A stretch of 64,000 nucleotides of DNA from positions 9,230 through 73,229 of IMG/VR virus record IMGVR_UViG_3300007770_001239; one strand, 5' to 3'. Numbering within the stretch: position 1 is the stretch's first letter; each line of letters starts with the position of its first letter. The translations under genes and the position numbers were made by a program. Source of the DNA: a virus (taxonomy: Duplodnaviria; Caudoviricetes). Positions 1-64,000 of this stretch are shown piece by piece. The notes beneath the pieces are model-generated. The model did not search any database, was not told where the DNA came from, and saw nothing but the letters and a program-made list of their open reading frames with translations.

Positions 1-2
1 TC

Positions 3-404
3 TTTCAGTACAGGGGCTCTCTTTTAAATTGGTGTCCGATTGGCAGGACAGCAGATACACAGCAGAGAGACGAATGGAAAAAATGGGATGAGGGCTATTG
101 CATCCGCTCCAATTATATGGACGAGTTACAAAAGTATATCGCTAAGGAAAAACTTCCCATCACCGTCGCACTGGGTGGCTCAACAAGTTTTGATATTTAC
201 CCAGCTGGATGGAACAAAACTTACGGTCTTCAGCACTACGATGGATGGGATGTGTTATTCGTGGGAGATAAATGCCAGCCCGGTGGTAATGACTGGCACC
301 TTTATTCTGCATTATCAGATGCAGATAGAGCGTGGGAAACCGATGGACCAGAAACTACAATCAGCATAATCAATAGAATCATAGAAAAGCTTTCTAGCGC
401 TTGA
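3..404 (+). CDS. Eukaryote-type (HAD-IIB, PMM family) phosphomannomutase, 5'-truncated by the window edge
   Basis: The frame of the 117..404 ORF is open from position 3: FQYRGSLLNWCPIGRT...GGSTSFDIYPAGWNKTYGL...FVGDKCQPGGNDW, matching PMM motifs (LNxSPIGR; GGQISFDVFPxGWDKTY; FGDKTxxGGND). Confidence 0.88.
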   Translation, partial: FQYRGSLLNWCPIGRTADTQQRDEWKKWDEGYCIRSNYMDELQKYIAKEKLPITVALGGSTSFDIYPAGWNKTYGLQHYDGWDVLFVGDKCQPGGNDWHLYSALSDADRAWETDGPETTISIINRIIEKLSSA

Positions 405-429
405 AAATTTCCACTTATTTCTCTACAAT
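401..429 (+). promoter_or_regulatory. Sigma70-type promoter upstream of the helicase
   Basis: TTGAAA(401-406)-N17-TACAAT(424-429), then SD AAGGAG and GTG start at 449. Confidence 0.65.
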
Positions 430-448
430 AATGTAAAAGGAGTCTAGT

Positions 449-2083
449 GTGAGCTTTGAGTATAACCAACAATTTCCACATAAATCTATTCGTGAACAAC
501 AATCGAAAGCTATCGACTTTGCATTGAACGCTTCCCTGAACGAAGGTAAGAGATTTATCATCATCGAAGCCGGTACAGGCGTTGGTAAGAGTGCAATCGG
601 TCTGACAGTTGCACGATACCTTAGCAAAAATATATCGAATACAGCAGGATTATTTGAACCAGGGTCTTATTTTTTGACAACTCAGAAAATTTTGCAAGAA
701 CAATATGTCAAAGATTTTGGTGGATTTTCAGGACCAATGAAGTCTATTAAGTCAGCCACAAATTACACATGTAGTTTTAACAAAAAGACAACATGTGCCG
801 AAAGTCTTAGGGCTTTACGCACAACGGAAAAGGGCAGCCGGTTTTGGAAAGCATGCACTTTCAACTGTGTATACAGGACAGCTAAGGATGGTTTTCTAAA
901 GTCTCCGGAAGGGGTCACCAACTTTCCTTACTTTCTTGCCGAAACACAATACGCTGGAAAGCTTACCCCACGTCAAGTATTAGTAATCGATGAAGCCCAT
1001 AATGTTGATAACGAACTTAGCAAATTTGTCGAAGTCACGATTTCAAATCGGTTTTGCAAAAGCTTTCTAAATTTTGAAATTCCAAAAGGGCTTACTACTG
1101 CTAAGTACGTTACATGGATTAAGGAGACCTACGTCCCCACCATATCAGGTAAGCTTAAGCATCTCGAGCAAATGCTAGAAAAATATGTCGGTCTGAAAGA
1201 GAAGATTAAGTCTGGTGAGTTCGCTTCTCTTGCAAAGAAATTTGAGATTATGGATAAACATGTTTGTAAGGTTCGTCGATTTTTAGGATTGTATAATTCA
1301 GAAAATTGGGTTATGAATGAAATTGCCGCTGATGGACGCTCAGGTAGGAAAATAGAATTTAAACCAATTGATGTTGCGCCCTTCGCGGAGGAGCACCTGT
1401 ATAATTTCGGAGAGATCGTAATCCTGATGTCTGCTACAATCTTAGATAAAGATGCTTTCACAGAAAGTGTGGGTATACCCAAAGATAAAGCAGCTTTCAT
1501 TAGTCTGCCGAGTCCGTTTCCTGTAGAAAACCGGCCGGTTGTTTTTAGCGGTATGGGAAAGATGAGCTCGAAATCGATCGATGAAACGCTCCCGCGCATG
1601 GCTGATGCAGTAAAAGAAATTTTGAAACAACATAAAAATGAAAAAGGGATTATTCATTGCCATTCGTATAAGGTCGCAAATTATATCAAACGAAATGTTC
1701 GCAACTCTCGGCTACTGATTCATAATTCTGTTAATAGAGAAGCTGTATTAGAAAAGCACCTAAGAGGTAAAAAGCCCACTGTACTGATTTCTCCATCAAT
1801 GACAGAGGGTGTTGATCTAAAGGGAGATTTAAGCCGGTTTCAAATTATCTGCAAGGTTCCCTATCCATATTTAGGAGATAAGCTTGTAAGAAAAAAGATG
1901 AATAAATGGAAGTGGTGGTATCCCCTTCAGACAGCAAAAACGATAGTTCAAGCGACCGGACGATCTGTCCGATCTAAAGATGACACAGCAGTAACCTACA
2001 TCTTAGATTCCGATTTTGAGATGTTTTATAACCGTAACCGTGAAATGTTTCCAGAAGGATTCAAAGAGAGTCTACACAAATGA
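449..2083 (+). CDS. dinG: DinG/XPD-family SF2 helicase with Fe-S cluster
   Basis: Q motif (IREQQ), Walker A EAGTGVGKS, four-Cys cluster (NYTC..TC..ACTFNC), DEAH, LMSATI, C-terminal QATGRSVRSKDD of Helicase_C_2. Confidence 0.88.
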   Translation: MSFEYNQQFPHKSIREQQSKAIDFALNASLNEGKRFIIIEAGTGVGKSAIGLTVARYLSKNISNTAGLFEPGSYFLTTQKILQEQYVKDFGGFSGPMKSIKSATNYTCSFNKKTTCAESLRALRTTEKGSRFWKACTFNCVYRTAKDGFLKSPEGVTNFPYFLAETQYAGKLTPRQVLVIDEAHNVDNELSKFVEVTISNRFCKSFLNFEIPKGLTTAKYVTWIKETYVPTISGKLKHLEQMLEKYVGLKEKIKSGEFASLAKKFEIMDKHVCKVRRFLGLYNSENWVMNEIAADGRSGRKIEFKPIDVAPFAEEHLYNFGEIVILMSATILDKDAFTESVGIPKDKAAFISLPSPFPVENRPVVFSGMGKMSSKSIDETLPRMADAVKEILKQHKNEKGIIHCHSYKVANYIKRNVRNSRLLIHNSVNREAVLEKHLRGKKPTVLISPSMTEGVDLKGDLSRFQIICKVPYPYLGDKLVRKKMNKWKWWYPLQTAKTIVQATGRSVRSKDDTAVTYILDSDFEMFYNRNREMFPEGFKESLHK

Positions 2084-2586
2084 AAGTATACAATTCTGTT
2101 AAAGAATTTAGAGAGTATGTTGATAGAGACGGAGTCTGGGGTGGGGAGGGTATTAACGTCTACATGACATCCGGAGGATTTGATCCTCTCCATGTCGGTC
2201 ACTTGAGGTGCATTCTTGAAACCGTAGATATGGCAGAGCAAGATGGCGGATATGTAGCTGTCATTGTTAACGGTGACGGATTCCTGGAGCGAAAAAAGGG
2301 AAGAGCCTTTATGCCCGCTGCTGAGAGGGCAGAAATTATCGCAGGAATTCGAGGAGTAGATGCCGTGATTATTTGGGATGATGGAGGTCAGACAGTCATT
2401 GGTGCAATAGCTGATCTTAAACCCGATTTCTTTACAAAGGGCGGTGACAGGGCTGCACCTGAAGATATTCCAGAATGGGATATATGCAATGAAGTCGAGT
2501 GTAAAGTGATATTCAATGTCGGTGGGGGTAAAGTACAGAGCTCTTCCTGGCTGCTAGAGGAGGTAGAAAAAAATGCGGACGATTGA
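2080..2586 (+). CDS. Cytidylyltransferase-like nucleotidyltransferase (TagD/RfaE-II fold)
   Basis: SGGFDPLHVGH (HxGH), ERAEII..IRGVD, KGGDR, C-terminal KVQSSS. Confidence 0.85.
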   Translation: MKVYNSVKEFREYVDRDGVWGGEGINVYMTSGGFDPLHVGHLRCILETVDMAEQDGGYVAVIVNGDGFLERKKGRAFMPAAERAEIIAGIRGVDAVIIWDDGGQTVIGAIADLKPDFFTKGGDRAAPEDIPEWDICNEVECKVIFNVGGGKVQSSSWLLEEVEKNADD

Positions 2587-2911
2587 AAAACCGTGGGGAT
2601 TTGAGATAATATGGGCGGAAACAGAACACTACGTTGGAAAACTTCTTCATATTAACGCCGGCCATAAGTTGTCTAAGCAATACCACGAAGTCAAAGAAGA
2701 GACGATATATGTTCTGAATGGGACGTTATACAATTACGAAGCAGATGGGAGGATTACGAAGGTAGCACCCGGAAATGCGCTACATATTCATGTTGGACAG
2801 ATCCATAGATTTGGAGCAAACGAATCTTCTGTAGAGTTAATCGAAGTGAGTACGAATTATTTAGATGATGTAGTCCGTTTGGAGGATGATTATGGGAGAA
2901 AAGAATCCTAA
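2573..2911 (+). CDS. Cupin protein, mannose-6-phosphate-isomerase type II-like
   Basis: IEKPWG...LSKQYHEVKEETIYVLNG...HIHVGQIHRF...IEVST. Confidence 0.75.
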   Translation: MRTIEKPWGFEIIWAETEHYVGKLLHINAGHKLSKQYHEVKEETIYVLNGTLYNYEADGRITKVAPGNALHIHVGQIHRFGANESSVELIEVSTNYLDDVVRLEDDYGRKES

Positions 2912-3317
2912 GCAGGGAGCCGGCTTTATTATTTTTAGCGAAAATGATAGAACCAAAATGTTAGTTTTAGTCAGGAATGACGGCGTATATGACATTCCCA
3001 AAGGTGTAAAAAATAAGGGTGAATCCGATCTCTCTGCTGCTAAAAGAGAGTGCTTCGAGGAATGTTCAATAGTAATCGAGGGTAATGAATTATTACCTTG
3101 CGCACCTCTACGCTCTGGTGCCCTCGTTACGTTCAGCGCACAAACATCTAAAACGCCAGAAATCGTTCCGAACGAAGAAACAGGGATATGGGAACACGTA
3201 GGTTACAAGTGGGTATCTGAAGAAGAGGCATTGACGAAATGTATATCTTATCTTAGACCCTTAATATCAAATACATTCCGCCAAGTACAAATGTTATCAA
3301 CGTTAGAGGCCGAATAA
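2892..3317 (+). CDS. Nudix hydrolase
   Basis: Nudix box GVKNKGESDLSAAKRECFEECSI; GGAGG at 2881-2885 favours the ATG at 2892 over 2886. Confidence 0.85.
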   Translation: MGEKNPKQGAGFIIFSENDRTKMLVLVRNDGVYDIPKGVKNKGESDLSAAKRECFEECSIVIEGNELLPCAPLRSGALVTFSAQTSKTPEIVPNEETGIWEHVGYKWVSEEEALTKCISYLRPLISNTFRQVQMLSTLEAE

Positions 3318-3326
3318 TACTTAAAG
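3317..3326 (+). promoter_or_regulatory. Candidate phage promoter motif ATA(C/T)TTA, copy 1
   Basis: ATACTTAAAG ends 12 nt before the yeaH start; similar motifs at the same spacing at 13274 and 47908. Confidence 0.4.
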
Positions 3327-3338
3327 TAAGAGGGACCC

Positions 3339-4499
3339 ATGTCAATATTCAAAAGACATAAGACGATAGCAGATCGATCGGCTAATGATCGATCGAGGCA
3401 TCGCAAGAAAATTGAGAAAGCTATCAAAGAGGGGATCCATAATATCGTTGCAGAAGAGTCCATTATCGGAAAAGGTGGAAAGAAGAAATTTCGAATTCCT
3501 GTTAGGGGGATTAAAGAATATCGCTTTGTATATGGAGACAATGGGTCTAAAAGAGTGGGGTCAGCCCAAGGAAAAGATGTCCAGCGTGGACAAGTTATTG
3601 GTGAGAAAGAGCGCCGGCGTGATCAAGCTGGTGGAAAGCCAGGACAAGAAAAGGGCGAAGAATTTTATGAAGTAGAACTAACTCTAGAGCAACTGTCTGA
3701 ATACCTCTTCAAGGATTTAGAGCTTCCAAATTTTGAAAAGAAAAGAAATGCAAAAGTTGTTTCGAAAAAAATAAAGAGAAAAGGCTACAGAACAAAGGGT
3801 ATCCGACCAAGGCTTGATAAGAAAAAGACAGTCATGCAGAAGATCAAGCGAAGAAAGAAGGCCGAGTACTCGGGCACTAGAGGAGAAGATGAAGACTTTT
3901 CATTTCATGACAGAGATCTACGATATCGTCATTATAAGGTTTCAAAAAAGCTGTCCTCAAATGCTGCGATTTTCTTTTTGATGGATATCTCTGGATCAAT
4001 GACAAAAGAAAAGAAGTTTCTTGCAAGGAGTTTTTTCTTTTTGCTTTATCACTTTATTCGCTCTAAATATGACAAGGTGGAACTAGTATTTATATCACAT
4101 GATGTAGAAGCGTATGAAGTGACAGAAGAACAATTCTTCGGACGTGGTTCATCAGGTGGAACTCTAGTTTCTTCTGCTGTTAAAATGACAGATGACATTA
4201 TTGATATTCGATATCATCCGTCTAACTGGAATACATATGTTTTTCAATGTTCTGATGGTGACAACTGGCCAGGTGACAATGATGCTGTACGAGGTTTGCT
4301 TTCTACGCTAATGCCGAAAGTACAATTCTTTGGGTACTGTGAAATATCTCCTAACAGTGAACGTCTAAAGTGGATAAATGACACATCGCTTGGGAAGCTT
4401 TACGAGACAATGACGAGTGATAAATTTAAATCTGTAGGGATATATTCAAAAAATGATATCTGGGTGGCGTTTAATAATTTTTTTAAGGGAGAATATTAG
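3339..4499 (+). CDS. yeaH: YeaH/YhbH (DUF444) vWA-domain protein
   Basis: N-terminal DRSANDRSRHRKKIEKAIKE, YRFVYG, MIDAS MDISGSM, SSGGTLVSS, FQCSDGDNW. Confidence 0.9.
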   Translation: MSIFKRHKTIADRSANDRSRHRKKIEKAIKEGIHNIVAEESIIGKGGKKKFRIPVRGIKEYRFVYGDNGSKRVGSAQGKDVQRGQVIGEKERRRDQAGGKPGQEKGEEFYEVELTLEQLSEYLFKDLELPNFEKKRNAKVVSKKIKRKGYRTKGIRPRLDKKKTVMQKIKRRKKAEYSGTRGEDEDFSFHDRDLRYRHYKVSKKLSSNAAIFFLMDISGSMTKEKKFLARSFFFLLYHFIRSKYDKVELVFISHDVEAYEVTEEQFFGRGSSGGTLVSSAVKMTDDIIDIRYHPSNWNTYVFQCSDGDNWPGDNDAVRGLLSTLMPKVQFFGYCEISPNSERLKWINDTSLGKLYETMTSDKFKSVGIYSKNDIWVAFNNFFKGEY

Positions 4500-5804
4500 A
4501 TGTCTTTATTAAAAGAATTAGAGAAGTGGGACGAGACCTTAGAGAAGATGGCTCTTGATCATGGCTTGGATTGGTTTCCTATCCTGTATGAGACATGTGA
4601 TTATTATGAAATGATTGGTACAATGGCATATCATGGAATGCCCTCTCATTACGGACATTGGAGCTACGGCAAAAGCTTTGAACGGACGCATGCCATGTAT
4701 AATGCCGGCCTAGAAGGCTTACCTTATGAATTGATCATCAATAGTGATCCATCTTTAGCTTATTTGATGGAAGAAAATCCACTCTATCTTCAAATCTTAA
4801 TAATGGCTCACTGTATCGGACATTCAGACTTTTTCAAGAATAACGCAACGTTCAAAAAAACCAGGCCAGACCAAGTTATCTTAAGAATGCGCAATGCAAA
4901 AAGATACATCGATCAGCTCGTAGAAGATCCAAGCGTTGGTGTAGAGCGAGTTGAAGAAGTTTTGGATGCGGTTCATGCGTTATCTTTGCACGTGCCCAGA
5001 AGGCACAAGAAATATGTTTCTCAAAAAGAGCAACGCAAAGAGCTTATTCAAGAAATTAAGGGTGGATTTTTCAAAGATGAAAAAACATCTCCGAACCCCG
5101 ACAGATATCCCATAAGTAGAGAAGAAAATCTTATCGCATTTATTGCAGAAATGGCGCAAGGATTAGAAGAGTGGGAAAGAGAATTAATGTTGATTGCTTT
5201 GGATGATGCTCAATATTTCATGCCACAGATTAGAACGAAGATAATGAACGAAGGATGGGCGTCATACTGGCACTACAGATTGATGCATGAATTAGAATTA
5301 GATTCAGGCATGCACTTGCCATTCCTAAAAATGCATAATGAAGTTGTTCGTCCCCACCTTGGTTCGATCAATCCTTATCATTTAGGGTTTCATATGTTTC
5401 AGAAAATTGAAGAGAGGTTTGGACTTGAGGAATGCTTTATCGCAAGAGAGTCATTAAATGATGAATCATTTTTAAGACAATACCTCACCGAAAAGGATTG
5501 CGAAGAATTGAACCTATTTAGTTTCTCTTTACACAAGAATGAGTACATGATAGATGATGTGTCAGATACACAAGGATGGAAAAACGTGAAAGAAGACCTA
5601 ATCAAACAAGTTGGCGGGAATAATATACCCGTAATAACAGTGGCTGGTATTGAAGAAGGAAATATTTTGTGTCTACAGCATGAACACGATGGTAGGGATT
5701 TAGACTTAGATTACGGAGATGCAGTGGTCCGACATATTACTCGTTTGTGGGGTGATATTGTTAAATTGGATACGATAATCGAAGATGAACCCTTCGAGAT
5801 TTAG
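4500..5804 (+). CDS. spoVR: SpoVR/YcgB family protein
   Basis: GMPSHYGHWSYGK, GLPYELIINSDP, IMAHCIGHSDFFKNN, IRTKIMNEGWASYWH, INPYHLGF. Confidence 0.93.
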   Translation: MSLLKELEKWDETLEKMALDHGLDWFPILYETCDYYEMIGTMAYHGMPSHYGHWSYGKSFERTHAMYNAGLEGLPYELIINSDPSLAYLMEENPLYLQILIMAHCIGHSDFFKNNATFKKTRPDQVILRMRNAKRYIDQLVEDPSVGVERVEEVLDAVHALSLHVPRRHKKYVSQKEQRKELIQEIKGGFFKDEKTSPNPDRYPISREENLIAFIAEMAQGLEEWERELMLIALDDAQYFMPQIRTKIMNEGWASYWHYRLMHELELDSGMHLPFLKMHNEVVRPHLGSINPYHLGFHMFQKIEERFGLEECFIARESLNDESFLRQYLTEKDCEELNLFSFSLHKNEYMIDDVSDTQGWKNVKEDLIKQVGGNNIPVITVAGIEEGNILCLQHEHDGRDLDLDYGDAVVRHITRLWGDIVKLDTIIEDEPFEI

Positions 5805-5818
5805 TTCGGGAGAAGCTT

Positions 5819-7747
5819 ATGTCAAAAAACAAATATCTAGATATTATTAAGGCTCAACGGGCTTCTAATAAGAAAGAAAAATTTAGAGGGACTTTTCTCG
5901 AGTACCTTTCTCTTATAGAGAAGGATCCCTCCATAACTGATCATGCACATAAAAGGCTTTATGATACAATCACTGAGCACGGTGTGAGTAGGCTTGATGA
6001 CACTGACCCTAGAAAACACAAGCTATTTGATGGAGAGAACATAAAGACTTATGAGTATTTTCAAAGTCAATTTTATGGGATGGAAAAAGTAATAGCTAAA
6101 ATAATGAGGTATCTTCGCTCGGCTGGACTTAAGGGTGAAGAGAGTCGTCAGGTATTACTTTTGATGGGCCCGGTTGGCGCTGGAAAATCTGCTCTCACAG
6201 AGCATATAAAGAGCTGTCTGGATGGCCATACATACTACCACTTAGAAAGTGATCCTCAGTGCGGTGAGCCGCTTCAATTAATTCCGCGGTCTTTGAGACC
6301 AAAGATGAAAGAGATGTTAGGCGTGCATATTGAAGGAGACATATCTCCCGTTGCAAGACACCTCTTGTTTGAAGAATACGGTGGGGAATATGAAAAGTTT
6401 ATTGTAAAAGAAACTACATTTTCCCAGCGAGCAAGAAGGGGTGTTGCATCAGTACCACCAATGGATGCAAATAGCCAAGACGTTTCTGTCCTTATCGGTT
6501 CAGAAGACATTTCCAAGTTAGACAAATATTCTGAAGATGATCCCAGAGCGCTTAGTCTTAATGGAGCATTCAACGTGGGTAATCGTGGGATTGTAGAGCT
6601 TGTGGAGGTCTTTAAGAATGAAATTGAGTTTCTCCACACAATCATCACCGCGACACAGGAGAAGAGAGTTCCGTCCCCCGGAAAGCATGATATGATCCAT
6701 TTCGATGGTGTGATCTTAGCGCACTGTAATGAGGCGGAATGGAATCGGTTCCAGAGTGAGCACACTAACGAAGCTATTTTAGATAGGATTGTTAAGATCG
6801 ATGTACCGTATGTTCTGGAACTAGAACAGGAAATTCGGATTTACGAAAAAATTCTTGGTCAAGCCAATTTTGATATTCATATCGCTCCCCATACTCTACG
6901 CGTTGCGTCGATGTTTTCGATTCTCAGTCGATTGCATGAAAGTCAAAAATGTGATCTCTTAACAAAGCTAAAAATCTATAATGGCGAAGAAGTTGTAGAA
7001 AAGGGTCGAGTCAAGAAAATAGACATTACTGACTTGAAAGACGAATCAGACAGAGAGGGAATGACTGGAATTTCTACAAGATTCATAATGAAAGCAATTG
7101 ATAACGCATTAAGTGATTCTGATCGTGATTTTATCACCCCTGTTTCCATGCTAGACTCCTTGATGAAGCAAGTGAAAGAACAACTGATAAACAAAGATTT
7201 CGCAGAGCGTTGTCTTGAATTGATTCGAAATACGGTCAGGAATGAATATCTTAGATTGCTTGAAAATGAAATCGCAAAAGCATTTATTACTGCGTATGAA
7301 GAACAAGCACAATCCATTTTTGAAAACTATCTTGATAATGCCGAAGCCTTTACAACAAAGTGTAAACTAAAAGATCGAGTAACAAAAGAAGATATGCATC
7401 CTGATGAAGACTTTATGAGATCTATCGAAGGTGCTATTGGAGTGAGCTCATCGGGCAAAGAGGGGTTCCGAGCAGATGTGACTGCTTACATGTTCGCTAA
7501 AATGAGAAGGGGCGAAGTTGTTGATTATACATCTTATGAGCCGCTTAAGGAAGCGATCGAAACATACCTAATCAGCTCAGTAAAAGATCTGGCTAGAATC
7601 GTTACAAAGTCTAAGACTAGAGATGATGAACAGAAGCATAAATACTCAAGCATGGTGCAAACCTTGATAGACGAATATGGTTACACAGCTGAATCAGCAG
7701 AAGAAGTCTTGGTGTACGCTAGTAACAATCTCTGGAGAGATAGCTGA
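5819..7747 (+). CDS. prkA: PrkA/YeaG AAA+ ATPase (annotated serine kinase family)
   Basis: FYGMEKVI, Walker A LMGPVGAGKS, GAFNVGNRGIVELVEVFK, AHCNEAEW, ILDRIVKIDVPY, GMTGISTRF. Confidence 0.93.
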   Translation: MSKNKYLDIIKAQRASNKKEKFRGTFLEYLSLIEKDPSITDHAHKRLYDTITEHGVSRLDDTDPRKHKLFDGENIKTYEYFQSQFYGMEKVIAKIMRYLRSAGLKGEESRQVLLLMGPVGAGKSALTEHIKSCLDGHTYYHLESDPQCGEPLQLIPRSLRPKMKEMLGVHIEGDISPVARHLLFEEYGGEYEKFIVKETTFSQRARRGVASVPPMDANSQDVSVLIGSEDISKLDKYSEDDPRALSLNGAFNVGNRGIVELVEVFKNEIEFLHTIITATQEKRVPSPGKHDMIHFDGVILAHCNEAEWNRFQSEHTNEAILDRIVKIDVPYVLELEQEIRIYEKILGQANFDIHIAPHTLRVASMFSILSRLHESQKCDLLTKLKIYNGEEVVEKGRVKKIDITDLKDESDREGMTGISTRFIMKAIDNALSDSDRDFITPVSMLDSLMKQVKEQLINKDFAERCLELIRNTVRNEYLRLLENEIAKAFITAYEEQAQSIFENYLDNAEAFTTKCKLKDRVTKEDMHPDEDFMRSIEGAIGVSSSGKEGFRADVTAYMFAKMRRGEVVDYTSYEPLKEAIETYLISSVKDLARIVTKSKTRDDEQKHKYSSMVQTLIDEYGYTAESAEEVLVYASNNLWRDS

Positions 7748-7748
7748 T

Positions 7749-8195
7749 GTGTTTAGATTGCCCCCAGATCAAAAATCTTATTTCTATAAAAACATTGAAA
7801 TAAGAGAATCTTCTGTGCATGGCTTGGGTGTTTTTGCGACACAAGACATTCCAATACACACATGCTTTGAAATTTCACCCGTTGTTATTTTTGACAGAAG
7901 CCTTATGCAGGACTGGCTAGATATGTACGATGAGCGGCATATTCTAAACGAGTACTTGTTCCAATCGTACGACAAACAGCATGCAGTCGTGCTTGGTTTT
8001 GGAAGCATCTATAACCATTCAGCGTTCCCAAATGCATTTTACAGATGGCGAGAATGTGAAAAATTTCCAGCAATGGAATTTTGGTCTAAAAGAGCGATCG
8101 TAAAAAACGAAGAAATATTCGTGAAATATACACATTATTCTGATACATTACAATTCATGGATGAGAAAGAATCCAAGTATCTTGGGCTTGAATAA
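7749..8195 (+). CDS. SET-domain lysine methyltransferase
   Basis: SSVHGLGVFATQDI, GSIYNHSAFPNA, AIVKNEEIFVKY; GTG start at 7749 directly after the prkA stop is more plausible than the 7677 start. Confidence 0.85.
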   Translation: MFRLPPDQKSYFYKNIEIRESSVHGLGVFATQDIPIHTCFEISPVVIFDRSLMQDWLDMYDERHILNEYLFQSYDKQHAVVLGFGSIYNHSAFPNAFYRWRECEKFPAMEFWSKRAIVKNEEIFVKYTHYSDTLQFMDEKESKYLGLE

Positions 8196-8206
8196 AGGGA
8201 GTTAAG

Positions 8207-8476
8207 ATGAACATACGTTTTGGTATGTCAGAGATGATGGTTGTTTTTGCAACTGCCCTATTGTGGCATAACGTTGTCGGGGCTTGTTGCATTTTTGCGC
8301 TAGCAGTATTTTCGGCATTTTGTAGATGGGCAGTTGAATTTTCAGAAAAAACCAAAAAAGCAGAAGCGAATCGTAAAGCAGTACAGACGCTAAATGAACA
8401 AGCAGGTGAATTGGGAGAAGCGCTTGGCGCACTTTTCTCTAGTGGTAATCAAAAGAAAAATACAAACTTGCACTGA
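8207..8476 (+). CDS. Small membrane protein (hydrophobic N-half, charged helical C-half)
   Basis: SD GGGAG; hydrophobic MVVFATALLW..GACCIFALAVFSAF. Confidence 0.6.
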   Translation: MNIRFGMSEMMVVFATALLWHNVVGACCIFALAVFSAFCRWAVEFSEKTKKAEANRKAVQTLNEQAGELGEALGALFSSGNQKKNTNLH

Positions 8477-8487
8477 TCGGATGTCAT

Positions 8488-9810
8488 ATGTCTGTGCACA
8501 ATCAGGTTATACGTGGAGATGAGCTCGATAAATGTAAGTCGATCTTAAAAAAAGATATCTCTCTATTGATCGAAGACATCAACAGTCTTTCATCTTCTGT
8601 TCTAATGACAGACCGGCTCCATACTATAGGATGGAGTGATTCTTTTCGTGGGCTTCTTGTTGGGTTGAATAACTGCGAAACAGCATACAAGAACTTAATC
8701 TTGAATAGCGCGTATCATCTAAATGAAACATGCGCCCTGGCAATTCCTGTATATTTGCTTACACTTCAAAAGATTCTTTCCTCGTCAATCACAAATGAAA
8801 GAGCTCTTGCCTTAATAAAAGCACCAACTCGGCCTCGGCGAGTCAAGTCAATCGATATCATTAAGGAATGGGAACGAAGCATTCATGATGAAGTTACACT
8901 TTCCTATAAGAATGTTTTTATCGATGCTGTACGAACAGCTGGTTCACTTGGTTCCGTTGTCATTGAGCAGACAACAGGAAATACAATCACTGAACTCGAG
9001 TCGGGCTGCCAATTTCAATGTAGTCTACATTCCTTTTTTCAAGAATCTTTTGATGACTACGTAGAATTAAGAGAGTGTATAGTTGTTGTGATCGATGGTG
9101 CCATCATCGATGTCAGCGAAATACATCATTTGTTAACATATGCTTACGAAAATAAGACGCCGGTGGTGGTCTTCGCGAGTAATTACTCAGACGATGTTGC
9201 AAACACTCTGATTGTGAATTGGGAAAAGGGGTTAGTGAAAGTCCTCCCATTCATCATGGATAAAAGTCTAGATAATGTTAACCAAGTAAAAGATTTGTGC
9301 ACTATTGCTGGTATTACACCGGTGTCTAAAGAGTCAGGGATACTCATAAGCACTCTAGATTTTGATACAATCCCGTCAAATACCGCAAAATATTCTGTCA
9401 AGAAACAAACTTGCTCAATTCAAACAAGCAAGAATAATTTTGATTCGATCAAGTATCTACGTCAAGATATTCAGAAAAAGCTGACTAAAGAAAAAGTAGA
9501 TGATGTAAGAGATGTATTGAAAAAACGATTATCGCGATTATCAACACGGACAGTAAAAACTAAAATTCATTGCTCCAAAACAGAGGAGGGAATTCTTCAA
9601 GATAGAGCCGCATGTCTGGTCCAGCTTCTAGCATGTTCGGGGAGAGAAGGTATTATCGATATTCAGCCGATTTATGATATGCTGAACTACACTCCTTCGA
9701 ATTTTATGCCGACAATATTACCACATCAAATTACGCTTAATGCAATGCGAAGAGCTGTAGCTGATGCGAAAGCCATAAGTAATATTAGCGTCATTATCAA
9801 GCTGGATTAG
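8488..9810 (+). CDS. Divergent GroEL/Cpn60 homologue lacking ATP-binding motifs
   Basis: Intermediate/apical domain resembles GroEL (AVRTAGSLGSVVIE, ELESGCQF, VVVIDGAIIDVSEI, PVVVFASNYSDDVANTLIVNWEKGLVKV, KDLCTIAG, LKKRLSRL); no GDGTTT. Confidence 0.72.
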   Translation: MSVHNQVIRGDELDKCKSILKKDISLLIEDINSLSSSVLMTDRLHTIGWSDSFRGLLVGLNNCETAYKNLILNSAYHLNETCALAIPVYLLTLQKILSSSITNERALALIKAPTRPRRVKSIDIIKEWERSIHDEVTLSYKNVFIDAVRTAGSLGSVVIEQTTGNTITELESGCQFQCSLHSFFQESFDDYVELRECIVVVIDGAIIDVSEIHHLLTYAYENKTPVVVFASNYSDDVANTLIVNWEKGLVKVLPFIMDKSLDNVNQVKDLCTIAGITPVSKESGILISTLDFDTIPSNTAKYSVKKQTCSIQTSKNNFDSIKYLRQDIQKKLTKEKVDDVRDVLKKRLSRLSTRTVKTKIHCSKTEEGILQDRAACLVQLLACSGREGIIDIQPIYDMLNYTPSNFMPTILPHQITLNAMRRAVADAKAISNISVIIKLD

Positions 9811-9811
9811 A

Positions 9812-10288
9812 ATGGTAAAATGGAGCACATCGAAGATACAGTGGCATAATGCTGATTCTAAGCCGGCATCATTTAATGATATTATTGAAAAAATAAATAG
9901 TAATAATGCATACCAAATTCATGTAGGGTGTGATTCTCACAAGCGAGGGGATACATATGTTTTCGCCGTTGTAATTGCTGGGTATGTTAACCGCAAGGGT
10001 GGCACTTTTTATTTCCACAGAAAAAGAAGCAAGGATTGCGCTTTAGATTCTATGAAATTTCGTCTTATGAAAGAAGCAGAATTAGCAATAGAAGCTGCAC
10101 GATCTTTAAGAGAAGCATTTCCGATTAAGATTATAAATGTTCATCTAGATCTAAACCCTAACAAGAAATATCCGTCATCTAAAATTTTAACATCTGCGAT
10201 TTCTTGGGTAAACTCTTATGGGTTTACACCGATTGTGAAGCCAAATTCATGGGCTTCTTCATCTTTAGCTGACGCATATGCTAAATAA
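9812..10288 (+). CDS. YkuK/DUF458 ribonuclease-H-like protein
   Basis: IHVGCDSH, RLMKEAELAI, VHLDLNPN, VKPNSWASSSLAD. Confidence 0.78.
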   Translation: MVKWSTSKIQWHNADSKPASFNDIIEKINSNNAYQIHVGCDSHKRGDTYVFAVVIAGYVNRKGGTFYFHRKRSKDCALDSMKFRLMKEAELAIEAARSLREAFPIKIINVHLDLNPNKKYPSSKILTSAISWVNSYGFTPIVKPNSWASSSLADAYAK

Positions 10289-10291
10289 ACG

Positions 10292-10318
10292 TTTACTATC
10301 GCGCACTACAGTTATAAT
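10292..10318 (+). promoter_or_regulatory. Sigma70-like promoter for the small-gene cluster
   Basis: TTTACT-N15-TATAAT (spacer short), SD AGGAGG, ATG at 10339. Confidence 0.45.
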
Positions 10319-10338
10319 TGGTACCAGGAGGATGACTA

Positions 10339-10578
10339 ATGCCACCCAAGACAAAAACAAAAACTAAGAGCTGGTCGACTAAAGAGGTTAGGGAATTAAT
10401 CCAAGAAATTCTAGTCTTTCAGAACGATTCTATTTTATCAGCGTTAATGACAGCTACGACAGAAGATATGTCTGAAGCTCAACGCTTAACTAGAGATCAA
10501 GCTAATGGACTTGGCTTACTAATAGAGCACTCGTCTAAGGATGCTGCGTTTAAGGTCTTAGCTTCGAAGAAGCTATAA
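10339..10578 (+). CDS. Hypothetical protein with a basic N-terminus
   Basis: Strong SD AGGAGG; 79-aa ORF in operon. Confidence 0.65.
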   Translation: MPPKTKTKTKSWSTKEVRELIQEILVFQNDSILSALMTATTEDMSEAQRLTRDQANGLGLLIEHSSKDAAFKVLASKKL

Positions 10579-10579
10579 G

Positions 10580-11041
10580 ATGCAAGGGTTAAAGCACTTG
10601 ATAAAGTGTCGGTGCATTTTACCCACGCTAAAGAATAGGACCGACCCACCGCTACATCAATTTATAGTATTTTCGATTGTAGAAAAAGATGTAGTGCTTG
10701 AAAAAATTGTGAATTGTAATAACTGCGGTATAGCACACCGGATAACCGACATCTGCAAATCTGTTATTATGGAAAGTGTAGAATCAGCAAAGTCAGTAAT
10801 GACGATAGATGATGTGGCAGTTATGTTGCCAGAGTCAGTTTCAACAATTTTACAAACATATGAAAAAGATTTACCAGATTATGAACAGGCACATTTCATA
10901 TTACAATATGAGAGACGAGGGGATTTTATAGTGCTTTCCTCAGAGATAGCTGAAGAGAAGAAGTTGGGTAAAGTATTGACATATCAAGGGGACGGGAAAT
11001 TCAAGATCGAACCTTACTCGATAGATGAGATATTAAAATGA
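10580..11041 (+). CDS. Hypothetical Cys/His protein (probable Zn-binding)
   Basis: CRC...CNNCGIAH..DIC pattern. Confidence 0.65.
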   Translation: MQGLKHLIKCRCILPTLKNRTDPPLHQFIVFSIVEKDVVLEKIVNCNNCGIAHRITDICKSVIMESVESAKSVMTIDDVAVMLPESVSTILQTYEKDLPDYEQAHFILQYERRGDFIVLSSEIAEEKKLGKVLTYQGDGKFKIEPYSIDEILK

Positions 11042-11292
11042 CAGAAGAGAAGAAAGAAGAAAAGCTAGAACGAGAAGACACAGACTGGCTGCTTGACATT
11101 AAGAAATCGCGAGATATATGTCAGGAAATTTTAAGGTTTGGGGTTTCCCAAACACAAATTAGGAATATAATCAATTTGCTTGCACTCGAGCTAGAAGATA
11201 GGGAGATGATGCTGGCAATCAACAGGGCTGTAAAACAAGAAGAGGATGAAGAACGCCCGAAGATTCTTCATCCAGGAGAAAACGATGAGTGA
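11038..11292 (+). CDS. Hypothetical small helical protein
   Basis: ATGA overlap with the upstream gene; 84 aa. Confidence 0.6.
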   Translation: MTEEKKEEKLEREDTDWLLDIKKSRDICQEILRFGVSQTQIRNIINLLALELEDREMMLAINRAVKQEEDEERPKILHPGENDE

Positions 11293-11479
11293 TTCAAACA
11301 CAATTCTCGAAAATTGGGAGAGCCTGAAGGAGCTAGTAGCATCTTTAGAGTTAGACGTGCACAAGAACGCGCATGGAAACAAGTCTGCTGGTGTAAGAGC
11401 CAGACGCGGTTTGCGTAGACTAAAGGATTCATCCGCTAGCTTGGTTAAATTAACTTTAGAAGTTGAAAAGAGCAAGTAG
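11285..11479 (+). CDS. Histone H1-like Hc1-family small basic protein
   Basis: KNAHGNKSAGVRARRGL resembles the GNKAA(G/A)xR(A/V)R core of Hc1-family proteins; ATG at 11285 after GGAG. Confidence 0.72.
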   Translation: MSDSNTILENWESLKELVASLELDVHKNAHGNKSAGVRARRGLRRLKDSSASLVKLTLEVEKSK

Positions 11480-11505
11480 CTCGCCCTATCATTCGAGCAA
11501 AATCT

Positions 11506-11535
11506 AAGAGAGAGCGTAAGCTCTCTCTTTTTTTT
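11506..11535 (+). terminator. Rho-independent terminator with GNRA loop, between convergent genes
   Basis: AAGAGAGAGC-GTAA-GCTCTCTCTT then a T-tract; a smaller hairpin GCTCG-N10-CGAGC at 11479-11498 precedes it. Confidence 0.85.
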
Positions 11536-11549
11536 ACGCGAAGCTATAC

Positions 11550-11870
11550 TTAATTGTGTGATTGATCGGACAATATCTTCGGGGAAGATGATTTCAAGAA
11601 TTGCTTTGCTAGTTTCTCTATCTGACATATTCGCATGCGAGTTACTTTGAATATGTCCCCCACTTCTTGTAGCGTCATTGGACCATCCCTAGATGCAAGA
11701 ATAACGCAATTGTGGTGCTTCTTAGATTCCATCTCTTGCCAATATCGACAATCTTTTTTCTGGCAATCTACGCCAAGATCAGAGTGTGCTTTAAAGCAGG
11801 TTAGTCCCTCTATAGCGTCGTCAGCCCTGGCTGCGCGCTTTGTATTCTTCTTTATTTTACCTTTATTCAT
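11550..11870 (-). CDS. Stand-alone sigma70 region-4 HTH protein with Cys-rich N-domain
   Basis: MTLQEVGDIFKVTRMRICQIEKLA is a sigma region 4.2 pattern; four Cys upstream; SD GAGGA and promoter on the minus strand. Confidence 0.8.
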   Translation of the reverse strand: MNKGKIKKNTKRAARADDAIEGLTCFKAHSDLGVDCQKKDCRYWQEMESKKHHNCVILASRDGPMTLQEVGDIFKVTRMRICQIEKLAKQFLKSSSPKILSDQSHN

Positions 11871-11907
11871 TCAGTATTCCTCTAAATGTTACTTCATGTA
11901 CAAAGGT

Positions 11908-11937
11908 ATTGTAAGTCACTTGTAGCTAATTTTTCAA
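11908..11937 (-). promoter_or_regulatory. Sigma70-type promoter of the minus-strand gene
   Basis: Minus strand TTGAAA-N18-TACAAT, the same hexamers as at 401-429. Confidence 0.55.
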
Positions 11938-11947
11938 GGAGAAAATT

Positions 11948-13261
11948 TTGGAAAGCAAAAGAAAACGATTTATTCTTGACACGAGCGTTCTTCTGTATGA
12001 TAAATCATCGATACATTCGTTTCCTGGAAATGATGTAATCTTGCCCCTTCAGGTCATAGATGAACTAGACCGCTTTAAGGAAAAACCCGGTATCGTGGGT
12101 GATGCGGCAAGATATGTAAATCGATTTTTAGATGAGCTTCGAGATATGGGTCGACTGGATGAGGGTGTTGAGGTTGATTCTTCACTGGCCGAAAGCCAAA
12201 CAGTCAAAGTTACTATTGACGAAGATTTATCAAAGCTGCCCCGAGGGCTTGCGAAGGAAAGGGGTGACAACAGGATCCTGGCGACGTGTATGTCTGAGAA
12301 GGCGAAAACGAAGTCTGGGCCCATCGTCGTCGTAACTAAGGACATTAACCTTAGGGTGAAGTGCGATGCACTAGGGATAAAAGCAGAGGATTACTATAAG
12401 GATCATCTCGAGCGGGGGAACACGGAATATACTGGGCATCGAGAGCTGATGATTCAAAAAAATAAAATCGATTCTTTTTATAGCGACGGTGTTCTAGCTT
12501 TAGAGAATGAAGACCTATCTCCTAATGAATGTGTTGTTATGGTATCATCAGAAAGATCATCTTCTGCGCTTGGCATGTATCGGGCTGGTGCCGTGTATCC
12601 ATTGACACAAAGGCCGGGACAGCTTATGAGCAATTTTGAGTCTAAGAATAAAGAGCAAGCTTTTGCAGTGGAAGCCTTATTGAGAGATGAGATACAACTG
12701 GTGACCCTTACCGGTTTGGCTGGGTCTGGAAAGACATATGTCGCATTAATGGCTGGCTTGGATGGTGTGCAACAGGGGAAGTATAAGAGGATAGTGGTTT
12801 CCAGGTCCATACAGCCTGTTGGAAGGGACCTTGGGTATTTACCTGGGGATATGGATGACAAGATGCAACCGTGGCTTGCACCGATCACAGACAACTTCAG
12901 AACAATGCTTAGTGACAAGAACTTTACGTACTTCGAAATGATGAAAGATCGTGGAGAATTAGAGGTCGCACCGCTGGCGTATATTCGCGGTAGAACGTTT
13001 AACGATTCGTACGTGATTGTTGACGAAGCACAAAATGCGACAGTGCATGAATTAAAGACAATCATTACCAGAATTGGTAAGGGTTCGAAAATTGTGCTGT
13101 TAGGAGATACGGATCAAATAGATACTCCGTACATTAATAAATTAAGTAATGGACTGTCAATTGTCGTTCATAAATTTAGGGACAAAAATTCAGCCGCGCA
13201 CGTGCAATTAGTAAAAGGCCAAAGATCGGACATAGCTTCTCTTGCTTCTTTGATTCTTTAA
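11948..13261 (+). CDS. phoH: PIN-domain PhoH-family ATPase (PhoH2/YlaK type)
   Basis: PIN: ILDTSVLL, VIDELDRFKE, GDNRIL, VTKDINLRVK; PhoH: GLAGSGKT, LGYLPGDMDDKM, IRGRTF, IVDEAQN, LGDTDQID. Confidence 0.93.
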   Translation: MESKRKRFILDTSVLLYDKSSIHSFPGNDVILPLQVIDELDRFKEKPGIVGDAARYVNRFLDELRDMGRLDEGVEVDSSLAESQTVKVTIDEDLSKLPRGLAKERGDNRILATCMSEKAKTKSGPIVVVTKDINLRVKCDALGIKAEDYYKDHLERGNTEYTGHRELMIQKNKIDSFYSDGVLALENEDLSPNECVVMVSSERSSSALGMYRAGAVYPLTQRPGQLMSNFESKNKEQAFAVEALLRDEIQLVTLTGLAGSGKTYVALMAGLDGVQQGKYKRIVVSRSIQPVGRDLGYLPGDMDDKMQPWLAPITDNFRTMLSDKNFTYFEMMKDRGELEVAPLAYIRGRTFNDSYVIVDEAQNATVHELKTIITRIGKGSKIVLLGDTDQIDTPYINKLSNGLSIVVHKFRDKNSAAHVQLVKGQRSDIASLASLIL

Positions 13262-13273
13262 CTCTTCCCGTGC

Positions 13274-13283
13274 ATATTTAGTA
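13274..13283 (+). promoter_or_regulatory. Candidate phage late-promoter motif, copy 2
   Basis: ATATTTAGTA 12 nt before the first gene of the fibre module; identical 10-mer at 47908. Confidence 0.5.
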
Positions 13284-13295
13284 GAGAGGTGCACA

Positions 13296-13649
13296 GTGGG
13301 AAGTTCAAAGTTAAAAAAGTTTGATAAGAATCGCTTTCGAAAAGTCTATCCCCGTTTTCGAAAGATGCCCATTTATTCGTACATGGGCGACGCTGAAATG
13401 GTGATAGAAGCTCATGAAGTTACTTTTACAAATACGGATGAAGTGGCGTTCCAGTTAAAGGAAAATTATACGTCAGCTCCAAACGTTACGTGTACTCCTG
13501 TAGGCGAGCACCATTCAGATATCAATATATTCATAGCGAAAGTAGAAGTAGGCGGAGTGCCCCCAGGTGGCAGAAAAGCTATCATAACAATTCGAGCAAG
13601 CGCTACCTGGACGGGAACAGTGTTCTTACAAGCTGTGAAGGCGGGATAA
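13296..13649 (+). CDS. Small virion-associated beta protein (H-type-lectin/gp53-like)
   Basis: F.LKENYTSAPNVTCTPVGE..SDINIFI pattern; SD GAGG, GTG start. Confidence 0.45.
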   Translation: MGSSKLKKFDKNRFRKVYPRFRKMPIYSYMGDAEMVIEAHEVTFTNTDEVAFQLKENYTSAPNVTCTPVGEHHSDINIFIAKVEVGGVPPGGRKAIITIRASATWTGTVFLQAVKAG

Positions 13650-13651
13650 TA

Positions 13652-13951
13652 ATGTCAGGATTCTGGGAAAATGGACATGTTGGATTATCTACTGGACAAG
13701 TAACATGGGACTACGGAGTAACTGAAACACCTTATATGGCTTTAGACGTCGGTAAGCACCCAAAGAAGGTTAAGCCGATAATTGTATTTAACCCAATCGG
13801 TGAAGATAGCAATATGAATGCCTACGTTCAGCATGTCACATTTGATGAAACGGATAATAATTGGAAATGGAAAGCCGGCATCTCTGCTGGAAACTGGGGC
13901 TTCGATGGTCCGGTTCTGGCTTCATATATAATTATTTCTATGTGGGCTTAA
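13652..13951 (+). CDS. Small virion-associated protein, probable paralogue of the upstream gene
   Basis: ATG at 13652; VKPIIVFNPIGEDSNMNAYV resembles APNVTCTPVGEHHSDINIFI. Confidence 0.45.
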   Translation: MSGFWENGHVGLSTGQVTWDYGVTETPYMALDVGKHPKKVKPIIVFNPIGEDSNMNAYVQHVTFDETDNNWKWKAGISAGNWGFDGPVLASYIIISMWA

Positions 13952-13961
13952 GAGGTAAAAG

Positions 13962-16900
13962 ATGGCAAGAGACTTTAGAGCAGACCAAATACGCGTAAAT
14001 AAGATAATCGCTTCTGGGTCGAGTTGGCCTTTGGCAACTGGGCGAGCGGTGGATACGAATGGTAACCCCACTCCAGCTGAGCAGTACCACCCCAACCTGG
14101 GATTGCTGTTCTACTCATCTAGCGCCGCGGCAGATTACTCAGGCGTGATTGAGGGATCAACGGACTTGATGAACCAATTTGGTAATGAGCCGTGGCTCGT
14201 TTTTTCTGGTTCTGCAAATAACACTGCCCTGACTCCCGTGGGGGATGGTAGCGCGGTTCTCTTTCTTGGAGATGTCATTATCAGTGGTACGCTGTTTGGA
14301 AAGCGACAGCTAATCCAGATTGATAGCGATGTCCCGAATGATTTTTATGTTCAAGGGAATACGCACCTTTCCGGTAACTTTTTTGCTGGTCCTACCTCAT
14401 ATGATAATGGCGGAACGCACACCCAGAATATGACAGTCTATCCGAACCAAAGGGGTGATAGAGGAGTCAAGATTAACTCTGATATGATCGTCTATACAAG
14501 GGGTAGCTCGGCAATGCCCCCTCGGATATCTTTCAGAACACTCACATGGGAAGACCGACTTACTCCAGCAACCGGGAATGAACATCCTGATGTCTTCTTT
14601 CACGTTTCAGGAACCGTTGGTGGTAGACTCGGAAACCAGCGCGGTATTGCTTTATTCGGTGGTGATCTTCATGTTTCCGGAAACTTCAGCGTTGATGGGT
14701 CAAATGACCTTGTTAAATTCCAAGAGGACATGATCCTCAATAATACCAGAAGTATGCCGCCGAACTTCGGTCATGATTATACCAACCCCGCGAACCTTCC
14801 GCCTCCTCTTTCTCGTATTAAAAAGCTGGATCGCTGGACTGTTGGTCAGTTTGCACCCAACGCTTCTAGCTGGTGGTCGGTCCTTCATAACTCATCTTCC
14901 ACCGCGGTGGGTGGCCATGGTGGGTGGAAGCTTAAGGTCAAAGGGGGCGCGCCCTGGAATGGGAATGAATTTACGGTTTCCGGGTCGGGTGATGTTGGAA
15001 TAGACCCAGGTAAAACTTTCTGGTTTGACTCTCGCGGTGCAACGAAAACGGGTATTAAGCATACATGGGCAGTTGGTTCGAACAAGCTGCAGATCTCCGG
15101 CAATATCCCTACGTCGTATGAATTCAATCATGGGGTTGTGACAGGATCAGGCGGGTTCCATCTGCCACAAGGAACATCAGCTGAAGGTAGATTTGGTCAA
15201 TCAATGGGAATTATGTTCCGCGGAGAGGGCTCAGGACTAGCAGGAAACGAAGCAGATATAGGAATATACTACAACGGAAGTGTCCTTACAAACCCAATCT
15301 TAGGCGGGACTACAAATACACTAGTCTTTACAGGAACAAATGCCGCCAGCGATGGGTGGATGGGAGTTGGTGGTAAATTACAATTAATTGCGCATGGTGG
15401 TCTTGGAAAATTCCAGGCTAGTACAAATATGTTTCTTGGGACCGATTCAGGAGATATTAATATCAACCCTGGCGGTGGGAATGTAGTATTCAAAGATGCA
15501 ACTGGTGCTGCCGTCGTTGATATAGACACAAGCAATGAACATCTACGACTACCTTCGACAGCAGATCCGGATGACTATTTCCAAATAGCGGTAGGTGCTG
15601 CAGGAACAACCACCATCAAGACTTTTGATGATGCTGCAACAGGTGCGCATCTTACAGTAAATATTGACGGTAATATTGCAATGAACGCCGCTGACGCATC
15701 AACGATCGGTCTCGGTAACAGCAACGCAGATACTGGAAAGATAACAATTGGTGGGTCTGTTGCGAATAGGTCAGAAATCGAGCTTAACGCGACGAACATT
15801 GATGTTAACGCCGGGTCGGGAGGAATCAATCTCGATGCAGCTGGACAATCTCATCTTACCACAACAGCAGGGACACTAACACTTGACGGTGCTGGTGGAG
15901 TGAACATTGTAGGTAACTCATCTGAAGTTGATATAACAACTACCGGTGGCGTTGATATTAATTCGGCGGCTTTTGATGTTGACGCTTCAGGCGCAATAGC
16001 TCTTGATTCTGATTCGACATTTAATATCGGGGCTACGAACTTTGTCGTTACAGCTGACGGTGGCGCCGGTGATGGCGCAATTAGTCTACAGACTACCGAC
16101 ACTACGAATGGTGTTAAAATATGTACCGTCGGCGGCGCTAGCGCAGTGCCGATCCAAATTGGTGGTGCCACTTCTACGGTCACGATTGGTAACGATTTAA
16201 GTGTCGGAACGAATGCTCATTCTGGAAGTGTGGATGTTTGGGGTGATCTCACTGTCCATGGCAGCTTTATTAAGGGTCATATTATCAGTGCTTCTGTCGG
16301 TGACCCATTACTGCTTCTTAACTCTGGTGCGCTTAGTAGTAATAGTGGCGGAGGTATTGCAATCGCATCTGGTTCCAACCAGACCAACATCGCTATGGTG
16401 TTCGGTAGGGATACCTCATTCGTAAATACTTTCTTGGTCGGTACTCTTGACGTTGGTGACGGTGATTCCCAATCAGAAACTAAGGTCGATCTTTCCGGGG
16501 CTACACCAATTCCCATTAGAACAACTGGTGTCCGGTTCCCGGCTGGAATGGCGCTAACTTCATCTCAGGTAACAGCAGGCCCATATCATCTATCGATGTC
16601 TAATCCGAGTAATAAGGGTGGCATTAGAATAAGAGCAGGAAACCCAGTAGTAGGAGTAAATCAAGGACCGGTTCAATTAAGCGGTTCGATGTTCAGTATT
16701 CAGCCTGATAGAAAAGTCTATTTATTAGAATCAGATCCAGGAACGCATACAGGCGCTTGGTTAAAAGGTAATTCAAGCTCCGGACTGATTACAGTAAGCG
16801 CTCCTGATGGTGTTACAATCCAAGGAGAGAAACCAGAATTACGTCTTGCTGACACTTATAAAATGCTCACATGCTTTGGTGGTGGAGCGGGTACAGCAAA

Positions 16901-19208
16901 TCTTCAACTTCAAAACGCCGGCGGAGATCTTCATCTAAGCTCTAGCGCGCCAGGAAATGCATGGACCCAGACAGTAATATCATCTTCGCATGATATAAAC
17001 ATTAAGGCTGGACTCGGTAGTTTGCTTGGTGTAAATACCGGTGGTACATTCAAAGTAACTGGTTCAACATACTCATTCCAGATGGCTGCTGGTCAGAAGA
17101 TGTATCTGGACGAGGGAACAGACGTCAGTCTTCAGCTTGACAGCAATCTATTAAAGATCAATCTTGGTGGCGCTTATACCGGACTAAGATTAGACGATGC
17201 ATCGCATATCTATTTTGATGGGTCTGCAAAGTACGTGCATGATTCCGGTCAAGTGTCAGATGGCGCACTAACGTATCAAGGAACTGACATCACTGTTAAT
17301 GCTTCAGCTGATGGTATCATTAACGCTGGGGGCGATCACCTCCAGCTTCGTAATAGAACATACGGAAAGGCTGTTGATTTACATGCAGGCTCAGCTTGGG
17401 TGTGGAGCGCTGCCGGTCAAAATAACAGATCAGGCGCGATATTAGTCGCATCATCATCTGCAACGGGTTTACCAGATAGAGGGTACCTCTCATTAGGTTC
17501 TCAGCGAGGTGAGTTAACGAACGAAGTATTCTACAACGGTAGACATACAGACGTTGCAATCTGGGTTTCAGGAACGATGGGTGGACGAGGAAATGCATTC
17601 CCATCCGTCACGGCTTTCGGCGGTGACGTCGTTATGTCAGGAAGCCTCTCGCTTGCAGAATATATCTATCTCGAAGACTCTACTGCTACGAACATCAGGT
17701 TTAGAAGCAATAGGATTGATCTAAGCGCAAATTCCGTACAGTTGATATCGCTACAGCCAACTGCAGGAACACCTTCAATAGCAATTAACGGCGACCAAGG
17801 TCAGTTTACTACTAGCATTGGCGGTCATGGTAGCCTTATTTTTGCAGCAGCTGGTCATGATAGCACAAATAGAGCCTTGTTCTTCTCCGATGGAACCGGG
17901 GAAGCAGCAGGACTTGACGTCAAATTCTACGTATCCGGTGCAGCCGGGTCCAGGAATAGTAGTACAAGAGGTACAACAGTGTTTGGCGGAGATGTTCACT
18001 GTTCGGGATCGTTAAGCACAGACACTTTGTCACTTGATAGCTTGACGCTTGATGCAACAAACTCGAAACTCGGATTCTATAACGCTAGCAATTTTTATAT
18101 CCAAAAGTCTTCCGCAGACCTGGTGTTTAAGGATTCAAACCTGGGCACTCAGAAAACGCTAACGCAGTTGGCAAGTCAGGCTATGACCGAAAATCTGTTC
18201 AGCGTTACACAGACGGCTGTCGGAGTACCGAACTACGGAATGACAACAGGATCATTCTCATTCGATACCGGTGTAGGGGGTCCATCTGCGAACAATGCAA
18301 GGGCAACAAACGCCATCGGTGGAGATGTTTACTTCTTCGTCAGCGGGACGATGGGAGCAAAAGCTCTACATCCAGCCGCTACTCCAAACAGAGGCGTGTC
18401 GGTGTTCGGTGGAGACATGCACGTATCGGGCGCGATCACGAGCGATAACACTGCATTCGGCGGGAGCTTAGATGATGCTTATGACATGCCAAACGGTGGC
18501 GGGACACCCTCGACTGGTGCAGGAAGATCAATAACAGTTAACGGTCCACCCGTCGCATTAGCAAACGGCGCGTCTCTCGTAACATCAGACTTGTTGGTCG
18601 TTTCCGGGGGAATAGCGATGGGCCAAATGCGTATGGTGCCTATGGCCGACACTGATAGCTTTTATACAAAAGCAGGTTTGTTCCTTACATCAAGCGCAGG
18701 GGAACTATCGTTCGGCGCGGGGGGAGCACCTTCGGCGGCGAAAACGGCATTTACCATTAACTCAAATGCAAATGTGATGATGCAACAAGCTTCAGGTGTT
18801 GGAAAGAAACTAGCATTCTCGCCGTCTGAAGCAGCGACGTATTTACAGTACACAAATGCAAACGGATCGAATCCGGGCGGTCGTCAATTGACTATGGCTA
18901 ACCAAACAACTGCCGGGATCATTCGACTCATTGCGGGTAACGACAATGGCGTAGGTAACCCAGGAACCGGAACAGGATTCGATGGAGTCGTTCATTGTAC
19001 AGGTAGCTTCCTCCCTGGTTTCGATCAAGAGTATAATCTTGGATCAGCAACAAAGCGCTGGGCGAATGTATACACCGGTGACCTCCATTTGAGAAATGAT
19101 CGTGGAAACTGGACTATTTATGAGGAACCAGACATGCTGGTCGTGGTGAATAACCTCACCGGAAAGAAATACAAAATGGGACTTACCCCCCTCGAGGATG
19201 AAGAATAA
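13962..19208 (+). CDS. Giant tail-fibre protein (1748 aa)
   Basis: Gly/Ser/Thr-rich with internal repeats; C-terminal YNLGSATKRWANVYTGDLHL..RGNWTIYEE..LVVVNNLTGKKYKM typical of fibre C-termini in marine tailed phages. Confidence 0.8.
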   Translation: MARDFRADQIRVNKIIASGSSWPLATGRAVDTNGNPTPAEQYHPNLGLLFYSSSAAADYSGVIEGSTDLMNQFGNEPWLVFSGSANNTALTPVGDGSAVLFLGDVIISGTLFGKRQLIQIDSDVPNDFYVQGNTHLSGNFFAGPTSYDNGGTHTQNMTVYPNQRGDRGVKINSDMIVYTRGSSAMPPRISFRTLTWEDRLTPATGNEHPDVFFHVSGTVGGRLGNQRGIALFGGDLHVSGNFSVDGSNDLVKFQEDMILNNTRSMPPNFGHDYTNPANLPPPLSRIKKLDRWTVGQFAPNASSWWSVLHNSSSTAVGGHGGWKLKVKGGAPWNGNEFTVSGSGDVGIDPGKTFWFDSRGATKTGIKHTWAVGSNKLQISGNIPTSYEFNHGVVTGSGGFHLPQGTSAEGRFGQSMGIMFRGEGSGLAGNEADIGIYYNGSVLTNPILGGTTNTLVFTGTNAASDGWMGVGGKLQLIAHGGLGKFQASTNMFLGTDSGDININPGGGNVVFKDATGAAVVDIDTSNEHLRLPSTADPDDYFQIAVGAAGTTTIKTFDDAATGAHLTVNIDGNIAMNAADASTIGLGNSNADTGKITIGGSVANRSEIELNATNIDVNAGSGGINLDAAGQSHLTTTAGTLTLDGAGGVNIVGNSSEVDITTTGGVDINSAAFDVDASGAIALDSDSTFNIGATNFVVTADGGAGDGAISLQTTDTTNGVKICTVGGASAVPIQIGGATSTVTIGNDLSVGTNAHSGSVDVWGDLTVHGSFIKGHIISASVGDPLLLLNSGALSSNSGGGIAIASGSNQTNIAMVFGRDTSFVNTFLVGTLDVGDGDSQSETKVDLSGATPIPIRTTGVRFPAGMALTSSQVTAGPYHLSMSNPSNKGGIRIRAGNPVVGVNQGPVQLSGSMFSIQPDRKVYLLESDPGTHTGAWLKGNSSSGLITVSAPDGVTIQGEKPELRLADTYKMLTCFGGGAGTANLQLQNAGGDLHLSSSAPGNAWTQTVISSSHDINIKAGLGSLLGVNTGGTFKVTGSTYSFQMAAGQKMYLDEGTDVSLQLDSNLLKINLGGAYTGLRLDDASHIYFDGSAKYVHDSGQVSDGALTYQGTDITVNASADGIINAGGDHLQLRNRTYGKAVDLHAGSAWVWSAAGQNNRSGAILVASSSATGLPDRGYLSLGSQRGELTNEVFYNGRHTDVAIWVSGTMGGRGNAFPSVTAFGGDVVMSGSLSLAEYIYLEDSTATNIRFRSNRIDLSANSVQLISLQPTAGTPSIAINGDQGQFTTSIGGHGSLIFAAAGHDSTNRALFFSDGTGEAAGLDVKFYVSGAAGSRNSSTRGTTVFGGDVHCSGSLSTDTLSLDSLTLDATNSKLGFYNASNFYIQKSSADLVFKDSNLGTQKTLTQLASQAMTENLFSVTQTAVGVPNYGMTTGSFSFDTGVGGPSANNARATNAIGGDVYFFVSGTMGAKALHPAATPNRGVSVFGGDMHVSGAITSDNTAFGGSLDDAYDMPNGGGTPSTGAGRSITVNGPPVALANGASLVTSDLLVVSGGIAMGQMRMVPMADTDSFYTKAGLFLTSSAGELSFGAGGAPSAAKTAFTINSNANVMMQQASGVGKKLAFSPSEAATYLQYTNANGSNPGGRQLTMANQTTAGIIRLIAGNDNGVGNPGTGTGFDGVVHCTGSFLPGFDQEYNLGSATKRWANVYTGDLHLRNDRGNWTIYEEPDMLVVVNNLTGKKYKMGLTPLEDEE
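14187..18437 (+). repeat. Dispersed protein repeat DVxFxVSG-x(8-16)-FGGDxxxSG (four clear copies, one degenerate)
   Basis: Copies near 14187 (degenerate), 14589, 17550, 17916 and 18324; diverged at DNA level. Confidence 0.75.
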
Positions 19209-22200
19209 TGTCAGTTTTCACTACAGTCTTATCAGCGTCTGATGGCGTTCAGGTTACCGGATCAGTTGACATCAAGGGTCAAGGACTAATAACAGCTGGA
19301 ATTATTTCTGGTTCAGCGATTGCAATTACAGGATCAGCTCATTTGGGGCATCCCGCTGGTCAATCAGCTCTAGTATTTAGTCGAATAGATTCTGATGTCC
19401 AGGCAGACGAGCAGCTTGGGTCGATCCAATTTGATGGTCGTGATTCGAATAGCGCCGGAGTCGGCGCAGAGATTCGCGGGGAAGCGGCTGACACATGGGC
19501 GAGCAATGATCGTCGAGCAACTGATATTAAATTCTTTACACAAGATAATACGTCCGGAGTTAACACATTGACGGGCGCAAGGCTGACCGTATCCTCATCG
19601 GGTGGGGTCGGAGCTGACATTCATATACATACTCCAGTGCTACAGGTTGGTACGGGAGGTGATGGAAACCAAGGAAAAACAGGTTCTGGAGTCCAAGCAA
19701 GAGTTTCCGCATGCACCACGGGTGATGAGGGTGATGCCGGTATAGAAATAGAGGCAGGTGGAACTACCAACACATCTGCTCTTACGTTTGCCAGGGACAA
19801 CAACACTTCCGAACGACAGGGGTGGTATGTCGACTGGAATGCAGCAGATGCCGATCGCGTAACGTATAGACAGTCGGATGCAACTGACCTCGGAGCATCA
19901 CCGATTGCGATTACTGACCCGGCCGAGAACACTGATGGTTCTGGAGGTTGGACAGTCAGAGTTGGGGGCGGGGGAGCATGGACGGCGCAGAATGCCGCTT
20001 GGGATAGGAAGCCCAGTCTTCTTGTGACTTCATCTTATTTTAGCAGGCAGTCTTTAATAACAATCCGAAACATGAATCAGAGCAATCCCTCGACAGGCCT
20101 TGCAGGGCACAAAGACGCTGTTCCGGGTATTGCATGGAATTATCTGCAAAAGAATGGCGCTCAAAATAATGGCATCTGGACGATGGGCATCGAACCATAT
20201 AACAAGTCACTGACCATTGGTTCACCATCCGGAGGCTTGAGCACGGGATATAACAGAAATACAACTGCGATGGTATTTGGTGAAGCCGGCGATAACACGA
20301 AGGTAGGAATTGGAGGCGACAGTGTCACGTGGGGACCAGGAACAGGTGGCAATACTAGATCACTAATCCCCAGTGCTACGCTTCATGTTGGTAATCAGAA
20401 TAACAATCCGTATTCATCGATGGATAAAACGTTAACTCAAACATCAACACTTCTTCTGGATAATTCTATTAACGGTAGCGGTGAAGTTCAAGCAACCCTA
20501 ACGTTCGATGTTTCCACGCAATCTGATATTGAATACCATTCTGCTCATATTGCATGTGTCAATGACGGTGCTGCAGCTGGACATACATCTTACTTATCAA
20601 CAGGTCTATATGACGGATCTGGCAACAAGGATTCAACGCGGTCGCGGATAAGGGTCGACAGCCAGGGTGGCATCATCGTATTAAGCGGTACAATGCCCGG
20701 TGCCGGCACAGGTTGGCCACGAAATGGAAATAGCTTTTATGATATAAGCGCAGGAGATGTACCATCTGGATCTCTATCACTGATTTCATTAATGGATGGA
20801 ACATATGGGAAGTCACAGCCAACCCTAAACTTTGTTAGCTGGACAGGTACCAATGGTAATCAGGGTGCCATTGCAGATGGGGCTGAATTAGGTAGAATAA
20901 CTTGGTGGAGTTCCGATAGCGGGAATTCAACAGACAATGATCGAACAGCCGCATTCATTCAGGCAGTTGCAACGCTAGCTCACGGTGGATCTAATGAATC
21001 TCCCGCTGAACTTCAATTCTTCACACGATGGAGTGGGGACTCCGAACCGCAGAAACAGATGGTGATTTCGCAGGGCGGTAATTTGCTACTCGGTCAAGGA
21101 TACATGCAACTCGGCGGTAATCAGATAAGGGATGCTGGTGATAATATTGTCATCAAGATGGACGGTTCAGGTAACCTGAATAAGGGACTGACAATCTCCC
21201 CCGCGGGTGCCGGCACACACGTATCTCTAAACATGGGGAACAGAGGTGCCACAAATGATACGATCATCAAACTGGGAAATGCTGGAAGAGTAGGTCAACT
21301 TGGGGTTGATTATTCTGATACATCTTTTAAGATCGGTTTAGACACAGGGTATGATGATTTTGGCGCAACTGCGATTACGATTGACTCATCTCTCAAAACT
21401 ACTCTCTCAGGAACGCTTCAAGTTGGTGGAAATATAATCAAAGCTTCTGACGGTGGCAACACCATTACTATGGACACCAGTGATAATGTCACTATTGCCG
21501 GCGACCTAACCGTCGGAGGTAATGATATTAAGGATTCCGGTAGTAATACATTCATCGGGTCTGACGGTACTGGAAATATTAACGATCTCGGTATAATCAC
21601 CGTCCCTACAACAACTTTCCGCAGCGCGACCACATCATTCCATCCAGAGATTCACCTTGAGTCGACCGACGCAACAACAGGTGATGCTGCAGAGATCCAC
21701 TTTAGCAGATACGACGACGCGGTGTTACAGGCTGGTGACAAGCTGGGTGAAATATATTTCAATGGTACCGAAACAAATGACAACACATATTTTCAAGCCG
21801 CAGTCATCGAAGGACAGGTAGGTACCGGCACATGGACGGATAGTTCATCCCAACCAGGAAGATTGTCATTCTACACAGTGGCAAACGGAGCTACATCACA
21901 GACTGAACGAATGACAATCGATTCCGACGGATCCGTCGAAATTACCGGTGACTTATTCGTTAATGACTACGCTCGAATCGATGCGCTGAGAGTTGGCACA
22001 ACCTCTACAGATCCTGGAGACGGTAATCTTTACGTCGAAGGAGAAGTTCAAACAGCACAGATATCGTATACAGACGGTGACGATGCTATAACAATCGCCG
22101 ATGGCGGATACACATCATATGCTGTGGGTAACACCAACGCCGGTGGCATACTGGTTAGCGACAATGCCAGCGCTGGTGATAACGAATGGTGTAAATTTGC

Positions 22201-23395
22201 ACAGGCAACACCAACGAGCAAATGCGCTGAAGGTACTTTTATTGTTAATCTGGGTGGGGCGATGACGTCCACCTACGTCAAATCTTCGACCTACATAATT
22301 TTCGCAAAGGTGGCCGATAATTCTGCTACTAACATGATTCTTACTGCAGAACCACTTTCTCGTGGTCTGGATGGGCCGACGTCAGCTGATCAACCATGGG
22401 ATCCAACAACCGACCTTGCATGTACTTGGACAAACAACACAGCAGAGCTTTGGATTAAGACTACGACAACAAATGTTGGATGTTGGGTCACTGCTCTTAG
22501 TGGACCGACTGTGACCGAAGAAAGAATAACCTCATGGACTATTCCAATTGGCGGAGATCAAGAAGGATGGCTTGCTTCCATCGACGATCTCGGTACCATA
22601 ACTTACGGTACATGGGCAGAAAAGATATTCTCGAAAGTTACAGCACCGACATTTGCAGGGGTGGGTGACATAACTCTTGATGCTGTTGGAGATATTATTC
22701 TTGCCGCTGATGGTGATCAGATCGTGATGACAGACGGGTCAACGACACGACTTACATTCAATGTCGATTCGACTCCGGAAATCGATTTCTTTGGTGCTGC
22801 CAGAATAGACTGTGATAGTACTCTAGAGCTTGAATGTCAAGGTAGCATGTTATTGGACATTAACAGTAACGGTCATTTTCGAGTATCTTTAACTAGCGCG
22901 ACGTCATACGGATTTGAGGTTCATGATGATGGACACTTCTACGCGCAGAGTTTAAGCAGTAATGGTGGTACAAATTACGCACGGTATGATACCGGCACTG
23001 GTGAAATATCGTATTGGACAAGTACAGAGAAAGTGAAAGAAAACATTAGGGATCTGCCGCTTGACTACGCACCATTATTAGCAATGCAACCAAGAATATT
23101 CGACTTCAAAGCCGCGCAAGGTGGGAATAAAAATGTTGTTGGATTTATCGCTGAAGAAATTGCCACAGCTCATCCAGGATCAGCTGCCCTGGGGCCTGAT
23201 TGGGACTATGATGAAGATGGGTATGTAAAACTAATCGATGCAGTACGTGAGGAAGACGGTGAGCCTACAAAAGCGAAAGTATTACTAAGCGAAAACAAGG
23301 TACCAATAGCATGGGATGATGCTGCAACGACAGCTTACCTTGTAAAAATCATACAAGACCTACATGCTAGAATACAGGATCTAGAAAACAGCTAA
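19208..23395 (+). CDS. Tail-fibre protein (1395 aa) with C-terminal peptidase-S74 intramolecular chaperone
   Basis: STEKVKENI...QPRIFDF...GFIAEE...LVKIIQDLHARIQDLE; three copies of an LGxIxFxG...PxxLxFxT module; GGNxIK repeats. Confidence 0.85.
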   Translation: MSVFTTVLSASDGVQVTGSVDIKGQGLITAGIISGSAIAITGSAHLGHPAGQSALVFSRIDSDVQADEQLGSIQFDGRDSNSAGVGAEIRGEAADTWASNDRRATDIKFFTQDNTSGVNTLTGARLTVSSSGGVGADIHIHTPVLQVGTGGDGNQGKTGSGVQARVSACTTGDEGDAGIEIEAGGTTNTSALTFARDNNTSERQGWYVDWNAADADRVTYRQSDATDLGASPIAITDPAENTDGSGGWTVRVGGGGAWTAQNAAWDRKPSLLVTSSYFSRQSLITIRNMNQSNPSTGLAGHKDAVPGIAWNYLQKNGAQNNGIWTMGIEPYNKSLTIGSPSGGLSTGYNRNTTAMVFGEAGDNTKVGIGGDSVTWGPGTGGNTRSLIPSATLHVGNQNNNPYSSMDKTLTQTSTLLLDNSINGSGEVQATLTFDVSTQSDIEYHSAHIACVNDGAAAGHTSYLSTGLYDGSGNKDSTRSRIRVDSQGGIIVLSGTMPGAGTGWPRNGNSFYDISAGDVPSGSLSLISLMDGTYGKSQPTLNFVSWTGTNGNQGAIADGAELGRITWWSSDSGNSTDNDRTAAFIQAVATLAHGGSNESPAELQFFTRWSGDSEPQKQMVISQGGNLLLGQGYMQLGGNQIRDAGDNIVIKMDGSGNLNKGLTISPAGAGTHVSLNMGNRGATNDTIIKLGNAGRVGQLGVDYSDTSFKIGLDTGYDDFGATAITIDSSLKTTLSGTLQVGGNIIKASDGGNTITMDTSDNVTIAGDLTVGGNDIKDSGSNTFIGSDGTGNINDLGIITVPTTTFRSATTSFHPEIHLESTDATTGDAAEIHFSRYDDAVLQAGDKLGEIYFNGTETNDNTYFQAAVIEGQVGTGTWTDSSSQPGRLSFYTVANGATSQTERMTIDSDGSVEITGDLFVNDYARIDALRVGTTSTDPGDGNLYVEGEVQTAQISYTDGDDAITIADGGYTSYAVGNTNAGGILVSDNASAGDNEWCKFAQATPTSKCAEGTFIVNLGGAMTSTYVKSSTYIIFAKVADNSATNMILTAEPLSRGLDGPTSADQPWDPTTDLACTWTNNTAELWIKTTTTNVGCWVTALSGPTVTEERITSWTIPIGGDQEGWLASIDDLGTITYGTWAEKIFSKVTAPTFAGVGDITLDAVGDIILAADGDQIVMTDGSTTRLTFNVDSTPEIDFFGAARIDCDSTLELECQGSMLLDINSNGHFRVSLTSATSYGFEVHDDGHFYAQSLSSNGGTNYARYDTGTGEISYWTSTEKVKENIRDLPLDYAPLLAMQPRIFDFKAAQGGNKNVVGFIAEEIATAHPGSAALGPDWDYDEDGYVKLIDAVREEDGEPTKAKVLLSENKVPIAWDDAATTAYLVKIIQDLHARIQDLENS

Positions 23396-23534
23396 TTCAA
23401 TTAATTAATTAATTAGAAAATTTACTAAAGAAAACAGATATACTGGATTACTGGGAAGCTGAATTCAGAATTAATATACAGCAGCTGTAAAATTTGTACA
23501 CCAAAAAAAGTTGAAAAAATCTGATTTTTCTATC

Positions 23535-23562
23535 TTTACAGTCAATCAAGAGGGCTTATTAT
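23535..23562 (+). promoter_or_regulatory. Sigma70-like promoter for the glycosylation island
   Basis: TTTACA-N16-TATTAT, SD AGGAG at 23571-23575, ATG at 23582. Confidence 0.45.
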
Positions 23563-23581
23563 TCATCAGCAGGAGTGTTTG

Positions 23582-25534
23582 ATGTTTACTAGTCCCTTTG
23601 AGACTCCGCAGATACCGGTTGTAGATCCGGATGCGGATATTATTTTTGTTGCAGATTTCTTTATAGAAGATTATGCAGGTGGTGCAGAAATGACCACTGA
23701 AGCTTTGATACAATCAGCAACAGATCTGAAAGTTCAGAAGCTTCACTCTCATCACATAGCTATGAACCATCTTAAGGGTGGTATGGACAAGCATTGGGTT
23801 TTTGGAAATATTGCTGGATTAAAACCCGATTTGATTGCCAGCATTATTGGTAACCTCTCTTATTCTATACTTGAATACGATTATAAGTTTTGTCAGTATC
23901 GATCGATAGAGAAGCATGAACATGAGACCGGTTCTCCTTGCGATTGTTCCGAGCAGTTACATGGAAAAATGATATCAGCTTTCTTTCATGGCTCAAAATC
24001 GATTTGGTGGATGAGCGAAGAGCAAGAAAAAAGATACCTGGAAAGATTTCCGTTTCTAGCAGATAATGCAAGATGCGTGCTAAGTAGCGTATTCGGTGAA
24101 AATTTCTTTCGCATGGTCGGTGCATTAGCTGAAGTTGCTAGAGAGAACCCACCAGAGCGCAAGGGCTGGATCGTCTTGGGTTCGGATTCTTGGATTAAGG
24201 GTGCTGAGGATGCCATAGCTTATTGTGAAAAAAATAATTTAGAACATGAAGTCGTCTGGGGTATACCACATGATCAGTTACTAGCGAAGCTAGCCGTATC
24301 AGAAGGGTTTGTTTATCTGCCTCGAGGGGGAGATACATGCCCGAGGATGGTGATTGAAGCCAGAGCAGTTGGGTGTGATATTGTTCTTAATGAAAATGTA
24401 CAGCATAAGAATGAAGAGTGGTTTACTGGTGATGAGCTAGATATGATGTCATATCTTTATGCAGCTCGTGAACGGTTTTGGACTGCCATAAAATCAGTCG
24501 CAAGTTATGTTCCATCGCTCAGTGGCTACACGACAGTAAGAAATGCGATTGATATGAAATACCCCTGGATGGCAACTGTGCAATCTATGTTAGGCTTCTG
24601 TCATGAGGTTGTCGTTGTAGATGGCGGTTCTACAGACGGTACCTGGGAAAAATTACAAACATGGGCAGAAGAAGAAGAGAGATTAAAGATCGAGCAGATT
24701 TCTGTTGATGAGGCTAGCCCAAGCTTTGCATATGAATCAGACGGTATGCTAAAGGCTGCTGCAAGAGATTTGTGCACATCAGAATATTGTTGGCAGATGG
24801 ATGCAGATGAAGTGGTTCATGAACATGATTATGCGAAGGTTCATAATCTCTTAAGAGGGTTCCCACGCTATACAAATCTAGTGTCACTTCCCGTGATTGA
24901 GTATTGGGGGTCCACGGAGAAGGTGAGGATGGATATAAATCCCTGGAAGTGGAGATTGAGTAGGAATCTTCCGCATATAACTCAGGGCATACCCGCAGCG
25001 CTTCGTAATGTTGATGATGAAGGGTATGAATACGCGTCGATGGGAACAGATAGCTGTGATTATATCGATAGAGAGTCTGGTGAATTAATTCCTCATGCTG
25101 GATTTTATGATGAACAAATTCATAATATCAGACTAGCAGGTCTGGGTGGTAATGAAGAAGCTCGAAAGACTTATGAAACATGGTTTAATAATGTAATTGA
25201 TTCTCTCCCAGGTGTGCATCACTATTCGTGGTATAACATCGCGAATAAAATAGGTCAGTATAAATTACATTGGGGTAAGTTTTGGAAGAGTATGTATCGT
25301 TTTGATACAGAAGACACAGCTGAAAATAACGTCATGTTTGATAAACCATGGGTTGATGTAACAGATGACGATGTCGATAAGATGTCGACAAAACTAGCCA
25401 CAGAATTAGGCGGGTGGATTTTTCATAACAAGGTTGATTTTACGCAAAAAGTCCCCCATATTTCTGTACAACGAGAGCATCCTTCTACATTTATAGCATA
25501 CGAGAAAAGTCTGCAAAAATTAAATGAGGAATAA
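23582..25534 (+). CDS. Two-domain glycosyltransferase (GT-B/GT4-like N-half fused to GT2-like C-half)
   Basis: N: FVADFF..YAGGAE, FVYLP..GDTCPRMVIEARAVGC; C: SGYTTVRNA, VVVVDGGSTDGTWE, WQMDADE (ORF track start TTG 23579). Confidence 0.8.
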   Translation: MFTSPFETPQIPVVDPDADIIFVADFFIEDYAGGAEMTTEALIQSATDLKVQKLHSHHIAMNHLKGGMDKHWVFGNIAGLKPDLIASIIGNLSYSILEYDYKFCQYRSIEKHEHETGSPCDCSEQLHGKMISAFFHGSKSIWWMSEEQEKRYLERFPFLADNARCVLSSVFGENFFRMVGALAEVARENPPERKGWIVLGSDSWIKGAEDAIAYCEKNNLEHEVVWGIPHDQLLAKLAVSEGFVYLPRGGDTCPRMVIEARAVGCDIVLNENVQHKNEEWFTGDELDMMSYLYAARERFWTAIKSVASYVPSLSGYTTVRNAIDMKYPWMATVQSMLGFCHEVVVVDGGSTDGTWEKLQTWAEEEERLKIEQISVDEASPSFAYESDGMLKAAARDLCTSEYCWQMDADEVVHEHDYAKVHNLLRGFPRYTNLVSLPVIEYWGSTEKVRMDINPWKWRLSRNLPHITQGIPAALRNVDDEGYEYASMGTDSCDYIDRESGELIPHAGFYDEQIHNIRLAGLGGNEEARKTYETWFNNVIDSLPGVHHYSWYNIANKIGQYKLHWGKFWKSMYRFDTEDTAENNVMFDKPWVDVTDDDVDKMSTKLATELGGWIFHNKVDFTQKVPHISVQREHPSTFIAYEKSLQKLNEE

Positions 25535-25536
25535 AA

Positions 25537-26319
25537 ATGCCCAAAGTCTCCATTATTCTTCCGGTTCATAACGGAGAGAAAAAAATATCGCGTGCGTTGA
25601 CGTCGCTAGCGAAGCAAACATATCGAGACTTTGAAACAGTATTAGTAGACAATAATTGCACTGACTTGACCGTTGAGGTTGCAATGCAATTCAAGGATTC
25701 TGTGAATCTAAGAGTTGTGAAATGTGAAGTGCAGGGATTGGTCGCTGCTTTAAATTTTGGTATTGCAAATTCGGATAGCGAATTTATAGCTCGTCAAGAT
25801 GATGATGATTATTGGTACCCGGATAAGCTAGAAAAGCAGATGAAGTATTTTGAAGAAAATCCAGATGTTGATGTATTGGGTACTCAAATTAGGTTGTTGG
25901 ATACCGATGGAAGAGTTGAAGAACTTGGTACTTTTGGATCAGCAGTAACGTACGCTGTACATGATCAAGCAATGAAGATGGCTTTGTTAATCGGCCAAAA
26001 TCCGATATGTCATCCTTCAGTCGTTTTCAAAAGAGCTGTTATTCTGAAAGTTGGTGGGTACGTCGATATTTGGCATCTAACAGAAGATCTTGAATTGTGG
26101 TGTAGAATGATTCCATTTGCAAAATTTGCGAATATAGATGAAGTGCTGATTGACTATACTCAGACGATACGGGATGACTATGATCCGAATCTAGCTATCT
26201 TGATTTCAGATATGTACTATCATCTTTATAAGGTGCTAGGGTATGTTAAGGGTGAAAGACCTCCGGTACTTGCAGAGTGGCAAGTCGATCAGATGATGGA
26301 GAAGAATAATGACAAATAA
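25537..26319 (+). CDS. GT2 glycosyltransferase
   Basis: VSIILPVHNGE, VDNNCTD, ARQDDDDYW, ICHPSVV, EDLELW. Confidence 0.9.
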   Translation: MPKVSIILPVHNGEKKISRALTSLAKQTYRDFETVLVDNNCTDLTVEVAMQFKDSVNLRVVKCEVQGLVAALNFGIANSDSEFIARQDDDDYWYPDKLEKQMKYFEENPDVDVLGTQIRLLDTDGRVEELGTFGSAVTYAVHDQAMKMALLIGQNPICHPSVVFKRAVILKVGGYVDIWHLTEDLELWCRMIPFAKFANIDEVLIDYTQTIRDDYDPNLAILISDMYYHLYKVLGYVKGERPPVLAEWQVDQMMEKNNDK

Positions 26320-27217
26320 AGATTTCAAAAAGGTTATCATATGGGGGTTACCCCTCCATTCTCATACGCACAGTTATATTCATGATTGTTTTTTTAAGGC
26401 TTTTACGTCTATGGGCTACGATACCGTGTGGGTTGATAAGACACAAGAGAAAATTGATAATTCATTTTTAGATAATTCTCTGGTGATTGTTTGTGGTGTT
26501 GATTGTCAAACATTAAGCGTAAATGAAAACTGTTTTTACGTTCTTCATAATGTTGATGATTACCGCTTTAGGCAAGGTGATAATTTCATGAATCTGCAAG
26601 TTTATACTAAGGATACGTTACTACCAGAAAGAAAAGCTCAAAAGTTATCAACATTCACGTATTGGCAAGAGAGCGAGAAATGCCTGTATCAACCCTGGGC
26701 AACCGATTTGTTACCAGAAGAAATGATTTATGATCCAGTTCCTGCACCAGAAGTTAACAGAGTTGTTAATTGGGTGGGATCGATTACAGATGGTGAGCAA
26801 GGGAATTTTCGACAAGTCCAAGAATACGCACAACAGCTTGCTGTAAGCTATAATATTCCTGTTCACGCTCATAGGGGTGTCGATAGAGATGGAATGATTA
26901 AGCTAGTTCGTGGATCAAATCAAGCTCCAGCGATTGTTGCGGGATGGCAAAAAGAGAACATGTACGTTCCATGTAGATTATTCAAGAATATCTCGTACGG
27001 TCAACCGACATTCTCTAACAGTCCTGTTGTTGAGGAGCTTTGTGGTTCAGAATATTTTGAAGAAGACTGTGCAAAGTTGGCGATAAAGAATCATGAGTAT
27101 CTTCAAAACAGGGATTTTGAAAAAGAAAATGAGCTTTTACAATTTATAAAGAAAGAGCACACGTATGTCAATAGGTGCAATCGTATTTTAGAGCTCGCTG
27201 GAGGAATAAGGAAGTGA
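26309..27217 (+). CDS. GT-B-like glycosyltransferase (CgeB/Glyco_trans_1_2-like C-terminus)
   Basis: VPCRLFKNISYG, KEHTYVNRCNRIL; island context. Confidence 0.55.
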   Translation: MTNKDFKKVIIWGLPLHSHTHSYIHDCFFKAFTSMGYDTVWVDKTQEKIDNSFLDNSLVIVCGVDCQTLSVNENCFYVLHNVDDYRFRQGDNFMNLQVYTKDTLLPERKAQKLSTFTYWQESEKCLYQPWATDLLPEEMIYDPVPAPEVNRVVNWVGSITDGEQGNFRQVQEYAQQLAVSYNIPVHAHRGVDRDGMIKLVRGSNQAPAIVAGWQKENMYVPCRLFKNISYGQPTFSNSPVVEELCGSEYFEEDCAKLAIKNHEYLQNRDFEKENELLQFIKKEHTYVNRCNRILELAGGIRK

Positions 27218-28032
27218 GTGGATCTGAATCGACTGTCAACATTTGCATTTTTTCTAGAAATCGACCATTACAGCTTCAAGCTTTGTTACGGTCTGTGAAG
27301 TCATTTGTGCACCCGCATGGAGATATCACTATTCTTCATCGTTATGATGAAGAGTATAACCCTGCGCTAGCCGAGGTGAAAGAGCAATTTCAGGAATGTA
27401 AGTTTATAGAAGATGATAATTTCAAGCATCAAGTTTGTTCATTCTTGGAGGCCTCGGCGAATAATTGCTTTTTCTTGGTAGACGACATTGTATTTCGGCG
27501 ACCTGTTGACATGCATCTTTGTGATAGCATTCTTGAAAGTAATCCTGACGTTTTAACGATATCATTACGTCTCGGTCTTCATCTGAATCATTGTTATCCA
27601 GTCAGCTCCTGGCAGAAAATTCCAGATGGGCAGGTTCAGCAAGGATTTTTCTTATGGCCTTGGCGAGCGGGCATGCACGATTGGGGATATCCCTTTTCGG
27701 TAGATGGTCACATCTTTCGAGCAAAGCAAATACTGAATTATATCAGACACTTAGAGTTTACAACCCCGAATTCTTTTGAGGCAGAGATGCAAAAGATTCC
27801 GCATTATTTCGCGGTGCCGAATCTTACTATCTGTAATGTAGAGTCTTGTTTATTCAACAATCCGTTAAATCGCGTACAGGATGCATTTCAAAATAGGAGC
27901 GGGAATGTTACAACTGAAGAATTATTGGCTAAGTGGAATGAAGGTCTAGAGATTGATATTGATAAATTGGCTAGACTAATTCCGAATGGTGCTCATTTCG
28001 TTGCAGAACTTCCCTTTAGAGAACGAAAATGA
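27214..28032 (+). CDS. GT-A-like glycosyltransferase
   Basis: IFSRNRPLQLQALL, FLVDDIVF, DWGYPFSVDGHIF; GTG start at 27214 overlapping the upstream TGA, with GGAGG SD. Confidence 0.55.
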   Translation: MSGSESTVNICIFSRNRPLQLQALLRSVKSFVHPHGDITILHRYDEEYNPALAEVKEQFQECKFIEDDNFKHQVCSFLEASANNCFFLVDDIVFRRPVDMHLCDSILESNPDVLTISLRLGLHLNHCYPVSSWQKIPDGQVQQGFFLWPWRAGMHDWGYPFSVDGHIFRAKQILNYIRHLEFTTPNSFEAEMQKIPHYFAVPNLTICNVESCLFNNPLNRVQDAFQNRSGNVTTEELLAKWNEGLEIDIDKLARLIPNGAHFVAELPFRERK

Positions 28033-28784
28033 AAGATTACCACATAGGAATATTGACGATTGCGACTGGGAAATATATAAAATTTCTTCCCAATCTTTAC
28101 GCTTCCATCAACAAGAATTTTTTAGTTGAGAATAAAATTACATGTTATCTATTCACTGATGATATCGAAGCCGCGAAAGCTTTGGTCCCTTCCACTAGAT
28201 TATCTCATCAATATTTCCATATTGAGAGACAAGGATTCCCGGGAGATACGCTTTATAGGTACAAGCATTTTTCTACTTTAGACGATCGACTTACAGAAAA
28301 GCCTGACTTCTTATTTTACTCGGACGCTGATATGCTCGTCGTTTCCGATGTGGGACCAGAGGTGATTCCAGAAGAGAGAGTTGGGCTAACGGCAACAGCT
28401 CATCCAGGATTTTATTTATACCGAACACCACAGCACCCATTAGGTACCCCAGAAGATCGTCCAGAATCAAAAGCGTATGTTGATCCAAGTCGCTATCGTC
28501 CCTATTACGTCGCTGGTGGATTCAACGGCGGCGCATATGAAGCATTTGTAAAGATGTCAAAAGAGATATCAGCCAACATCGATGATGATTATTCTCGTGG
28601 AATTATTGCAGTGTGGCATGATGAATCTCATCTTAATGAATATGTCACTCGTCCAGAGAACCTACAGAATCTTAAGATAATGACACCGTCATATTGCTTC
28701 GCAGAATATAACAACCCTCGTGAAGTCGGGTATCCTGCTAGAATCGTTGCGCTAGACAAAAATCATGATGAGGTTCGTTCATGA
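28029..28784 (+). CDS. GT6-family (ABO blood-group-type) glycosyltransferase
   Basis: IATGKYIKF, FYSDADM (DXD), YYVAGGFNGG, IAVWHDESHLN. Confidence 0.9.
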   Translation: MKDYHIGILTIATGKYIKFLPNLYASINKNFLVENKITCYLFTDDIEAAKALVPSTRLSHQYFHIERQGFPGDTLYRYKHFSTLDDRLTEKPDFLFYSDADMLVVSDVGPEVIPEERVGLTATAHPGFYLYRTPQHPLGTPEDRPESKAYVDPSRYRPYYVAGGFNGGAYEAFVKMSKEISANIDDDYSRGIIAVWHDESHLNEYVTRPENLQNLKIMTPSYCFAEYNNPREVGYPARIVALDKNHDEVRS

Positions 28785-29518
28785 ATAATCTGGTAAGTGT
28801 AATAATCCCATACAGGAATGCAGAGAAGTATATTTTTCAAACATTGGAAGCGGTGCTAGCACAGACTTATAGCAATTTTGAGTTATTGTGTGTAGACAAT
28901 GGTTCTTCAGATGACAGTACTTCTGTAGTTAGAGATTTTGCAAATAACGATGATAGAATTTGTGAATTAGAATTTCCCCATGCTGGAAAAAGTCTTGCTT
29001 TAAATTACGGTCTCTCCCGGGCGACGGGAGCATGGATCGCAATTTGTGATGCTGATGATACGTGGGATTCAGAGAAATTAGAAAAGCAAGCTCTGTTCAT
29101 GGATCGATTTCCGGAATATGATGTTATCGGTACTCAGATGAGATATGTTAATGATGCTGGTGCGCAATTCAAAGAAGCGCCATTTCTACCCTTACATCAT
29201 GATGGAATTTGTGAGTCGATTTTTAAGCGTAAAGAAAATCCTGTATGTAACAGCAGCGTAATGTATAAAAAATCTCTACATGATGTGCACGTTGGATTTT
29301 ATGATCCTCTCTGTGCAGTAGAGGATTATGACCTCTGGTCAAGATGCGCTTTTGCTGGACTTAAGTTCGCTAATTTAGAGGATGTATTAGTTTCTCATCG
29401 ATTGCACGATAATTCAAATTTTAATAGCTCAAGAAAACAATCATATCACAAGCAGCTTGTAGATGCGAAGATAGACGCTTATAATTCTATTGAAGAAGCG
29501 TTGGCGGAGAAAGAATGA
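28781..29518 (+). CDS. GT2 glycosyltransferase
   Basis: VSVIIPYRNAE, VDNGSSDDS, ICDADDTW, EDYDLW. Confidence 0.9.
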   Translation: MNNLVSVIIPYRNAEKYIFQTLEAVLAQTYSNFELLCVDNGSSDDSTSVVRDFANNDDRICELEFPHAGKSLALNYGLSRATGAWIAICDADDTWDSEKLEKQALFMDRFPEYDVIGTQMRYVNDAGAQFKEAPFLPLHHDGICESIFKRKENPVCNSSVMYKKSLHDVHVGFYDPLCAVEDYDLWSRCAFAGLKFANLEDVLVSHRLHDNSNFNSSRKQSYHKQLVDAKIDAYNSIEEALAEKE

Positions 29519-30015
29519 ATTTAAGCGAAGTCGTTCAAGCAATCAATGAGATAGATCCAAGCGATGTTGCTGAGTTAAAGTCGTTGGTTGGAAAATACAC
29601 TGACATTATTATGATTGGAAATGGCGGGAGTAATGCAATCTGTTCTCACATTGCGCAAGACTATACAAAGATGCTCGGGAAACGCGCATTTGCATTTTCT
29701 GATGCTTCTCGTTTAACGTGTTATATCAACGATTTTGGGATGGAGAATGCGTATGAACGATTCATTGCAGATTTTGAGACTATTGATACACTAGTCGTTT
29801 TAGTATCTTCTTCGGGGAATTCTAAGAATATCTTAAATTGCGCAAAACATTGTGTAGCAGAAAATATCCCTTTCATTATTTTAACAGGGTTTGACGATTT
29901 TAATGAGCTTAGATCGAATTATGCTACAGCTGCAGAAATAGACATGCATGTGAATTCAAGGTCTTACGGTGTGGTTGAATGTGTTCATCAGGTTTTTCTA
30001 CATACACCAGTGTGA
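29515..30015 (+). CDS. gmhA: Phosphoheptose isomerase (SIS domain)
   Basis: IGNGGSNAICSHIAQD, TCYINDFG, SSSGNSKNI, YGVVECVH. Confidence 0.82.
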   Translation: MNLSEVVQAINEIDPSDVAELKSLVGKYTDIIMIGNGGSNAICSHIAQDYTKMLGKRAFAFSDASRLTCYINDFGMENAYERFIADFETIDTLVVLVSSSGNSKNILNCAKHCVAENIPFIILTGFDDFNELRSNYATAAEIDMHVNSRSYGVVECVHQVFLHTPV

Positions 30016-30024
30016 GGAGTTTTT

Positions 30025-30345
30025 ATGATTTATTGTTTTGACATTGATGGTACAATTTGTACATTGGAAAAAAATAGCCAGTATAAGAATGCGAAACCTT
30101 TTGCTGGAATGATTTCTAAGATTAACGATTTGTATGAGCAGGGCCACACGATAAAATTTTTTACTGCAAGAGGATGTAATTCTGGGATTGACCACACCGA
30201 TCTGACAACGAATCAGCTAAAGGGGTGGGGTGTAAATTATCATGAATTAATCATGAACCGTAAACCCCATTATGATTTATTGATAGATGATAAAGCTGTA
30301 AACGTTGAAGATTGGATGAGATGTATGGGGATAAGAGATGTTTAG
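30025..30345 (+). CDS. Small HAD phosphatase (capsule-biosynthesis/GmhB-like role)
   Basis: FDIDGTIC, FTARG, KPHYDLLIDDKA. Confidence 0.82.
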   Translation: MIYCFDIDGTICTLEKNSQYKNAKPFAGMISKINDLYEQGHTIKFFTARGCNSGIDHTDLTTNQLKGWGVNYHELIMNRKPHYDLLIDDKAVNVEDWMRCMGIRDV

Positions 30346-31219
30346 CGTTTTATTACCAGTCTATAATGGGGAGCGATGGCTTGGAGAAGCAATTCAGTCT
30401 GTTATGGATCAAACATTTAAAGAATTTGAGTGCCTCATCTTATGTAACGGGTGTACAGATAGCTCTGCTGATATTGCAACGGAAATGACCGCCGACGATG
30501 ATAGATTTGTAGTACATAAATTACATTTAGCTAATAAAGCAAACGCCTTGAATTTTGGTGTATGTTTTTCAAAGCATCAATGGTTAGCTCCAATCGATGC
30601 AGATGATAAGTGGCTTCCAGAAAAGCTCCAGACACAATATAATTTTATTTCACAAAATCCCGCAGTTGACATAATCGGTACCCAGTTAGATTATTTCGGT
30701 ACGCTTGAGTGTGCAGCACCTCGAAATCCTTGTTCACATGATGAGATATATGAGTGTTATTCGAGAGGAAAGAATCCGCTCCCGTTTCCCTCAGTTGTTT
30801 ATAAGAAGAATGTGCACTTAAGAGGTGTGGGGTTTTTTAATACTTCACACTTTGTCATAGAGGATTACGATTTCTGGCAACGCTGTCGTCACAGCGGTAT
30901 GATCATGGTCAATCTTCCTAATGTGCTGTTACATTATAGAATACATGGTAATGCTGCAAATTCTCGTGTGAAAGATCAAAAGAAGCAAGACGGTGGCGTT
31001 ACCACAGAAAGTATACAGACAGACAGCATTGTGACGGCACGTCAGACTATCGCAAAAGCCATAACAGATGCGATGTACGTGAGCTGTGATGATGTTGAAA
31101 AGATGCCCACAAGTTGGGGTTTAATTGGATTTTTAAGAAAATTTGATAGACAATACCCAAAGGGAGATGGCACCCCAGTTAATTCTACAGATAACATGAA
31201 GGTGGATCATGAAGATTAA
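30338..31219 (+). CDS. GT2 glycosyltransferase
   Basis: FSVLLPVYNGE, PIDADDKW, EDYDFW. Confidence 0.88.
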   Translation: MFSVLLPVYNGERWLGEAIQSVMDQTFKEFECLILCNGCTDSSADIATEMTADDDRFVVHKLHLANKANALNFGVCFSKHQWLAPIDADDKWLPEKLQTQYNFISQNPAVDIIGTQLDYFGTLECAAPRNPCSHDEIYECYSRGKNPLPFPSVVYKKNVHLRGVGFFNTSHFVIEDYDFWQRCRHSGMIMVNLPNVLLHYRIHGNAANSRVKDQKKQDGGVTTESIQTDSIVTARQTIAKAITDAMYVSCDDVEKMPTSWGLIGFLRKFDRQYPKGDGTPVNSTDNMKVDHED

Positions 31220-32081
31220 ATTATTAGCATCACAGCGATCAGCTCGTGGTCCAGGAATGGTGTACAAGAACCTTAGAAAAGGTCTTGAGGCCCTAGATAT
31301 TGAAGTTGCAAATTACCCGGTTCGTATTGAAGAAGAGTGTGACTATACAGTTAGTCTTTCACATCCTTCGCCTTGGGAAAAGTCTGGGGTGGATAGTAAT
31401 TCTATTTGCGTTATTGGACCGAATATCTGGGAAATTCCTGAAGAAGCCACAGCTGCCAAGTATAGTGATATAATTGTACCATCTCAATGGGTCAAGACCT
31501 TTTATGAAACATTTGATTTTATGAAAGATAAAAATATCCACATCTGGCCAGTGGGAATTGATACTGAAGACTGGACTCCGGCTTTGCCCGAGCAAAAAAA
31601 GGGCGATTGCTTGATTTACTACAAGGCTGCCCCTAAGCAGTATCTTGATCAAGCTGCTGAGATGTGTATTAAGGCTGGGCTGTCATTTGGGATATTGGAG
31701 TATGGGAAATATCATGAGGATGCTCTTCGACAAGCAGCAGAGCAATGCAAATTTTGCATTCTAGTTACAAGAACAGAAAGTCAGGGTATCGCGTATCTGC
31801 AGGTGCTATCAGCGAATTTACCATGTTTTGTCTTTGAGAAAGAAGTGTGGGATGATCGTAGCGATGGTGTATCATGTCCAGCAACAGCTGTCCCGTATTT
31901 CGATGAAACGTGTGGCGTAAAGGTTTCACAGTCTGCTACACTAGAAGAAAAACTAGAGAAGTTTTCAGAATTTTTAGAGAATTTAGAAAATTTTGCACCT
32001 CGTGATTACGTGACTAGCAATCTTGGATTGGAGGATTGTGCAAAGAAATTCGTAGATATTCTGGAGAGTACAGATGAGTAA
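31209..32081 (+). CDS. GT-B/GT4-like glycosyltransferase
   Basis: IIVPSQWV, WPVGIDT, TESQGIAYLQVLSANLP. Confidence 0.7.
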   Translation: MKIKLLASQRSARGPGMVYKNLRKGLEALDIEVANYPVRIEEECDYTVSLSHPSPWEKSGVDSNSICVIGPNIWEIPEEATAAKYSDIIVPSQWVKTFYETFDFMKDKNIHIWPVGIDTEDWTPALPEQKKGDCLIYYKAAPKQYLDQAAEMCIKAGLSFGILEYGKYHEDALRQAAEQCKFCILVTRTESQGIAYLQVLSANLPCFVFEKEVWDDRSDGVSCPATAVPYFDETCGVKVSQSATLEEKLEKFSEFLENLENFAPRDYVTSNLGLEDCAKKFVDILESTDE

Positions 32082-32916
32082 AAAAGTTAGCTCAATAACG
32101 CCGTGTTATAAAGGTGGAAAATATCTCGCTGGATTTTTGAACAATGTAGCATCTCAGACAATGCTAGATGATATCGAAATTGTCTTAGACCATAATGCTC
32201 CCGAAAAGTGGGAGATCGAAATGGTTCAGAAATTTCAGGAAGAATATCCTGGTGTTGTGAAGCATGTTGTGAAAGATCACGTTGATAATATTGGTAGATC
32301 TATGAATGATTGCTGGTCTGCTGCGTCTGGAGACTATGTCGCGATTTGGAATATTGATGATTTGCGGGTCCCAAACTCATTAGAACTGCAGGCAACATTT
32401 TTGGATGAAAATCCAGACTACGGTGTCGTTCATGGAAATTTTGTTGTTGTTAATACATTTGGTTCTGGTACTGGAAGACTAGTAGATCATTCTCAATATT
32501 GTACACCCCACCCAGAGCTGACTAGAGGAATGGTGACAGGACCATTTCTAATGTGGAGAAGAAGTCTAAAAGACGTGTGCGGAATGTTCGATGAACAACT
32601 TGTTTCAGGCGCCGATTTTGATCTATCAGTTCGTCTTTGTGCTACAATGAAGACAATGGGCATTAATGAAATTTTGGGTGCATATCTTGATGAGGGCAAA
32701 GGCGCCAGTACCCGACCGGATACAAAACAACCTCTCGAGCGAACAGTCATAGAGCTTCGTTACGGGATATATGATAAAATTGATCCCAGATTTTTAGAAG
32801 AAGCAAGACAGAAATATGATATTGATAATCTGATTTGGTATGAAAATAAAACAGACGTTTCAACTACAATAACCGAATTTTTGGATTTTAGGAAAAAGAA
32901 CAACAGGAAAATATAA
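32074..32916 (+). CDS. GT2 glycosyltransferase
   Basis: VSSITPCYKG, AIWNIDDLR, GPFLMWRR, GADFDLSVR. Confidence 0.85.
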   Translation: MSKKVSSITPCYKGGKYLAGFLNNVASQTMLDDIEIVLDHNAPEKWEIEMVQKFQEEYPGVVKHVVKDHVDNIGRSMNDCWSAASGDYVAIWNIDDLRVPNSLELQATFLDENPDYGVVHGNFVVVNTFGSGTGRLVDHSQYCTPHPELTRGMVTGPFLMWRRSLKDVCGMFDEQLVSGADFDLSVRLCATMKTMGINEILGAYLDEGKGASTRPDTKQPLERTVIELRYGIYDKIDPRFLEEARQKYDIDNLIWYENKTDVSTTITEFLDFRKKNNRKI

Positions 32917-33620
32917 TGCTAAGTGAAGTGCTTCAGAAAGTGATAGAAGAGACTAGAGAAAATCCCCATGTTGAATGGAATGATCATGAATGGCCTGAGC
33001 TTGTTAATAAAGATCCTGAGTTTTCAGTGTACATGAATAATGAACCGATCGTACAGTCTCCTGGTGAGCCAGCCCAGAAGTGTCATGGCTATTTTGCATT
33101 ACTCCATAATCTTGTCTCCAATCTCCCTGCTAATACAACAATTTTTGAATTAGGAAATCGAGAGGGTCTTTCAACTATAGCAATTTTAGATTCACTAAAG
33201 CCTTCGCACGTTTTTGTGACGTACGACATTGTGGCAGACTTGAGATTTGTCAATGCAGATAAGGCGCTAGAATTAAAAAATATCTTCTGGCCGACAATTG
33301 AAGACGTCTTAGGAGAAAATGCACAAAAGTTTGCTGAATGGATTTGCGATCGGTACGGAAAAATAAGTCTTTTATTTTGCGATACTCTTCACACGTATGA
33401 ACAGCTTTCAGCTGAAGTGAAAGTATTTGAGAGATTTCTTTGTGATGAAGCAATTATTCTTGTTGACGATATTCAAAATAATTTCGATCATCCTAACAAG
33501 GCTTATCATAGAGACAAGTATCGATTTTTTGAAGAGTGGGAAGGGGAGAAATATGATTTGACTGATTTCTGTCATAACCCCTCCGGCTTTGCAGCGTTTG
33601 TGTATCGGAGAGAAAAATGA
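32916..33620 (+). CDS. Class I SAM methyltransferase (Methyltransf_24/CmcI-like), probable sugar O-methyltransferase
   Basis: IFELGNREGLST, LLFCDTLHTYEQ, ILVDDI. Confidence 0.78.
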   Translation: MLSEVLQKVIEETRENPHVEWNDHEWPELVNKDPEFSVYMNNEPIVQSPGEPAQKCHGYFALLHNLVSNLPANTTIFELGNREGLSTIAILDSLKPSHVFVTYDIVADLRFVNADKALELKNIFWPTIEDVLGENAQKFAEWICDRYGKISLLFCDTLHTYEQLSAEVKVFERFLCDEAIILVDDIQNNFDHPNKAYHRDKYRFFEEWEGEKYDLTDFCHNPSGFAAFVYRREK

Positions 33621-34528
33621 AGATTGTAGGAATATTACCTGTCAAAAATGAAGAATGGATTTTACCCACATTTCTCTCTAATGTCATGCCGATTGTTGAC
33701 GAGCTAATTGTTATTGATGACGGCTCAACAGATAATAGTAAGAAAATACTAGAAGAAGCCGGCGCAACGATAAAGGGCTATGATGACACGGAGCAGTTAA
33801 AAGGAGGTTGGCCCTGTGGCTTAATTCGAAGCCATCTTTTTCGGTATGCTAGAGAAGCTGGAGGTACACATTTTTTGTGTCTAGATGCGGATGAGACCTT
33901 CACGACTAATTTTGTGCCCGTCGCAAGAAACCTTATATCTCAGCTACAACCAGGTCAGAAATTAGCGATGCACTGGCTGGCTTTGTGGCAAAGCTATACT
34001 CACTTTCGTCATGATGCAACTGTTTGGAGCAATAACTGGAAAGACTTTGTTGTTTGTGATGATCCTGCGTTGACGTATGATTACAACTATATGGCAGAAG
34101 GCCGAACCCTGGGAACGAATGAAGGAACATGGGTCCGACTACCAACGCAGCAGGGCGCAGTCATGCATTACCAATTTGCTACCCTCAATAATTTTTTACT
34201 TAAGCAAGCCTGGTGTCAATGCGGCGAACTTGTCCAGAAGCCAGGTCATGCGACATCAATTCGCGGCAAGTATTCTATAACTCTACTTACGAACAACGTC
34301 GGAATAGCAGAAATGCCTCAAGAGTGGTATGCAAATGTACCAGTTCCGGAGGTGCCAAATTACGACCCTACATGGGATGAGAAGTGGTTTATGAGAAAAG
34401 ATTTGCTCCCGGGATTAATGAAGTATTTTGATGATTATGGCGCAGAATACTTTAGAGACTTGGACATCTGGCACATACCACAGCTGGCAGAAAGATACAT
34501 AAGCGAAACAGGAAAAGAGCCAAGATGA
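33617..34528 (+). CDS. GT2-like glycosyltransferase
   Basis: ILPVKNEEW, VIDDGSTDNS, LCLDADE, VMHYQF. Confidence 0.85.
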   Translation: MKIVGILPVKNEEWILPTFLSNVMPIVDELIVIDDGSTDNSKKILEEAGATIKGYDDTEQLKGGWPCGLIRSHLFRYAREAGGTHFLCLDADETFTTNFVPVARNLISQLQPGQKLAMHWLALWQSYTHFRHDATVWSNNWKDFVVCDDPALTYDYNYMAEGRTLGTNEGTWVRLPTQQGAVMHYQFATLNNFLLKQAWCQCGELVQKPGHATSIRGKYSITLLTNNVGIAEMPQEWYANVPVPEVPNYDPTWDEKWFMRKDLLPGLMKYFDDYGAEYFRDLDIWHIPQLAERYISETGKEPR

Positions 34529-35622
34529 CAAAAAAGAAGATCGCCTTTATTAAGTTCGGGGGTTTAGCCTGCGGGGGAACAGAGAAGCACCTACAAACGT
34601 TAGCAGCAAATTTACCTGCAGCACAATTTGATGTGACATATTTTTATTGCGATGCAGCGCCCTATATCGGAAGTGATTTCAAACATATCGATACGGACCC
34701 ATTTCGCCAAGCTTACATGGAAAAGTCTAATGTGAAATTAGTAAAGTTCTCTGTGGGGTTTAAGGACGTTACCGTTGGTACACACGATTGGGTGGACACT
34801 AATTTTTGGGATATTTTCAATGAGGAAGATTTTGATATAATCCAAACCGGGAGATCCGGCCACCCAGAATATCCTTTCACACTAATAAATAAAACAACGA
34901 TTGTGGACTCTCTTCATTTGCCCGGGCATGTTGAAAACAAACCGAATGTAGCAAAAACAGTGCTCGTGTCCCCTGAGCAAAGAGATATTTGGGTTAAGAT
35001 TGGGGGTATAAAAGAAAACTGTATGGTAATCCCAAATGCAATAGAGATGCCCATAGTTTTAGAGAATTTAAGAAGTGAGCTCGGTTTCGATGAGGACACA
35101 ACAATCGCCGGGATGCACCAGCGACCTGATGATGGTATTTTCTCGCCCTGGCTAATTGCTTCATACGCGCTAACAAGAGACCCTAAGTTGCACCTGCTTG
35201 TTCTTGGTGGGTCTGACATATACAGGCAACATGCTGTGCATCTGAATATTCCGTCATCTCGTGTTACGTTTCTTCCCCCAACCGGAGATGTGGAATATAT
35301 CCATAAGTTTTTGAACACGCTAGACTTTTATACTCATGCTAGAAAAGATGGAGAGCAATGCTCAACAGCTCTGATGGAAGCGATGTTTCATGGGTTACCC
35401 ATCATCGGACACCCTGCACCCTCTATGGGTCATGAGATCCAAATAGGTAATTCGGGCTTTATTTGCAAGACTCCTGAAGATTATTCTGCAAAGATTTCAT
35501 TACTTTGCGATCGTGATACACGAGAGAAGCTTTCTATTCTCGCTAGACAGCGTTATGATGAAGAATATTCTTTAACATCAGTTGTAGATTCGTATGTTGA
35601 GCTATATAATACAATTACTTAG
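34525..35622 (+). CDS. GT4 glycosyltransferase
   Basis: GGLACGGTEK, IPNAI, GEQCSTALMEAMFHGLPII. Confidence 0.85.
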   Translation: MTKKKIAFIKFGGLACGGTEKHLQTLAANLPAAQFDVTYFYCDAAPYIGSDFKHIDTDPFRQAYMEKSNVKLVKFSVGFKDVTVGTHDWVDTNFWDIFNEEDFDIIQTGRSGHPEYPFTLINKTTIVDSLHLPGHVENKPNVAKTVLVSPEQRDIWVKIGGIKENCMVIPNAIEMPIVLENLRSELGFDEDTTIAGMHQRPDDGIFSPWLIASYALTRDPKLHLLVLGGSDIYRQHAVHLNIPSSRVTFLPPTGDVEYIHKFLNTLDFYTHARKDGEQCSTALMEAMFHGLPIIGHPAPSMGHEIQIGNSGFICKTPEDYSAKISLLCDRDTREKLSILARQRYDEEYSLTSVVDSYVELYNTIT

Positions 35623-35633
35623 TGTGAGGTTAG

Positions 35634-36578
35634 ATGATAATAGCAAAATGCCCATTACGAATTGGGCTTGTTGGAGGGTCTTCCGATCTTTCATCTTATA
35701 TTGCTGTGCACGGCCGAGGTGCTGCAGTCAACTTTTCTGTTAATCTCTACACGTACGTTACTCTCTCAAAAGATATCGGAGGCTTTAATGCGCTCCAGAA
35801 TCGTTATATTGTAGGCTATTCTAGACGTGAAGAAGTAGACGATATTTACAAAATCAAAAATGACGTCGTCCGAGAAGCTTTTTCTAATTTCGGAGTGACA
35901 CCCTGTACAACAATGTTGACGACTGATGTGTATTCTTCCGGCTCAGGTTTGGCATCTTCATCATCCTATATGATTTCATTGGTGTCCGCGATTCGAATGC
36001 TTCAGAATAAACCCGCTTCACGATATGAGATTTGCCATGAAGCCATGATTTTGGAACGAAAATTTAATCCATTGTTAGGGTGGCAGGATACGTTTGGGTG
36101 CGGCTTACCCGGCTTAAAGCGGTTTGATTTTTATGATACTACCCCTCCGAAATTTCGAAATCTTAAGACAAGCATTTTTGATAACGTCGGCATATACCTC
36201 TTACCCACAGGGGTTAACCGCTCTTCCACCCAGGTCTTAAAGACGATAAAGGTCCCTGCTGATGATAGTCTTCTATTTTTAGTTGATGATCTAGAGACAG
36301 CAATAAGAGATGAAAATTTGCTTGATTTTTCAAAAATTATGAAGGAGGGTTGGGAAAGAAAGAAGGCGGGATCTTCTAAAATTCTTGAGAATGAGAAAGT
36401 AAAATCAATTGATGAGGACTTAAGCGCCCAACCTGATGTGCTATGTCATAAGTTATGCGGTGCGGGTAATGGCGGATTTTTCTTATTCTTCAAGCCCAAT
36501 GATAAAAAAATGAAAATTCCAAAGGGAGCTATTAAAGTAAATGTAGACAATGATGGGTCGATGGCTATTCGTTTATGA
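35634..36578 (+). CDS. hddA: GHMP kinase, D-glycero-D-manno-heptose-7-phosphate kinase-like
   Basis: PLRIGLVGGSSD, SGSGLASSSS, GWQD, KLCGAGNGGF. Confidence 0.8.
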   Translation: MIIAKCPLRIGLVGGSSDLSSYIAVHGRGAAVNFSVNLYTYVTLSKDIGGFNALQNRYIVGYSRREEVDDIYKIKNDVVREAFSNFGVTPCTTMLTTDVYSSGSGLASSSSYMISLVSAIRMLQNKPASRYEICHEAMILERKFNPLLGWQDTFGCGLPGLKRFDFYDTTPPKFRNLKTSIFDNVGIYLLPTGVNRSSTQVLKTIKVPADDSLLFLVDDLETAIRDENLLDFSKIMKEGWERKKAGSSKILENEKVKSIDEDLSAQPDVLCHKLCGAGNGGFFLFFKPNDKKMKIPKGAIKVNVDNDGSMAIRL

Positions 36579-36614
36579 GCTGTATATTTTGGTTACAATG
36601 ACTGAGGAGAGATT

Positions 36615-37514
36615 ATGAAATTATTAGTTACGGGTGGTGCTGGGTTTATTGGAAGTCACATCGTTGAAAAGTTACTTGATGAAGGTCACAGTGTAACTGT
36701 TATAGACAATGAAACAGGTCAGGCTTCTGACACATTCCACTGGAAAAAAGAAGCGCTAAACTACAAGATCGATGTTACTAATTTCGACGCACTTTCGCAG
36801 GTATTCTTAGACCACGATTTTGATTTTGTTTTTCACCTAGCGGCAAAAACTAAGATTGTTCCTGCTATGAAAAACCCACCGCCGACGCTACTGGAAAACT
36901 ATTCTGGGCTGTTAAATGTTTTAGAGCTTTCTCGTCTACATAACGTTAGGCGTGTAATATTTTCCTCATCATCCTCAGTATACGGTGATCAAGCTATTCC
37001 ACATCACGAAGAAAGCATTCCAGATTGTCTCAATCCGTATGCGTTAAGTAAGCTTCAGGGCGAAGCCCTTTGTAACCACTATTCTAGTGTTTTCGGCCTT
37101 GACACTGTTTGCCTAAGGTATTTTAATGTCTTCGGCGAGAGGATGCCCGAGAAGGGACAATACGCCCCTGTAATCGCTATATTTTTACGGCAACGCCGGA
37201 ATGGCGAATCATTAACGATCGTAGGTGATGGTCACCAACGCCGCGACTTTGTTTACGTAGAAGACGTTGTGGATGCTAATGTTCAAGCTGCTTTCGCAAA
37301 TGATAATTTTGAGGGAGATGTATTGAACGTTGGACATGGTTCGATGGTAAGCGTGTTGAAATTAGCAGAACTAATATCTGATGATTTCGTTTATCTTCCC
37401 GAACGCTCTGGAGATGCAAAAAATACTCAGGCAGATATTACTAAGATATGCTCTTTGTTGGAGTGGTCTCCTACAACTGATGCGATCACCTGGGTTAAGG
37501 AGCTTTTAACATGA
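36615..37514 (+). CDS. NAD-dependent nucleotide-sugar epimerase (GalE/WbpP-like SDR)
   Basis: VTGGAGFIGSH, SSSSVYG, PYALSK, LRYFNVFG, RDFVYV. Confidence 0.9.
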   Translation: MKLLVTGGAGFIGSHIVEKLLDEGHSVTVIDNETGQASDTFHWKKEALNYKIDVTNFDALSQVFLDHDFDFVFHLAAKTKIVPAMKNPPPTLLENYSGLLNVLELSRLHNVRRVIFSSSSSVYGDQAIPHHEESIPDCLNPYALSKLQGEALCNHYSSVFGLDTVCLRYFNVFGERMPEKGQYAPVIAIFLRQRRNGESLTIVGDGHQRRDFVYVEDVVDANVQAAFANDNFEGDVLNVGHGSMVSVLKLAELISDDFVYLPERSGDAKNTQADITKICSLLEWSPTTDAITWVKELLT

Positions 37515-38353
37515 AGCACTTAGTTTTAGGGTCAGCAGGACAGATTGGAGAAGCGTTATGTAGATTTCTCTCCAGTCAGGATGAAGAAGTTATTACATTT
37601 GATATTGTAGATTCTTCGCACGAAGATTTGCGTATTCATGATAACGCATTGCTGGATGAACGAGTCAAGTCTGCAGACTTTGTGTATTTTTTAGCCTATG
37701 ATGTTGGTGGCGCTAGATATCTTGAGAAGAACCAAAGTAAGGCTTGGTTCATGAAAAACAATATGCAGTTAATGTGTAATACATTTTCTGCTTTAGAACG
37801 TCATTCGAAACCATTTCTGTTCGCCTCAAGTCAAATGGCTGATATGAAACACTCATCTTATGGAAATCTTAAGTACATCGGCGAACAAATGACATTGGAT
37901 CTTGGTGGTACAATCACGCGTTTTTGGAACGTGTACGGTCCTGAAAGAGATTTAGAAAAAGCTCATGTTATTACTGACTTTGTCTTAAAGGCCCTGACTG
38001 AAAAGAAGATAGAAATGATGACAACCGGAGAAGAGACAAGACAGTTTCTCCATGCGACAGATTGCTGCCGTTGTCTTTATATGGTTTCTCAAGCTCCCCA
38101 AGAATTTTCTTCTAGATTTCTTGATATCACATCTTTTGAGTGGACGAAGATCATCGATATTGCTCATCTTATCTCATCTTTGGCTGGTAACGTACCAGTT
38201 ATTCCTGGAAAAAAACTTGACGAGGTTCAGAAAGATATGTCGATACCCCCCTCAAAAGAAATATTAAAATATTGGGAGCCTGAGATTTCGCTCAGTGATG
38301 GAATCGAAGACATTAAAAATTTAGTAGAGGAAATACATGGAAAAGTATTATGA
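37511..38353 (+). CDS. NAD-dependent nucleotide-sugar epimerase/reductase (WcaG-like SDR)
   Basis: VLGSAGQIG, FASSQM, SYGNLK, RFWNVYG, RQFLH. Confidence 0.82.
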   Translation: MKHLVLGSAGQIGEALCRFLSSQDEEVITFDIVDSSHEDLRIHDNALLDERVKSADFVYFLAYDVGGARYLEKNQSKAWFMKNNMQLMCNTFSALERHSKPFLFASSQMADMKHSSYGNLKYIGEQMTLDLGGTITRFWNVYGPERDLEKAHVITDFVLKALTEKKIEMMTTGEETRQFLHATDCCRCLYMVSQAPQEFSSRFLDITSFEWTKIIDIAHLISSLAGNVPVIPGKKLDEVQKDMSIPPSKEILKYWEPEISLSDGIEDIKNLVEEIHGKVL

Positions 38354-38996
38354 TTATGATTTAGAGAAATATGGATTTGTGTCTTTATTTCAAGAACTTT
38401 TTGGGAGGGAAGATTTAGAAAATCTCCATACAGACCTAGAAAAAGAATATGATTTTTTTAGCAAACCCGGTTCAGATTCTGACACCAGATTCCATAGAGT
38501 ATTTTATGATAAGATGAGAGCCGGCTGGCCAGAATTTTTAGAAGCGTATAAAAGCCTTATCAGAGAAGAGATAGTCTCCATCGTTGGTGCAAAAGATGAG
38601 TTAATATACCAAAAGTGGCCATCATTTAGGGTTCACTTACCAAATAATGTTGCTGTTGGTGGTTGGCACCGAGACGGAGATTATAATCATCCTTCAGGGG
38701 AGATTAATTTTATTCTTGCTCTTACAGAGATGTTTGAAAGTAATACAACGATAACAGAGACAGAGCCGAATAAGATGGATTTTCGACAGCTGGAGCTAAA
38801 TCCCGGACAGGTTGTTAGGTTCAACGGAAATCAATGCCTTCATGGAAACCTTCCGAATAAAACCGGTGTGACAAGGGTAAGTTTCGATTTTAGAGTAATG
38901 CTACCTGAGAGTTATGATTCGAGTCATAAATTGACCTCCTTAAGCAAAGGGAATAAATTTTTAATTGGTCATTATTACGAGGTTATGAAAATATGA
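38337..38996 (+). CDS. 2OG-Fe(II) oxygenase, StrG-like
   Basis: QKWPSFRVHLP, WHRD (HxD), CLHGN, TRVSFDFR. Confidence 0.72.
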   Translation: MEKYYDYDLEKYGFVSLFQELFGREDLENLHTDLEKEYDFFSKPGSDSDTRFHRVFYDKMRAGWPEFLEAYKSLIREEIVSIVGAKDELIYQKWPSFRVHLPNNVAVGGWHRDGDYNHPSGEINFILALTEMFESNTTITETEPNKMDFRQLELNPGQVVRFNGNQCLHGNLPNKTGVTRVSFDFRVMLPESYDSSHKLTSLSKGNKFLIGHYYEVMKI

Positions 38997-39922
38997 AAGT
39001 GCTTGTTACAGGCGGAACAGGAATGGTCGGTTCAGGTTTTAGGGATGTAAATACAGAGCATGAGTTGATTCTTGTAGGCTCTAAGCAATATGATTTGAGG
39101 TCACAGCGTGACACCCGGCTCATGATGACAAACCATACGCCTGATGCAGTGGTCCACCTCGCTGCGAGAGTGGGAGGTGTAAAAGGAAATACCGATTTCG
39201 TGGCTGATTTCTTTTCAGACAATGTTAGGATGAATACAAACGTCTTACAGGCATCAAAAAAGTTTGGTGTTTCTAAGGTTGTGTCTCTTTTGTCTACCTG
39301 CGTTTATCCTGATAAAGTAAATTATCCACTGACAGAAGATCAAATACATAACGGCCCTCCCCACCCCAGTAATTTCGGTTATGCGTACGCAAAGAGGATG
39401 CTGGATGTACACTCAAGGGCACTAAGGCAGCAATATGGATGTAACTTCATCTGTGCGGTACCAAACAATCTGTACGGCCCTCATGATAATTTCGATCTAG
39501 AAAATGGGCATGTAATTCCAGCTATAATGAGAAAGGTTCTGGAAGCTAAACAGACTGGCACTCCACCAACTTTCTGGAGTGATGGTTCAGCGTTTAGAGA
39601 GTTCACATTTGCACCAGATCTTTCAAAGATTTTGCTGCATTTGTTAAACGAGTACAATGACGCTGATCCTGTTAATATTGGTATAACCGAGGAAAGAAGC
39701 ATTGCGTCTGTAGTTGAATTAGTCTGTCAAAATCTTGAGTATGATGGTGATGTGTCATGGGACAGATCGAAGCCAGCAGGCCAGTTTAGAAAACCGAGTA
39801 ATAACGATAAACTTGCATCAACCGGATGGAATCGTTCTTATTATACTTCTTTTGAAGACGGACTGAAGAGAACTTGCGATTGGTTTGTTGAGAATTATCC
39901 CAATGTGAGAGGAATGGAATGA
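38993..39922 (+). CDS. fcl: GDP-L-fucose synthase-like epimerase/reductase
   Basis: [47 protein letters not shown]. Confidence 0.9.
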
Positions 39923-40956
39923 AGACTGCTTTAGTAACGGGCGTGACAGGTCAAGATGGATCCTATTTGGCAGAGCTATTACTCGAGAAAGGGTATAGGG
40001 TTGTTGGTCTAAAAAGACGAACAAGTTTAATATCAACAGACAGATTAGATCACATTTATCACAACCCTATGTTCTGTCTAGAGTATTATTCTTTACATGA
40101 TCCGACTACGCTATATCGGCTTTTAGAAGAATATGAACCAGAAGAATTTTATAATCTAGCTGCGCAGTCTCATGTTCGTGTGTCATTTGATGTCCCCCTT
40201 GAGACGGTTGATACAATCGCGATGGGTACTCTTAGAATTTTGGAAGCCATTAGGTTTGTCAATAAGGACATAAAGGTTTATCAGGCTTCATCTTCTGAAA
40301 TGTTTGGAGACAATCCAGAGTATCCTCAATCAGAGAAAACTGTTTTAATGCCTGCGAGCCCTTACGCTTGTGCAAAAGTTTTTGCTCATAATCTGTGCCG
40401 AAATTATCGTGAGTCTTATGATATGCACATTTCTAGTGGAATTCTTTTTAACCATGAGTCCCCACGAAGGGGCAAGACTTTCGTGACCCGAAAGATAACA
40501 CTTGCGGCTGCCAGAATTAAGCTCGGCCTGCAGGAAAAATTGTTTCTAGGAAATCTTTCCGCTAAAAGAGATTGGGGATTTGCTGGTGATTATGTAGAAG
40601 CAATGTGGCTGATGCTTCAGCAAGATTCGCCAGATGACTATGTCATAGCTACGGGGGAGACTCACTCTGTACAAGAGTGGCTAGATACTGTTTTTGAAGC
40701 AGCCGGATTACCAGTAGACGGTAACGTCGAGATAGATAACAGGTTATTTCGACCTCAGGAAGTGCCTATACTGCTGGGCGATCCGACCAAGGCAAATGTT
40801 AAGCTTGGGTGGCAACCCAAAACCAAATTCAAGAGTCTGGCAGCCTTAATGCAAGCTGAAGATTTTCAGCTATCTTTACAAGAGCTCCGCGTCCGGGGAC
40901 ATGATCCTGAACCTGAGGCATGGATGCCAGGCCGTAAGATGAAGTTTAAAGGGTAA
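39919..40956 (+). CDS. gmd: GDP-mannose 4,6-dehydratase
   Basis: [51 protein letters not shown]. Confidence 0.95.
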
Positions 40957-40959
40957 TAC

Positions 40960-41832
40960 ATGATGAATATTCCAGATCCAGAACAAATTTCCTTTCCGAC
41001 CGGGAAGCCTCACGTTTCTTATTCTGAGGTCCGCTGTTGGAGAGAGTGTCCTCATCGTCACAGGTTATTGTATATCGATAAGGTTGGTGTAGATGAGCCA
41101 TCGCCCTATCTTTCCTATGGGTCAGCTGTGCATGATGGGATCGAAAAATTTCTTGAAACAGGTCAAATGGACATCCCATCAGTGCTGGAAAATATCCGGA
41201 GTGAATGGGATAAACATGGGTTCGATTCTAAGGAATGGATCCGCGGTCAAGCGGATCACAGAAAATCTCAAGGATGGAAGCCAAAAGCGCATGATTATAT
41301 AGACAGCTGGCTCGAGTGGGCTACAAATTCATTAGAAGAGCTGCCCATATTTTTAACAGAGCAATTTGGTGAATATGAAGTCGTATCCGCAGAAGAGCAA
41401 CTTTATGAATTTTTCCCCAATTATGACATCTTTTTTAAGGGTTTCATTGATGCGATTCTAAAGGTAGAAATTCGAGGCAAAGAATATTATTACGTTATTG
41501 ATTGGAAGACTGCTGGTGATAAGGGTTGGTTCGCTAGCAAGAAAAGAGACATTTTAACGTGGGCTCAAATAGCGCTTTATAAATCATTTTGGAAAGATAA
41601 GAATGAGCTGGACATAAAGCAGGTCCGCTGTGGATTTGTTCTATTAAAAAGGGGTGCCAAGCCAGGCTCTACTTGCGATCTCGTCCCGGTTTCGGTTGGT
41701 CCTAAAGCTGAAGAAAATGCGCTGTCAATACTTCGTAGTATGATAAAAACCGTACGTCGCGGAATATTCTTAAAGAATCGAGAGTCTTGTAGGTTCTGTG
41801 AATTTAAGAACACAACCCATTGTCCAGGTTGA
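40960..41832 (+). CDS. PD-(D/E)XK exonuclease (RecB/Cas4-like, Fe-S cysteines)
   Basis: SYSEVRCWRECP, GSAVHD, FKGFIDAI, IDWKT, QIALY, C-terminal CRFCEF...C. Confidence 0.87.
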   Translation: MMNIPDPEQISFPTGKPHVSYSEVRCWRECPHRHRLLYIDKVGVDEPSPYLSYGSAVHDGIEKFLETGQMDIPSVLENIRSEWDKHGFDSKEWIRGQADHRKSQGWKPKAHDYIDSWLEWATNSLEELPIFLTEQFGEYEVVSAEEQLYEFFPNYDIFFKGFIDAILKVEIRGKEYYYVIDWKTAGDKGWFASKKRDILTWAQIALYKSFWKDKNELDIKQVRCGFVLLKRGAKPGSTCDLVPVSVGPKAEENALSILRSMIKTVRRGIFLKNRESCRFCEFKNTTHCPG

Positions 41833-41887
41833 ACAGATATACTTTAGGATGATCTTTAATATGATTATCCACGCTGACGAGGATTAG

Positions 41888-43141
41888 ATGCTAGAAAAAA
41901 AGAAGTATAAAATATTGATGTTATCCGACCATGCCTTGAGTACATCAGGCGTCGGATGTCAATCTCGATTTTTAATTGAGGGTCTAATAAAGAAAGGCTG
42001 CTGGACTGTGCGTCAATTTGGCGCAGCTTTAAAGCATAATGATTATAGCGCTGTCCAGATTAACCCTGACTTTATTATTAAGCCGATTGACGGATTTGGT
42101 GATCCGAATGTTTTACGCTTGGCACTAGCGACAGAAAAACCAGATATTCTTTTTATTTTTACCGACCCACGATTTTTTACGTGGTTATGGGAGATGGAGG
42201 ATGAGATACATCAGCTATGTCCCATAGCGTACTGGCATGTGTGGGATAATTTCCCTCGACCTGATTTTAACGATGCGTATTACGGATCTACTGACTTGAT
42301 TAATTGTCATTCATATTTGACATATGAGATTGTAAATGAGCGGTTCCCTGAGCGGACTAACTTCATTCCGCATGCTTTGCCTGATGAGATATTTTTTCCG
42401 CTTCCAGAGAATCAAAAGAAGATGTGGAAAGAAAAAATATTAGGTTTTGAAAATCGCGATTGCTTTACTGCATTTTGGGTTAATAGAAATGCAAAACGAA
42501 AGCGCCCAGCAGACGTAATCTGGGCGTGGAAATTATTTTTAGATAAATTAGAAGACAAGAACAGCGCTATGCTTCTCATGCATACGGATCCATTTGATAT
42601 GGAAGGGCCCAATCTTGTTGAGGTTGCGAAAAAATTAGGTGTCATTGACAGGGTTACTTTTTCAAGGGAGCGTATCGAGTTTGATCAAATGAATATTTTG
42701 CATAACGTGTCAGATTGTTGCGTCAATATAGCTTTTGCAGAAGGATTTGGTTTGGCGACTCTTGAAGCCATGAAGGTTGGGAAACCAATAATAGCTGGTA
42801 AGACGGGCGGTCTAACAAGACAGGTCGTCGATCATCGTGACGGATCAGAAAACGGTATTGCTTTAGATATTCGCTCAAAAAGTATAGTCGGATCGCAGCA
42901 GGTACCCTACATTTATGAAGACTATGTGTCCATCGAAGAAACAGCAGATGCATTCTACAAATTATACTCAATGTCAGATGACGAACGTAGCAGTCTTGGA
43001 AATAAAGCAAGAGAATATGTGCAGGCCGAATTTGCGATGCAAAAGACTATAGACCTCTGGCATGATAGTTTAATGAACTTAGTACAAGATTGGGAGTCTG
43101 GCCAACGAGCAGTTAACCGATTCGAGATAAGGGAGATATGA
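41888..43141 (+). CDS. GT4 glycosyltransferase
   Basis: LSDHALSTSGVG, NRNAKRKRP, AEGFGLATLEAMKVGKPII. Confidence 0.88.
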   Translation: MLEKKKYKILMLSDHALSTSGVGCQSRFLIEGLIKKGCWTVRQFGAALKHNDYSAVQINPDFIIKPIDGFGDPNVLRLALATEKPDILFIFTDPRFFTWLWEMEDEIHQLCPIAYWHVWDNFPRPDFNDAYYGSTDLINCHSYLTYEIVNERFPERTNFIPHALPDEIFFPLPENQKKMWKEKILGFENRDCFTAFWVNRNAKRKRPADVIWAWKLFLDKLEDKNSAMLLMHTDPFDMEGPNLVEVAKKLGVIDRVTFSRERIEFDQMNILHNVSDCCVNIAFAEGFGLATLEAMKVGKPIIAGKTGGLTRQVVDHRDGSENGIALDIRSKSIVGSQQVPYIYEDYVSIEETADAFYKLYSMSDDERSSLGNKAREYVQAEFAMQKTIDLWHDSLMNLVQDWESGQRAVNRFEIREI

Positions 43142-43142
43142 T

Positions 43143-44321
43143 ATGAACGTCATTATGAGAGGCCCATTACTTTCCATTAGTGGTTATGGCGTCCATGCAA
43201 GACAAGTTTTTTCTTGGGCTCATTCAAAGGGCTGGAATATTAACTGTCATGTTCTACCTTGGGGGATAACGCCCTTCTACATTGATCCTGACAAATTAAA
43301 CGGTATGATCGGTAAGGTGATGGAATGCACCGCACCGTTCCATCCCCAGCTGTCAGTTGACCTTTCATTACAGATACAGCTGCCCAATGAGTGGGACCCC
43401 AATCTAGCTAGGGTAAATATTGGTATCACTGCGGGTGTTGAGGGAACCACATGCTCTCCTGAGTGGATAGCTGCGTGTAATAGAATGGATCATGTTGTTG
43501 TACCAAGTACATTTACAAAGGACCTATTTGTACGAGGGGGAGTAAGCGAAGATAAAATATCTGCTATTCCAGAAGCTTTTACTTGCAATTTTGAGGAAAC
43601 TGCGGGTTCCCAAAGATTGTTAGACGGGTTAGCCGATCTTCCTACGAGCTTTAATTTCCTTATATTTGGGCAGATTACAGGAACTTCTCCCGAAACTGAT
43701 AGAAAGAATACTTTCTATAATATCAAATGGTTATGTGAATTATTTGCTAATGATCCAGATGTGGGTATTATAGTCAAGACGAACATGGGAAGACTGACAG
43801 TAAGAGATAGAGAAGAGTCAACGAACATATTAAGAGAAGTAGTAGGACAGGTCCGTCAAGGTCCGTATCCAAGATTTTATCTGGCCCATGGATTGATGGA
43901 TGAAAGTGAGATTACATCGCTATATAAGAGTGAGAGTGTCAAGGCTCTTGTCGCTCCAACCCGCGGCGAGGGCTGGGGGCTGCCTATTTTAGACGCCGCT
44001 GTGTGCGGCCTTCCTATAATTGCAACCAATTGGTCTGGTCATTTGGATTTTTTGAAAGACGTGAAATTTTTGTCATTGGACTATGACCTTGTACCCGTCC
44101 ATCCCGATAAGATCGATGGAAGTATATTCGTCGAGGGATGTAAGTGGGCAGAGGTACGTGAATCGCATTTTAAGTCTAGGCTGAAGAAATTCCGAAAGGG
44201 TTCCGACCTCCCGACTCAATGGGCTACCCAAGCCGCTCCTCACGTTACTGAAAACTTTAATCTTACAAAGATTTTTTCTATATATGATGAGAAGCTTGGG
44301 GGATTAATTGACGGGTCTTGA
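43143..44321 (+). CDS. GT4-like glycosyltransferase
   Basis: SGYGVHARQ, VVVPSTF, PTRGEGWGLPILDAAVCGLPIIATNWSGH. Confidence 0.88.
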   Translation: MNVIMRGPLLSISGYGVHARQVFSWAHSKGWNINCHVLPWGITPFYIDPDKLNGMIGKVMECTAPFHPQLSVDLSLQIQLPNEWDPNLARVNIGITAGVEGTTCSPEWIAACNRMDHVVVPSTFTKDLFVRGGVSEDKISAIPEAFTCNFEETAGSQRLLDGLADLPTSFNFLIFGQITGTSPETDRKNTFYNIKWLCELFANDPDVGIIVKTNMGRLTVRDREESTNILREVVGQVRQGPYPRFYLAHGLMDESEITSLYKSESVKALVAPTRGEGWGLPILDAAVCGLPIIATNWSGHLDFLKDVKFLSLDYDLVPVHPDKIDGSIFVEGCKWAEVRESHFKSRLKKFRKGSDLPTQWATQAAPHVTENFNLTKIFSIYDEKLGGLIDGS

Positions 44322-44607
44322 AATAAGTCTAACGGTTGTCTGCGTCTTGCTGTTCCTCAGCACTTTTGTGCTCTCATTTTATGCGTACAAATTTGGTATT
44401 ACCATTTTGAAAGTTGAGGACGCTGTAGAAGAGTCTTTGGATATTTTAGACGAGAGGTATGCATCAATATCTGAAGTCTTAGAAATTCCTTTATTCGATG
44501 ACAGTCCACAAATAAAAACTGTACATACGGATATAAAAAGATCACGAGATGCCATACTGAATATAGCGAATGTTTTGACTAACGGGATCATCGATGAGGA
44601 GGAATAG
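44308..44607 (+). CDS. Small protein with an N-terminal transmembrane helix
   Basis: ISLTVVCVLLFLSTFVLSFYAY followed by an acidic helical domain. Confidence 0.6.
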   Translation: MTGLEISLTVVCVLLFLSTFVLSFYAYKFGITILKVEDAVEESLDILDERYASISEVLEIPLFDDSPQIKTVHTDIKRSRDAILNIANVLTNGIIDEEE

Positions 44608-44609
44608 CG

Positions 44610-45335
44610 GTGGCTAGAAGAAAAATTAGAAGAAATCCCGGTAAGAAGCGGAACATGTATTTTAACAAAGATACGCAAGCTTCTATTGAGGCGTACCAAA
44701 ATTCTGATGATATGTCTGAGAAGGAAATAATCTACAGAAAAGATATAATGCCAGCATTTGAGCAGTTATCTGAAAGCTTAATATTCGTGTATGGGTTTAA
44801 TTCTCCGTATGAATCAATGGCTTCAATGAAGGGTGATTGTGTTGCTTTTTTATACGAAACCATTCATAAGTGGGATCCGGCCAGGGGAACAAAGGCTTTT
44901 TCATATTTTAACGTAGTGGCAAAGAATTGGCTAATAATAAGATGTCGAAATGCAAAGAAGAATGATCATCGTCACGTTTCTATGTCTGATTTATCGATCT
45001 TAAATTCAGCAGATAAAGCGAAAATAGCTGAAAGTAAGGTCGCGCCATCTCCCCAAGACATTTTAGAGAAAGAAGAATTGCGCGATAGGATAATGGATGT
45101 TATCAATGAAATCGATTCTCGTGTCAAGAAGCCGAATGAAGTGTTATGCGCGAAAGCAATAAGGACTGTCTTCGAAAATATTGATAATTTAGACTTCTTA
45201 AATAAGCGTGCAATATACGTTTACGTTCGTGAGATTTCAGGCCTAACATCTAAGCAGCTGTCGGTATCGATGTCAAAGATTAGAAAGCACTATAAAGAGA
45301 TCGTCCATGACGATAGAATTGTAGACCTTCTGTAG
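44610..45335 (+). CDS. Phage sigma-factor-like protein (candidate late sigma)
   Basis: Region-2-like KWDPARGTKAFSYFNVVAKNWL; C-terminal HTH-like REISGLTSKQLSVSMSKIR. Confidence 0.65.
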   Translation: MARRKIRRNPGKKRNMYFNKDTQASIEAYQNSDDMSEKEIIYRKDIMPAFEQLSESLIFVYGFNSPYESMASMKGDCVAFLYETIHKWDPARGTKAFSYFNVVAKNWLIIRCRNAKKNDHRHVSMSDLSILNSADKAKIAESKVAPSPQDILEKEELRDRIMDVINEIDSRVKKPNEVLCAKAIRTVFENIDNLDFLNKRAIYVYVREISGLTSKQLSVSMSKIRKHYKEIVHDDRIVDLL

Positions 45336-45343
45336 GAAACGCC

Positions 45344-45712
45344 ATGACAAAGAAGATAGAAGAAACCGTAAAAGATTTTAAGCAGCTAGATAAAAAAATC
45401 GCTGAGTTCGATAAAGTACTTCAAAAAATTGAACATGCCGATAATAAGAAAAAGCTACTTTGGAAAGAAATTTACGAAAATGCTTCATTAGACAGACAGA
45501 ATGCTCATATATTGTTTGTCGAGGCGTATACAACGATGAGCCAAGGAACTACTGAACACGCAACATTAGGCACCACACTGACAAAATATCTTGAAAGAAT
45601 GAGCAAGTCAAATGAGCAACTTTTGAAGCTAGCTGACCTTATATCTAAATCAGAGAGTGATCATGCATCGATAAATGCAGATGAATTATTCTCTAAAATC
45701 CAGGATGAATAA
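45344..45712 (+). CDS. Hypothetical helical protein
   Basis: 122-aa coiled-coil-like ORF coupled to the baseplate module. Confidence 0.65.
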   Translation: MTKKIEETVKDFKQLDKKIAEFDKVLQKIEHADNKKKLLWKEIYENASLDRQNAHILFVEAYTTMSQGTTEHATLGTTLTKYLERMSKSNEQLLKLADLISKSESDHASINADELFSKIQDE

Positions 45713-47562
45713 TGGCACGAGGATCCGGAAGAGACGCAATTGCAGACCAGGCTAATCCAACTGCTTCGACTACGCCTGACACTAACGCAACTGCAAGCTC
45801 AACGCAAATATTCAACAGGGCAGTCGTCGTTGAAGTCTTATATGATTTAAGCGTTTTTTCTGAAGAAGACTTCGAAGAGATGAAGGCACTAGTCAGCGCC
45901 CCAGATATGCTGGCCACGGCCCCAAGAAACTCCATTATAGCGAGGGTGATAACGGGTGGCGCAGATAAGAAGACCCCCGAAGCGACCGAGGCTCCAACAG
46001 AAGATGAGCGGCGAGACGCGGAGGAAAACGCTGAGTCGCTTCCCGAGGGCGAGACTGTTGGTAATGTTGGCGTTCTATGTTATCCCTTCTTTCCTCCCCA
46101 CCTATGTTTTCCAGTAAAGCCTGGCGAGCAAGTGTGGGTAGTTCAGGATTCACCCGATAATCCTGCTCAAATTCAGTATTGGATGTGTCGTATTCCTGAA
46201 CCCGCTCATGTGGATGATGTTAATTTCACACATGCCGATCGTAAGTTTGTTGGAAGTTTGGCTCAACCGACCACAAAAGAAAAGGCCGATGCCGCGCAAG
46301 ATTCAGGAACATCTGATACGGGTGAATCATCGACTTCTACCAGCACAGGAGAAGCGAGCAGTCCGCAAGAAAATTTTGATAAAGACGGCGATGGAATGGA
46401 CGATCGTATTTTTGGTTTTCCAAACGGTCCCGGAAAGCCAGACCAATTTACACTCAAAGAGGAATTAGCATATGAAGATCTTGTGAATGTTTCTATTGCT
46501 TACGACCAATTCAAGCGTCAACATGTTCCGCGATTTACCAAGAAGCCTGGTGATTTTGTTATACAGGGATCTCACAATACGTTGATAGCTCTAGGTCAGG
46601 ATCGTGGTTGGGGCTGGATGAAGCGTGAAGATGAACTTGAGCTACCGTGGGACCCGGAATTTTCGAATGCTACTCAAGATGAAGATGTTTTAGAGGAGCG
46701 AAAAGAATACGTTTGGGGTTCGATCGATATTGTTGCAGGTCGTGGTAGGTATGACTGGCGCTACCGTGGGAGAACGGAAGAGAGTCCTCCGATGCTGACC
46801 GCACCTCGATGTATCCTTAACACTCCGATTCCAGAGCACCTGGGTCCCGGACGAGAACCATGGATAGAGGTTAATAAAAATCCCCAAGGAAATGAATCGG
46901 CCGAGTTAAATCGTCTAGACGCTCCTGCAGAGGGTGATCCAGACTTCGCATACGATGCAGCTCGTATCCTGGTAGCGCACGGTAGCGATGTAGACGTAAA
47001 TTTTAATATTGCAACGCCGGGATCGACTATTCCTACGCTTATTGGTCCGGAGGATGGTGATATGACGTTAATCACTAAGGACTATCCATCCTCTGTCGTC
47101 GCAAAGGCAGATGAGATTCGCCTGATAGCCAGAAGTCATGATGCAGATGTTCCAGTGGATGAAGCTCCCGAAATTAACGGCTCTATTAGGATTATAAAAG
47201 AAGGTCTTCCAGATGAAGACCTCGCGTGCTTGTACATGCTATCAGATGGTACCATCCAGATTAGCGGCTCAAAGATTTTTCTTGGACGCCACCCGGATGA
47301 TGGCGGCCTTGGAGAAGATAATTCTGGTCCGGGAGACGGAAGTTCACAGCCGTATGTCAAATATCAGCAGCTTGAAGATTTGCTTAACGCGACAATGAGT
47401 AATATCCAATCTTTTTGTGATACGGTTCTTACTCATGTTACACCCGGATACGGTGCTCCGTCTCCGCAATTAAATAACGCCGTCGCGACCCTAAAAGCAG
47501 ATATGAGCTCTCGAATGGGAGAAATTGAAAATCTAAAATCTGAAAGAATATTTGGTGAATAG
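45712..47562 (+). CDS. Baseplate hub/central spike, gp5/VgrG-like
   Basis: OB-fold-like AVVVEV...YPFFPPHLCFPVKPGEQVWV; GDFVIQGSHNTLIALG; C-terminal IFLG...PYVKY; position upstream of gp25. Confidence 0.6.
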   Translation: MARGSGRDAIADQANPTASTTPDTNATASSTQIFNRAVVVEVLYDLSVFSEEDFEEMKALVSAPDMLATAPRNSIIARVITGGADKKTPEATEAPTEDERRDAEENAESLPEGETVGNVGVLCYPFFPPHLCFPVKPGEQVWVVQDSPDNPAQIQYWMCRIPEPAHVDDVNFTHADRKFVGSLAQPTTKEKADAAQDSGTSDTGESSTSTSTGEASSPQENFDKDGDGMDDRIFGFPNGPGKPDQFTLKEELAYEDLVNVSIAYDQFKRQHVPRFTKKPGDFVIQGSHNTLIALGQDRGWGWMKREDELELPWDPEFSNATQDEDVLEERKEYVWGSIDIVAGRGRYDWRYRGRTEESPPMLTAPRCILNTPIPEHLGPGREPWIEVNKNPQGNESAELNRLDAPAEGDPDFAYDAARILVAHGSDVDVNFNIATPGSTIPTLIGPEDGDMTLITKDYPSSVVAKADEIRLIARSHDADVPVDEAPEINGSIRIIKEGLPDEDLACLYMLSDGTIQISGSKIFLGRHPDDGGLGEDNSGPGDGSSQPYVKYQQLEDLLNATMSNIQSFCDTVLTHVTPGYGAPSPQLNNAVATLKADMSSRMGEIENLKSERIFGE

Positions 47563-47571
47563 GAGGAAATA

Positions 47572-47853
47572 ATGCCATTATCAGCAGCAAAACCATTATT
47601 AGAATTAGAAATATTTGCAGCCCTTGAAAATGCGGGAGGCTCGATCGATGCAGGAGCTGAAGACGGAACAAGCCCAACCGAGATAAACCAGACTCTTGCA
47701 AAAGAGCTGGCAGCCGCTATCCATAATTACACTACCCAAGCAATGGTCACAACGCAAGTGGTGACGGTGCTTGCTGGAGTTGCAATTGGTGCTACAGTTG
47801 CTGGTCCAGTTACTGGAGCAGGGATGGGTTCCGGTACGGGAATGTTAATGTAA
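47572..47853 (+). CDS. Small Gly/Ala-rich protein, candidate spike tip
   Basis: LAKELAAAIHNY..A..GPVTGAGMGSGTG; lies between the gp5-like and gp25-like genes. Confidence 0.45.
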   Translation: MPLSAAKPLLELEIFAALENAGGSIDAGAEDGTSPTEINQTLAKELAAAIHNYTTQAMVTTQVVTVLAGVAIGATVAGPVTGAGMGSGTGMLM

Positions 47854-47907
47854 CTTTTGTTGATTTGTTTAGGGGGTGACTTATCCCATCACTATTTCTC
47901 TAAGCGA

Positions 47908-47917
47908 ATATTTAGTA
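47908..47917 (+). promoter_or_regulatory. Candidate phage late-promoter motif, copy 3
   Basis: ATATTTAGTA 13 nt before the gp25-like ATG. Confidence 0.5.
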
Positions 47918-47930
47918 TGGGTGGTAGATC

Positions 47931-48428
47931 ATGGCTGTATCTAGAAGAGCGAATAACAGGGTTTATAGTTTTAAGTCTGTAGGAACGACGTATGAGTTAC
48001 AACGTGAACTTGATTCTAGATCAACTAGGGCGCCTCCTGTTGGGATAAAAACACCGGTTGCCTTATCGGACTCCGGTTCAGAATTTATTCAAATGCACAC
48101 AACTTTCGCTGATCAGATTCATGATAACCTGATTAATTTAATATTGACCAATCATGGGGAGCGGTTAGGGCAACCTTTATTGGGCGCGAATTTAATGGAG
48201 CTAGCATTCGAAATGCAGACAGACGCAGGTGCATCAGAGGCAATGAGCAGAATAACGATGGCGTGTAATCGCTGGATGCCCTATGTTACACTACTTACAT
48301 TTGAGCCAGTGATAGAGCATTTTGATAATAAACAGGTGGCCAAGGTCGGTGTCAAGCTATCATATAAGGTACCCAAGCTTAAGACGAAAGAGCGTGGGAT
48401 GGAAATATTAATTTATAGCGCGGGATAA
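47931..48428 (+). CDS. Baseplate wedge subunit, gp25/GPW-like
   Basis: NLINLILTNHGERLGQPLLGANL..LAFE...WMPYV. Confidence 0.88.
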   Translation: MAVSRRANNRVYSFKSVGTTYELQRELDSRSTRAPPVGIKTPVALSDSGSEFIQMHTTFADQIHDNLINLILTNHGERLGQPLLGANLMELAFEMQTDAGASEAMSRITMACNRWMPYVTLLTFEPVIEHFDNKQVAKVGVKLSYKVPKLKTKERGMEILIYSAG

Positions 48429-48430
48429 AA

Positions 48431-50275
48431 ATGGCAATAAATGCAAAAAGAAATTTGAAAAATGAAGTAAGACGGAATTACTTGGCAAAAGACTTCTCGT
48501 CTTTTCGTAATGCGCTATACGCACATGCCAAACTATATTTTTCAGATAAAATTCAAGATTTCTCAGATGTAAGTTTGGGTGGATTGCTTTTAGATATGGC
48601 TGCGTTTGTTGGTGATTCGATGTCATTTTATCTAGATCACCAATTTAATGAACTTAATTGGTCTACAGCGATTGAGACTAAAAACATTCAAAAGCACTTA
48701 CGGAATGCGGGTGTAAAAGTTCATGGTGCATCACCATCAGTTGTGATGCTAAAAATATACTTCGAAATTCCTGCTGAAACGATTACAGGTAATACTGCTC
48801 CTAAGGCTGCGCTGCTGCCTAAGGTCGGTGCGCTGTCTACTTTTACCTCTAATGACGGGGTGCCGTTTAACCTCCTGGTAGATCTGGATTTTGCAGAGCA
48901 AGATTCTGAGGGTAGCTATCTTTATGAATCAGTGGTCGTGGAGACGTCTGAGGACGGAACGCCAACTTCTTACGTCGTTATGAGATCCGGTCTTTGTCTT
49001 TCTGGGTTCCGTAAAGAATGGAAGACATCCATCCCAAATGTTCACAAACCATTTAGGACGCTCACGCTACCAGACGAAAATGTCACTGGTATTGTTGATG
49101 TTAAAGATAGCGATGGGAACATATACTACGAGGTTGAATCATTATCTCAAGATACTGTTTTCAGAAAGATTATTAATTTATCGGAAGACAGCGACTCTGT
49201 GGGTTATAATCTTGAAGTAATTCCCGCTCCTTATCGATACATCAAGGCGTATGATTACAACACAAAATTAACAACTATACGATTTGGTTCTGGAAATGCG
49301 AAGACCTTAGATAACGATATCATCCCTGATCCTTCTGAGCTAGCTCTTCCCCTATACGGTAAAAATACATTCGCAAGGTTTACTATAGATCCAAATTCGA
49401 TGTTGCATACCCAGACTTTGGGCATTTCTCCAAGAAATACAACACTCACTATAACGTATAGGGCTGGTGGCGGTCTAAAACATAATGTGGGAAGTGAAAC
49501 GATAAGAACAGTCACCACGTTGTTTCTAACCTTCGCGTCAACCGCATCCGCTTCAGAAGCTGGTCAAGTTCGTGGATCCGTAGACTGCTCAAACCCACTT
49601 CCAGCGCTTGATGGTGATCGTGCCCCAACAATTAATGAATTAAGATCCCTGATTCCTTCAAGCAGGGCAGCACAATCGCGTATTATAACTAAAGAAGATC
49701 TCATTGCAAGAGTCTATACATTACCGAATGAGTTTGGGCGTGTCTACCGTGTAGGTCTCCGGCCCAATCCGATTAATTCTCTAGCATCTCAAATATTCAT
49801 CATCTCTAGAAATAAGAGGAAGAAACTTGCGATGTCTTCTGACACGCTTAAAAAGAATCTTAGAATTTATCTAAACGAGTTTAGAGCAGTAAGCGATGCC
49901 TATGATATTTTAGATGCTAGAATTATTAATTTCGCTGTTAATGTTGATGTTGTGGCACATCCAGACTCGAATAAATCCCAAGTCGCACAAACCATTATAA
50001 CGAATCTCACAGGAATATTACGCACAGAAAATATGCAGATTGATATGCCCGTTGCATATGCTGACATTATAAATGCCGTTCTTAACAGCGAGGGAGTTAT
50101 ATCGATGGTCGAGGTTAAGCTCGTTAATCTGACAGGGCTTGTAGAAGAAAGAGAATACAGCGACGTGTCATTTAGCGTTGAAGGAAACACATTCCAGCAA
50201 ATGGTCGTCGGACCGCCAGGTAGCATATTTGAAATGAAATATCCCAACAAGGATATTGTAGTGACGGTGAGATAA
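48431..50275 (+). CDS. Baseplate wedge protein, T4 gp6/P2 gpJ-like
   Basis: YLAKDFSSFR..LLDMAAFVGDSMSFYLDHQFNE; IRFGSG; YRAGGG; QSRIITKEDL. Confidence 0.85.
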   Translation: MAINAKRNLKNEVRRNYLAKDFSSFRNALYAHAKLYFSDKIQDFSDVSLGGLLLDMAAFVGDSMSFYLDHQFNELNWSTAIETKNIQKHLRNAGVKVHGASPSVVMLKIYFEIPAETITGNTAPKAALLPKVGALSTFTSNDGVPFNLLVDLDFAEQDSEGSYLYESVVVETSEDGTPTSYVVMRSGLCLSGFRKEWKTSIPNVHKPFRTLTLPDENVTGIVDVKDSDGNIYYEVESLSQDTVFRKIINLSEDSDSVGYNLEVIPAPYRYIKAYDYNTKLTTIRFGSGNAKTLDNDIIPDPSELALPLYGKNTFARFTIDPNSMLHTQTLGISPRNTTLTITYRAGGGLKHNVGSETIRTVTTLFLTFASTASASEAGQVRGSVDCSNPLPALDGDRAPTINELRSLIPSSRAAQSRIITKEDLIARVYTLPNEFGRVYRVGLRPNPINSLASQIFIISRNKRKKLAMSSDTLKKNLRIYLNEFRAVSDAYDILDARIINFAVNVDVVAHPDSNKSQVAQTIITNLTGILRTENMQIDMPVAYADIINAVLNSEGVISMVEVKLVNLTGLVEEREYSDVSFSVEGNTFQQMVVGPPGSIFEMKYPNKDIVVTVR

Positions 50276-50279
50276 GTTT

Positions 50280-51836
50280 ATGTTTTATATTCTGACTGCA
50301 AGCGCTGATACGTATATCACAAATAAGGTAATAGATAGCAAGTTCAAGGCGACTGATGGTAACGTTGGACGAGCGGGAACGTTAGACTTATTTAAGCTTT
50401 GGGATGAATCTAGCTATATTTCTGCGTCTACTCGAATTACATCATCAGTTGACGAGCTATCAAGGCTCTTAGTAAAATTTGATTATTCCCCGTTATCGAA
50501 GCTTACGTCTTCATCGCTTGACTTGAATCACCCGTCGTTTAATGCCAAGCTTGAGCTATTTGAAGTTGTTGTTGGTGCACCTGTACCGAAGAATTTTTAT
50601 GTAGTCGGATATCCACTTTCTAGATCATTCGAAGAAGGCTCCGGTAGAAACGTTTCTAATTTTAGTGATGTAGATGCAGCAAATTTTCTGACCGCATCAT
50701 ACGATGGAGATTCTTCGTTGCTTTGGAACACTTCGGGGTCGGGAGCGAGAGGAATATTGGGAGACACTGGGATCGATTATATGATAAGCGGTACCGTCGG
50801 TAGTCAGGTTCTTGACTTCGGGTCAACGCAATATTTCGATGAGGGCCCCGGAAAACTTTCACTTGATGTTACAAAAGTAGTGTCAGCGTCGATAGCTGGA
50901 GTAATTCAAAATCATGGGTGGAGAATTTCTTTCAGTGGATCATCTGAGACTGATAGAAAAACGAGATTTGCGAAACGCTTTGCTTCAAGACATGCAAGAA
51001 ACCCATTGATTACTCCACGGATGATCATCACCTGGGATGATAGTATACAAGACAAACACAGGGGTCTTTTATTCAACGTTTCGTCTAGTTTATTCTTAAA
51101 GAATCTAACTTCCGGTCGTCCGCAGAACCTTGTAAGCGGTTCATCATTAACACAACTAACAGGTCAGAATTGTGTTCTACTTCGCTTTGTATCTTCATCT
51201 GGAGATGTAGCAAGGGAGAAGAATATTTTCGTGACAGCATCCCAGCACACTGGCTCGTCTAATAATGCGGGGATGGTAGGTGTATATTCCGGAACATTCA
51301 ATCTCAATAGATTTGATTCTACATTTTTTCAAACGTTAAAACACAACGATGAACTAGAGCTCCAAGAAATCTGGTCTTCTATAGACAAGACTGTTGGATA
51401 TTACACTGGTTCGATTACGGTAAAGAAAACAGAACGTGCCGTTGGGGGATTCGCGAATAGAAAGCTTCTAATAACTCCTGTTGGCGCTCATTCTGAATAT
51501 GACAAAGACGTGCAGGCAACTATAAGATTCTTTATTGAAGATATTGAGGCGGCCGCTGATACGAAAGCATACAAGCTTCCCAGAAAGCTACAGACGATCA
51601 TCCTTGACGAAGCGTATTATAGAATAAAAGACAGACAGACCGGCACGATTATTGTTCCGTTTGATAAGACAAGACAAAGTACCAGAGTGTCGACGGACGG
51701 CGACGGTATGTTTATACAATTTAGAACATCTGGGTTACCAAAGAATAGACAACTAACCGTTGATCTGCTTATTGTGGATCGAGGAATGGAGCGCTTACTG
51801 AAAATCCCAGAAATTGATTTCCGGGTTACTTCATAA
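50280..51836 (+). CDS. Baseplate-associated structural protein
   Basis: In the baseplate operon; ILTASADTYIT, SRLLVKFD, FASRH..NPLITPRM. Confidence 0.55.
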   Translation: MFYILTASADTYITNKVIDSKFKATDGNVGRAGTLDLFKLWDESSYISASTRITSSVDELSRLLVKFDYSPLSKLTSSSLDLNHPSFNAKLELFEVVVGAPVPKNFYVVGYPLSRSFEEGSGRNVSNFSDVDAANFLTASYDGDSSLLWNTSGSGARGILGDTGIDYMISGTVGSQVLDFGSTQYFDEGPGKLSLDVTKVVSASIAGVIQNHGWRISFSGSSETDRKTRFAKRFASRHARNPLITPRMIITWDDSIQDKHRGLLFNVSSSLFLKNLTSGRPQNLVSGSSLTQLTGQNCVLLRFVSSSGDVAREKNIFVTASQHTGSSNNAGMVGVYSGTFNLNRFDSTFFQTLKHNDELELQEIWSSIDKTVGYYTGSITVKKTERAVGGFANRKLLITPVGAHSEYDKDVQATIRFFIEDIEAAADTKAYKLPRKLQTIILDEAYYRIKDRQTGTIIVPFDKTRQSTRVSTDGDGMFIQFRTSGLPKNRQLTVDLLIVDRGMERLLKIPEIDFRVTS

Positions 51837-54800
51837 TGTCTTCGAAGAAAAGGGTTTTTGAAGGACAAAGGTTATTTACACCTAACGTTGTTAGGCGATT
51901 TACTAATTCTTCTGGTGTCCTAAAGCGTCAAACTCAGGCAGCACTGTCGGGATCAGATGAGCCCATGAGTGTAACAGGATCATTTCGTTTTGATCCGCCT
52001 GGTTCACCGCTAAAATCCACGCAACAACTTCCGTTGAATTTTGATGCCTGGGAAGAGCACACATTTTTCTGTTCCGCAGAAGCAAACGTTAATATCGTTT
52101 TTGAAAAAATTCTGAATCGTTATCCCTTTGACGGCACAAGGGCAGAATTAGACACGTGGCTTGATGAGCTAACGGGTTGGGAGAAATATGTCCTGAATCG
52201 ATACCCTCAGTATACTGGTTATTTAAGCCTGGACGGAAGTAATCAGTATATAAAGGTCGTCGACAAAGCGGGTATTCTCTTCCCTGCTCTTTCAAAAAAT
52301 AAATCAGGAATGACGATCCTTAATCCGGGCTCAAACAGCGTATTCATTGAATTGGATCTCGCCCTAGAGGCGAAAGCTAATAATAACCAATTCATCTTTA
52401 GTCATTTTTCGGGAAGTAACGTTGGCTATGCTGCGTTTATAGAGGCGTCATCGTCGACAGTCAACGCCCCCGTGATCTTCTGTATGTTAAGCGGGTCTAA
52501 TATGCTATCAACTCGTTATTATATGGAGAAGGGAAAGTTCGAGCGATTATCATTTGACTACAACCGCCGCCCTTCATCAAGAAGATTACGAATTCTCAGC
52601 GGCAGCACCGCTGTAGCTCAATCAAGAAGATTCAATTTTAGGGGAATTAATACTGATGGCCATCCCTTCCTAATCGGTTCAGGCTCTGAGATAACGATTG
52701 GTAAGAAGTGGATATTTACACCTGCGAACACGCTTAGCGGTTCTATAAACAAGCTAAGAATATTCAATAAGACTCGAACAAAAAAGCAACTCGATTATTT
52801 TTGTAAGAGAATATTCTTTGCTGGAGACAGTAGTCTATTGCTGAATATGCGATTTAATGAGCCCACAGGATCATATACAAATAACAGCGTTGTTCTAGAT
52901 CACAGCGGAAACAGCCTACACTCTAAGATAACCAATTATTCAACAGTCATCAGATCAGATAAGCAGTATGATTCGTTAATAACGTTTCAATCTGCAATTC
53001 CACATCCCGTCCTTTTTCCAGCATATCCGGATGTTATCACTCTAAACGAGGGTCTCCTCGCTAGCGCTAGCCTGTATGATGCTAATAATCCGAATATGAT
53101 AACCAAGCTAGTACCCCAGCATTATTTTGAGATGGCTGCTCAATCTGACTGGACAGTCGGTGGTGACGCAAACGGGACTTTACTAGATGGTATAACTACT
53201 GTTCCCGAGTCCTCCTCTGGCCCTGGCGGTGCGAGAATGGGACAGCCTCAGATAATTTCGTCTCTACTCTTTATGTGGGCTAGAGAATTCGATGAGCTAA
53301 AACAGATGCTCGATCATGTAAGTGACTTGGTTCATATAGATTATGACAAGCACGAGTCGGTTGCCGATGCCTTTTTGCCATTTTTAGCGAACTATTATGG
53401 GTTCAAGCTCCCGAATATGTACAGAAATGCTACACACAACCAATTATTCTCAGGAGAGGGAGTTGCGGGTGACAATCCTGTCGGAAATCTGCTAGTAGTT
53501 CAGAATGAAATGTGGCGCCGCGTTTTGATTAACTTACGAGAAGTGTTCAGCTCAAAGGGAACAGTTCATGCTATCAAAACATTGTTCCGTGCGTCTGGAA
53601 TTGATCCAGATAGAATGTTTCGATTTATCGAATATGGCGGATCTCCAGCATTTCGACTTGGTTCCTCACGTCAGAAAATAACTGAAATTTCTTCATTGGT
53701 AGATTTTTCAGGTAGCTTTGCTGGATTGATCGGCACAAAAGATCCTCAAGGTCATTATTCAAACCGGCCAACGCTTATATCAACTTATCTTACATCATCT
53801 CGCGTTGAGACAGGTTGGCCGCCCATAGGGGGGACGTTTGTAGATAAAACAATATTCACTCCTTTCGGAATTTCTAATAATGTGAATGATGGTTTATTAA
53901 CGTCGGGTAGTTGGACGCTAGAGGGACGCTACCGATTCCCTGTTACTCGTGACTTCCGAAACCCGCAAAGTTTAATGCGGCTACATTCTACAGGCGCAGC
54001 AGAAAGGACCGGTGCAGCAGCAGCAGAGCAGCCGATGTTTTTGAACGTAATCGCTGATCCAGCGATCAATAAAGTGACGCTTTTTGCCAGACCTGGATTT
54101 GCGAGCACTGACCCTATATTAGAACTCCCACTAACTGGTGTGAACGTATTTACGGGTGATAAGTGGTATATCTCTGTAGGTAGAAAACGAGACGATGAAG
54201 CGGGCGCCTATATTTCTTCAAGTTACTTTTTGAATGTCGCTAGACAGGACAACGGGAACTTGATGGAGTTTTATACAACTTCGTCATTCTTTGCAGAATC
54301 AGCAGCACCCGGTAATAATATCTTCCAAAAAGTAACAGAGGAAAACAAATACGGACCGTTTCTAGTAATTGGAACACAATCTTTGGGGTCTGATTCGTCT
54401 ATACAATATTTGAATAATACAACAGCAGTCACAGCAAGTCTATCAAGAGTTACAGACTTCGGTGGCAGAGCAGGACATTTTAGATTTTTTTCGAAAGCGC
54501 TAACGCGCGCTGAAGTTAAGGAGCATGCTCTGAATTTCACATCTGTGGGAGTTGAGGATCCATTGGTCAATTTTGGTTTTACACCCGACGTAACTGGGTC
54601 CTGGAGTAAGTTAAGGCTAGACCTTTCATGCGATCAATCAGTTACAGCGTCAGACGGCTCTGGTATTTTGACGCTAATTGATTTCTCACAGCAGTCTAAA
54701 AAGTACCGAACCAAAGTCCCAGGTACTCTCTCACCTATCTTGTTTAACACTGCATCTGAATTTGGCGGTTTTCTAAAGGGATTTGAGACAAGCAAGAGCG

Positions 54801-55396
54801 TAATCGTCCCTGAGCGTTTTAACTTTAGCGCGATCTCGTCATACTACGATGAGGTGACGCAAGAAAATAAGGTCAGAGTTGCTGGATTTACAGAGGGCAA
54901 GAATCTTTTTGATATCGGAGGTCGTCCCGCGCCAATATATGAATTACCTCGCGCTCATGAACCAAAGGATGATGCGAGGTTTTCGATTGAATTTTCAGTT
55001 ATGCAAGCCCTCAACGAAGACATCATGAAGATCTTTGCGACGCTGGATTCGTTAGACAACATCATCGGTGCCCCCGAATTAATGTTCGCAGATGACTATC
55101 CAGGATTGGCAGACTTAAGAAAGGTTTATTTCAATCGACTTACAGATACAGTAAATTACAAAAACTTTTTCGATTTTTTCAGGTGGTTAGACGATTCTTT
55201 TGACGTCATGATAGAAAATTTGATCCCAAGAAAAACAAACTATTTGGGTTTCAATTTTATTTTGGAAAGCCATGCTCTTGAGAGGGCAAAATTGGCGTAT
55301 GGGTCAGGAGATGTTTATCTTGGGGAAAGCGCTCGCCGCAACCTAAAGGGAATTATTCTGCTAAGACAGTTGATAGCGGAAATTAGGAAGATATAA
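51836..55396 (+). CDS. Large baseplate wedge protein with P2 gpI-like segment and LamG-like domains
   Basis: AFLPFLANYYGFKL, KGTVHAIKTLF (gpI-like); SGSINKLRIFN, GHFRFF (LamG-like); C-terminal LIPRK...ILESHALER. Confidence 0.65.
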   Translation: MSSKKRVFEGQRLFTPNVVRRFTNSSGVLKRQTQAALSGSDEPMSVTGSFRFDPPGSPLKSTQQLPLNFDAWEEHTFFCSAEANVNIVFEKILNRYPFDGTRAELDTWLDELTGWEKYVLNRYPQYTGYLSLDGSNQYIKVVDKAGILFPALSKNKSGMTILNPGSNSVFIELDLALEAKANNNQFIFSHFSGSNVGYAAFIEASSSTVNAPVIFCMLSGSNMLSTRYYMEKGKFERLSFDYNRRPSSRRLRILSGSTAVAQSRRFNFRGINTDGHPFLIGSGSEITIGKKWIFTPANTLSGSINKLRIFNKTRTKKQLDYFCKRIFFAGDSSLLLNMRFNEPTGSYTNNSVVLDHSGNSLHSKITNYSTVIRSDKQYDSLITFQSAIPHPVLFPAYPDVITLNEGLLASASLYDANNPNMITKLVPQHYFEMAAQSDWTVGGDANGTLLDGITTVPESSSGPGGARMGQPQIISSLLFMWAREFDELKQMLDHVSDLVHIDYDKHESVADAFLPFLANYYGFKLPNMYRNATHNQLFSGEGVAGDNPVGNLLVVQNEMWRRVLINLREVFSSKGTVHAIKTLFRASGIDPDRMFRFIEYGGSPAFRLGSSRQKITEISSLVDFSGSFAGLIGTKDPQGHYSNRPTLISTYLTSSRVETGWPPIGGTFVDKTIFTPFGISNNVNDGLLTSGSWTLEGRYRFPVTRDFRNPQSLMRLHSTGAAERTGAAAAEQPMFLNVIADPAINKVTLFARPGFASTDPILELPLTGVNVFTGDKWYISVGRKRDDEAGAYISSSYFLNVARQDNGNLMEFYTTSSFFAESAAPGNNIFQKVTEENKYGPFLVIGTQSLGSDSSIQYLNNTTAVTASLSRVTDFGGRAGHFRFFSKALTRAEVKEHALNFTSVGVEDPLVNFGFTPDVTGSWSKLRLDLSCDQSVTASDGSGILTLIDFSQQSKKYRTKVPGTLSPILFNTASEFGGFLKGFETSKSVIVPERFNFSAISSYYDEVTQENKVRVAGFTEGKNLFDIGGRPAPIYELPRAHEPKDDARFSIEFSVMQALNEDIMKIFATLDSLDNIIGAPELMFADDYPGLADLRKVYFNRLTDTVNYKNFFDFFRWLDDSFDVMIENLIPRKTNYLGFNFILESHALERAKLAYGSGDVYLGESARRNLKGIILLRQLIAEIRKI

Positions 55397-57324
55397 TGCC
55401 CACAACACAACGAGTACTAAGTGGTAGCAGAACGCAAGGATCGACAGCTACACCTACAGGGTCTATTATCTATTCATATCAGGGGATTTACGCCAAGTCA
55501 GATGCGTCTTATTTTGGAAGCTTATTACCTCGTATAGGCTCGGGAGATCGTACCAAGCTGTACAAGGGATCAAAGCCAGCTGCTGATACGCCATATGATG
55601 ATTCAATCTCGATGAATAATGATACTGCTGATATGCCAGGCGGCGAGGACGCTCCGCTGACTGTAAGAATCAGTTTTGATTTAGAGCGTATGACGATCGG
55701 TCAAGCACCGACAACGCAACAAGGCGATAAGTTCGTAGATATTAACGGATTTGATCCCGTAACATATCTTCATGACCCGGGCACGATCATGTGGCCTGTC
55801 AATCTATGGAATTTAGGCTCGCTTCCAGAGGAGACGTTTAATGGTGTTATTGAGCCTCTTGATATTAGAAGAGAAATTCTTGGATTATCAGGAAAATATT
55901 CGGGTCACAAAGTCCGAGGCGCGATTATGGGATCATTTGCTGATTCAGCCCGCGGCGGCCGCAAAATCCGTGATGTCAGGCGTTTGACCGCGAATCCACC
56001 TCAACCATTTTTTGATGGACCGGATCAGGTGAGGTCTCCACCACCACCACCCGGGGGTGAAGCCTGGACAACTGGATCGGTTCCAGTTGCAGCAAGGCTT
56101 GCTCAACCAACGCTATCGGCTAGCGCTTGGACTGATCCTACTTCAGTGCAACCGCTGCAGTCATATCAGGGTCTTTATGATGAGGTGGAGGCTCCCTTTA
56201 TTGATAGAACCTACTTCGACGTGGTCTATTCTAAATTAAGCGAGCATAATCCTCAAGGTTTTCGTGATATAGCCGCCGGTCAGGTAGGGGTTTATAATCT
56301 TACAGAAAATTGGTCTACGGATACCACTCCGCCGTTTTTGTACGTACGTAAAGACACTCTTGTGACCTGGCTACGAATGAAGGCAGATGTAAGCAGTACG
56401 GGAAATATGCCGAATAATGCATATGACCCTGTTACAGATTTTGAGGGAACGTTTGACTCCGCGAGTGAGCGACCTGGGTACGTCACCAACACCTACCCGG
56501 GCACGCCCAACGCGTACATAGCTCCCGCATGCGCAGACTTCGACGGTGTTGATGATATAATGAAAGTGGATGGGGGATCTGGAAATGATACTTGGAATGA
56601 CTTGATTGGTGGATCATACGCAGGTAACGACTTGAAACCATGGTCACTTTCAGTCTGGATTATGGTCGATAACTTCGATTCAGATTCAAATCATTTTATA
56701 TTCAATGCAAGCTCGGCCGATTACGCAAATTCCGCAGGGGTTTCGATCAACAGAACTACCAACAACGCCGACGAGTATGTTGGTTCAGTCAGCGCTTTTA
56801 GATACGGAGGCGGTAGCTGGGTTAGAAATGGTGCCACTTCAACGGCTGGTTTGATTACGGCTGGGAACTGGCATCATGTCGTTGTCGCCTATGCAGGAAC
56901 GTTTAACCCCTCCGGCGACGCCCCGGAACAGTTTAGCATTTATGTTGACGGTGTTTCATGCAAATCAGGCGAAACCGGTTACGATCAGGTTGGTGATGCT
57001 CCAACAGATTTTTCTGCAAATTATATTCATATCGGAGGTTCTCCCTCATTCGGTGGACGTGATTATTTTAACGGAAAAATATCAGATGTAGCAATATGGA
57101 GCAGGGCCTTGAACCAGAATGATGTTACAGCTTTATACAATATGGCGACATACGGACCAGACTCCGCAGACCAAAATTGGGTTATTGTAGAAGAAGATAT
57201 GACAGCTCGCTTACGAGTGATGAGTTCATCCATGAACGAATCTATAGACCCGCTTAACGAGCGATCAAACCATGGATTTTACTTTGGGAAGAAAGCTGGT
57301 TCAATTGTGTATGGTGACTGGTAA
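55396..57324 (+). CDS. Virion structural protein with a C-terminal LamG/ConA-like lectin domain
   Basis: DFDGVDD, WSLSVWI, WHHVVV, IYVDG, FNGKISDVAIWSRALNQNDV. Confidence 0.72.
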   Translation: MPTTQRVLSGSRTQGSTATPTGSIIYSYQGIYAKSDASYFGSLLPRIGSGDRTKLYKGSKPAADTPYDDSISMNNDTADMPGGEDAPLTVRISFDLERMTIGQAPTTQQGDKFVDINGFDPVTYLHDPGTIMWPVNLWNLGSLPEETFNGVIEPLDIRREILGLSGKYSGHKVRGAIMGSFADSARGGRKIRDVRRLTANPPQPFFDGPDQVRSPPPPPGGEAWTTGSVPVAARLAQPTLSASAWTDPTSVQPLQSYQGLYDEVEAPFIDRTYFDVVYSKLSEHNPQGFRDIAAGQVGVYNLTENWSTDTTPPFLYVRKDTLVTWLRMKADVSSTGNMPNNAYDPVTDFEGTFDSASERPGYVTNTYPGTPNAYIAPACADFDGVDDIMKVDGGSGNDTWNDLIGGSYAGNDLKPWSLSVWIMVDNFDSDSNHFIFNASSADYANSAGVSINRTTNNADEYVGSVSAFRYGGGSWVRNGATSTAGLITAGNWHHVVVAYAGTFNPSGDAPEQFSIYVDGVSCKSGETGYDQVGDAPTDFSANYIHIGGSPSFGGRDYFNGKISDVAIWSRALNQNDVTALYNMATYGPDSADQNWVIVEEDMTARLRVMSSSMNESIDPLNERSNHGFYFGKKAGSIVYGDW

Positions 57325-60300
57325 TGAAAGATAATAAAATATTCATACATGACCTTATAGATGGGGTTCCCACAACTTCGGGTAAGGGTGTAAAATACGT
57401 TGAGACTTTATCCTACGTTCGGTTTAACAAATTCTTACCTGGAACAATATCAAGGTACATAAACGATTTAGCAGATTCTGAGAACCCGTATACAGCAGTG
57501 AAGGGTATTAGCAATGAAGGTGGACGTTTTGACGAGACTGCAACCCAGATAGTCGGAGTCTCTGGTGATGTCTTTGCAGGTCGCGCTTTTACGGATATGA
57601 ATCTTGCTGGCTCTGCTATCAAGTCCGAGTCGCGGTATACTGATCGTGTTCTATCTTTGGGATCGGCATATCTGGGTACGAGTATCTTTATTGCTAAAGA
57701 AAACGTGACTAATCTGGATCCAAATACAAACGGTGATCTTACATTCATGGTTAGGATGATGCTTGATTCGTCTCGCACCACCGGCGAGCCTGCAGTCACA
57801 CAAAACAAAGCTGTCTTCACCATCGGCGACCCTGTGTCAGGAGTAGCAGCATTTAACATTACTGTACCGTCAGCCCAAACAATAAGAGCAAATCTAGTTG
57901 GTGATAGTGGGACGATGGTGGTATCGTTAACGAATGTTGAGCTCGGTGTGTGGCACACTGTGATGTTTACGATCCAGAATGCCACGTCGCCCAACCGGTC
58001 TATGACAGCTCGCTATTACAAGGTCGGTGATCCAGCTACCAGGGTCTGCCTCGGGTGCCCGCCGGGGGTGCCGAATGCGGGCATCTCGTATGGCTCAGGT
58101 AATCCAGGTACATTAAAAAGTTTAGATAACCCAACGCTATACGTCGGTTACGGCGAATTAGCGGGCGGGGTGAATACCGCATTTAGTATAGCGGACTTTG
58201 TTTCAGGAGTTCATCTTGCTGAGTTCGCCGTTTTTCGCGGAAAATTGGAAGAGGAGACGATGGGACTAATCGCCCAGTCTCACTTAAAAGTAAATCAGTT
58301 TAGTTCTGGAATTAATAGCCGTCCAGTAAAGAAAGTTCAACAGTTCTTTGATTCGATGACGTCGTACCCATCGAATCGACGTAACACCGGCGAGAGATTA
58401 ACGAATAAGAATGTTGCAGCATTTGACTCCACAAAGGAGCCGACATTCGGAAAGTGGGTAAGCGGCTCAAGCCAGCCCGACAATCCACGGATGATGCTAT
58501 ATCCAGAGATGATACCAGCCGATTTATATTCTGGATCCGGCGGATTTTGGTACAACGGTTCGTATAGTCCATATTTTAAGTACGATGGCGTCCGCCCCGG
58601 CATCCGGGGTAATCCCCAGCAAGTAGCTGGTGAACCTATCTCTACGTCTCCAACGTTCGGATATAGAGACTTTACTCGTACTCCTTACGAGAATCGATTG
58701 GTCACCACCGGTGCGATTGTCCCGGGAGCGATGAGTCTGGAAACAGAGCTTCTCAATACAGTCACGCATGAAAATGTTGGTTCGAATTATTACACGGCCT
58801 TGGGCGGCCGCATAAAACCCTTTGATGACAACCAAGGGGGAGATGCCCTCGTTATCAATAAGCGGGTATCGGACTGGCCTGAATTTGACCAGAAGCTTGG
58901 TGATGTCGTCGCGATTGAGATCCCAATCCCCACGACAGCAGACTGCAAGATGGGCGTTGATGAAACCCAGGGTCGTATCGCATCGATGGCATATTATAAT
59001 TTCACGAATGCTAGATGGGATCGAATTGGCTTTATGCCGGGTATATCTGGCTCAAATATGGATGCCGGCAAATCGAACCCCCACGTATCCTTTACGGGCG
59101 AGAGCCCGGTACAGAGTTGGAAGGCCGGCGGTGACCCCGCGATGACGCTGATTGACTCGGATGGTAAATTCGCCGGTATGACGAATTGGGCAGAAGATGT
59201 CCGTTCGTTCCTTGTTAATTCATGCTCAATAGGATTTTCAGGTACGTCTGGTTTTTCAATCCTTGAAGATGAGTTCGAAATTGCATTGGGCGAGTTGCCC
59301 CTTAGGGGAAGACCGACTTCAACGTACGGTTTCCCACACACTGATCAGTACGTTGCAACAGACGATCAAGGGATCAATATATCCGACTATATCGATGCAC
59401 CTTTTCTCCTCCAGAGGATTGCGGTTGAGATTGATGGTGAAGTTGAAGAGTCTGGGCCAAGTTCATTAGCAACAATGATCAGGTCTCGAGGAAAATGGAA
59501 GGCCATGGCGGGCCCGGGCATCACCACCGCGGAATGTCCCGGCGATGGTATGCCCGAATGGAAGATGCTCACGTGCGGGACCCCCGGTGTTGAGCAGTTT
59601 TTTGCGGCAGGTGGGGCTGATGGCTCCTCCACCGCGTCGCAAGTCAGGCTCGGAAAAGGATTATTCCATAATTATCCATCTTTTGTCGGTGGAAGCTCTC
59701 GTCCTGCCACCGCTGACCTCACTACCGCTGCCACCGACAACTTCGCCACTATCGGTTACGCTATAACGAATCAAGCTAATTCTGGCAACACACCATCGAA
59801 GAACACAAACGTTTATTATGGAAAACAAGAACCAAGCGACTCCGACGGTCTTAGCATACCTGCAAGAATATTCATACCACAAATAGCGTTTAGGGATACT
59901 CCTCAACAACGTCGCCCCACTGCTCCAGACCGCGAAACACCCGACAACGGAGGGCCTCTACAGAATTCAATTAAATTATTATTTGGTGGAATTTCTGGTC
60001 ATGTAACAGGGTCATATGGGGGTGGCCACGCCTATGATATCGCTGGGTGGAAGGCTACTTGGGTGACAGGGATTGATCTATATAATTCTGCTGGTGTCGC
60101 ATTAACCGACGATTCTCGTGTCGGTGGCGTGCCATTCTGGAGATGTGATACATTCTTTTTGCTGCGACAATCTCCGGGAAGAGAGCGATTCGTTGGGGGT
60201 GACGCAGAAATATATTCTACAAATATTGCCAATAATTTCTCTGATCTTCCGATGTCTGGAGGGTACGTGATGATCGACGCATCCACCTCCATGCCGGGGG

Positions 60301-63300
60301 CAGGCACAGCACTTGAAGCGTGGGGTTACTCCGCGAACCCCTCAATCTCCCCCGTCTTTCAGCGGAACCCGAACCCACCCCGCGTCGTCGCCCTCGAAGA
60401 AACCGTATCTGAATTTCGCGAGTCTACCCGGACTACGAAAAGAGAGTTAATAACGTACGCTCAACTCACTCATTACGGGTACGCTGCTGCTGAGCAAATG
60501 CTCACCGCGAGCATCTTCCCATCTCGGTATTATTATGACGCCGCCCCCGGTCCCAGTAGCTGGACTTCTGCTGGCGGTGTGCTTCAGGCTGGAAACCCTG
60601 CTATGTTATCATCATCTGCCGTGTATACTCAGGCGATGAAGTGGTCCTCGATGGGATATGGCACTACGAACCGGTCCTACAGCCCGACTCCCGGCATCGC
60701 CGAGACGTCAACGGGCGGTCCGCTGTATCGAAAGGAAGACGAGGTCGGTGACATTCATGCGGGTTCCGGAAACGGTTTGCTGTGGAAATTTGTGGAATTT
60801 GCCCAGATCCACACAGAGCGGACGAAAAGGATGGTTAATGCCACCGCGATATCGGCGTCCCATTACGGGGGGGAGCAGGCGAATTTCGCTCCATTTGCGA
60901 GGGATTGTGAAGAGCTCACGGAAAAATGGACCGCGGTGTCATGGGACTGGAGATATCAGTGTGGGACAAACTTCAACAACGGTGGCGATTGTCTGTGGGC
61001 CAATGGAGGTAGTGAAAGCAGTTATACTGTAGCTGGCGCCGATAGTGCTGGCAATGCCAACATCAACACGTTTGCTTACGCTGTAAATTCTGCAAAGCGG
61101 TCATCCGCATCCACAACGTATCCCAAGTACGCGATGATCGATCACGCAACGCAACGCTGGCACTTTACTGCGATTCAAAGAGCAGGATTTAGCGTTGTGA
61201 CATCACCCTGCTTACCAACGGTTGAGGGTAATGACGATCATTTCGAAAGGTTTGGGTCTTTTACAAGGGGTGGTCTTTTGGCCACAGAGGGTGGAGTCGG
61301 CGGCTGGGGGAATTGTGGGTCTACAGTCGCCCAGAATATCAATAACTGGTCCCGACCCATTTCATCCTCAAACGCTCCGGTAAAATTTAGCAATTGGCTG
61401 GAGGAAGGTTTGGGACGAGATGAGAATGTTTACGTATCTGCCGACTTCACACACAAGCGGACCGACATATACGGGGGTAAAGCTGGGTTCACAATATTAA
61501 CCTGTAGTTTACCACACGTGCCCTCTGATTTGACTGGACGCTTCAATGGCGACCACTGTATTCGTGGTACATTCTTTGAGAAACGCTTGTTAAATGCTGC
61601 AAGTTTTAGAATAGAGGCCCCTGTAAGACAAAGTCCTGTTATCATTTCTGACAGTTCTCATCTTTTTTGCCATACCACAGCCCCGGGATACTTGCTTCAT
61701 GAAGCCTCCGCTAACTACATCGCCCAGAACGTCGCTGCTCACAGCTCCCTCGATAATGGCTCCGGCTGGCACTTCTACACCACACCTCCTGACGGCATAA
61801 GATTCTCCCTATACCGTAAATGGTGGCGCTGTATTCCACGAACGAAAGCGTGGATAGGAGATGTTGGTTCTGCTAACTCAACTGCTGGAGTAGGGGCCCC
61901 ATCATCGCTTACGTCAGGGCGCAGGTTTTTTGCCTCAATGGTATCTGATAAACCACTCTATACTGGATCTTTACCATCAGACCTCCCGGGTCCAGCAGCC
62001 TTTTTGAATCCATATGCTAGCGGTCTCTATCCGAAGCCGGATGCCGCGGCAAACGGCACCGGAAAAGGTAAGGGCTTCGGTTTCAGGGATCGAGAAATGG
62101 GCGGTCCATCCGGACTGCTTTCATCGTCAGTGGGTTCCGCGGCTGAGAGGAAGTCTATGTATCTATTACAACCAGGCGACAAGCTTACTTTTGGTTTCCA
62201 GCCGTCGCTGCACGGTAGTAATCGCGGTAATAATACAATTCCCTCAAATCCGAATGTGAATCCTTATGGGCCCTGGCGTGATGGTGTGTGGCAACGAAAT
62301 GAGATTCTCACTGGAGCAGCGAATTACAACTATGACGCTGAGACTGTACTTTCTCGCACAGATTCTCGAGGGCAGCCTGGTGGCGTTCTTAGGAACAGAA
62401 GCAACGTTAATTTGGAATCTTTATATGAGCCCAGACAATCGTTCACCATTAAATCCAGCCAGAGCGCAAAGCTTATTCTGTATGGAACGTATGTACAGAA
62501 CAATAGATATGCTCCCTCTTCTACTAGTCAGGAATTAAGAACTAATGCTATACATGAGATGATTTCCGGCGGTCCAATTGTTGATCAATTTCAGACAGAC
62601 AACGCTTCTGCATACAGCGGAAGCTATATAGCAGAACTGGTCACTGGAAGCATATTCCACAACACAAATGACTATGCGTCGATGGTTTCTCGCCGATTTA
62701 CCTCAGGCATTGCTGGCCAAGCCGGCTCACCGGGTGTATGGGCGAACCCTGGTTTACGAACGAGCGGTTCATTCCAGCGTTTTGTTAGAATTCCTGATAC
62801 GTCTGAAGTATTTTTTGATAGCCTTCCACCCAATCCCGCTCAAATGTTCGATCTCGACTTGGCACTTTCGGGGGGATTAAATATTAGCTCCTATGGTCGG
62901 GTAGGCTTTAGTATTATAGGAGCCCAATCCAATGCGAGCAGCACCTACGGAAGCAACATCCGCGGTAACGCTAGGTGGTTACCATCATTTCCGTTTGAAG
63001 CTCGGTATAAGTCAATTAAAAGATCGACCCAATGGCCTAAACCGGGGTTTGGTACAACTGGATCAGCAAGCGACTTGTTTATGATGTCTTCTTCATATGG
63101 TATGGGGCGAGGTAAGAGTCCCTTCACCGCGGTGGAGACCCCTGCCTCCGACCGCCAATCGTTAAGTCCGGCGCAGTATAATTTTGCGGGGACCGGCACT
63201 CACGAACGTGTCGACCCGCGATGGGTCTTGGGGATGCAAGTAGCGGAACCAGCGAATGGCGATCCCACAATATGGTCAAGATATGGCAAGCGAGGACACG

Positions 63301-63812
63301 GCGGCACCTCCACAATCTGGTCTTCAGATGGTACTGCAATCGTGATGGCGGGATTATTCGGTTTTTGGAAGACTCCAACCGGCCGATTCCCAACACTAGT
63401 CTCGAATTGCCCTGATGGGTGGGAGGCGATTGTTGGCACCGTCGCGCCTGCCAGCTTTGCCATCTGTTCACATCCGTCTGGGTGGAAATACGGATTAATG
63501 AATTTCCGTCGTACTGCAACTTCCTCCGTGTATAGATACGATCGATATGGCCAGTTTAGAGATCAGCTTGAGCAGAGAAAATATGGAAGATTCTATGAAT
63601 ACGGTGATGGTATCAATACGGTAGGCCTGCAAGAAGCTGCTGTTACGTGCATCTTCGTAGATTCAGAGGGGGATCCTGTTACAGATCCAGTAACAACGTC
63701 ATGTAATAACCTAAGTCAAGAAATGACATCTTCTGTCCCCTATAAAGAGGGGGAAACATCCAGACCGCCAATACTTACTACTGAACCGATAACGATTAGT
63801 TCTCTAATTTAA
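57324..63812 (+). CDS. Giant virion structural protein (2162 aa) with an N-terminal LamG-like domain
   Basis: LTFMVRM, WHTVMF, HLAEFAVF in the N-terminal part; Gly/Ser/Pro-rich; translationally coupled in the baseplate operon. Confidence 0.65.
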   Translation: MKDNKIFIHDLIDGVPTTSGKGVKYVETLSYVRFNKFLPGTISRYINDLADSENPYTAVKGISNEGGRFDETATQIVGVSGDVFAGRAFTDMNLAGSAIKSESRYTDRVLSLGSAYLGTSIFIAKENVTNLDPNTNGDLTFMVRMMLDSSRTTGEPAVTQNKAVFTIGDPVSGVAAFNITVPSAQTIRANLVGDSGTMVVSLTNVELGVWHTVMFTIQNATSPNRSMTARYYKVGDPATRVCLGCPPGVPNAGISYGSGNPGTLKSLDNPTLYVGYGELAGGVNTAFSIADFVSGVHLAEFAVFRGKLEEETMGLIAQSHLKVNQFSSGINSRPVKKVQQFFDSMTSYPSNRRNTGERLTNKNVAAFDSTKEPTFGKWVSGSSQPDNPRMMLYPEMIPADLYSGSGGFWYNGSYSPYFKYDGVRPGIRGNPQQVAGEPISTSPTFGYRDFTRTPYENRLVTTGAIVPGAMSLETELLNTVTHENVGSNYYTALGGRIKPFDDNQGGDALVINKRVSDWPEFDQKLGDVVAIEIPIPTTADCKMGVDETQGRIASMAYYNFTNARWDRIGFMPGISGSNMDAGKSNPHVSFTGESPVQSWKAGGDPAMTLIDSDGKFAGMTNWAEDVRSFLVNSCSIGFSGTSGFSILEDEFEIALGELPLRGRPTSTYGFPHTDQYVATDDQGINISDYIDAPFLLQRIAVEIDGEVEESGPSSLATMIRSRGKWKAMAGPGITTAECPGDGMPEWKMLTCGTPGVEQFFAAGGADGSSTASQVRLGKGLFHNYPSFVGGSSRPATADLTTAATDNFATIGYAITNQANSGNTPSKNTNVYYGKQEPSDSDGLSIPARIFIPQIAFRDTPQQRRPTAPDRETPDNGGPLQNSIKLLFGGISGHVTGSYGGGHAYDIAGWKATWVTGIDLYNSAGVALTDDSRVGGVPFWRCDTFFLLRQSPGRERFVGGDAEIYSTNIANNFSDLPMSGGYVMIDASTSMPGAGTALEAWGYSANPSISPVFQRNPNPPRVVALEETVSEFRESTRTTKRELITYAQLTHYGYAAAEQMLTASIFPSRYYYDAAPGPSSWTSAGGVLQAGNPAMLSSSAVYTQAMKWSSMGYGTTNRSYSPTPGIAETSTGGPLYRKEDEVGDIHAGSGNGLLWKFVEFAQIHTERTKRMVNATAISASHYGGEQANFAPFARDCEELTEKWTAVSWDWRYQCGTNFNNGGDCLWANGGSESSYTVAGADSAGNANINTFAYAVNSAKRSSASTTYPKYAMIDHATQRWHFTAIQRAGFSVVTSPCLPTVEGNDDHFERFGSFTRGGLLATEGGVGGWGNCGSTVAQNINNWSRPISSSNAPVKFSNWLEEGLGRDENVYVSADFTHKRTDIYGGKAGFTILTCSLPHVPSDLTGRFNGDHCIRGTFFEKRLLNAASFRIEAPVRQSPVIISDSSHLFCHTTAPGYLLHEASANYIAQNVAAHSSLDNGSGWHFYTTPPDGIRFSLYRKWWRCIPRTKAWIGDVGSANSTAGVGAPSSLTSGRRFFASMVSDKPLYTGSLPSDLPGPAAFLNPYASGLYPKPDAAANGTGKGKGFGFRDREMGGPSGLLSSSVGSAAERKSMYLLQPGDKLTFGFQPSLHGSNRGNNTIPSNPNVNPYGPWRDGVWQRNEILTGAANYNYDAETVLSRTDSRGQPGGVLRNRSNVNLESLYEPRQSFTIKSSQSAKLILYGTYVQNNRYAPSSTSQELRTNAIHEMISGGPIVDQFQTDNASAYSGSYIAELVTGSIFHNTNDYASMVSRRFTSGIAGQAGSPGVWANPGLRTSGSFQRFVRIPDTSEVFFDSLPPNPAQMFDLDLALSGGLNISSYGRVGFSIIGAQSNASSTYGSNIRGNARWLPSFPFEARYKSIKRSTQWPKPGFGTTGSASDLFMMSSSYGMGRGKSPFTAVETPASDRQSLSPAQYNFAGTGTHERVDPRWVLGMQVAEPANGDPTIWSRYGKRGHGGTSTIWSSDGTAIVMAGLFGFWKTPTGRFPTLVSNCPDGWEAIVGTVAPASFAICSHPSGWKYGLMNFRRTATSSVYRYDRYGQFRDQLEQRKYGRFYEYGDGINTVGLQEAAVTCIFVDSEGDPVTDPVTTSCNNLSQEMTSSVPYKEGETSRPPILTTEPITISSLI

Positions 63813-63830
63813 TATTTTGGCGGGCGAAAA

Positions 63831-64000
63831 ATGAGCTCAAGTAGAACAGATCTCAGAAAAACTGATTTTCTAGTTATTAGATCTGCAAGAAATAGTGACA
63901 TCGTCAAGATGGTCACACCGCAAAACTTTCAGATCGGTCTGGAAGATGATGACTTTAAGCGTACGCTTGTAGTCCAGGGGATAATCAAGGCCACTGACAA
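63831..64000 (+). CDS. Start of a further structural-module gene, truncated by the window edge
   Basis: Open frame MSSSRTDLRKTDFLVIRSARNSDIVKMVTPQNFQIG... to the end. Confidence 0.55.
   Translation, partial: MSSSRTDLRKTDFLVIRSARNSDIVKMVTPQNFQIGLEDDDFKRTLVVQGIIKATD

Follow-up and report, generated by a model that had tools for sequence, protein, structure and literature searches.

A Ser/Thr-small-Ser tripeptide is enriched in outer tail proteins encoded beside a glycosyltransferase island in a marine jumbo phage

Introduction

Does a phage mark its own exposed tail proteins for glycosylation by means of a short sequence tag? The question is raised by a 64,000-nucleotide stretch of DNA from an uncultured marine jumbo phage (IMGVR_UViG_3300007770_001239, positions 9,230 to 73,229; here called the window), in which outer tail proteins contain a Ser/Thr-small-Ser tripeptide three to five times more often than expected by chance and their genes adjoin a large block of genes for sugar-adding enzymes. 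Our tentative answer, to which we give somewhat less than an even chance, is that hydrophobic-[S/T]-[G/A/S]-S serves as the acceptor motif for protein O-glycosylation by a cytoplasmic system that the phage itself encodes; the view that it is an unmodified surface or turn motif ranks close behind.

Results

Motif counts in tail proteins

Non-overlapping [ST][GAS]S sites were counted in each protein and compared with the expectation from 1000 composition shuffles of that protein. Genes are named by their first coordinate, and the tail genes concerned are as follows.

13962..19208, + strand: fibre-like protein, 1748 aa; 21 sites (z 3.8)
19208..23395, + strand: tail fibre protein, 1395 aa, phrog_9942 tail fibre; 10 sites (z 1.0)
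47931..50275, + strand: gp25-like (165 aa) and gp6-like (614 aa) inner baseplate wedge proteins; 1 site each
50280..51836, + strand: outer baseplate protein, 518 aa; 14 sites (z 7.6)
51836..55396, + strand: outer baseplate protein, 1186 aa, with a LamG-like domain; 20 sites (z 8.5)
55396..57324, + strand: LamG-domain protein, 642 aa; 6 sites (z 2.3, marginal)
57324..63812, + strand: distal tail protein, 2162 aa; 19 sites (z 2.7)

The expected numbers are 2.7 for the 50280 protein, 4.1 for 51836, 10.1 for 13962, 10.9 for 57324 and 2.6 for 55396, and the excess in the enriched proteins persists when residues are shuffled within 15, 30 or 60 positions or in blocks of 6-8 residues. An earlier sequence-only reading of this DNA had given hand counts for 50280, 51836, 13962 and 57324 that our recount reproduces exactly, and the enrichment on which it relied holds under all of these shuffles. 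Its figure of 0-1 sites each in the helicase, PrkA, YeaH and PhoH proteins is also correct, and extends to SpoVR. Two of its claims stand in part. The 19208 fibre, described as motif-dense, has 5 of its 10 sites within residues 1-140, but over its whole length the count is not significantly above the 7.5 expected; and the one or two sites credited to the core baseplate proteins are right for the gp6-like and gp25-like proteins, which show no excess and serve as an internal negative control, but the protein then called gp5-like has three. The enrichment is restricted to outer virion proteins. The 50280 protein is a chain of beta-sandwich domains, one of them CBM-like and the rest Ig/FN3-like, and the 13962 protein, which has no Pfam, PHROG or PDB sequence match, contains a recurring GGDV-x-x-SGS-L unit.

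Wording and direction of the motif

An unbiased tripeptide scan is led by SGS, TAS and TGS, with SGS the most enriched word (28 occurrences versus 8.3 expected), and has no D-S/T word of the kind found in the Bacteroidota sequon D-[S/T]-[A/I/L/V/M/T] among its top words. The motif is directional: the 50280 and 51836 proteins together contain TAS six times and SAT not at all, with Ser at the third position in 35 cases versus Thr in 4, and across the family of the 518-aa protein T[GAS]S occurs 1137 times versus 475 for S[GAS]T. As had been noted, most sites follow a hydrophobic or aromatic residue; a hydrophobic residue stands at position -1 in 65-71% of them, whereas the background frequency is 28-34%. 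Mixed codons encode the sites, so the signal lies at the protein level, and the same tripeptide with the same preference at -1 is enriched in proteins that have no detectable sequence similarity to one another. No excess of [ST][GAS]S is found in T4 gp5-12, gp34-37, gp18 or gp23.

Position and structural setting of the sites

In the 50280 protein 13 of the 14 sites lie at positions common to at least half of 120 homologs, and 16 sites are positionally conserved in the 1186-aa family; most of the excess comes from such sites, and what remains after masking them is 1.6-1.9 times expectation. Their settings are mixed, including mid-strand positions, strand ends, hairpin turns and one helix. One site, at residue 301 of the 51836 protein (L-S-G-S-I-N-K-L-R-I), is the canonical strand of the LamG/ConA-like signature phi-x-G-x-phi-D-(E)-phi-R-phi (PF13385), in which the Gly is structural and this lineage carries Ser at both x positions; the signature accounts for the Gly at this single site, but not for the flanking Ser pair nor for the other approximately 90 sites.

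These features bear on the alternative that the word is a structural or surface motif peculiar to this lineage and carries no modification, which is quite possibly correct although we would not bet on it. In solenoid-like fibre repeats and beta-sandwich domains alike, the small residue would occupy a beta-arc, hairpin or bulge and the flanking Ser and Thr would cap strand ends or hydrate them; the glycosyltransferase (GT) island would be unrelated. Structural residues would show just such positional conservation as the sites in the 518-aa and 1186-aa proteins, and several sites are modelled as two-residue hairpin turns; the LamG strand and the repeat unit of 13962 also fit, as do the near-variants SGA, SGT, SGN and SAT that fill the same alignment columns. 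The middle residue must be small, and Gly or Ala is often kept there even in motif-poor homologs. Against this, the sites occur in several secondary-structure settings, and the middle residue is Ala or Ser, not Gly, at 9 of the 14 sites of the 50280 protein; homologs that lack the Ser/Thr flanks still fold; the T4 counterparts lack the excess; and the same word is enriched in unrelated proteins and tends to vanish from them together, phage by phage, a pattern not expected from neutral drift of turn residues.

Motif-rich and motif-poor relatives

The 518-aa family comprises at least 1883 clusters at 50% identity, and 110 cluster representatives have a mean of 8.8 sites versus 2.5 expected; the excess is conserved in hundreds of homologs. 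In relatives of 109 kb and 183 kb, enrichment is limited to a subset of large, beta-rich proteins without a family match; there is none in portal, terminase, SbcCD, the gp6-like proteins or the GTs. Four phages, with GC contents of 0.33-0.49, are motif-poor in both their 518-like and 1186-like proteins, and motif levels in these two proteins are correlated (Spearman 0.70, not corrected for phylogeny); in L128 and L011 the 518-like protein is motif-poor and the 1186-like protein motif-rich. Ser-rich homologs in motif-poor phages still show no excess of the motif. The flanking Ser and Thr are replaced in motif-poor homologs by Asp, Glu, Lys, Asn, Arg or Gln, and the hydroxyls therefore appear to be exposed, as had been predicted, and not needed by the fold; judged by these substitutions, the motif behaves like a surface tag dispensable for folding.

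The proposal that motif density follows the GT island has a mixed outcome. Phages with little or no accessory island do have motif-poor baseplate proteins: in three motif-poor relatives 0-3 kb separate the homolog of the 23579 GT from the PD-(D/E)XK gene that borders the island, versus 15-17 kb in the window and in G001 and G003, island size being known in approximately two independent motif-poor lineages only. The clade of L060, L063 and L072, on the other hand, combines a low excess (z 1.8-3.1) with an island at least 6-9 kb long. Moreover, L043 has motif-rich fibres although its accessory island is almost absent and its baseplate proteins are motif-poor, so that the link between motif and island is not a strict one. 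In these fibres TGS occupies a fixed place in tandem units repeating every ~47-52 aa (D-L-x-V-x-G-x-L-T-V-TGS-T-I-L-S-G-N-V), adjoining SGN/AGN corners, as the corner of a solenoid-like repeat would; both observations favour a purely structural role.

The glycosyltransferase island

The GT genes separate the fibre module from the baseplate module and run in the same direction as both, in a synteny kept in relatives.

23579..25534, + strand: core GT, GT-B-like N-terminal domain fused to GT2 (DGGSTDGT, DxD)
25537..40956, + strand: accessory glycan island, ~19 genes
40960..41832, + strand: PD-(D/E)XK nuclease-fold protein, marking the conserved right-hand end of the island
41888..44321, + strand: tandem GT4 pair, 417 and 392 aa, with E-x7-E/D intact in both

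The accessory island encodes six GT2 enzymes, a GT6, a GT4 and two weak GT-B-like proteins, together with a SIS isomerase, a HAD phosphatase, a GHMP kinase, a methyltransferase and four SDR epimerase/dehydratases, including a GDP-mannose 4,6-dehydratase. The sequence-only reading had counted 13 GT-like genes; Pfam recognizes ten genes with GT domains and two weaker GT-B-like ones, with 23579 containing two GT domains. By its gene content the window island is consistent with a heptose/6-deoxy-sugar type, and the sugar type is hypervariable across relatives, others being of nonulosonic-acid or uronic-acid types. A Kyte-Doolittle scan finds no membrane-spanning segment in any island protein, the sole borderline segment (33617, residue 15, score 1.66) lying inside a GT2. 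We considered and rejected an Und-P-linked surface polysaccharide locus (O-antigen or capsule): in Pfam and membrane-segment scans the island lacks an initiating phosphoglycosyl transferase, a flippase or ABC exporter, and a polymerase.

The core GTs are more constant than the genes between them. Every relative examined has the 23579-type GT, in some cases as separate ORFs, and among motif-poor phages it is present wherever that stretch could be read (L040, L043 and L127); of the relatives for which upstream DNA was available, L126 alone does not show synteny of the GT4 pair with the baseplate genes. In all motif-poor phages that have this gene order and for which upstream DNA was available (L038/L040, L041/L043 and L125/L127), the pair retains intact catalytic motifs, and all four core GT domains are retained by the three motif-poor relatives with a 0-3 kb island.

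The persistence of the core GTs in phages whose baseplate proteins lack the motif would also suit a second alternative, in which the motif is used by something other than a GT, whether a phage chaperone or assembly factor, a phosphorylating or acylating enzyme, or hydrogen bonding to host surface polysaccharide, and the island modifies phage DNA or the host envelope. We consider this improbable. The correlated state of the motif across unrelated proteins does suggest a shared trans-acting or environmental cause, the window encodes a putative PrkA/YeaH/SpoVR module and a putative GroEL-like protein, and phage GTs can act on DNA and on host serotype (PMC12619734). However, no candidate reader protein is linked to the motif, no DNA-hypermodification genes are seen in the window, the island has no surface-polysaccharide export machinery, and its place between co-oriented fibre and baseplate modules is not what this alternative would lead one to expect. 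Least credible by far is the view that the excess is an artefact of statistics or composition in proteins rich in Ser and Gly. The proteins are indeed rich in Ser, Thr and Gly, and 19208 is not enriched and 55396 marginally so, but the excess survives all shuffles, which largely refute this explanation, and is directional, conserved in homologs and missing from the Ser-rich homologs of motif-poor phages.

Discussion

The sequence-only reading had proposed a phage-encoded, sequon-directed O-glycosylation system. The three computational checks that it had named as possible refutations (shuffled sequences, relatives without GTs, burial of the sites) fail to refute it; the persistence of the core GTs, the L043 fibres, the low-motif clade with a large island and the concentration of the excess at conserved positions weigh against it. 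If O-glycosylation is the correct reading, the motif would mark exposed hydroxyl pairs beside or inside beta-strands of fibres and outer baseplate proteins, and the four conserved soluble GT domains (the 23579 GT-B/GT2 fusion and the 41888/43143 GT4 pair) would start or build a core sugar, placed late in infection on folded or folding tail proteins. The hypervariable island between the core GTs would then supply and add lineage-specific outer sugars, giving a glycan coat over the exposed tail periphery; which enzyme would read the motif we can only infer. By extension, it is conceivable, though we lean towards doubt, that the large marine jumbo phage lineage as a whole (at least 1883 clusters) O-glycosylates its fibres and outer baseplate at this motif by way of four core GTs and an O-antigen-like hypervariable island.

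Should sugars be attached at the motif, the range of virion glycosylation would widen from a few actinobacteriophages to include a very large group of marine jumbo phages. The motif would then be the first O-glycosylation sequon of a phage to be defined by its sequence, and a readable sequon would make glycosylated virion surfaces predictable from sequence alone. A hypervariable glycan locus with conserved transferases on either side would point to diversifying selection at the phage surface, with host recognition, defence evasion, particle stability and grazing resistance as possible drivers, and glyco-engineering would gain soluble protein O-glycosyltransferases that recognize a short acceptor tag. 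If merely structural, the motif is a curiosity of one protein lineage.

No known protein O-glycosyltransferase family, neither Maf nor a GtfA/B-like match, is recognized. The tandem GT4-fold pair recalls GtfA/GtfB of serine-rich-repeat adhesins, and a Ser acceptor in S-A-S-like words would fit, but no GtfA or GtfB is found among the PDB sequence matches of the pair, the best being the chlorovirus GT B736L (E 6e-8). GtfB is a non-catalytic partner of GtfA, whereas both phage GT4s keep the catalytic E-x7-E/D, and the candidate acceptors are folded beta-proteins rather than long disordered repeats. The TibC/Aah autotransporter heptosyltransferases (BAHT) carry out cytoplasmic O-heptosylation of Ser on beta-solenoid repeats. 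The island SIS isomerase, GHMP kinase and HAD phosphatase would be consistent with a nucleotide-heptose pathway like that of BAHT systems; no BAHT-type enzyme is identified among the window proteins by Pfam.

Virion glycosylation is demonstrated for mycobacteriophages Che8, Corndog and Myrna (Freeman et al. 2023, as cited in PMC12363180 and PMC12619734), in which the glycans, added by one or two GTs, are reported to lie at the C-termini of capsid and tail-tube subunits. As in those phages, GT genes lie with virion structural genes, and the targets of the phage GTs in the cytoplasm would be virion proteins of the phage itself. Here, in contrast, the candidate sites are internal, dispersed, tripeptide-defined and on fibres and outer baseplate, in a window without identified capsid or tube genes, and the window encodes approximately 12 GTs together with sugar-nucleotide pathways.

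Maf-type flagellin glycosylation in Aeromonas and Campylobacter offers another parallel, with soluble cytoplasmic GTs that O-glycosylate exposed Ser/Thr of a polymerising structural protein with nonulosonic acids (PMC9290775, PMC11339370). There is no strict sequon in flagellin; hydrophobic residues precede S-x-S pairs, and the modified serines of A. caviae FlaB are paired (S159/S161, S167/S169) (PMC9290775). The hydrophobic residue before Ser/Thr and the exposure suggested by homolog substitutions are shared features, but the middle residue here is small, not hydrophobic. Maf (PF01973, MptE-like) has no match in G001-G005, nor by Pfam among the 48 + strand ORFs of at least 100 aa in the window, which by the same method has no genes for the synthesis of nonulosonic acids or their activation with CMP. 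The island of the relative G003 does encode NeuB, a CMP-transferase (cytidylyltransferase) and an aminotransferase in the same position, and NeuB matches occur in four further relative loci.

Motif enrichment in outer virion proteins

All sizeable genes of the window lie on the + strand; those that concern us are listed by start coordinate, which also serves as gene name.

Genes of the window
13962 and 19208, + strand: two fibre-like proteins (match to phrog_9942 for 19208 only)
23579-40956, + strand: sugar-gene block
40960, + strand: PD-(D/E)XK protein
41888 and 43143, + strand: two GT4 glycosyltransferase (GT) genes
44610 and 45344, + strand: two small ORFs without assignment
45712, + strand: 616-aa protein without assignment, 'gp5-like' in the sequence-only reading
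47931, + strand: gp25-like wedge protein
48431, + strand: gp6-like wedge protein
50280, 51836, 55396 and 57324, + strand: four large proteins with no family name except for LamG-like domains

The sequence-only reading proposed that a hydrophobic-[S/T]-[G/A/S]-S motif in the fibre and baseplate proteins is an O-glycosylation sequon. Its hand counts of non-overlapping [ST][GAS]S sites proved exact on recount, and the enrichment over composition-preserving shuffles (1000 per protein) is strong. All enzymes, all GTs and the gp6- and gp25-like proteins have 0-2 sites, matching expectation.

Motif sites in window proteins against shuffled sequences
50280 (518 aa): observed 14, expected 2.7, z 7.6
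51836 (1186 aa): observed 20, expected 4.1, z 8.5
13962: observed 21, expected 10.1, z 3.8
57324: observed 19, expected 10.9, z 2.7
55396: observed 6, expected 2.6, z 2.3
19208: observed 10, expected 7.5, z 1.0

The excess is unchanged when residues are shuffled within blocks of 15, 30 or 60 residues, or of 6-8 residues, and local Ser/Gly richness is therefore not its cause. In an unbiased scan of all tripeptides SGS ranks highest, narrowly ahead of TAS and TGS. The word is directional: in 50280 and 51836 together TAS occurs six times and SAT not at all, Ser fills the third position 35 times and Thr four times, and in the families of both proteins T[GAS]S exceeds S[GAS]T by 2.4-2.7 to 1, a bias not found in the gp6-like family. 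The preceding residue is hydrophobic at 65-71% of sites, against a background of about 30%. A DNA-level cause is ruled out by the mixed codons at the sites, and a shared repeat domain by BLAST, in which the motif-rich proteins of the window showed no mutual similarity. Tails do not carry the motif in excess as a rule; for T4 gp5-gp12, gp34-gp37, wac, gp18 and gp23 z is only -1.0 to 0.7.

Relatives of the window phage and conservation of the motif

The INPHARED phage collection yielded neither a DNA nor a protein match to the window. All relatives come from IMG/VR and from metagenome assemblies, often of marine origin, with contigs of up to about 300 kb and a T4-type portal and terminase. The family of the 518-aa protein is very large, with at least 1883 clusters at 50% identity (E up to 0.001). 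In two long contigs from related phages, G001 (109 kb) and G003 (183 kb), enrichment is limited to a subset of large beta-rich proteins without family match, two of which give weak LamG-like matches; the portal, terminase, SbcCD-like and gp6-like proteins and the GTs of these contigs are not enriched. Among the most motif-rich are an 863-aa protein with 21 sites (z 10) and a 447-aa protein (z 3.6) of G001 (10576-14522; L031). Their genes adjoin those for SbcCD, terminase and portal, outside the baseplate block, and with only a weak LamG-like match they may be neck or head fibres. The G003 portal (1685 aa) and large terminase (964 aa; IMGVR_UViG_3300035698_026482, 84093-92087; L025:4093-12087) are both far longer than those of G001 and contain HNH-endonuclease-type matches within their ORFs, which suggests intein or homing-endonuclease insertions.

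The excess is maintained in homologs of 36-80% identity, and in the 518-aa family the mean over 110 full-length representatives of clusters is 8.8 sites where 2.5 are expected, with a median z of 4.7. Position is conserved as well, with the motif present in at least half of 120 homologs at 13 columns of the 518-aa family and 16 such conserved columns in the 1186-aa family; when these are masked, the residual sites are still at 1.6-1.9 times expectation. Sites that are 'lost' commonly hold the near-variants SGA, SGT, SGN or SAT. Between residues 190 and 260 of the 1186-aa protein (51836-55396), SGS/SSS sites are common to the window and the distant relatives L011, L013 and L015 and are missing in the close relative L002, a pattern that hints at mosaic exchange inside the gene.

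Structural setting of the sites

As modelled by AlphaFold2 (pLDDT 80, pTM 0.79), the 518-aa protein consists of beta-sandwich domains in a chain, resembling macroglobulin/FN3/Ig domains and a carbohydrate-binding module; its whole-chain relatives are uncharacterised phage proteins. The 14 sites share no single setting in this model: four lie within strands, five start at a strand's last residue and one opens a strand; of the rest, three fall in loops and one in a helix. The model of the 1186-aa protein is poor overall (pLDDT 50), and within its confident parts, residues 160-320 and 690-830, to which the reading was limited, two sites form two-residue hairpin turns, three come just after a strand, three at the start of one and one in mid-strand. 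Site 301 of 51836 is a classical LamG strand, phi-x-G-x-phi-D, with Ser in both x positions. PDB sequence searches with 51836, 13962 and 57324 gave no match.

Motif-poor relatives

Contigs were fetched for the few 518-aa homologs without excess. In four such loci (L038, GC 0.33; L041, 0.43; L125, 0.49; L126, 0.36) the 518-like protein, the 1186-like protein and the neighbours downstream of them all match expectation. The z-score of the 518-like protein is correlated with that of the 1186-like one over 15 phages (Spearman 0.70, p 0.004, a statistic that ignores phylogeny), with L011 and L128 as mixed cases. On the gp6-like tree the poor state arises at three or four places or more. Further motif-poor loci were sought with PD-(D/E)XK queries, one search giving one locus and another none.

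At conserved sites the poor homologs have D, E, K, N, R, Q, P or hydrophobic residues instead (S-F-SGS-S-E in rich versus S-F-D-D-S-E-E in poor proteins, and V-V-SAS-I versus Q-V-K-A-M-L). Since the flanking S/T can be so replaced, the hydroxyl flanks look exposed and are dispensable for the fold. Poor members of the 1186-aa family have altered flanks and often retain the middle Gly or Ala, and this small residue appears to be partly structural. Drift in composition was rejected as the origin of the poor state, with GC at 0.33-0.49 in poor and 0.30-0.54 in rich phages. A different sequon in the poor phages was likewise rejected: an unbiased scan of three- and four-letter words gave no convincing alternative, the words from the phage of L041 and L043 being fibre repeats.

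Sugar genes and glycosyltransferases

Pfam assignments place many sugar genes in the block, of which the accessory part, between the 23579-type GT and the PD-(D/E)XK gene, is referred to here as the island.

Sugar genes of the window, by Pfam
23579, 25537, 28781, 30338, 32074 and 33617, + strand: GT2 domains
28029, + strand: GT6
34525, 41888 and 43143, + strand: GT4
26309 and 31209, + strand: two GT-B-like genes, weak
Island, + strand: methyltransferase
Island, + strand: four SDR enzymes including GDP-mannose 4,6-dehydratase
29515-30345 and 35634-36578, + strand: SIS isomerase, HAD phosphatase-like protein (106 aa, weak) and GHMP kinase, beside SDR enzymes

The SIS, HAD and GHMP genes are consistent with a nucleotide-heptose pathway, to GDP-heptose or 6-deoxy-heptose, for which Pfam recognised no nucleotidyltransferase in the window. 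The sugar-gene proteins have no convincing membrane segment; a flippase, a polymerase and an initiating transferase are thus all missing from this set. Gene 23579 (23579-25534, 651 aa) fuses a GT-B-like N-terminal domain (GGAE-x-TTEAL; LP-x-GGDTCPRMVIEA) to a GT2 domain (DGGSTDGT, Q-M-D-x-D-E); its C-terminal part is conserved. L040 and L043 encode the components of the fusion as separate ORFs.

The 23579-type GT and the GT4 pair (41888 and 43143, both with intact catalytic E-x7-E/D) occur in all relatives with upstream DNA available except L126, where the 10 kb upstream of the 518-like gene holds neither the GT4 pair nor the PD-(D/E)XK gene. Loss of the GT4 pair as motif reader in motif-poor phages was considered and rejected, the pair being present there with its catalytic motifs intact; in this lineage it does not separate motif-rich from motif-poor baseplates. 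With the fusion and the GT4 pair, the lineage has a core of four GT domains, a number reminiscent of the 'moraphages' (PMC12619734), aquatic phages of up to 307 kb whose core genome includes four GT orthogroups and to which the window lineage may belong.

The stretch between the 23579-type GT and the GT4 pair is hypervariable. At the island position G003 (136956-152849; L027/L028) encodes NeuB, a cytidylyltransferase, a class IV aminotransferase, a UDP-sugar dehydrogenase, several methyltransferases, three GT4-like proteins and one GT2, a predicted nonulosonic-acid-type pathway replacing the heptose/6-deoxy type of the window; other loci have UGDH, GMD, heptose or NeuB combinations.

Motif density and island size

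That motif density should track the GT island is borne out in part. Measured between the 23579 homolog and the PD-(D/E)XK gene, the island spans 15.4 kb in the window (G001, 17.0 kb; G003, 16.0 kb), against 0-3.0 kb in three motif-poor phages: one extra GT2 only in L040 (same phage as L038), no genes beyond the split 23579-type ones in L043 (as L041), and four small genes over 3.0 kb, including one SDR and one cupin, in L127 (as L125). The latter two are sister lineages, so that the informative losses number about two. Where the fetched stretch includes the 23579 homolog, other islands are 5.1 kb (L065), about 7.0 kb (L091, z 3.6) and about 8.5 kb (L085, z 4.1). In some 25 other loci with a scored 518-like protein and about 9 kb of upstream DNA the homolog was not reached, so the island is at least about 9 kb or gene order differs. 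A simple coupling is opposed by the neighbouring clade of L060, L063 and L072, which has low excess (z 1.8-3.1) with an island of at least 6-9 kb, and by L043, where three fibre proteins are motif-rich (z 4.1-5.2) without an accessory island. One of these L043 contig fibres (1385 aa; L043:2230-6387, Logan ERR4869800) contains some ten tandem units at intervals of about 47-52 residues, D-L-x-V-x-G-x-L-T-V-T-G-S-T-I-L-S-G-N-V, gives faint bactofilin-like matches in Pfam and is probably a beta-solenoid shaft. TGS recurs at a fixed place in the units of the L043 fibres, adjoining SGN and AGN corners, and there looks like a structural corner motif.

Interpretation of the motif

We tentatively favour the view that the motif Ser/Thr are O-glycosylation sites on outer virion proteins, without holding it to be established. 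It is favoured because a directional word with a hydrophobic neighbour recurs across unrelated folds and varied settings, is confined to outer virion proteins whose folds do not need it, and is correlated in its state across proteins within one phage, and because a large soluble GT machinery adjoins, with island size partially tracking the motif. A structural motif that is never modified is a serious possibility, and the two readings remain close: it accounts for why sites keep their positions, why the middle residue is small and why near-variants and fibre repeats occur, but leaves unexplained the joint gain and loss of Ser/Thr flanks in different proteins. That the motif serves another reader or function seems improbable, and that the excess is an artefact extremely so, as it survives global and 6-8- to 60-residue block shuffles.

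If the sites are glycosylated, the core GTs would be likelier readers than the accessory island, because motif-rich fibres persist in a phage with the core set only. Glycosylation of this kind would resemble cytoplasmic flagellin O-glycosylation, in which S-x-S pairs after hydrophobic residues are modified with no strict sequon (PMC9290775), the window motif also being S/T-x-S after a hydrophobic residue. There is a likeness too to mycobacteriophage virion glycosylation, as outlined in PMC12363180 and PMC12619734.

Candidate promoter words

A late-promoter word common to the island and the structural genes was sought and rejected: TATAAATA and ATACTTAATT are not enriched, mismatched copies of ATATTTAGTA are not enriched either, and exact copies of ATATTTAGTA number just two. 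These, at 13274-13283 and 47908-47917, precede the start codons of 13296 and the gp25-like gene by 13-14 nt and may belong to a late promoter or a translation signal.
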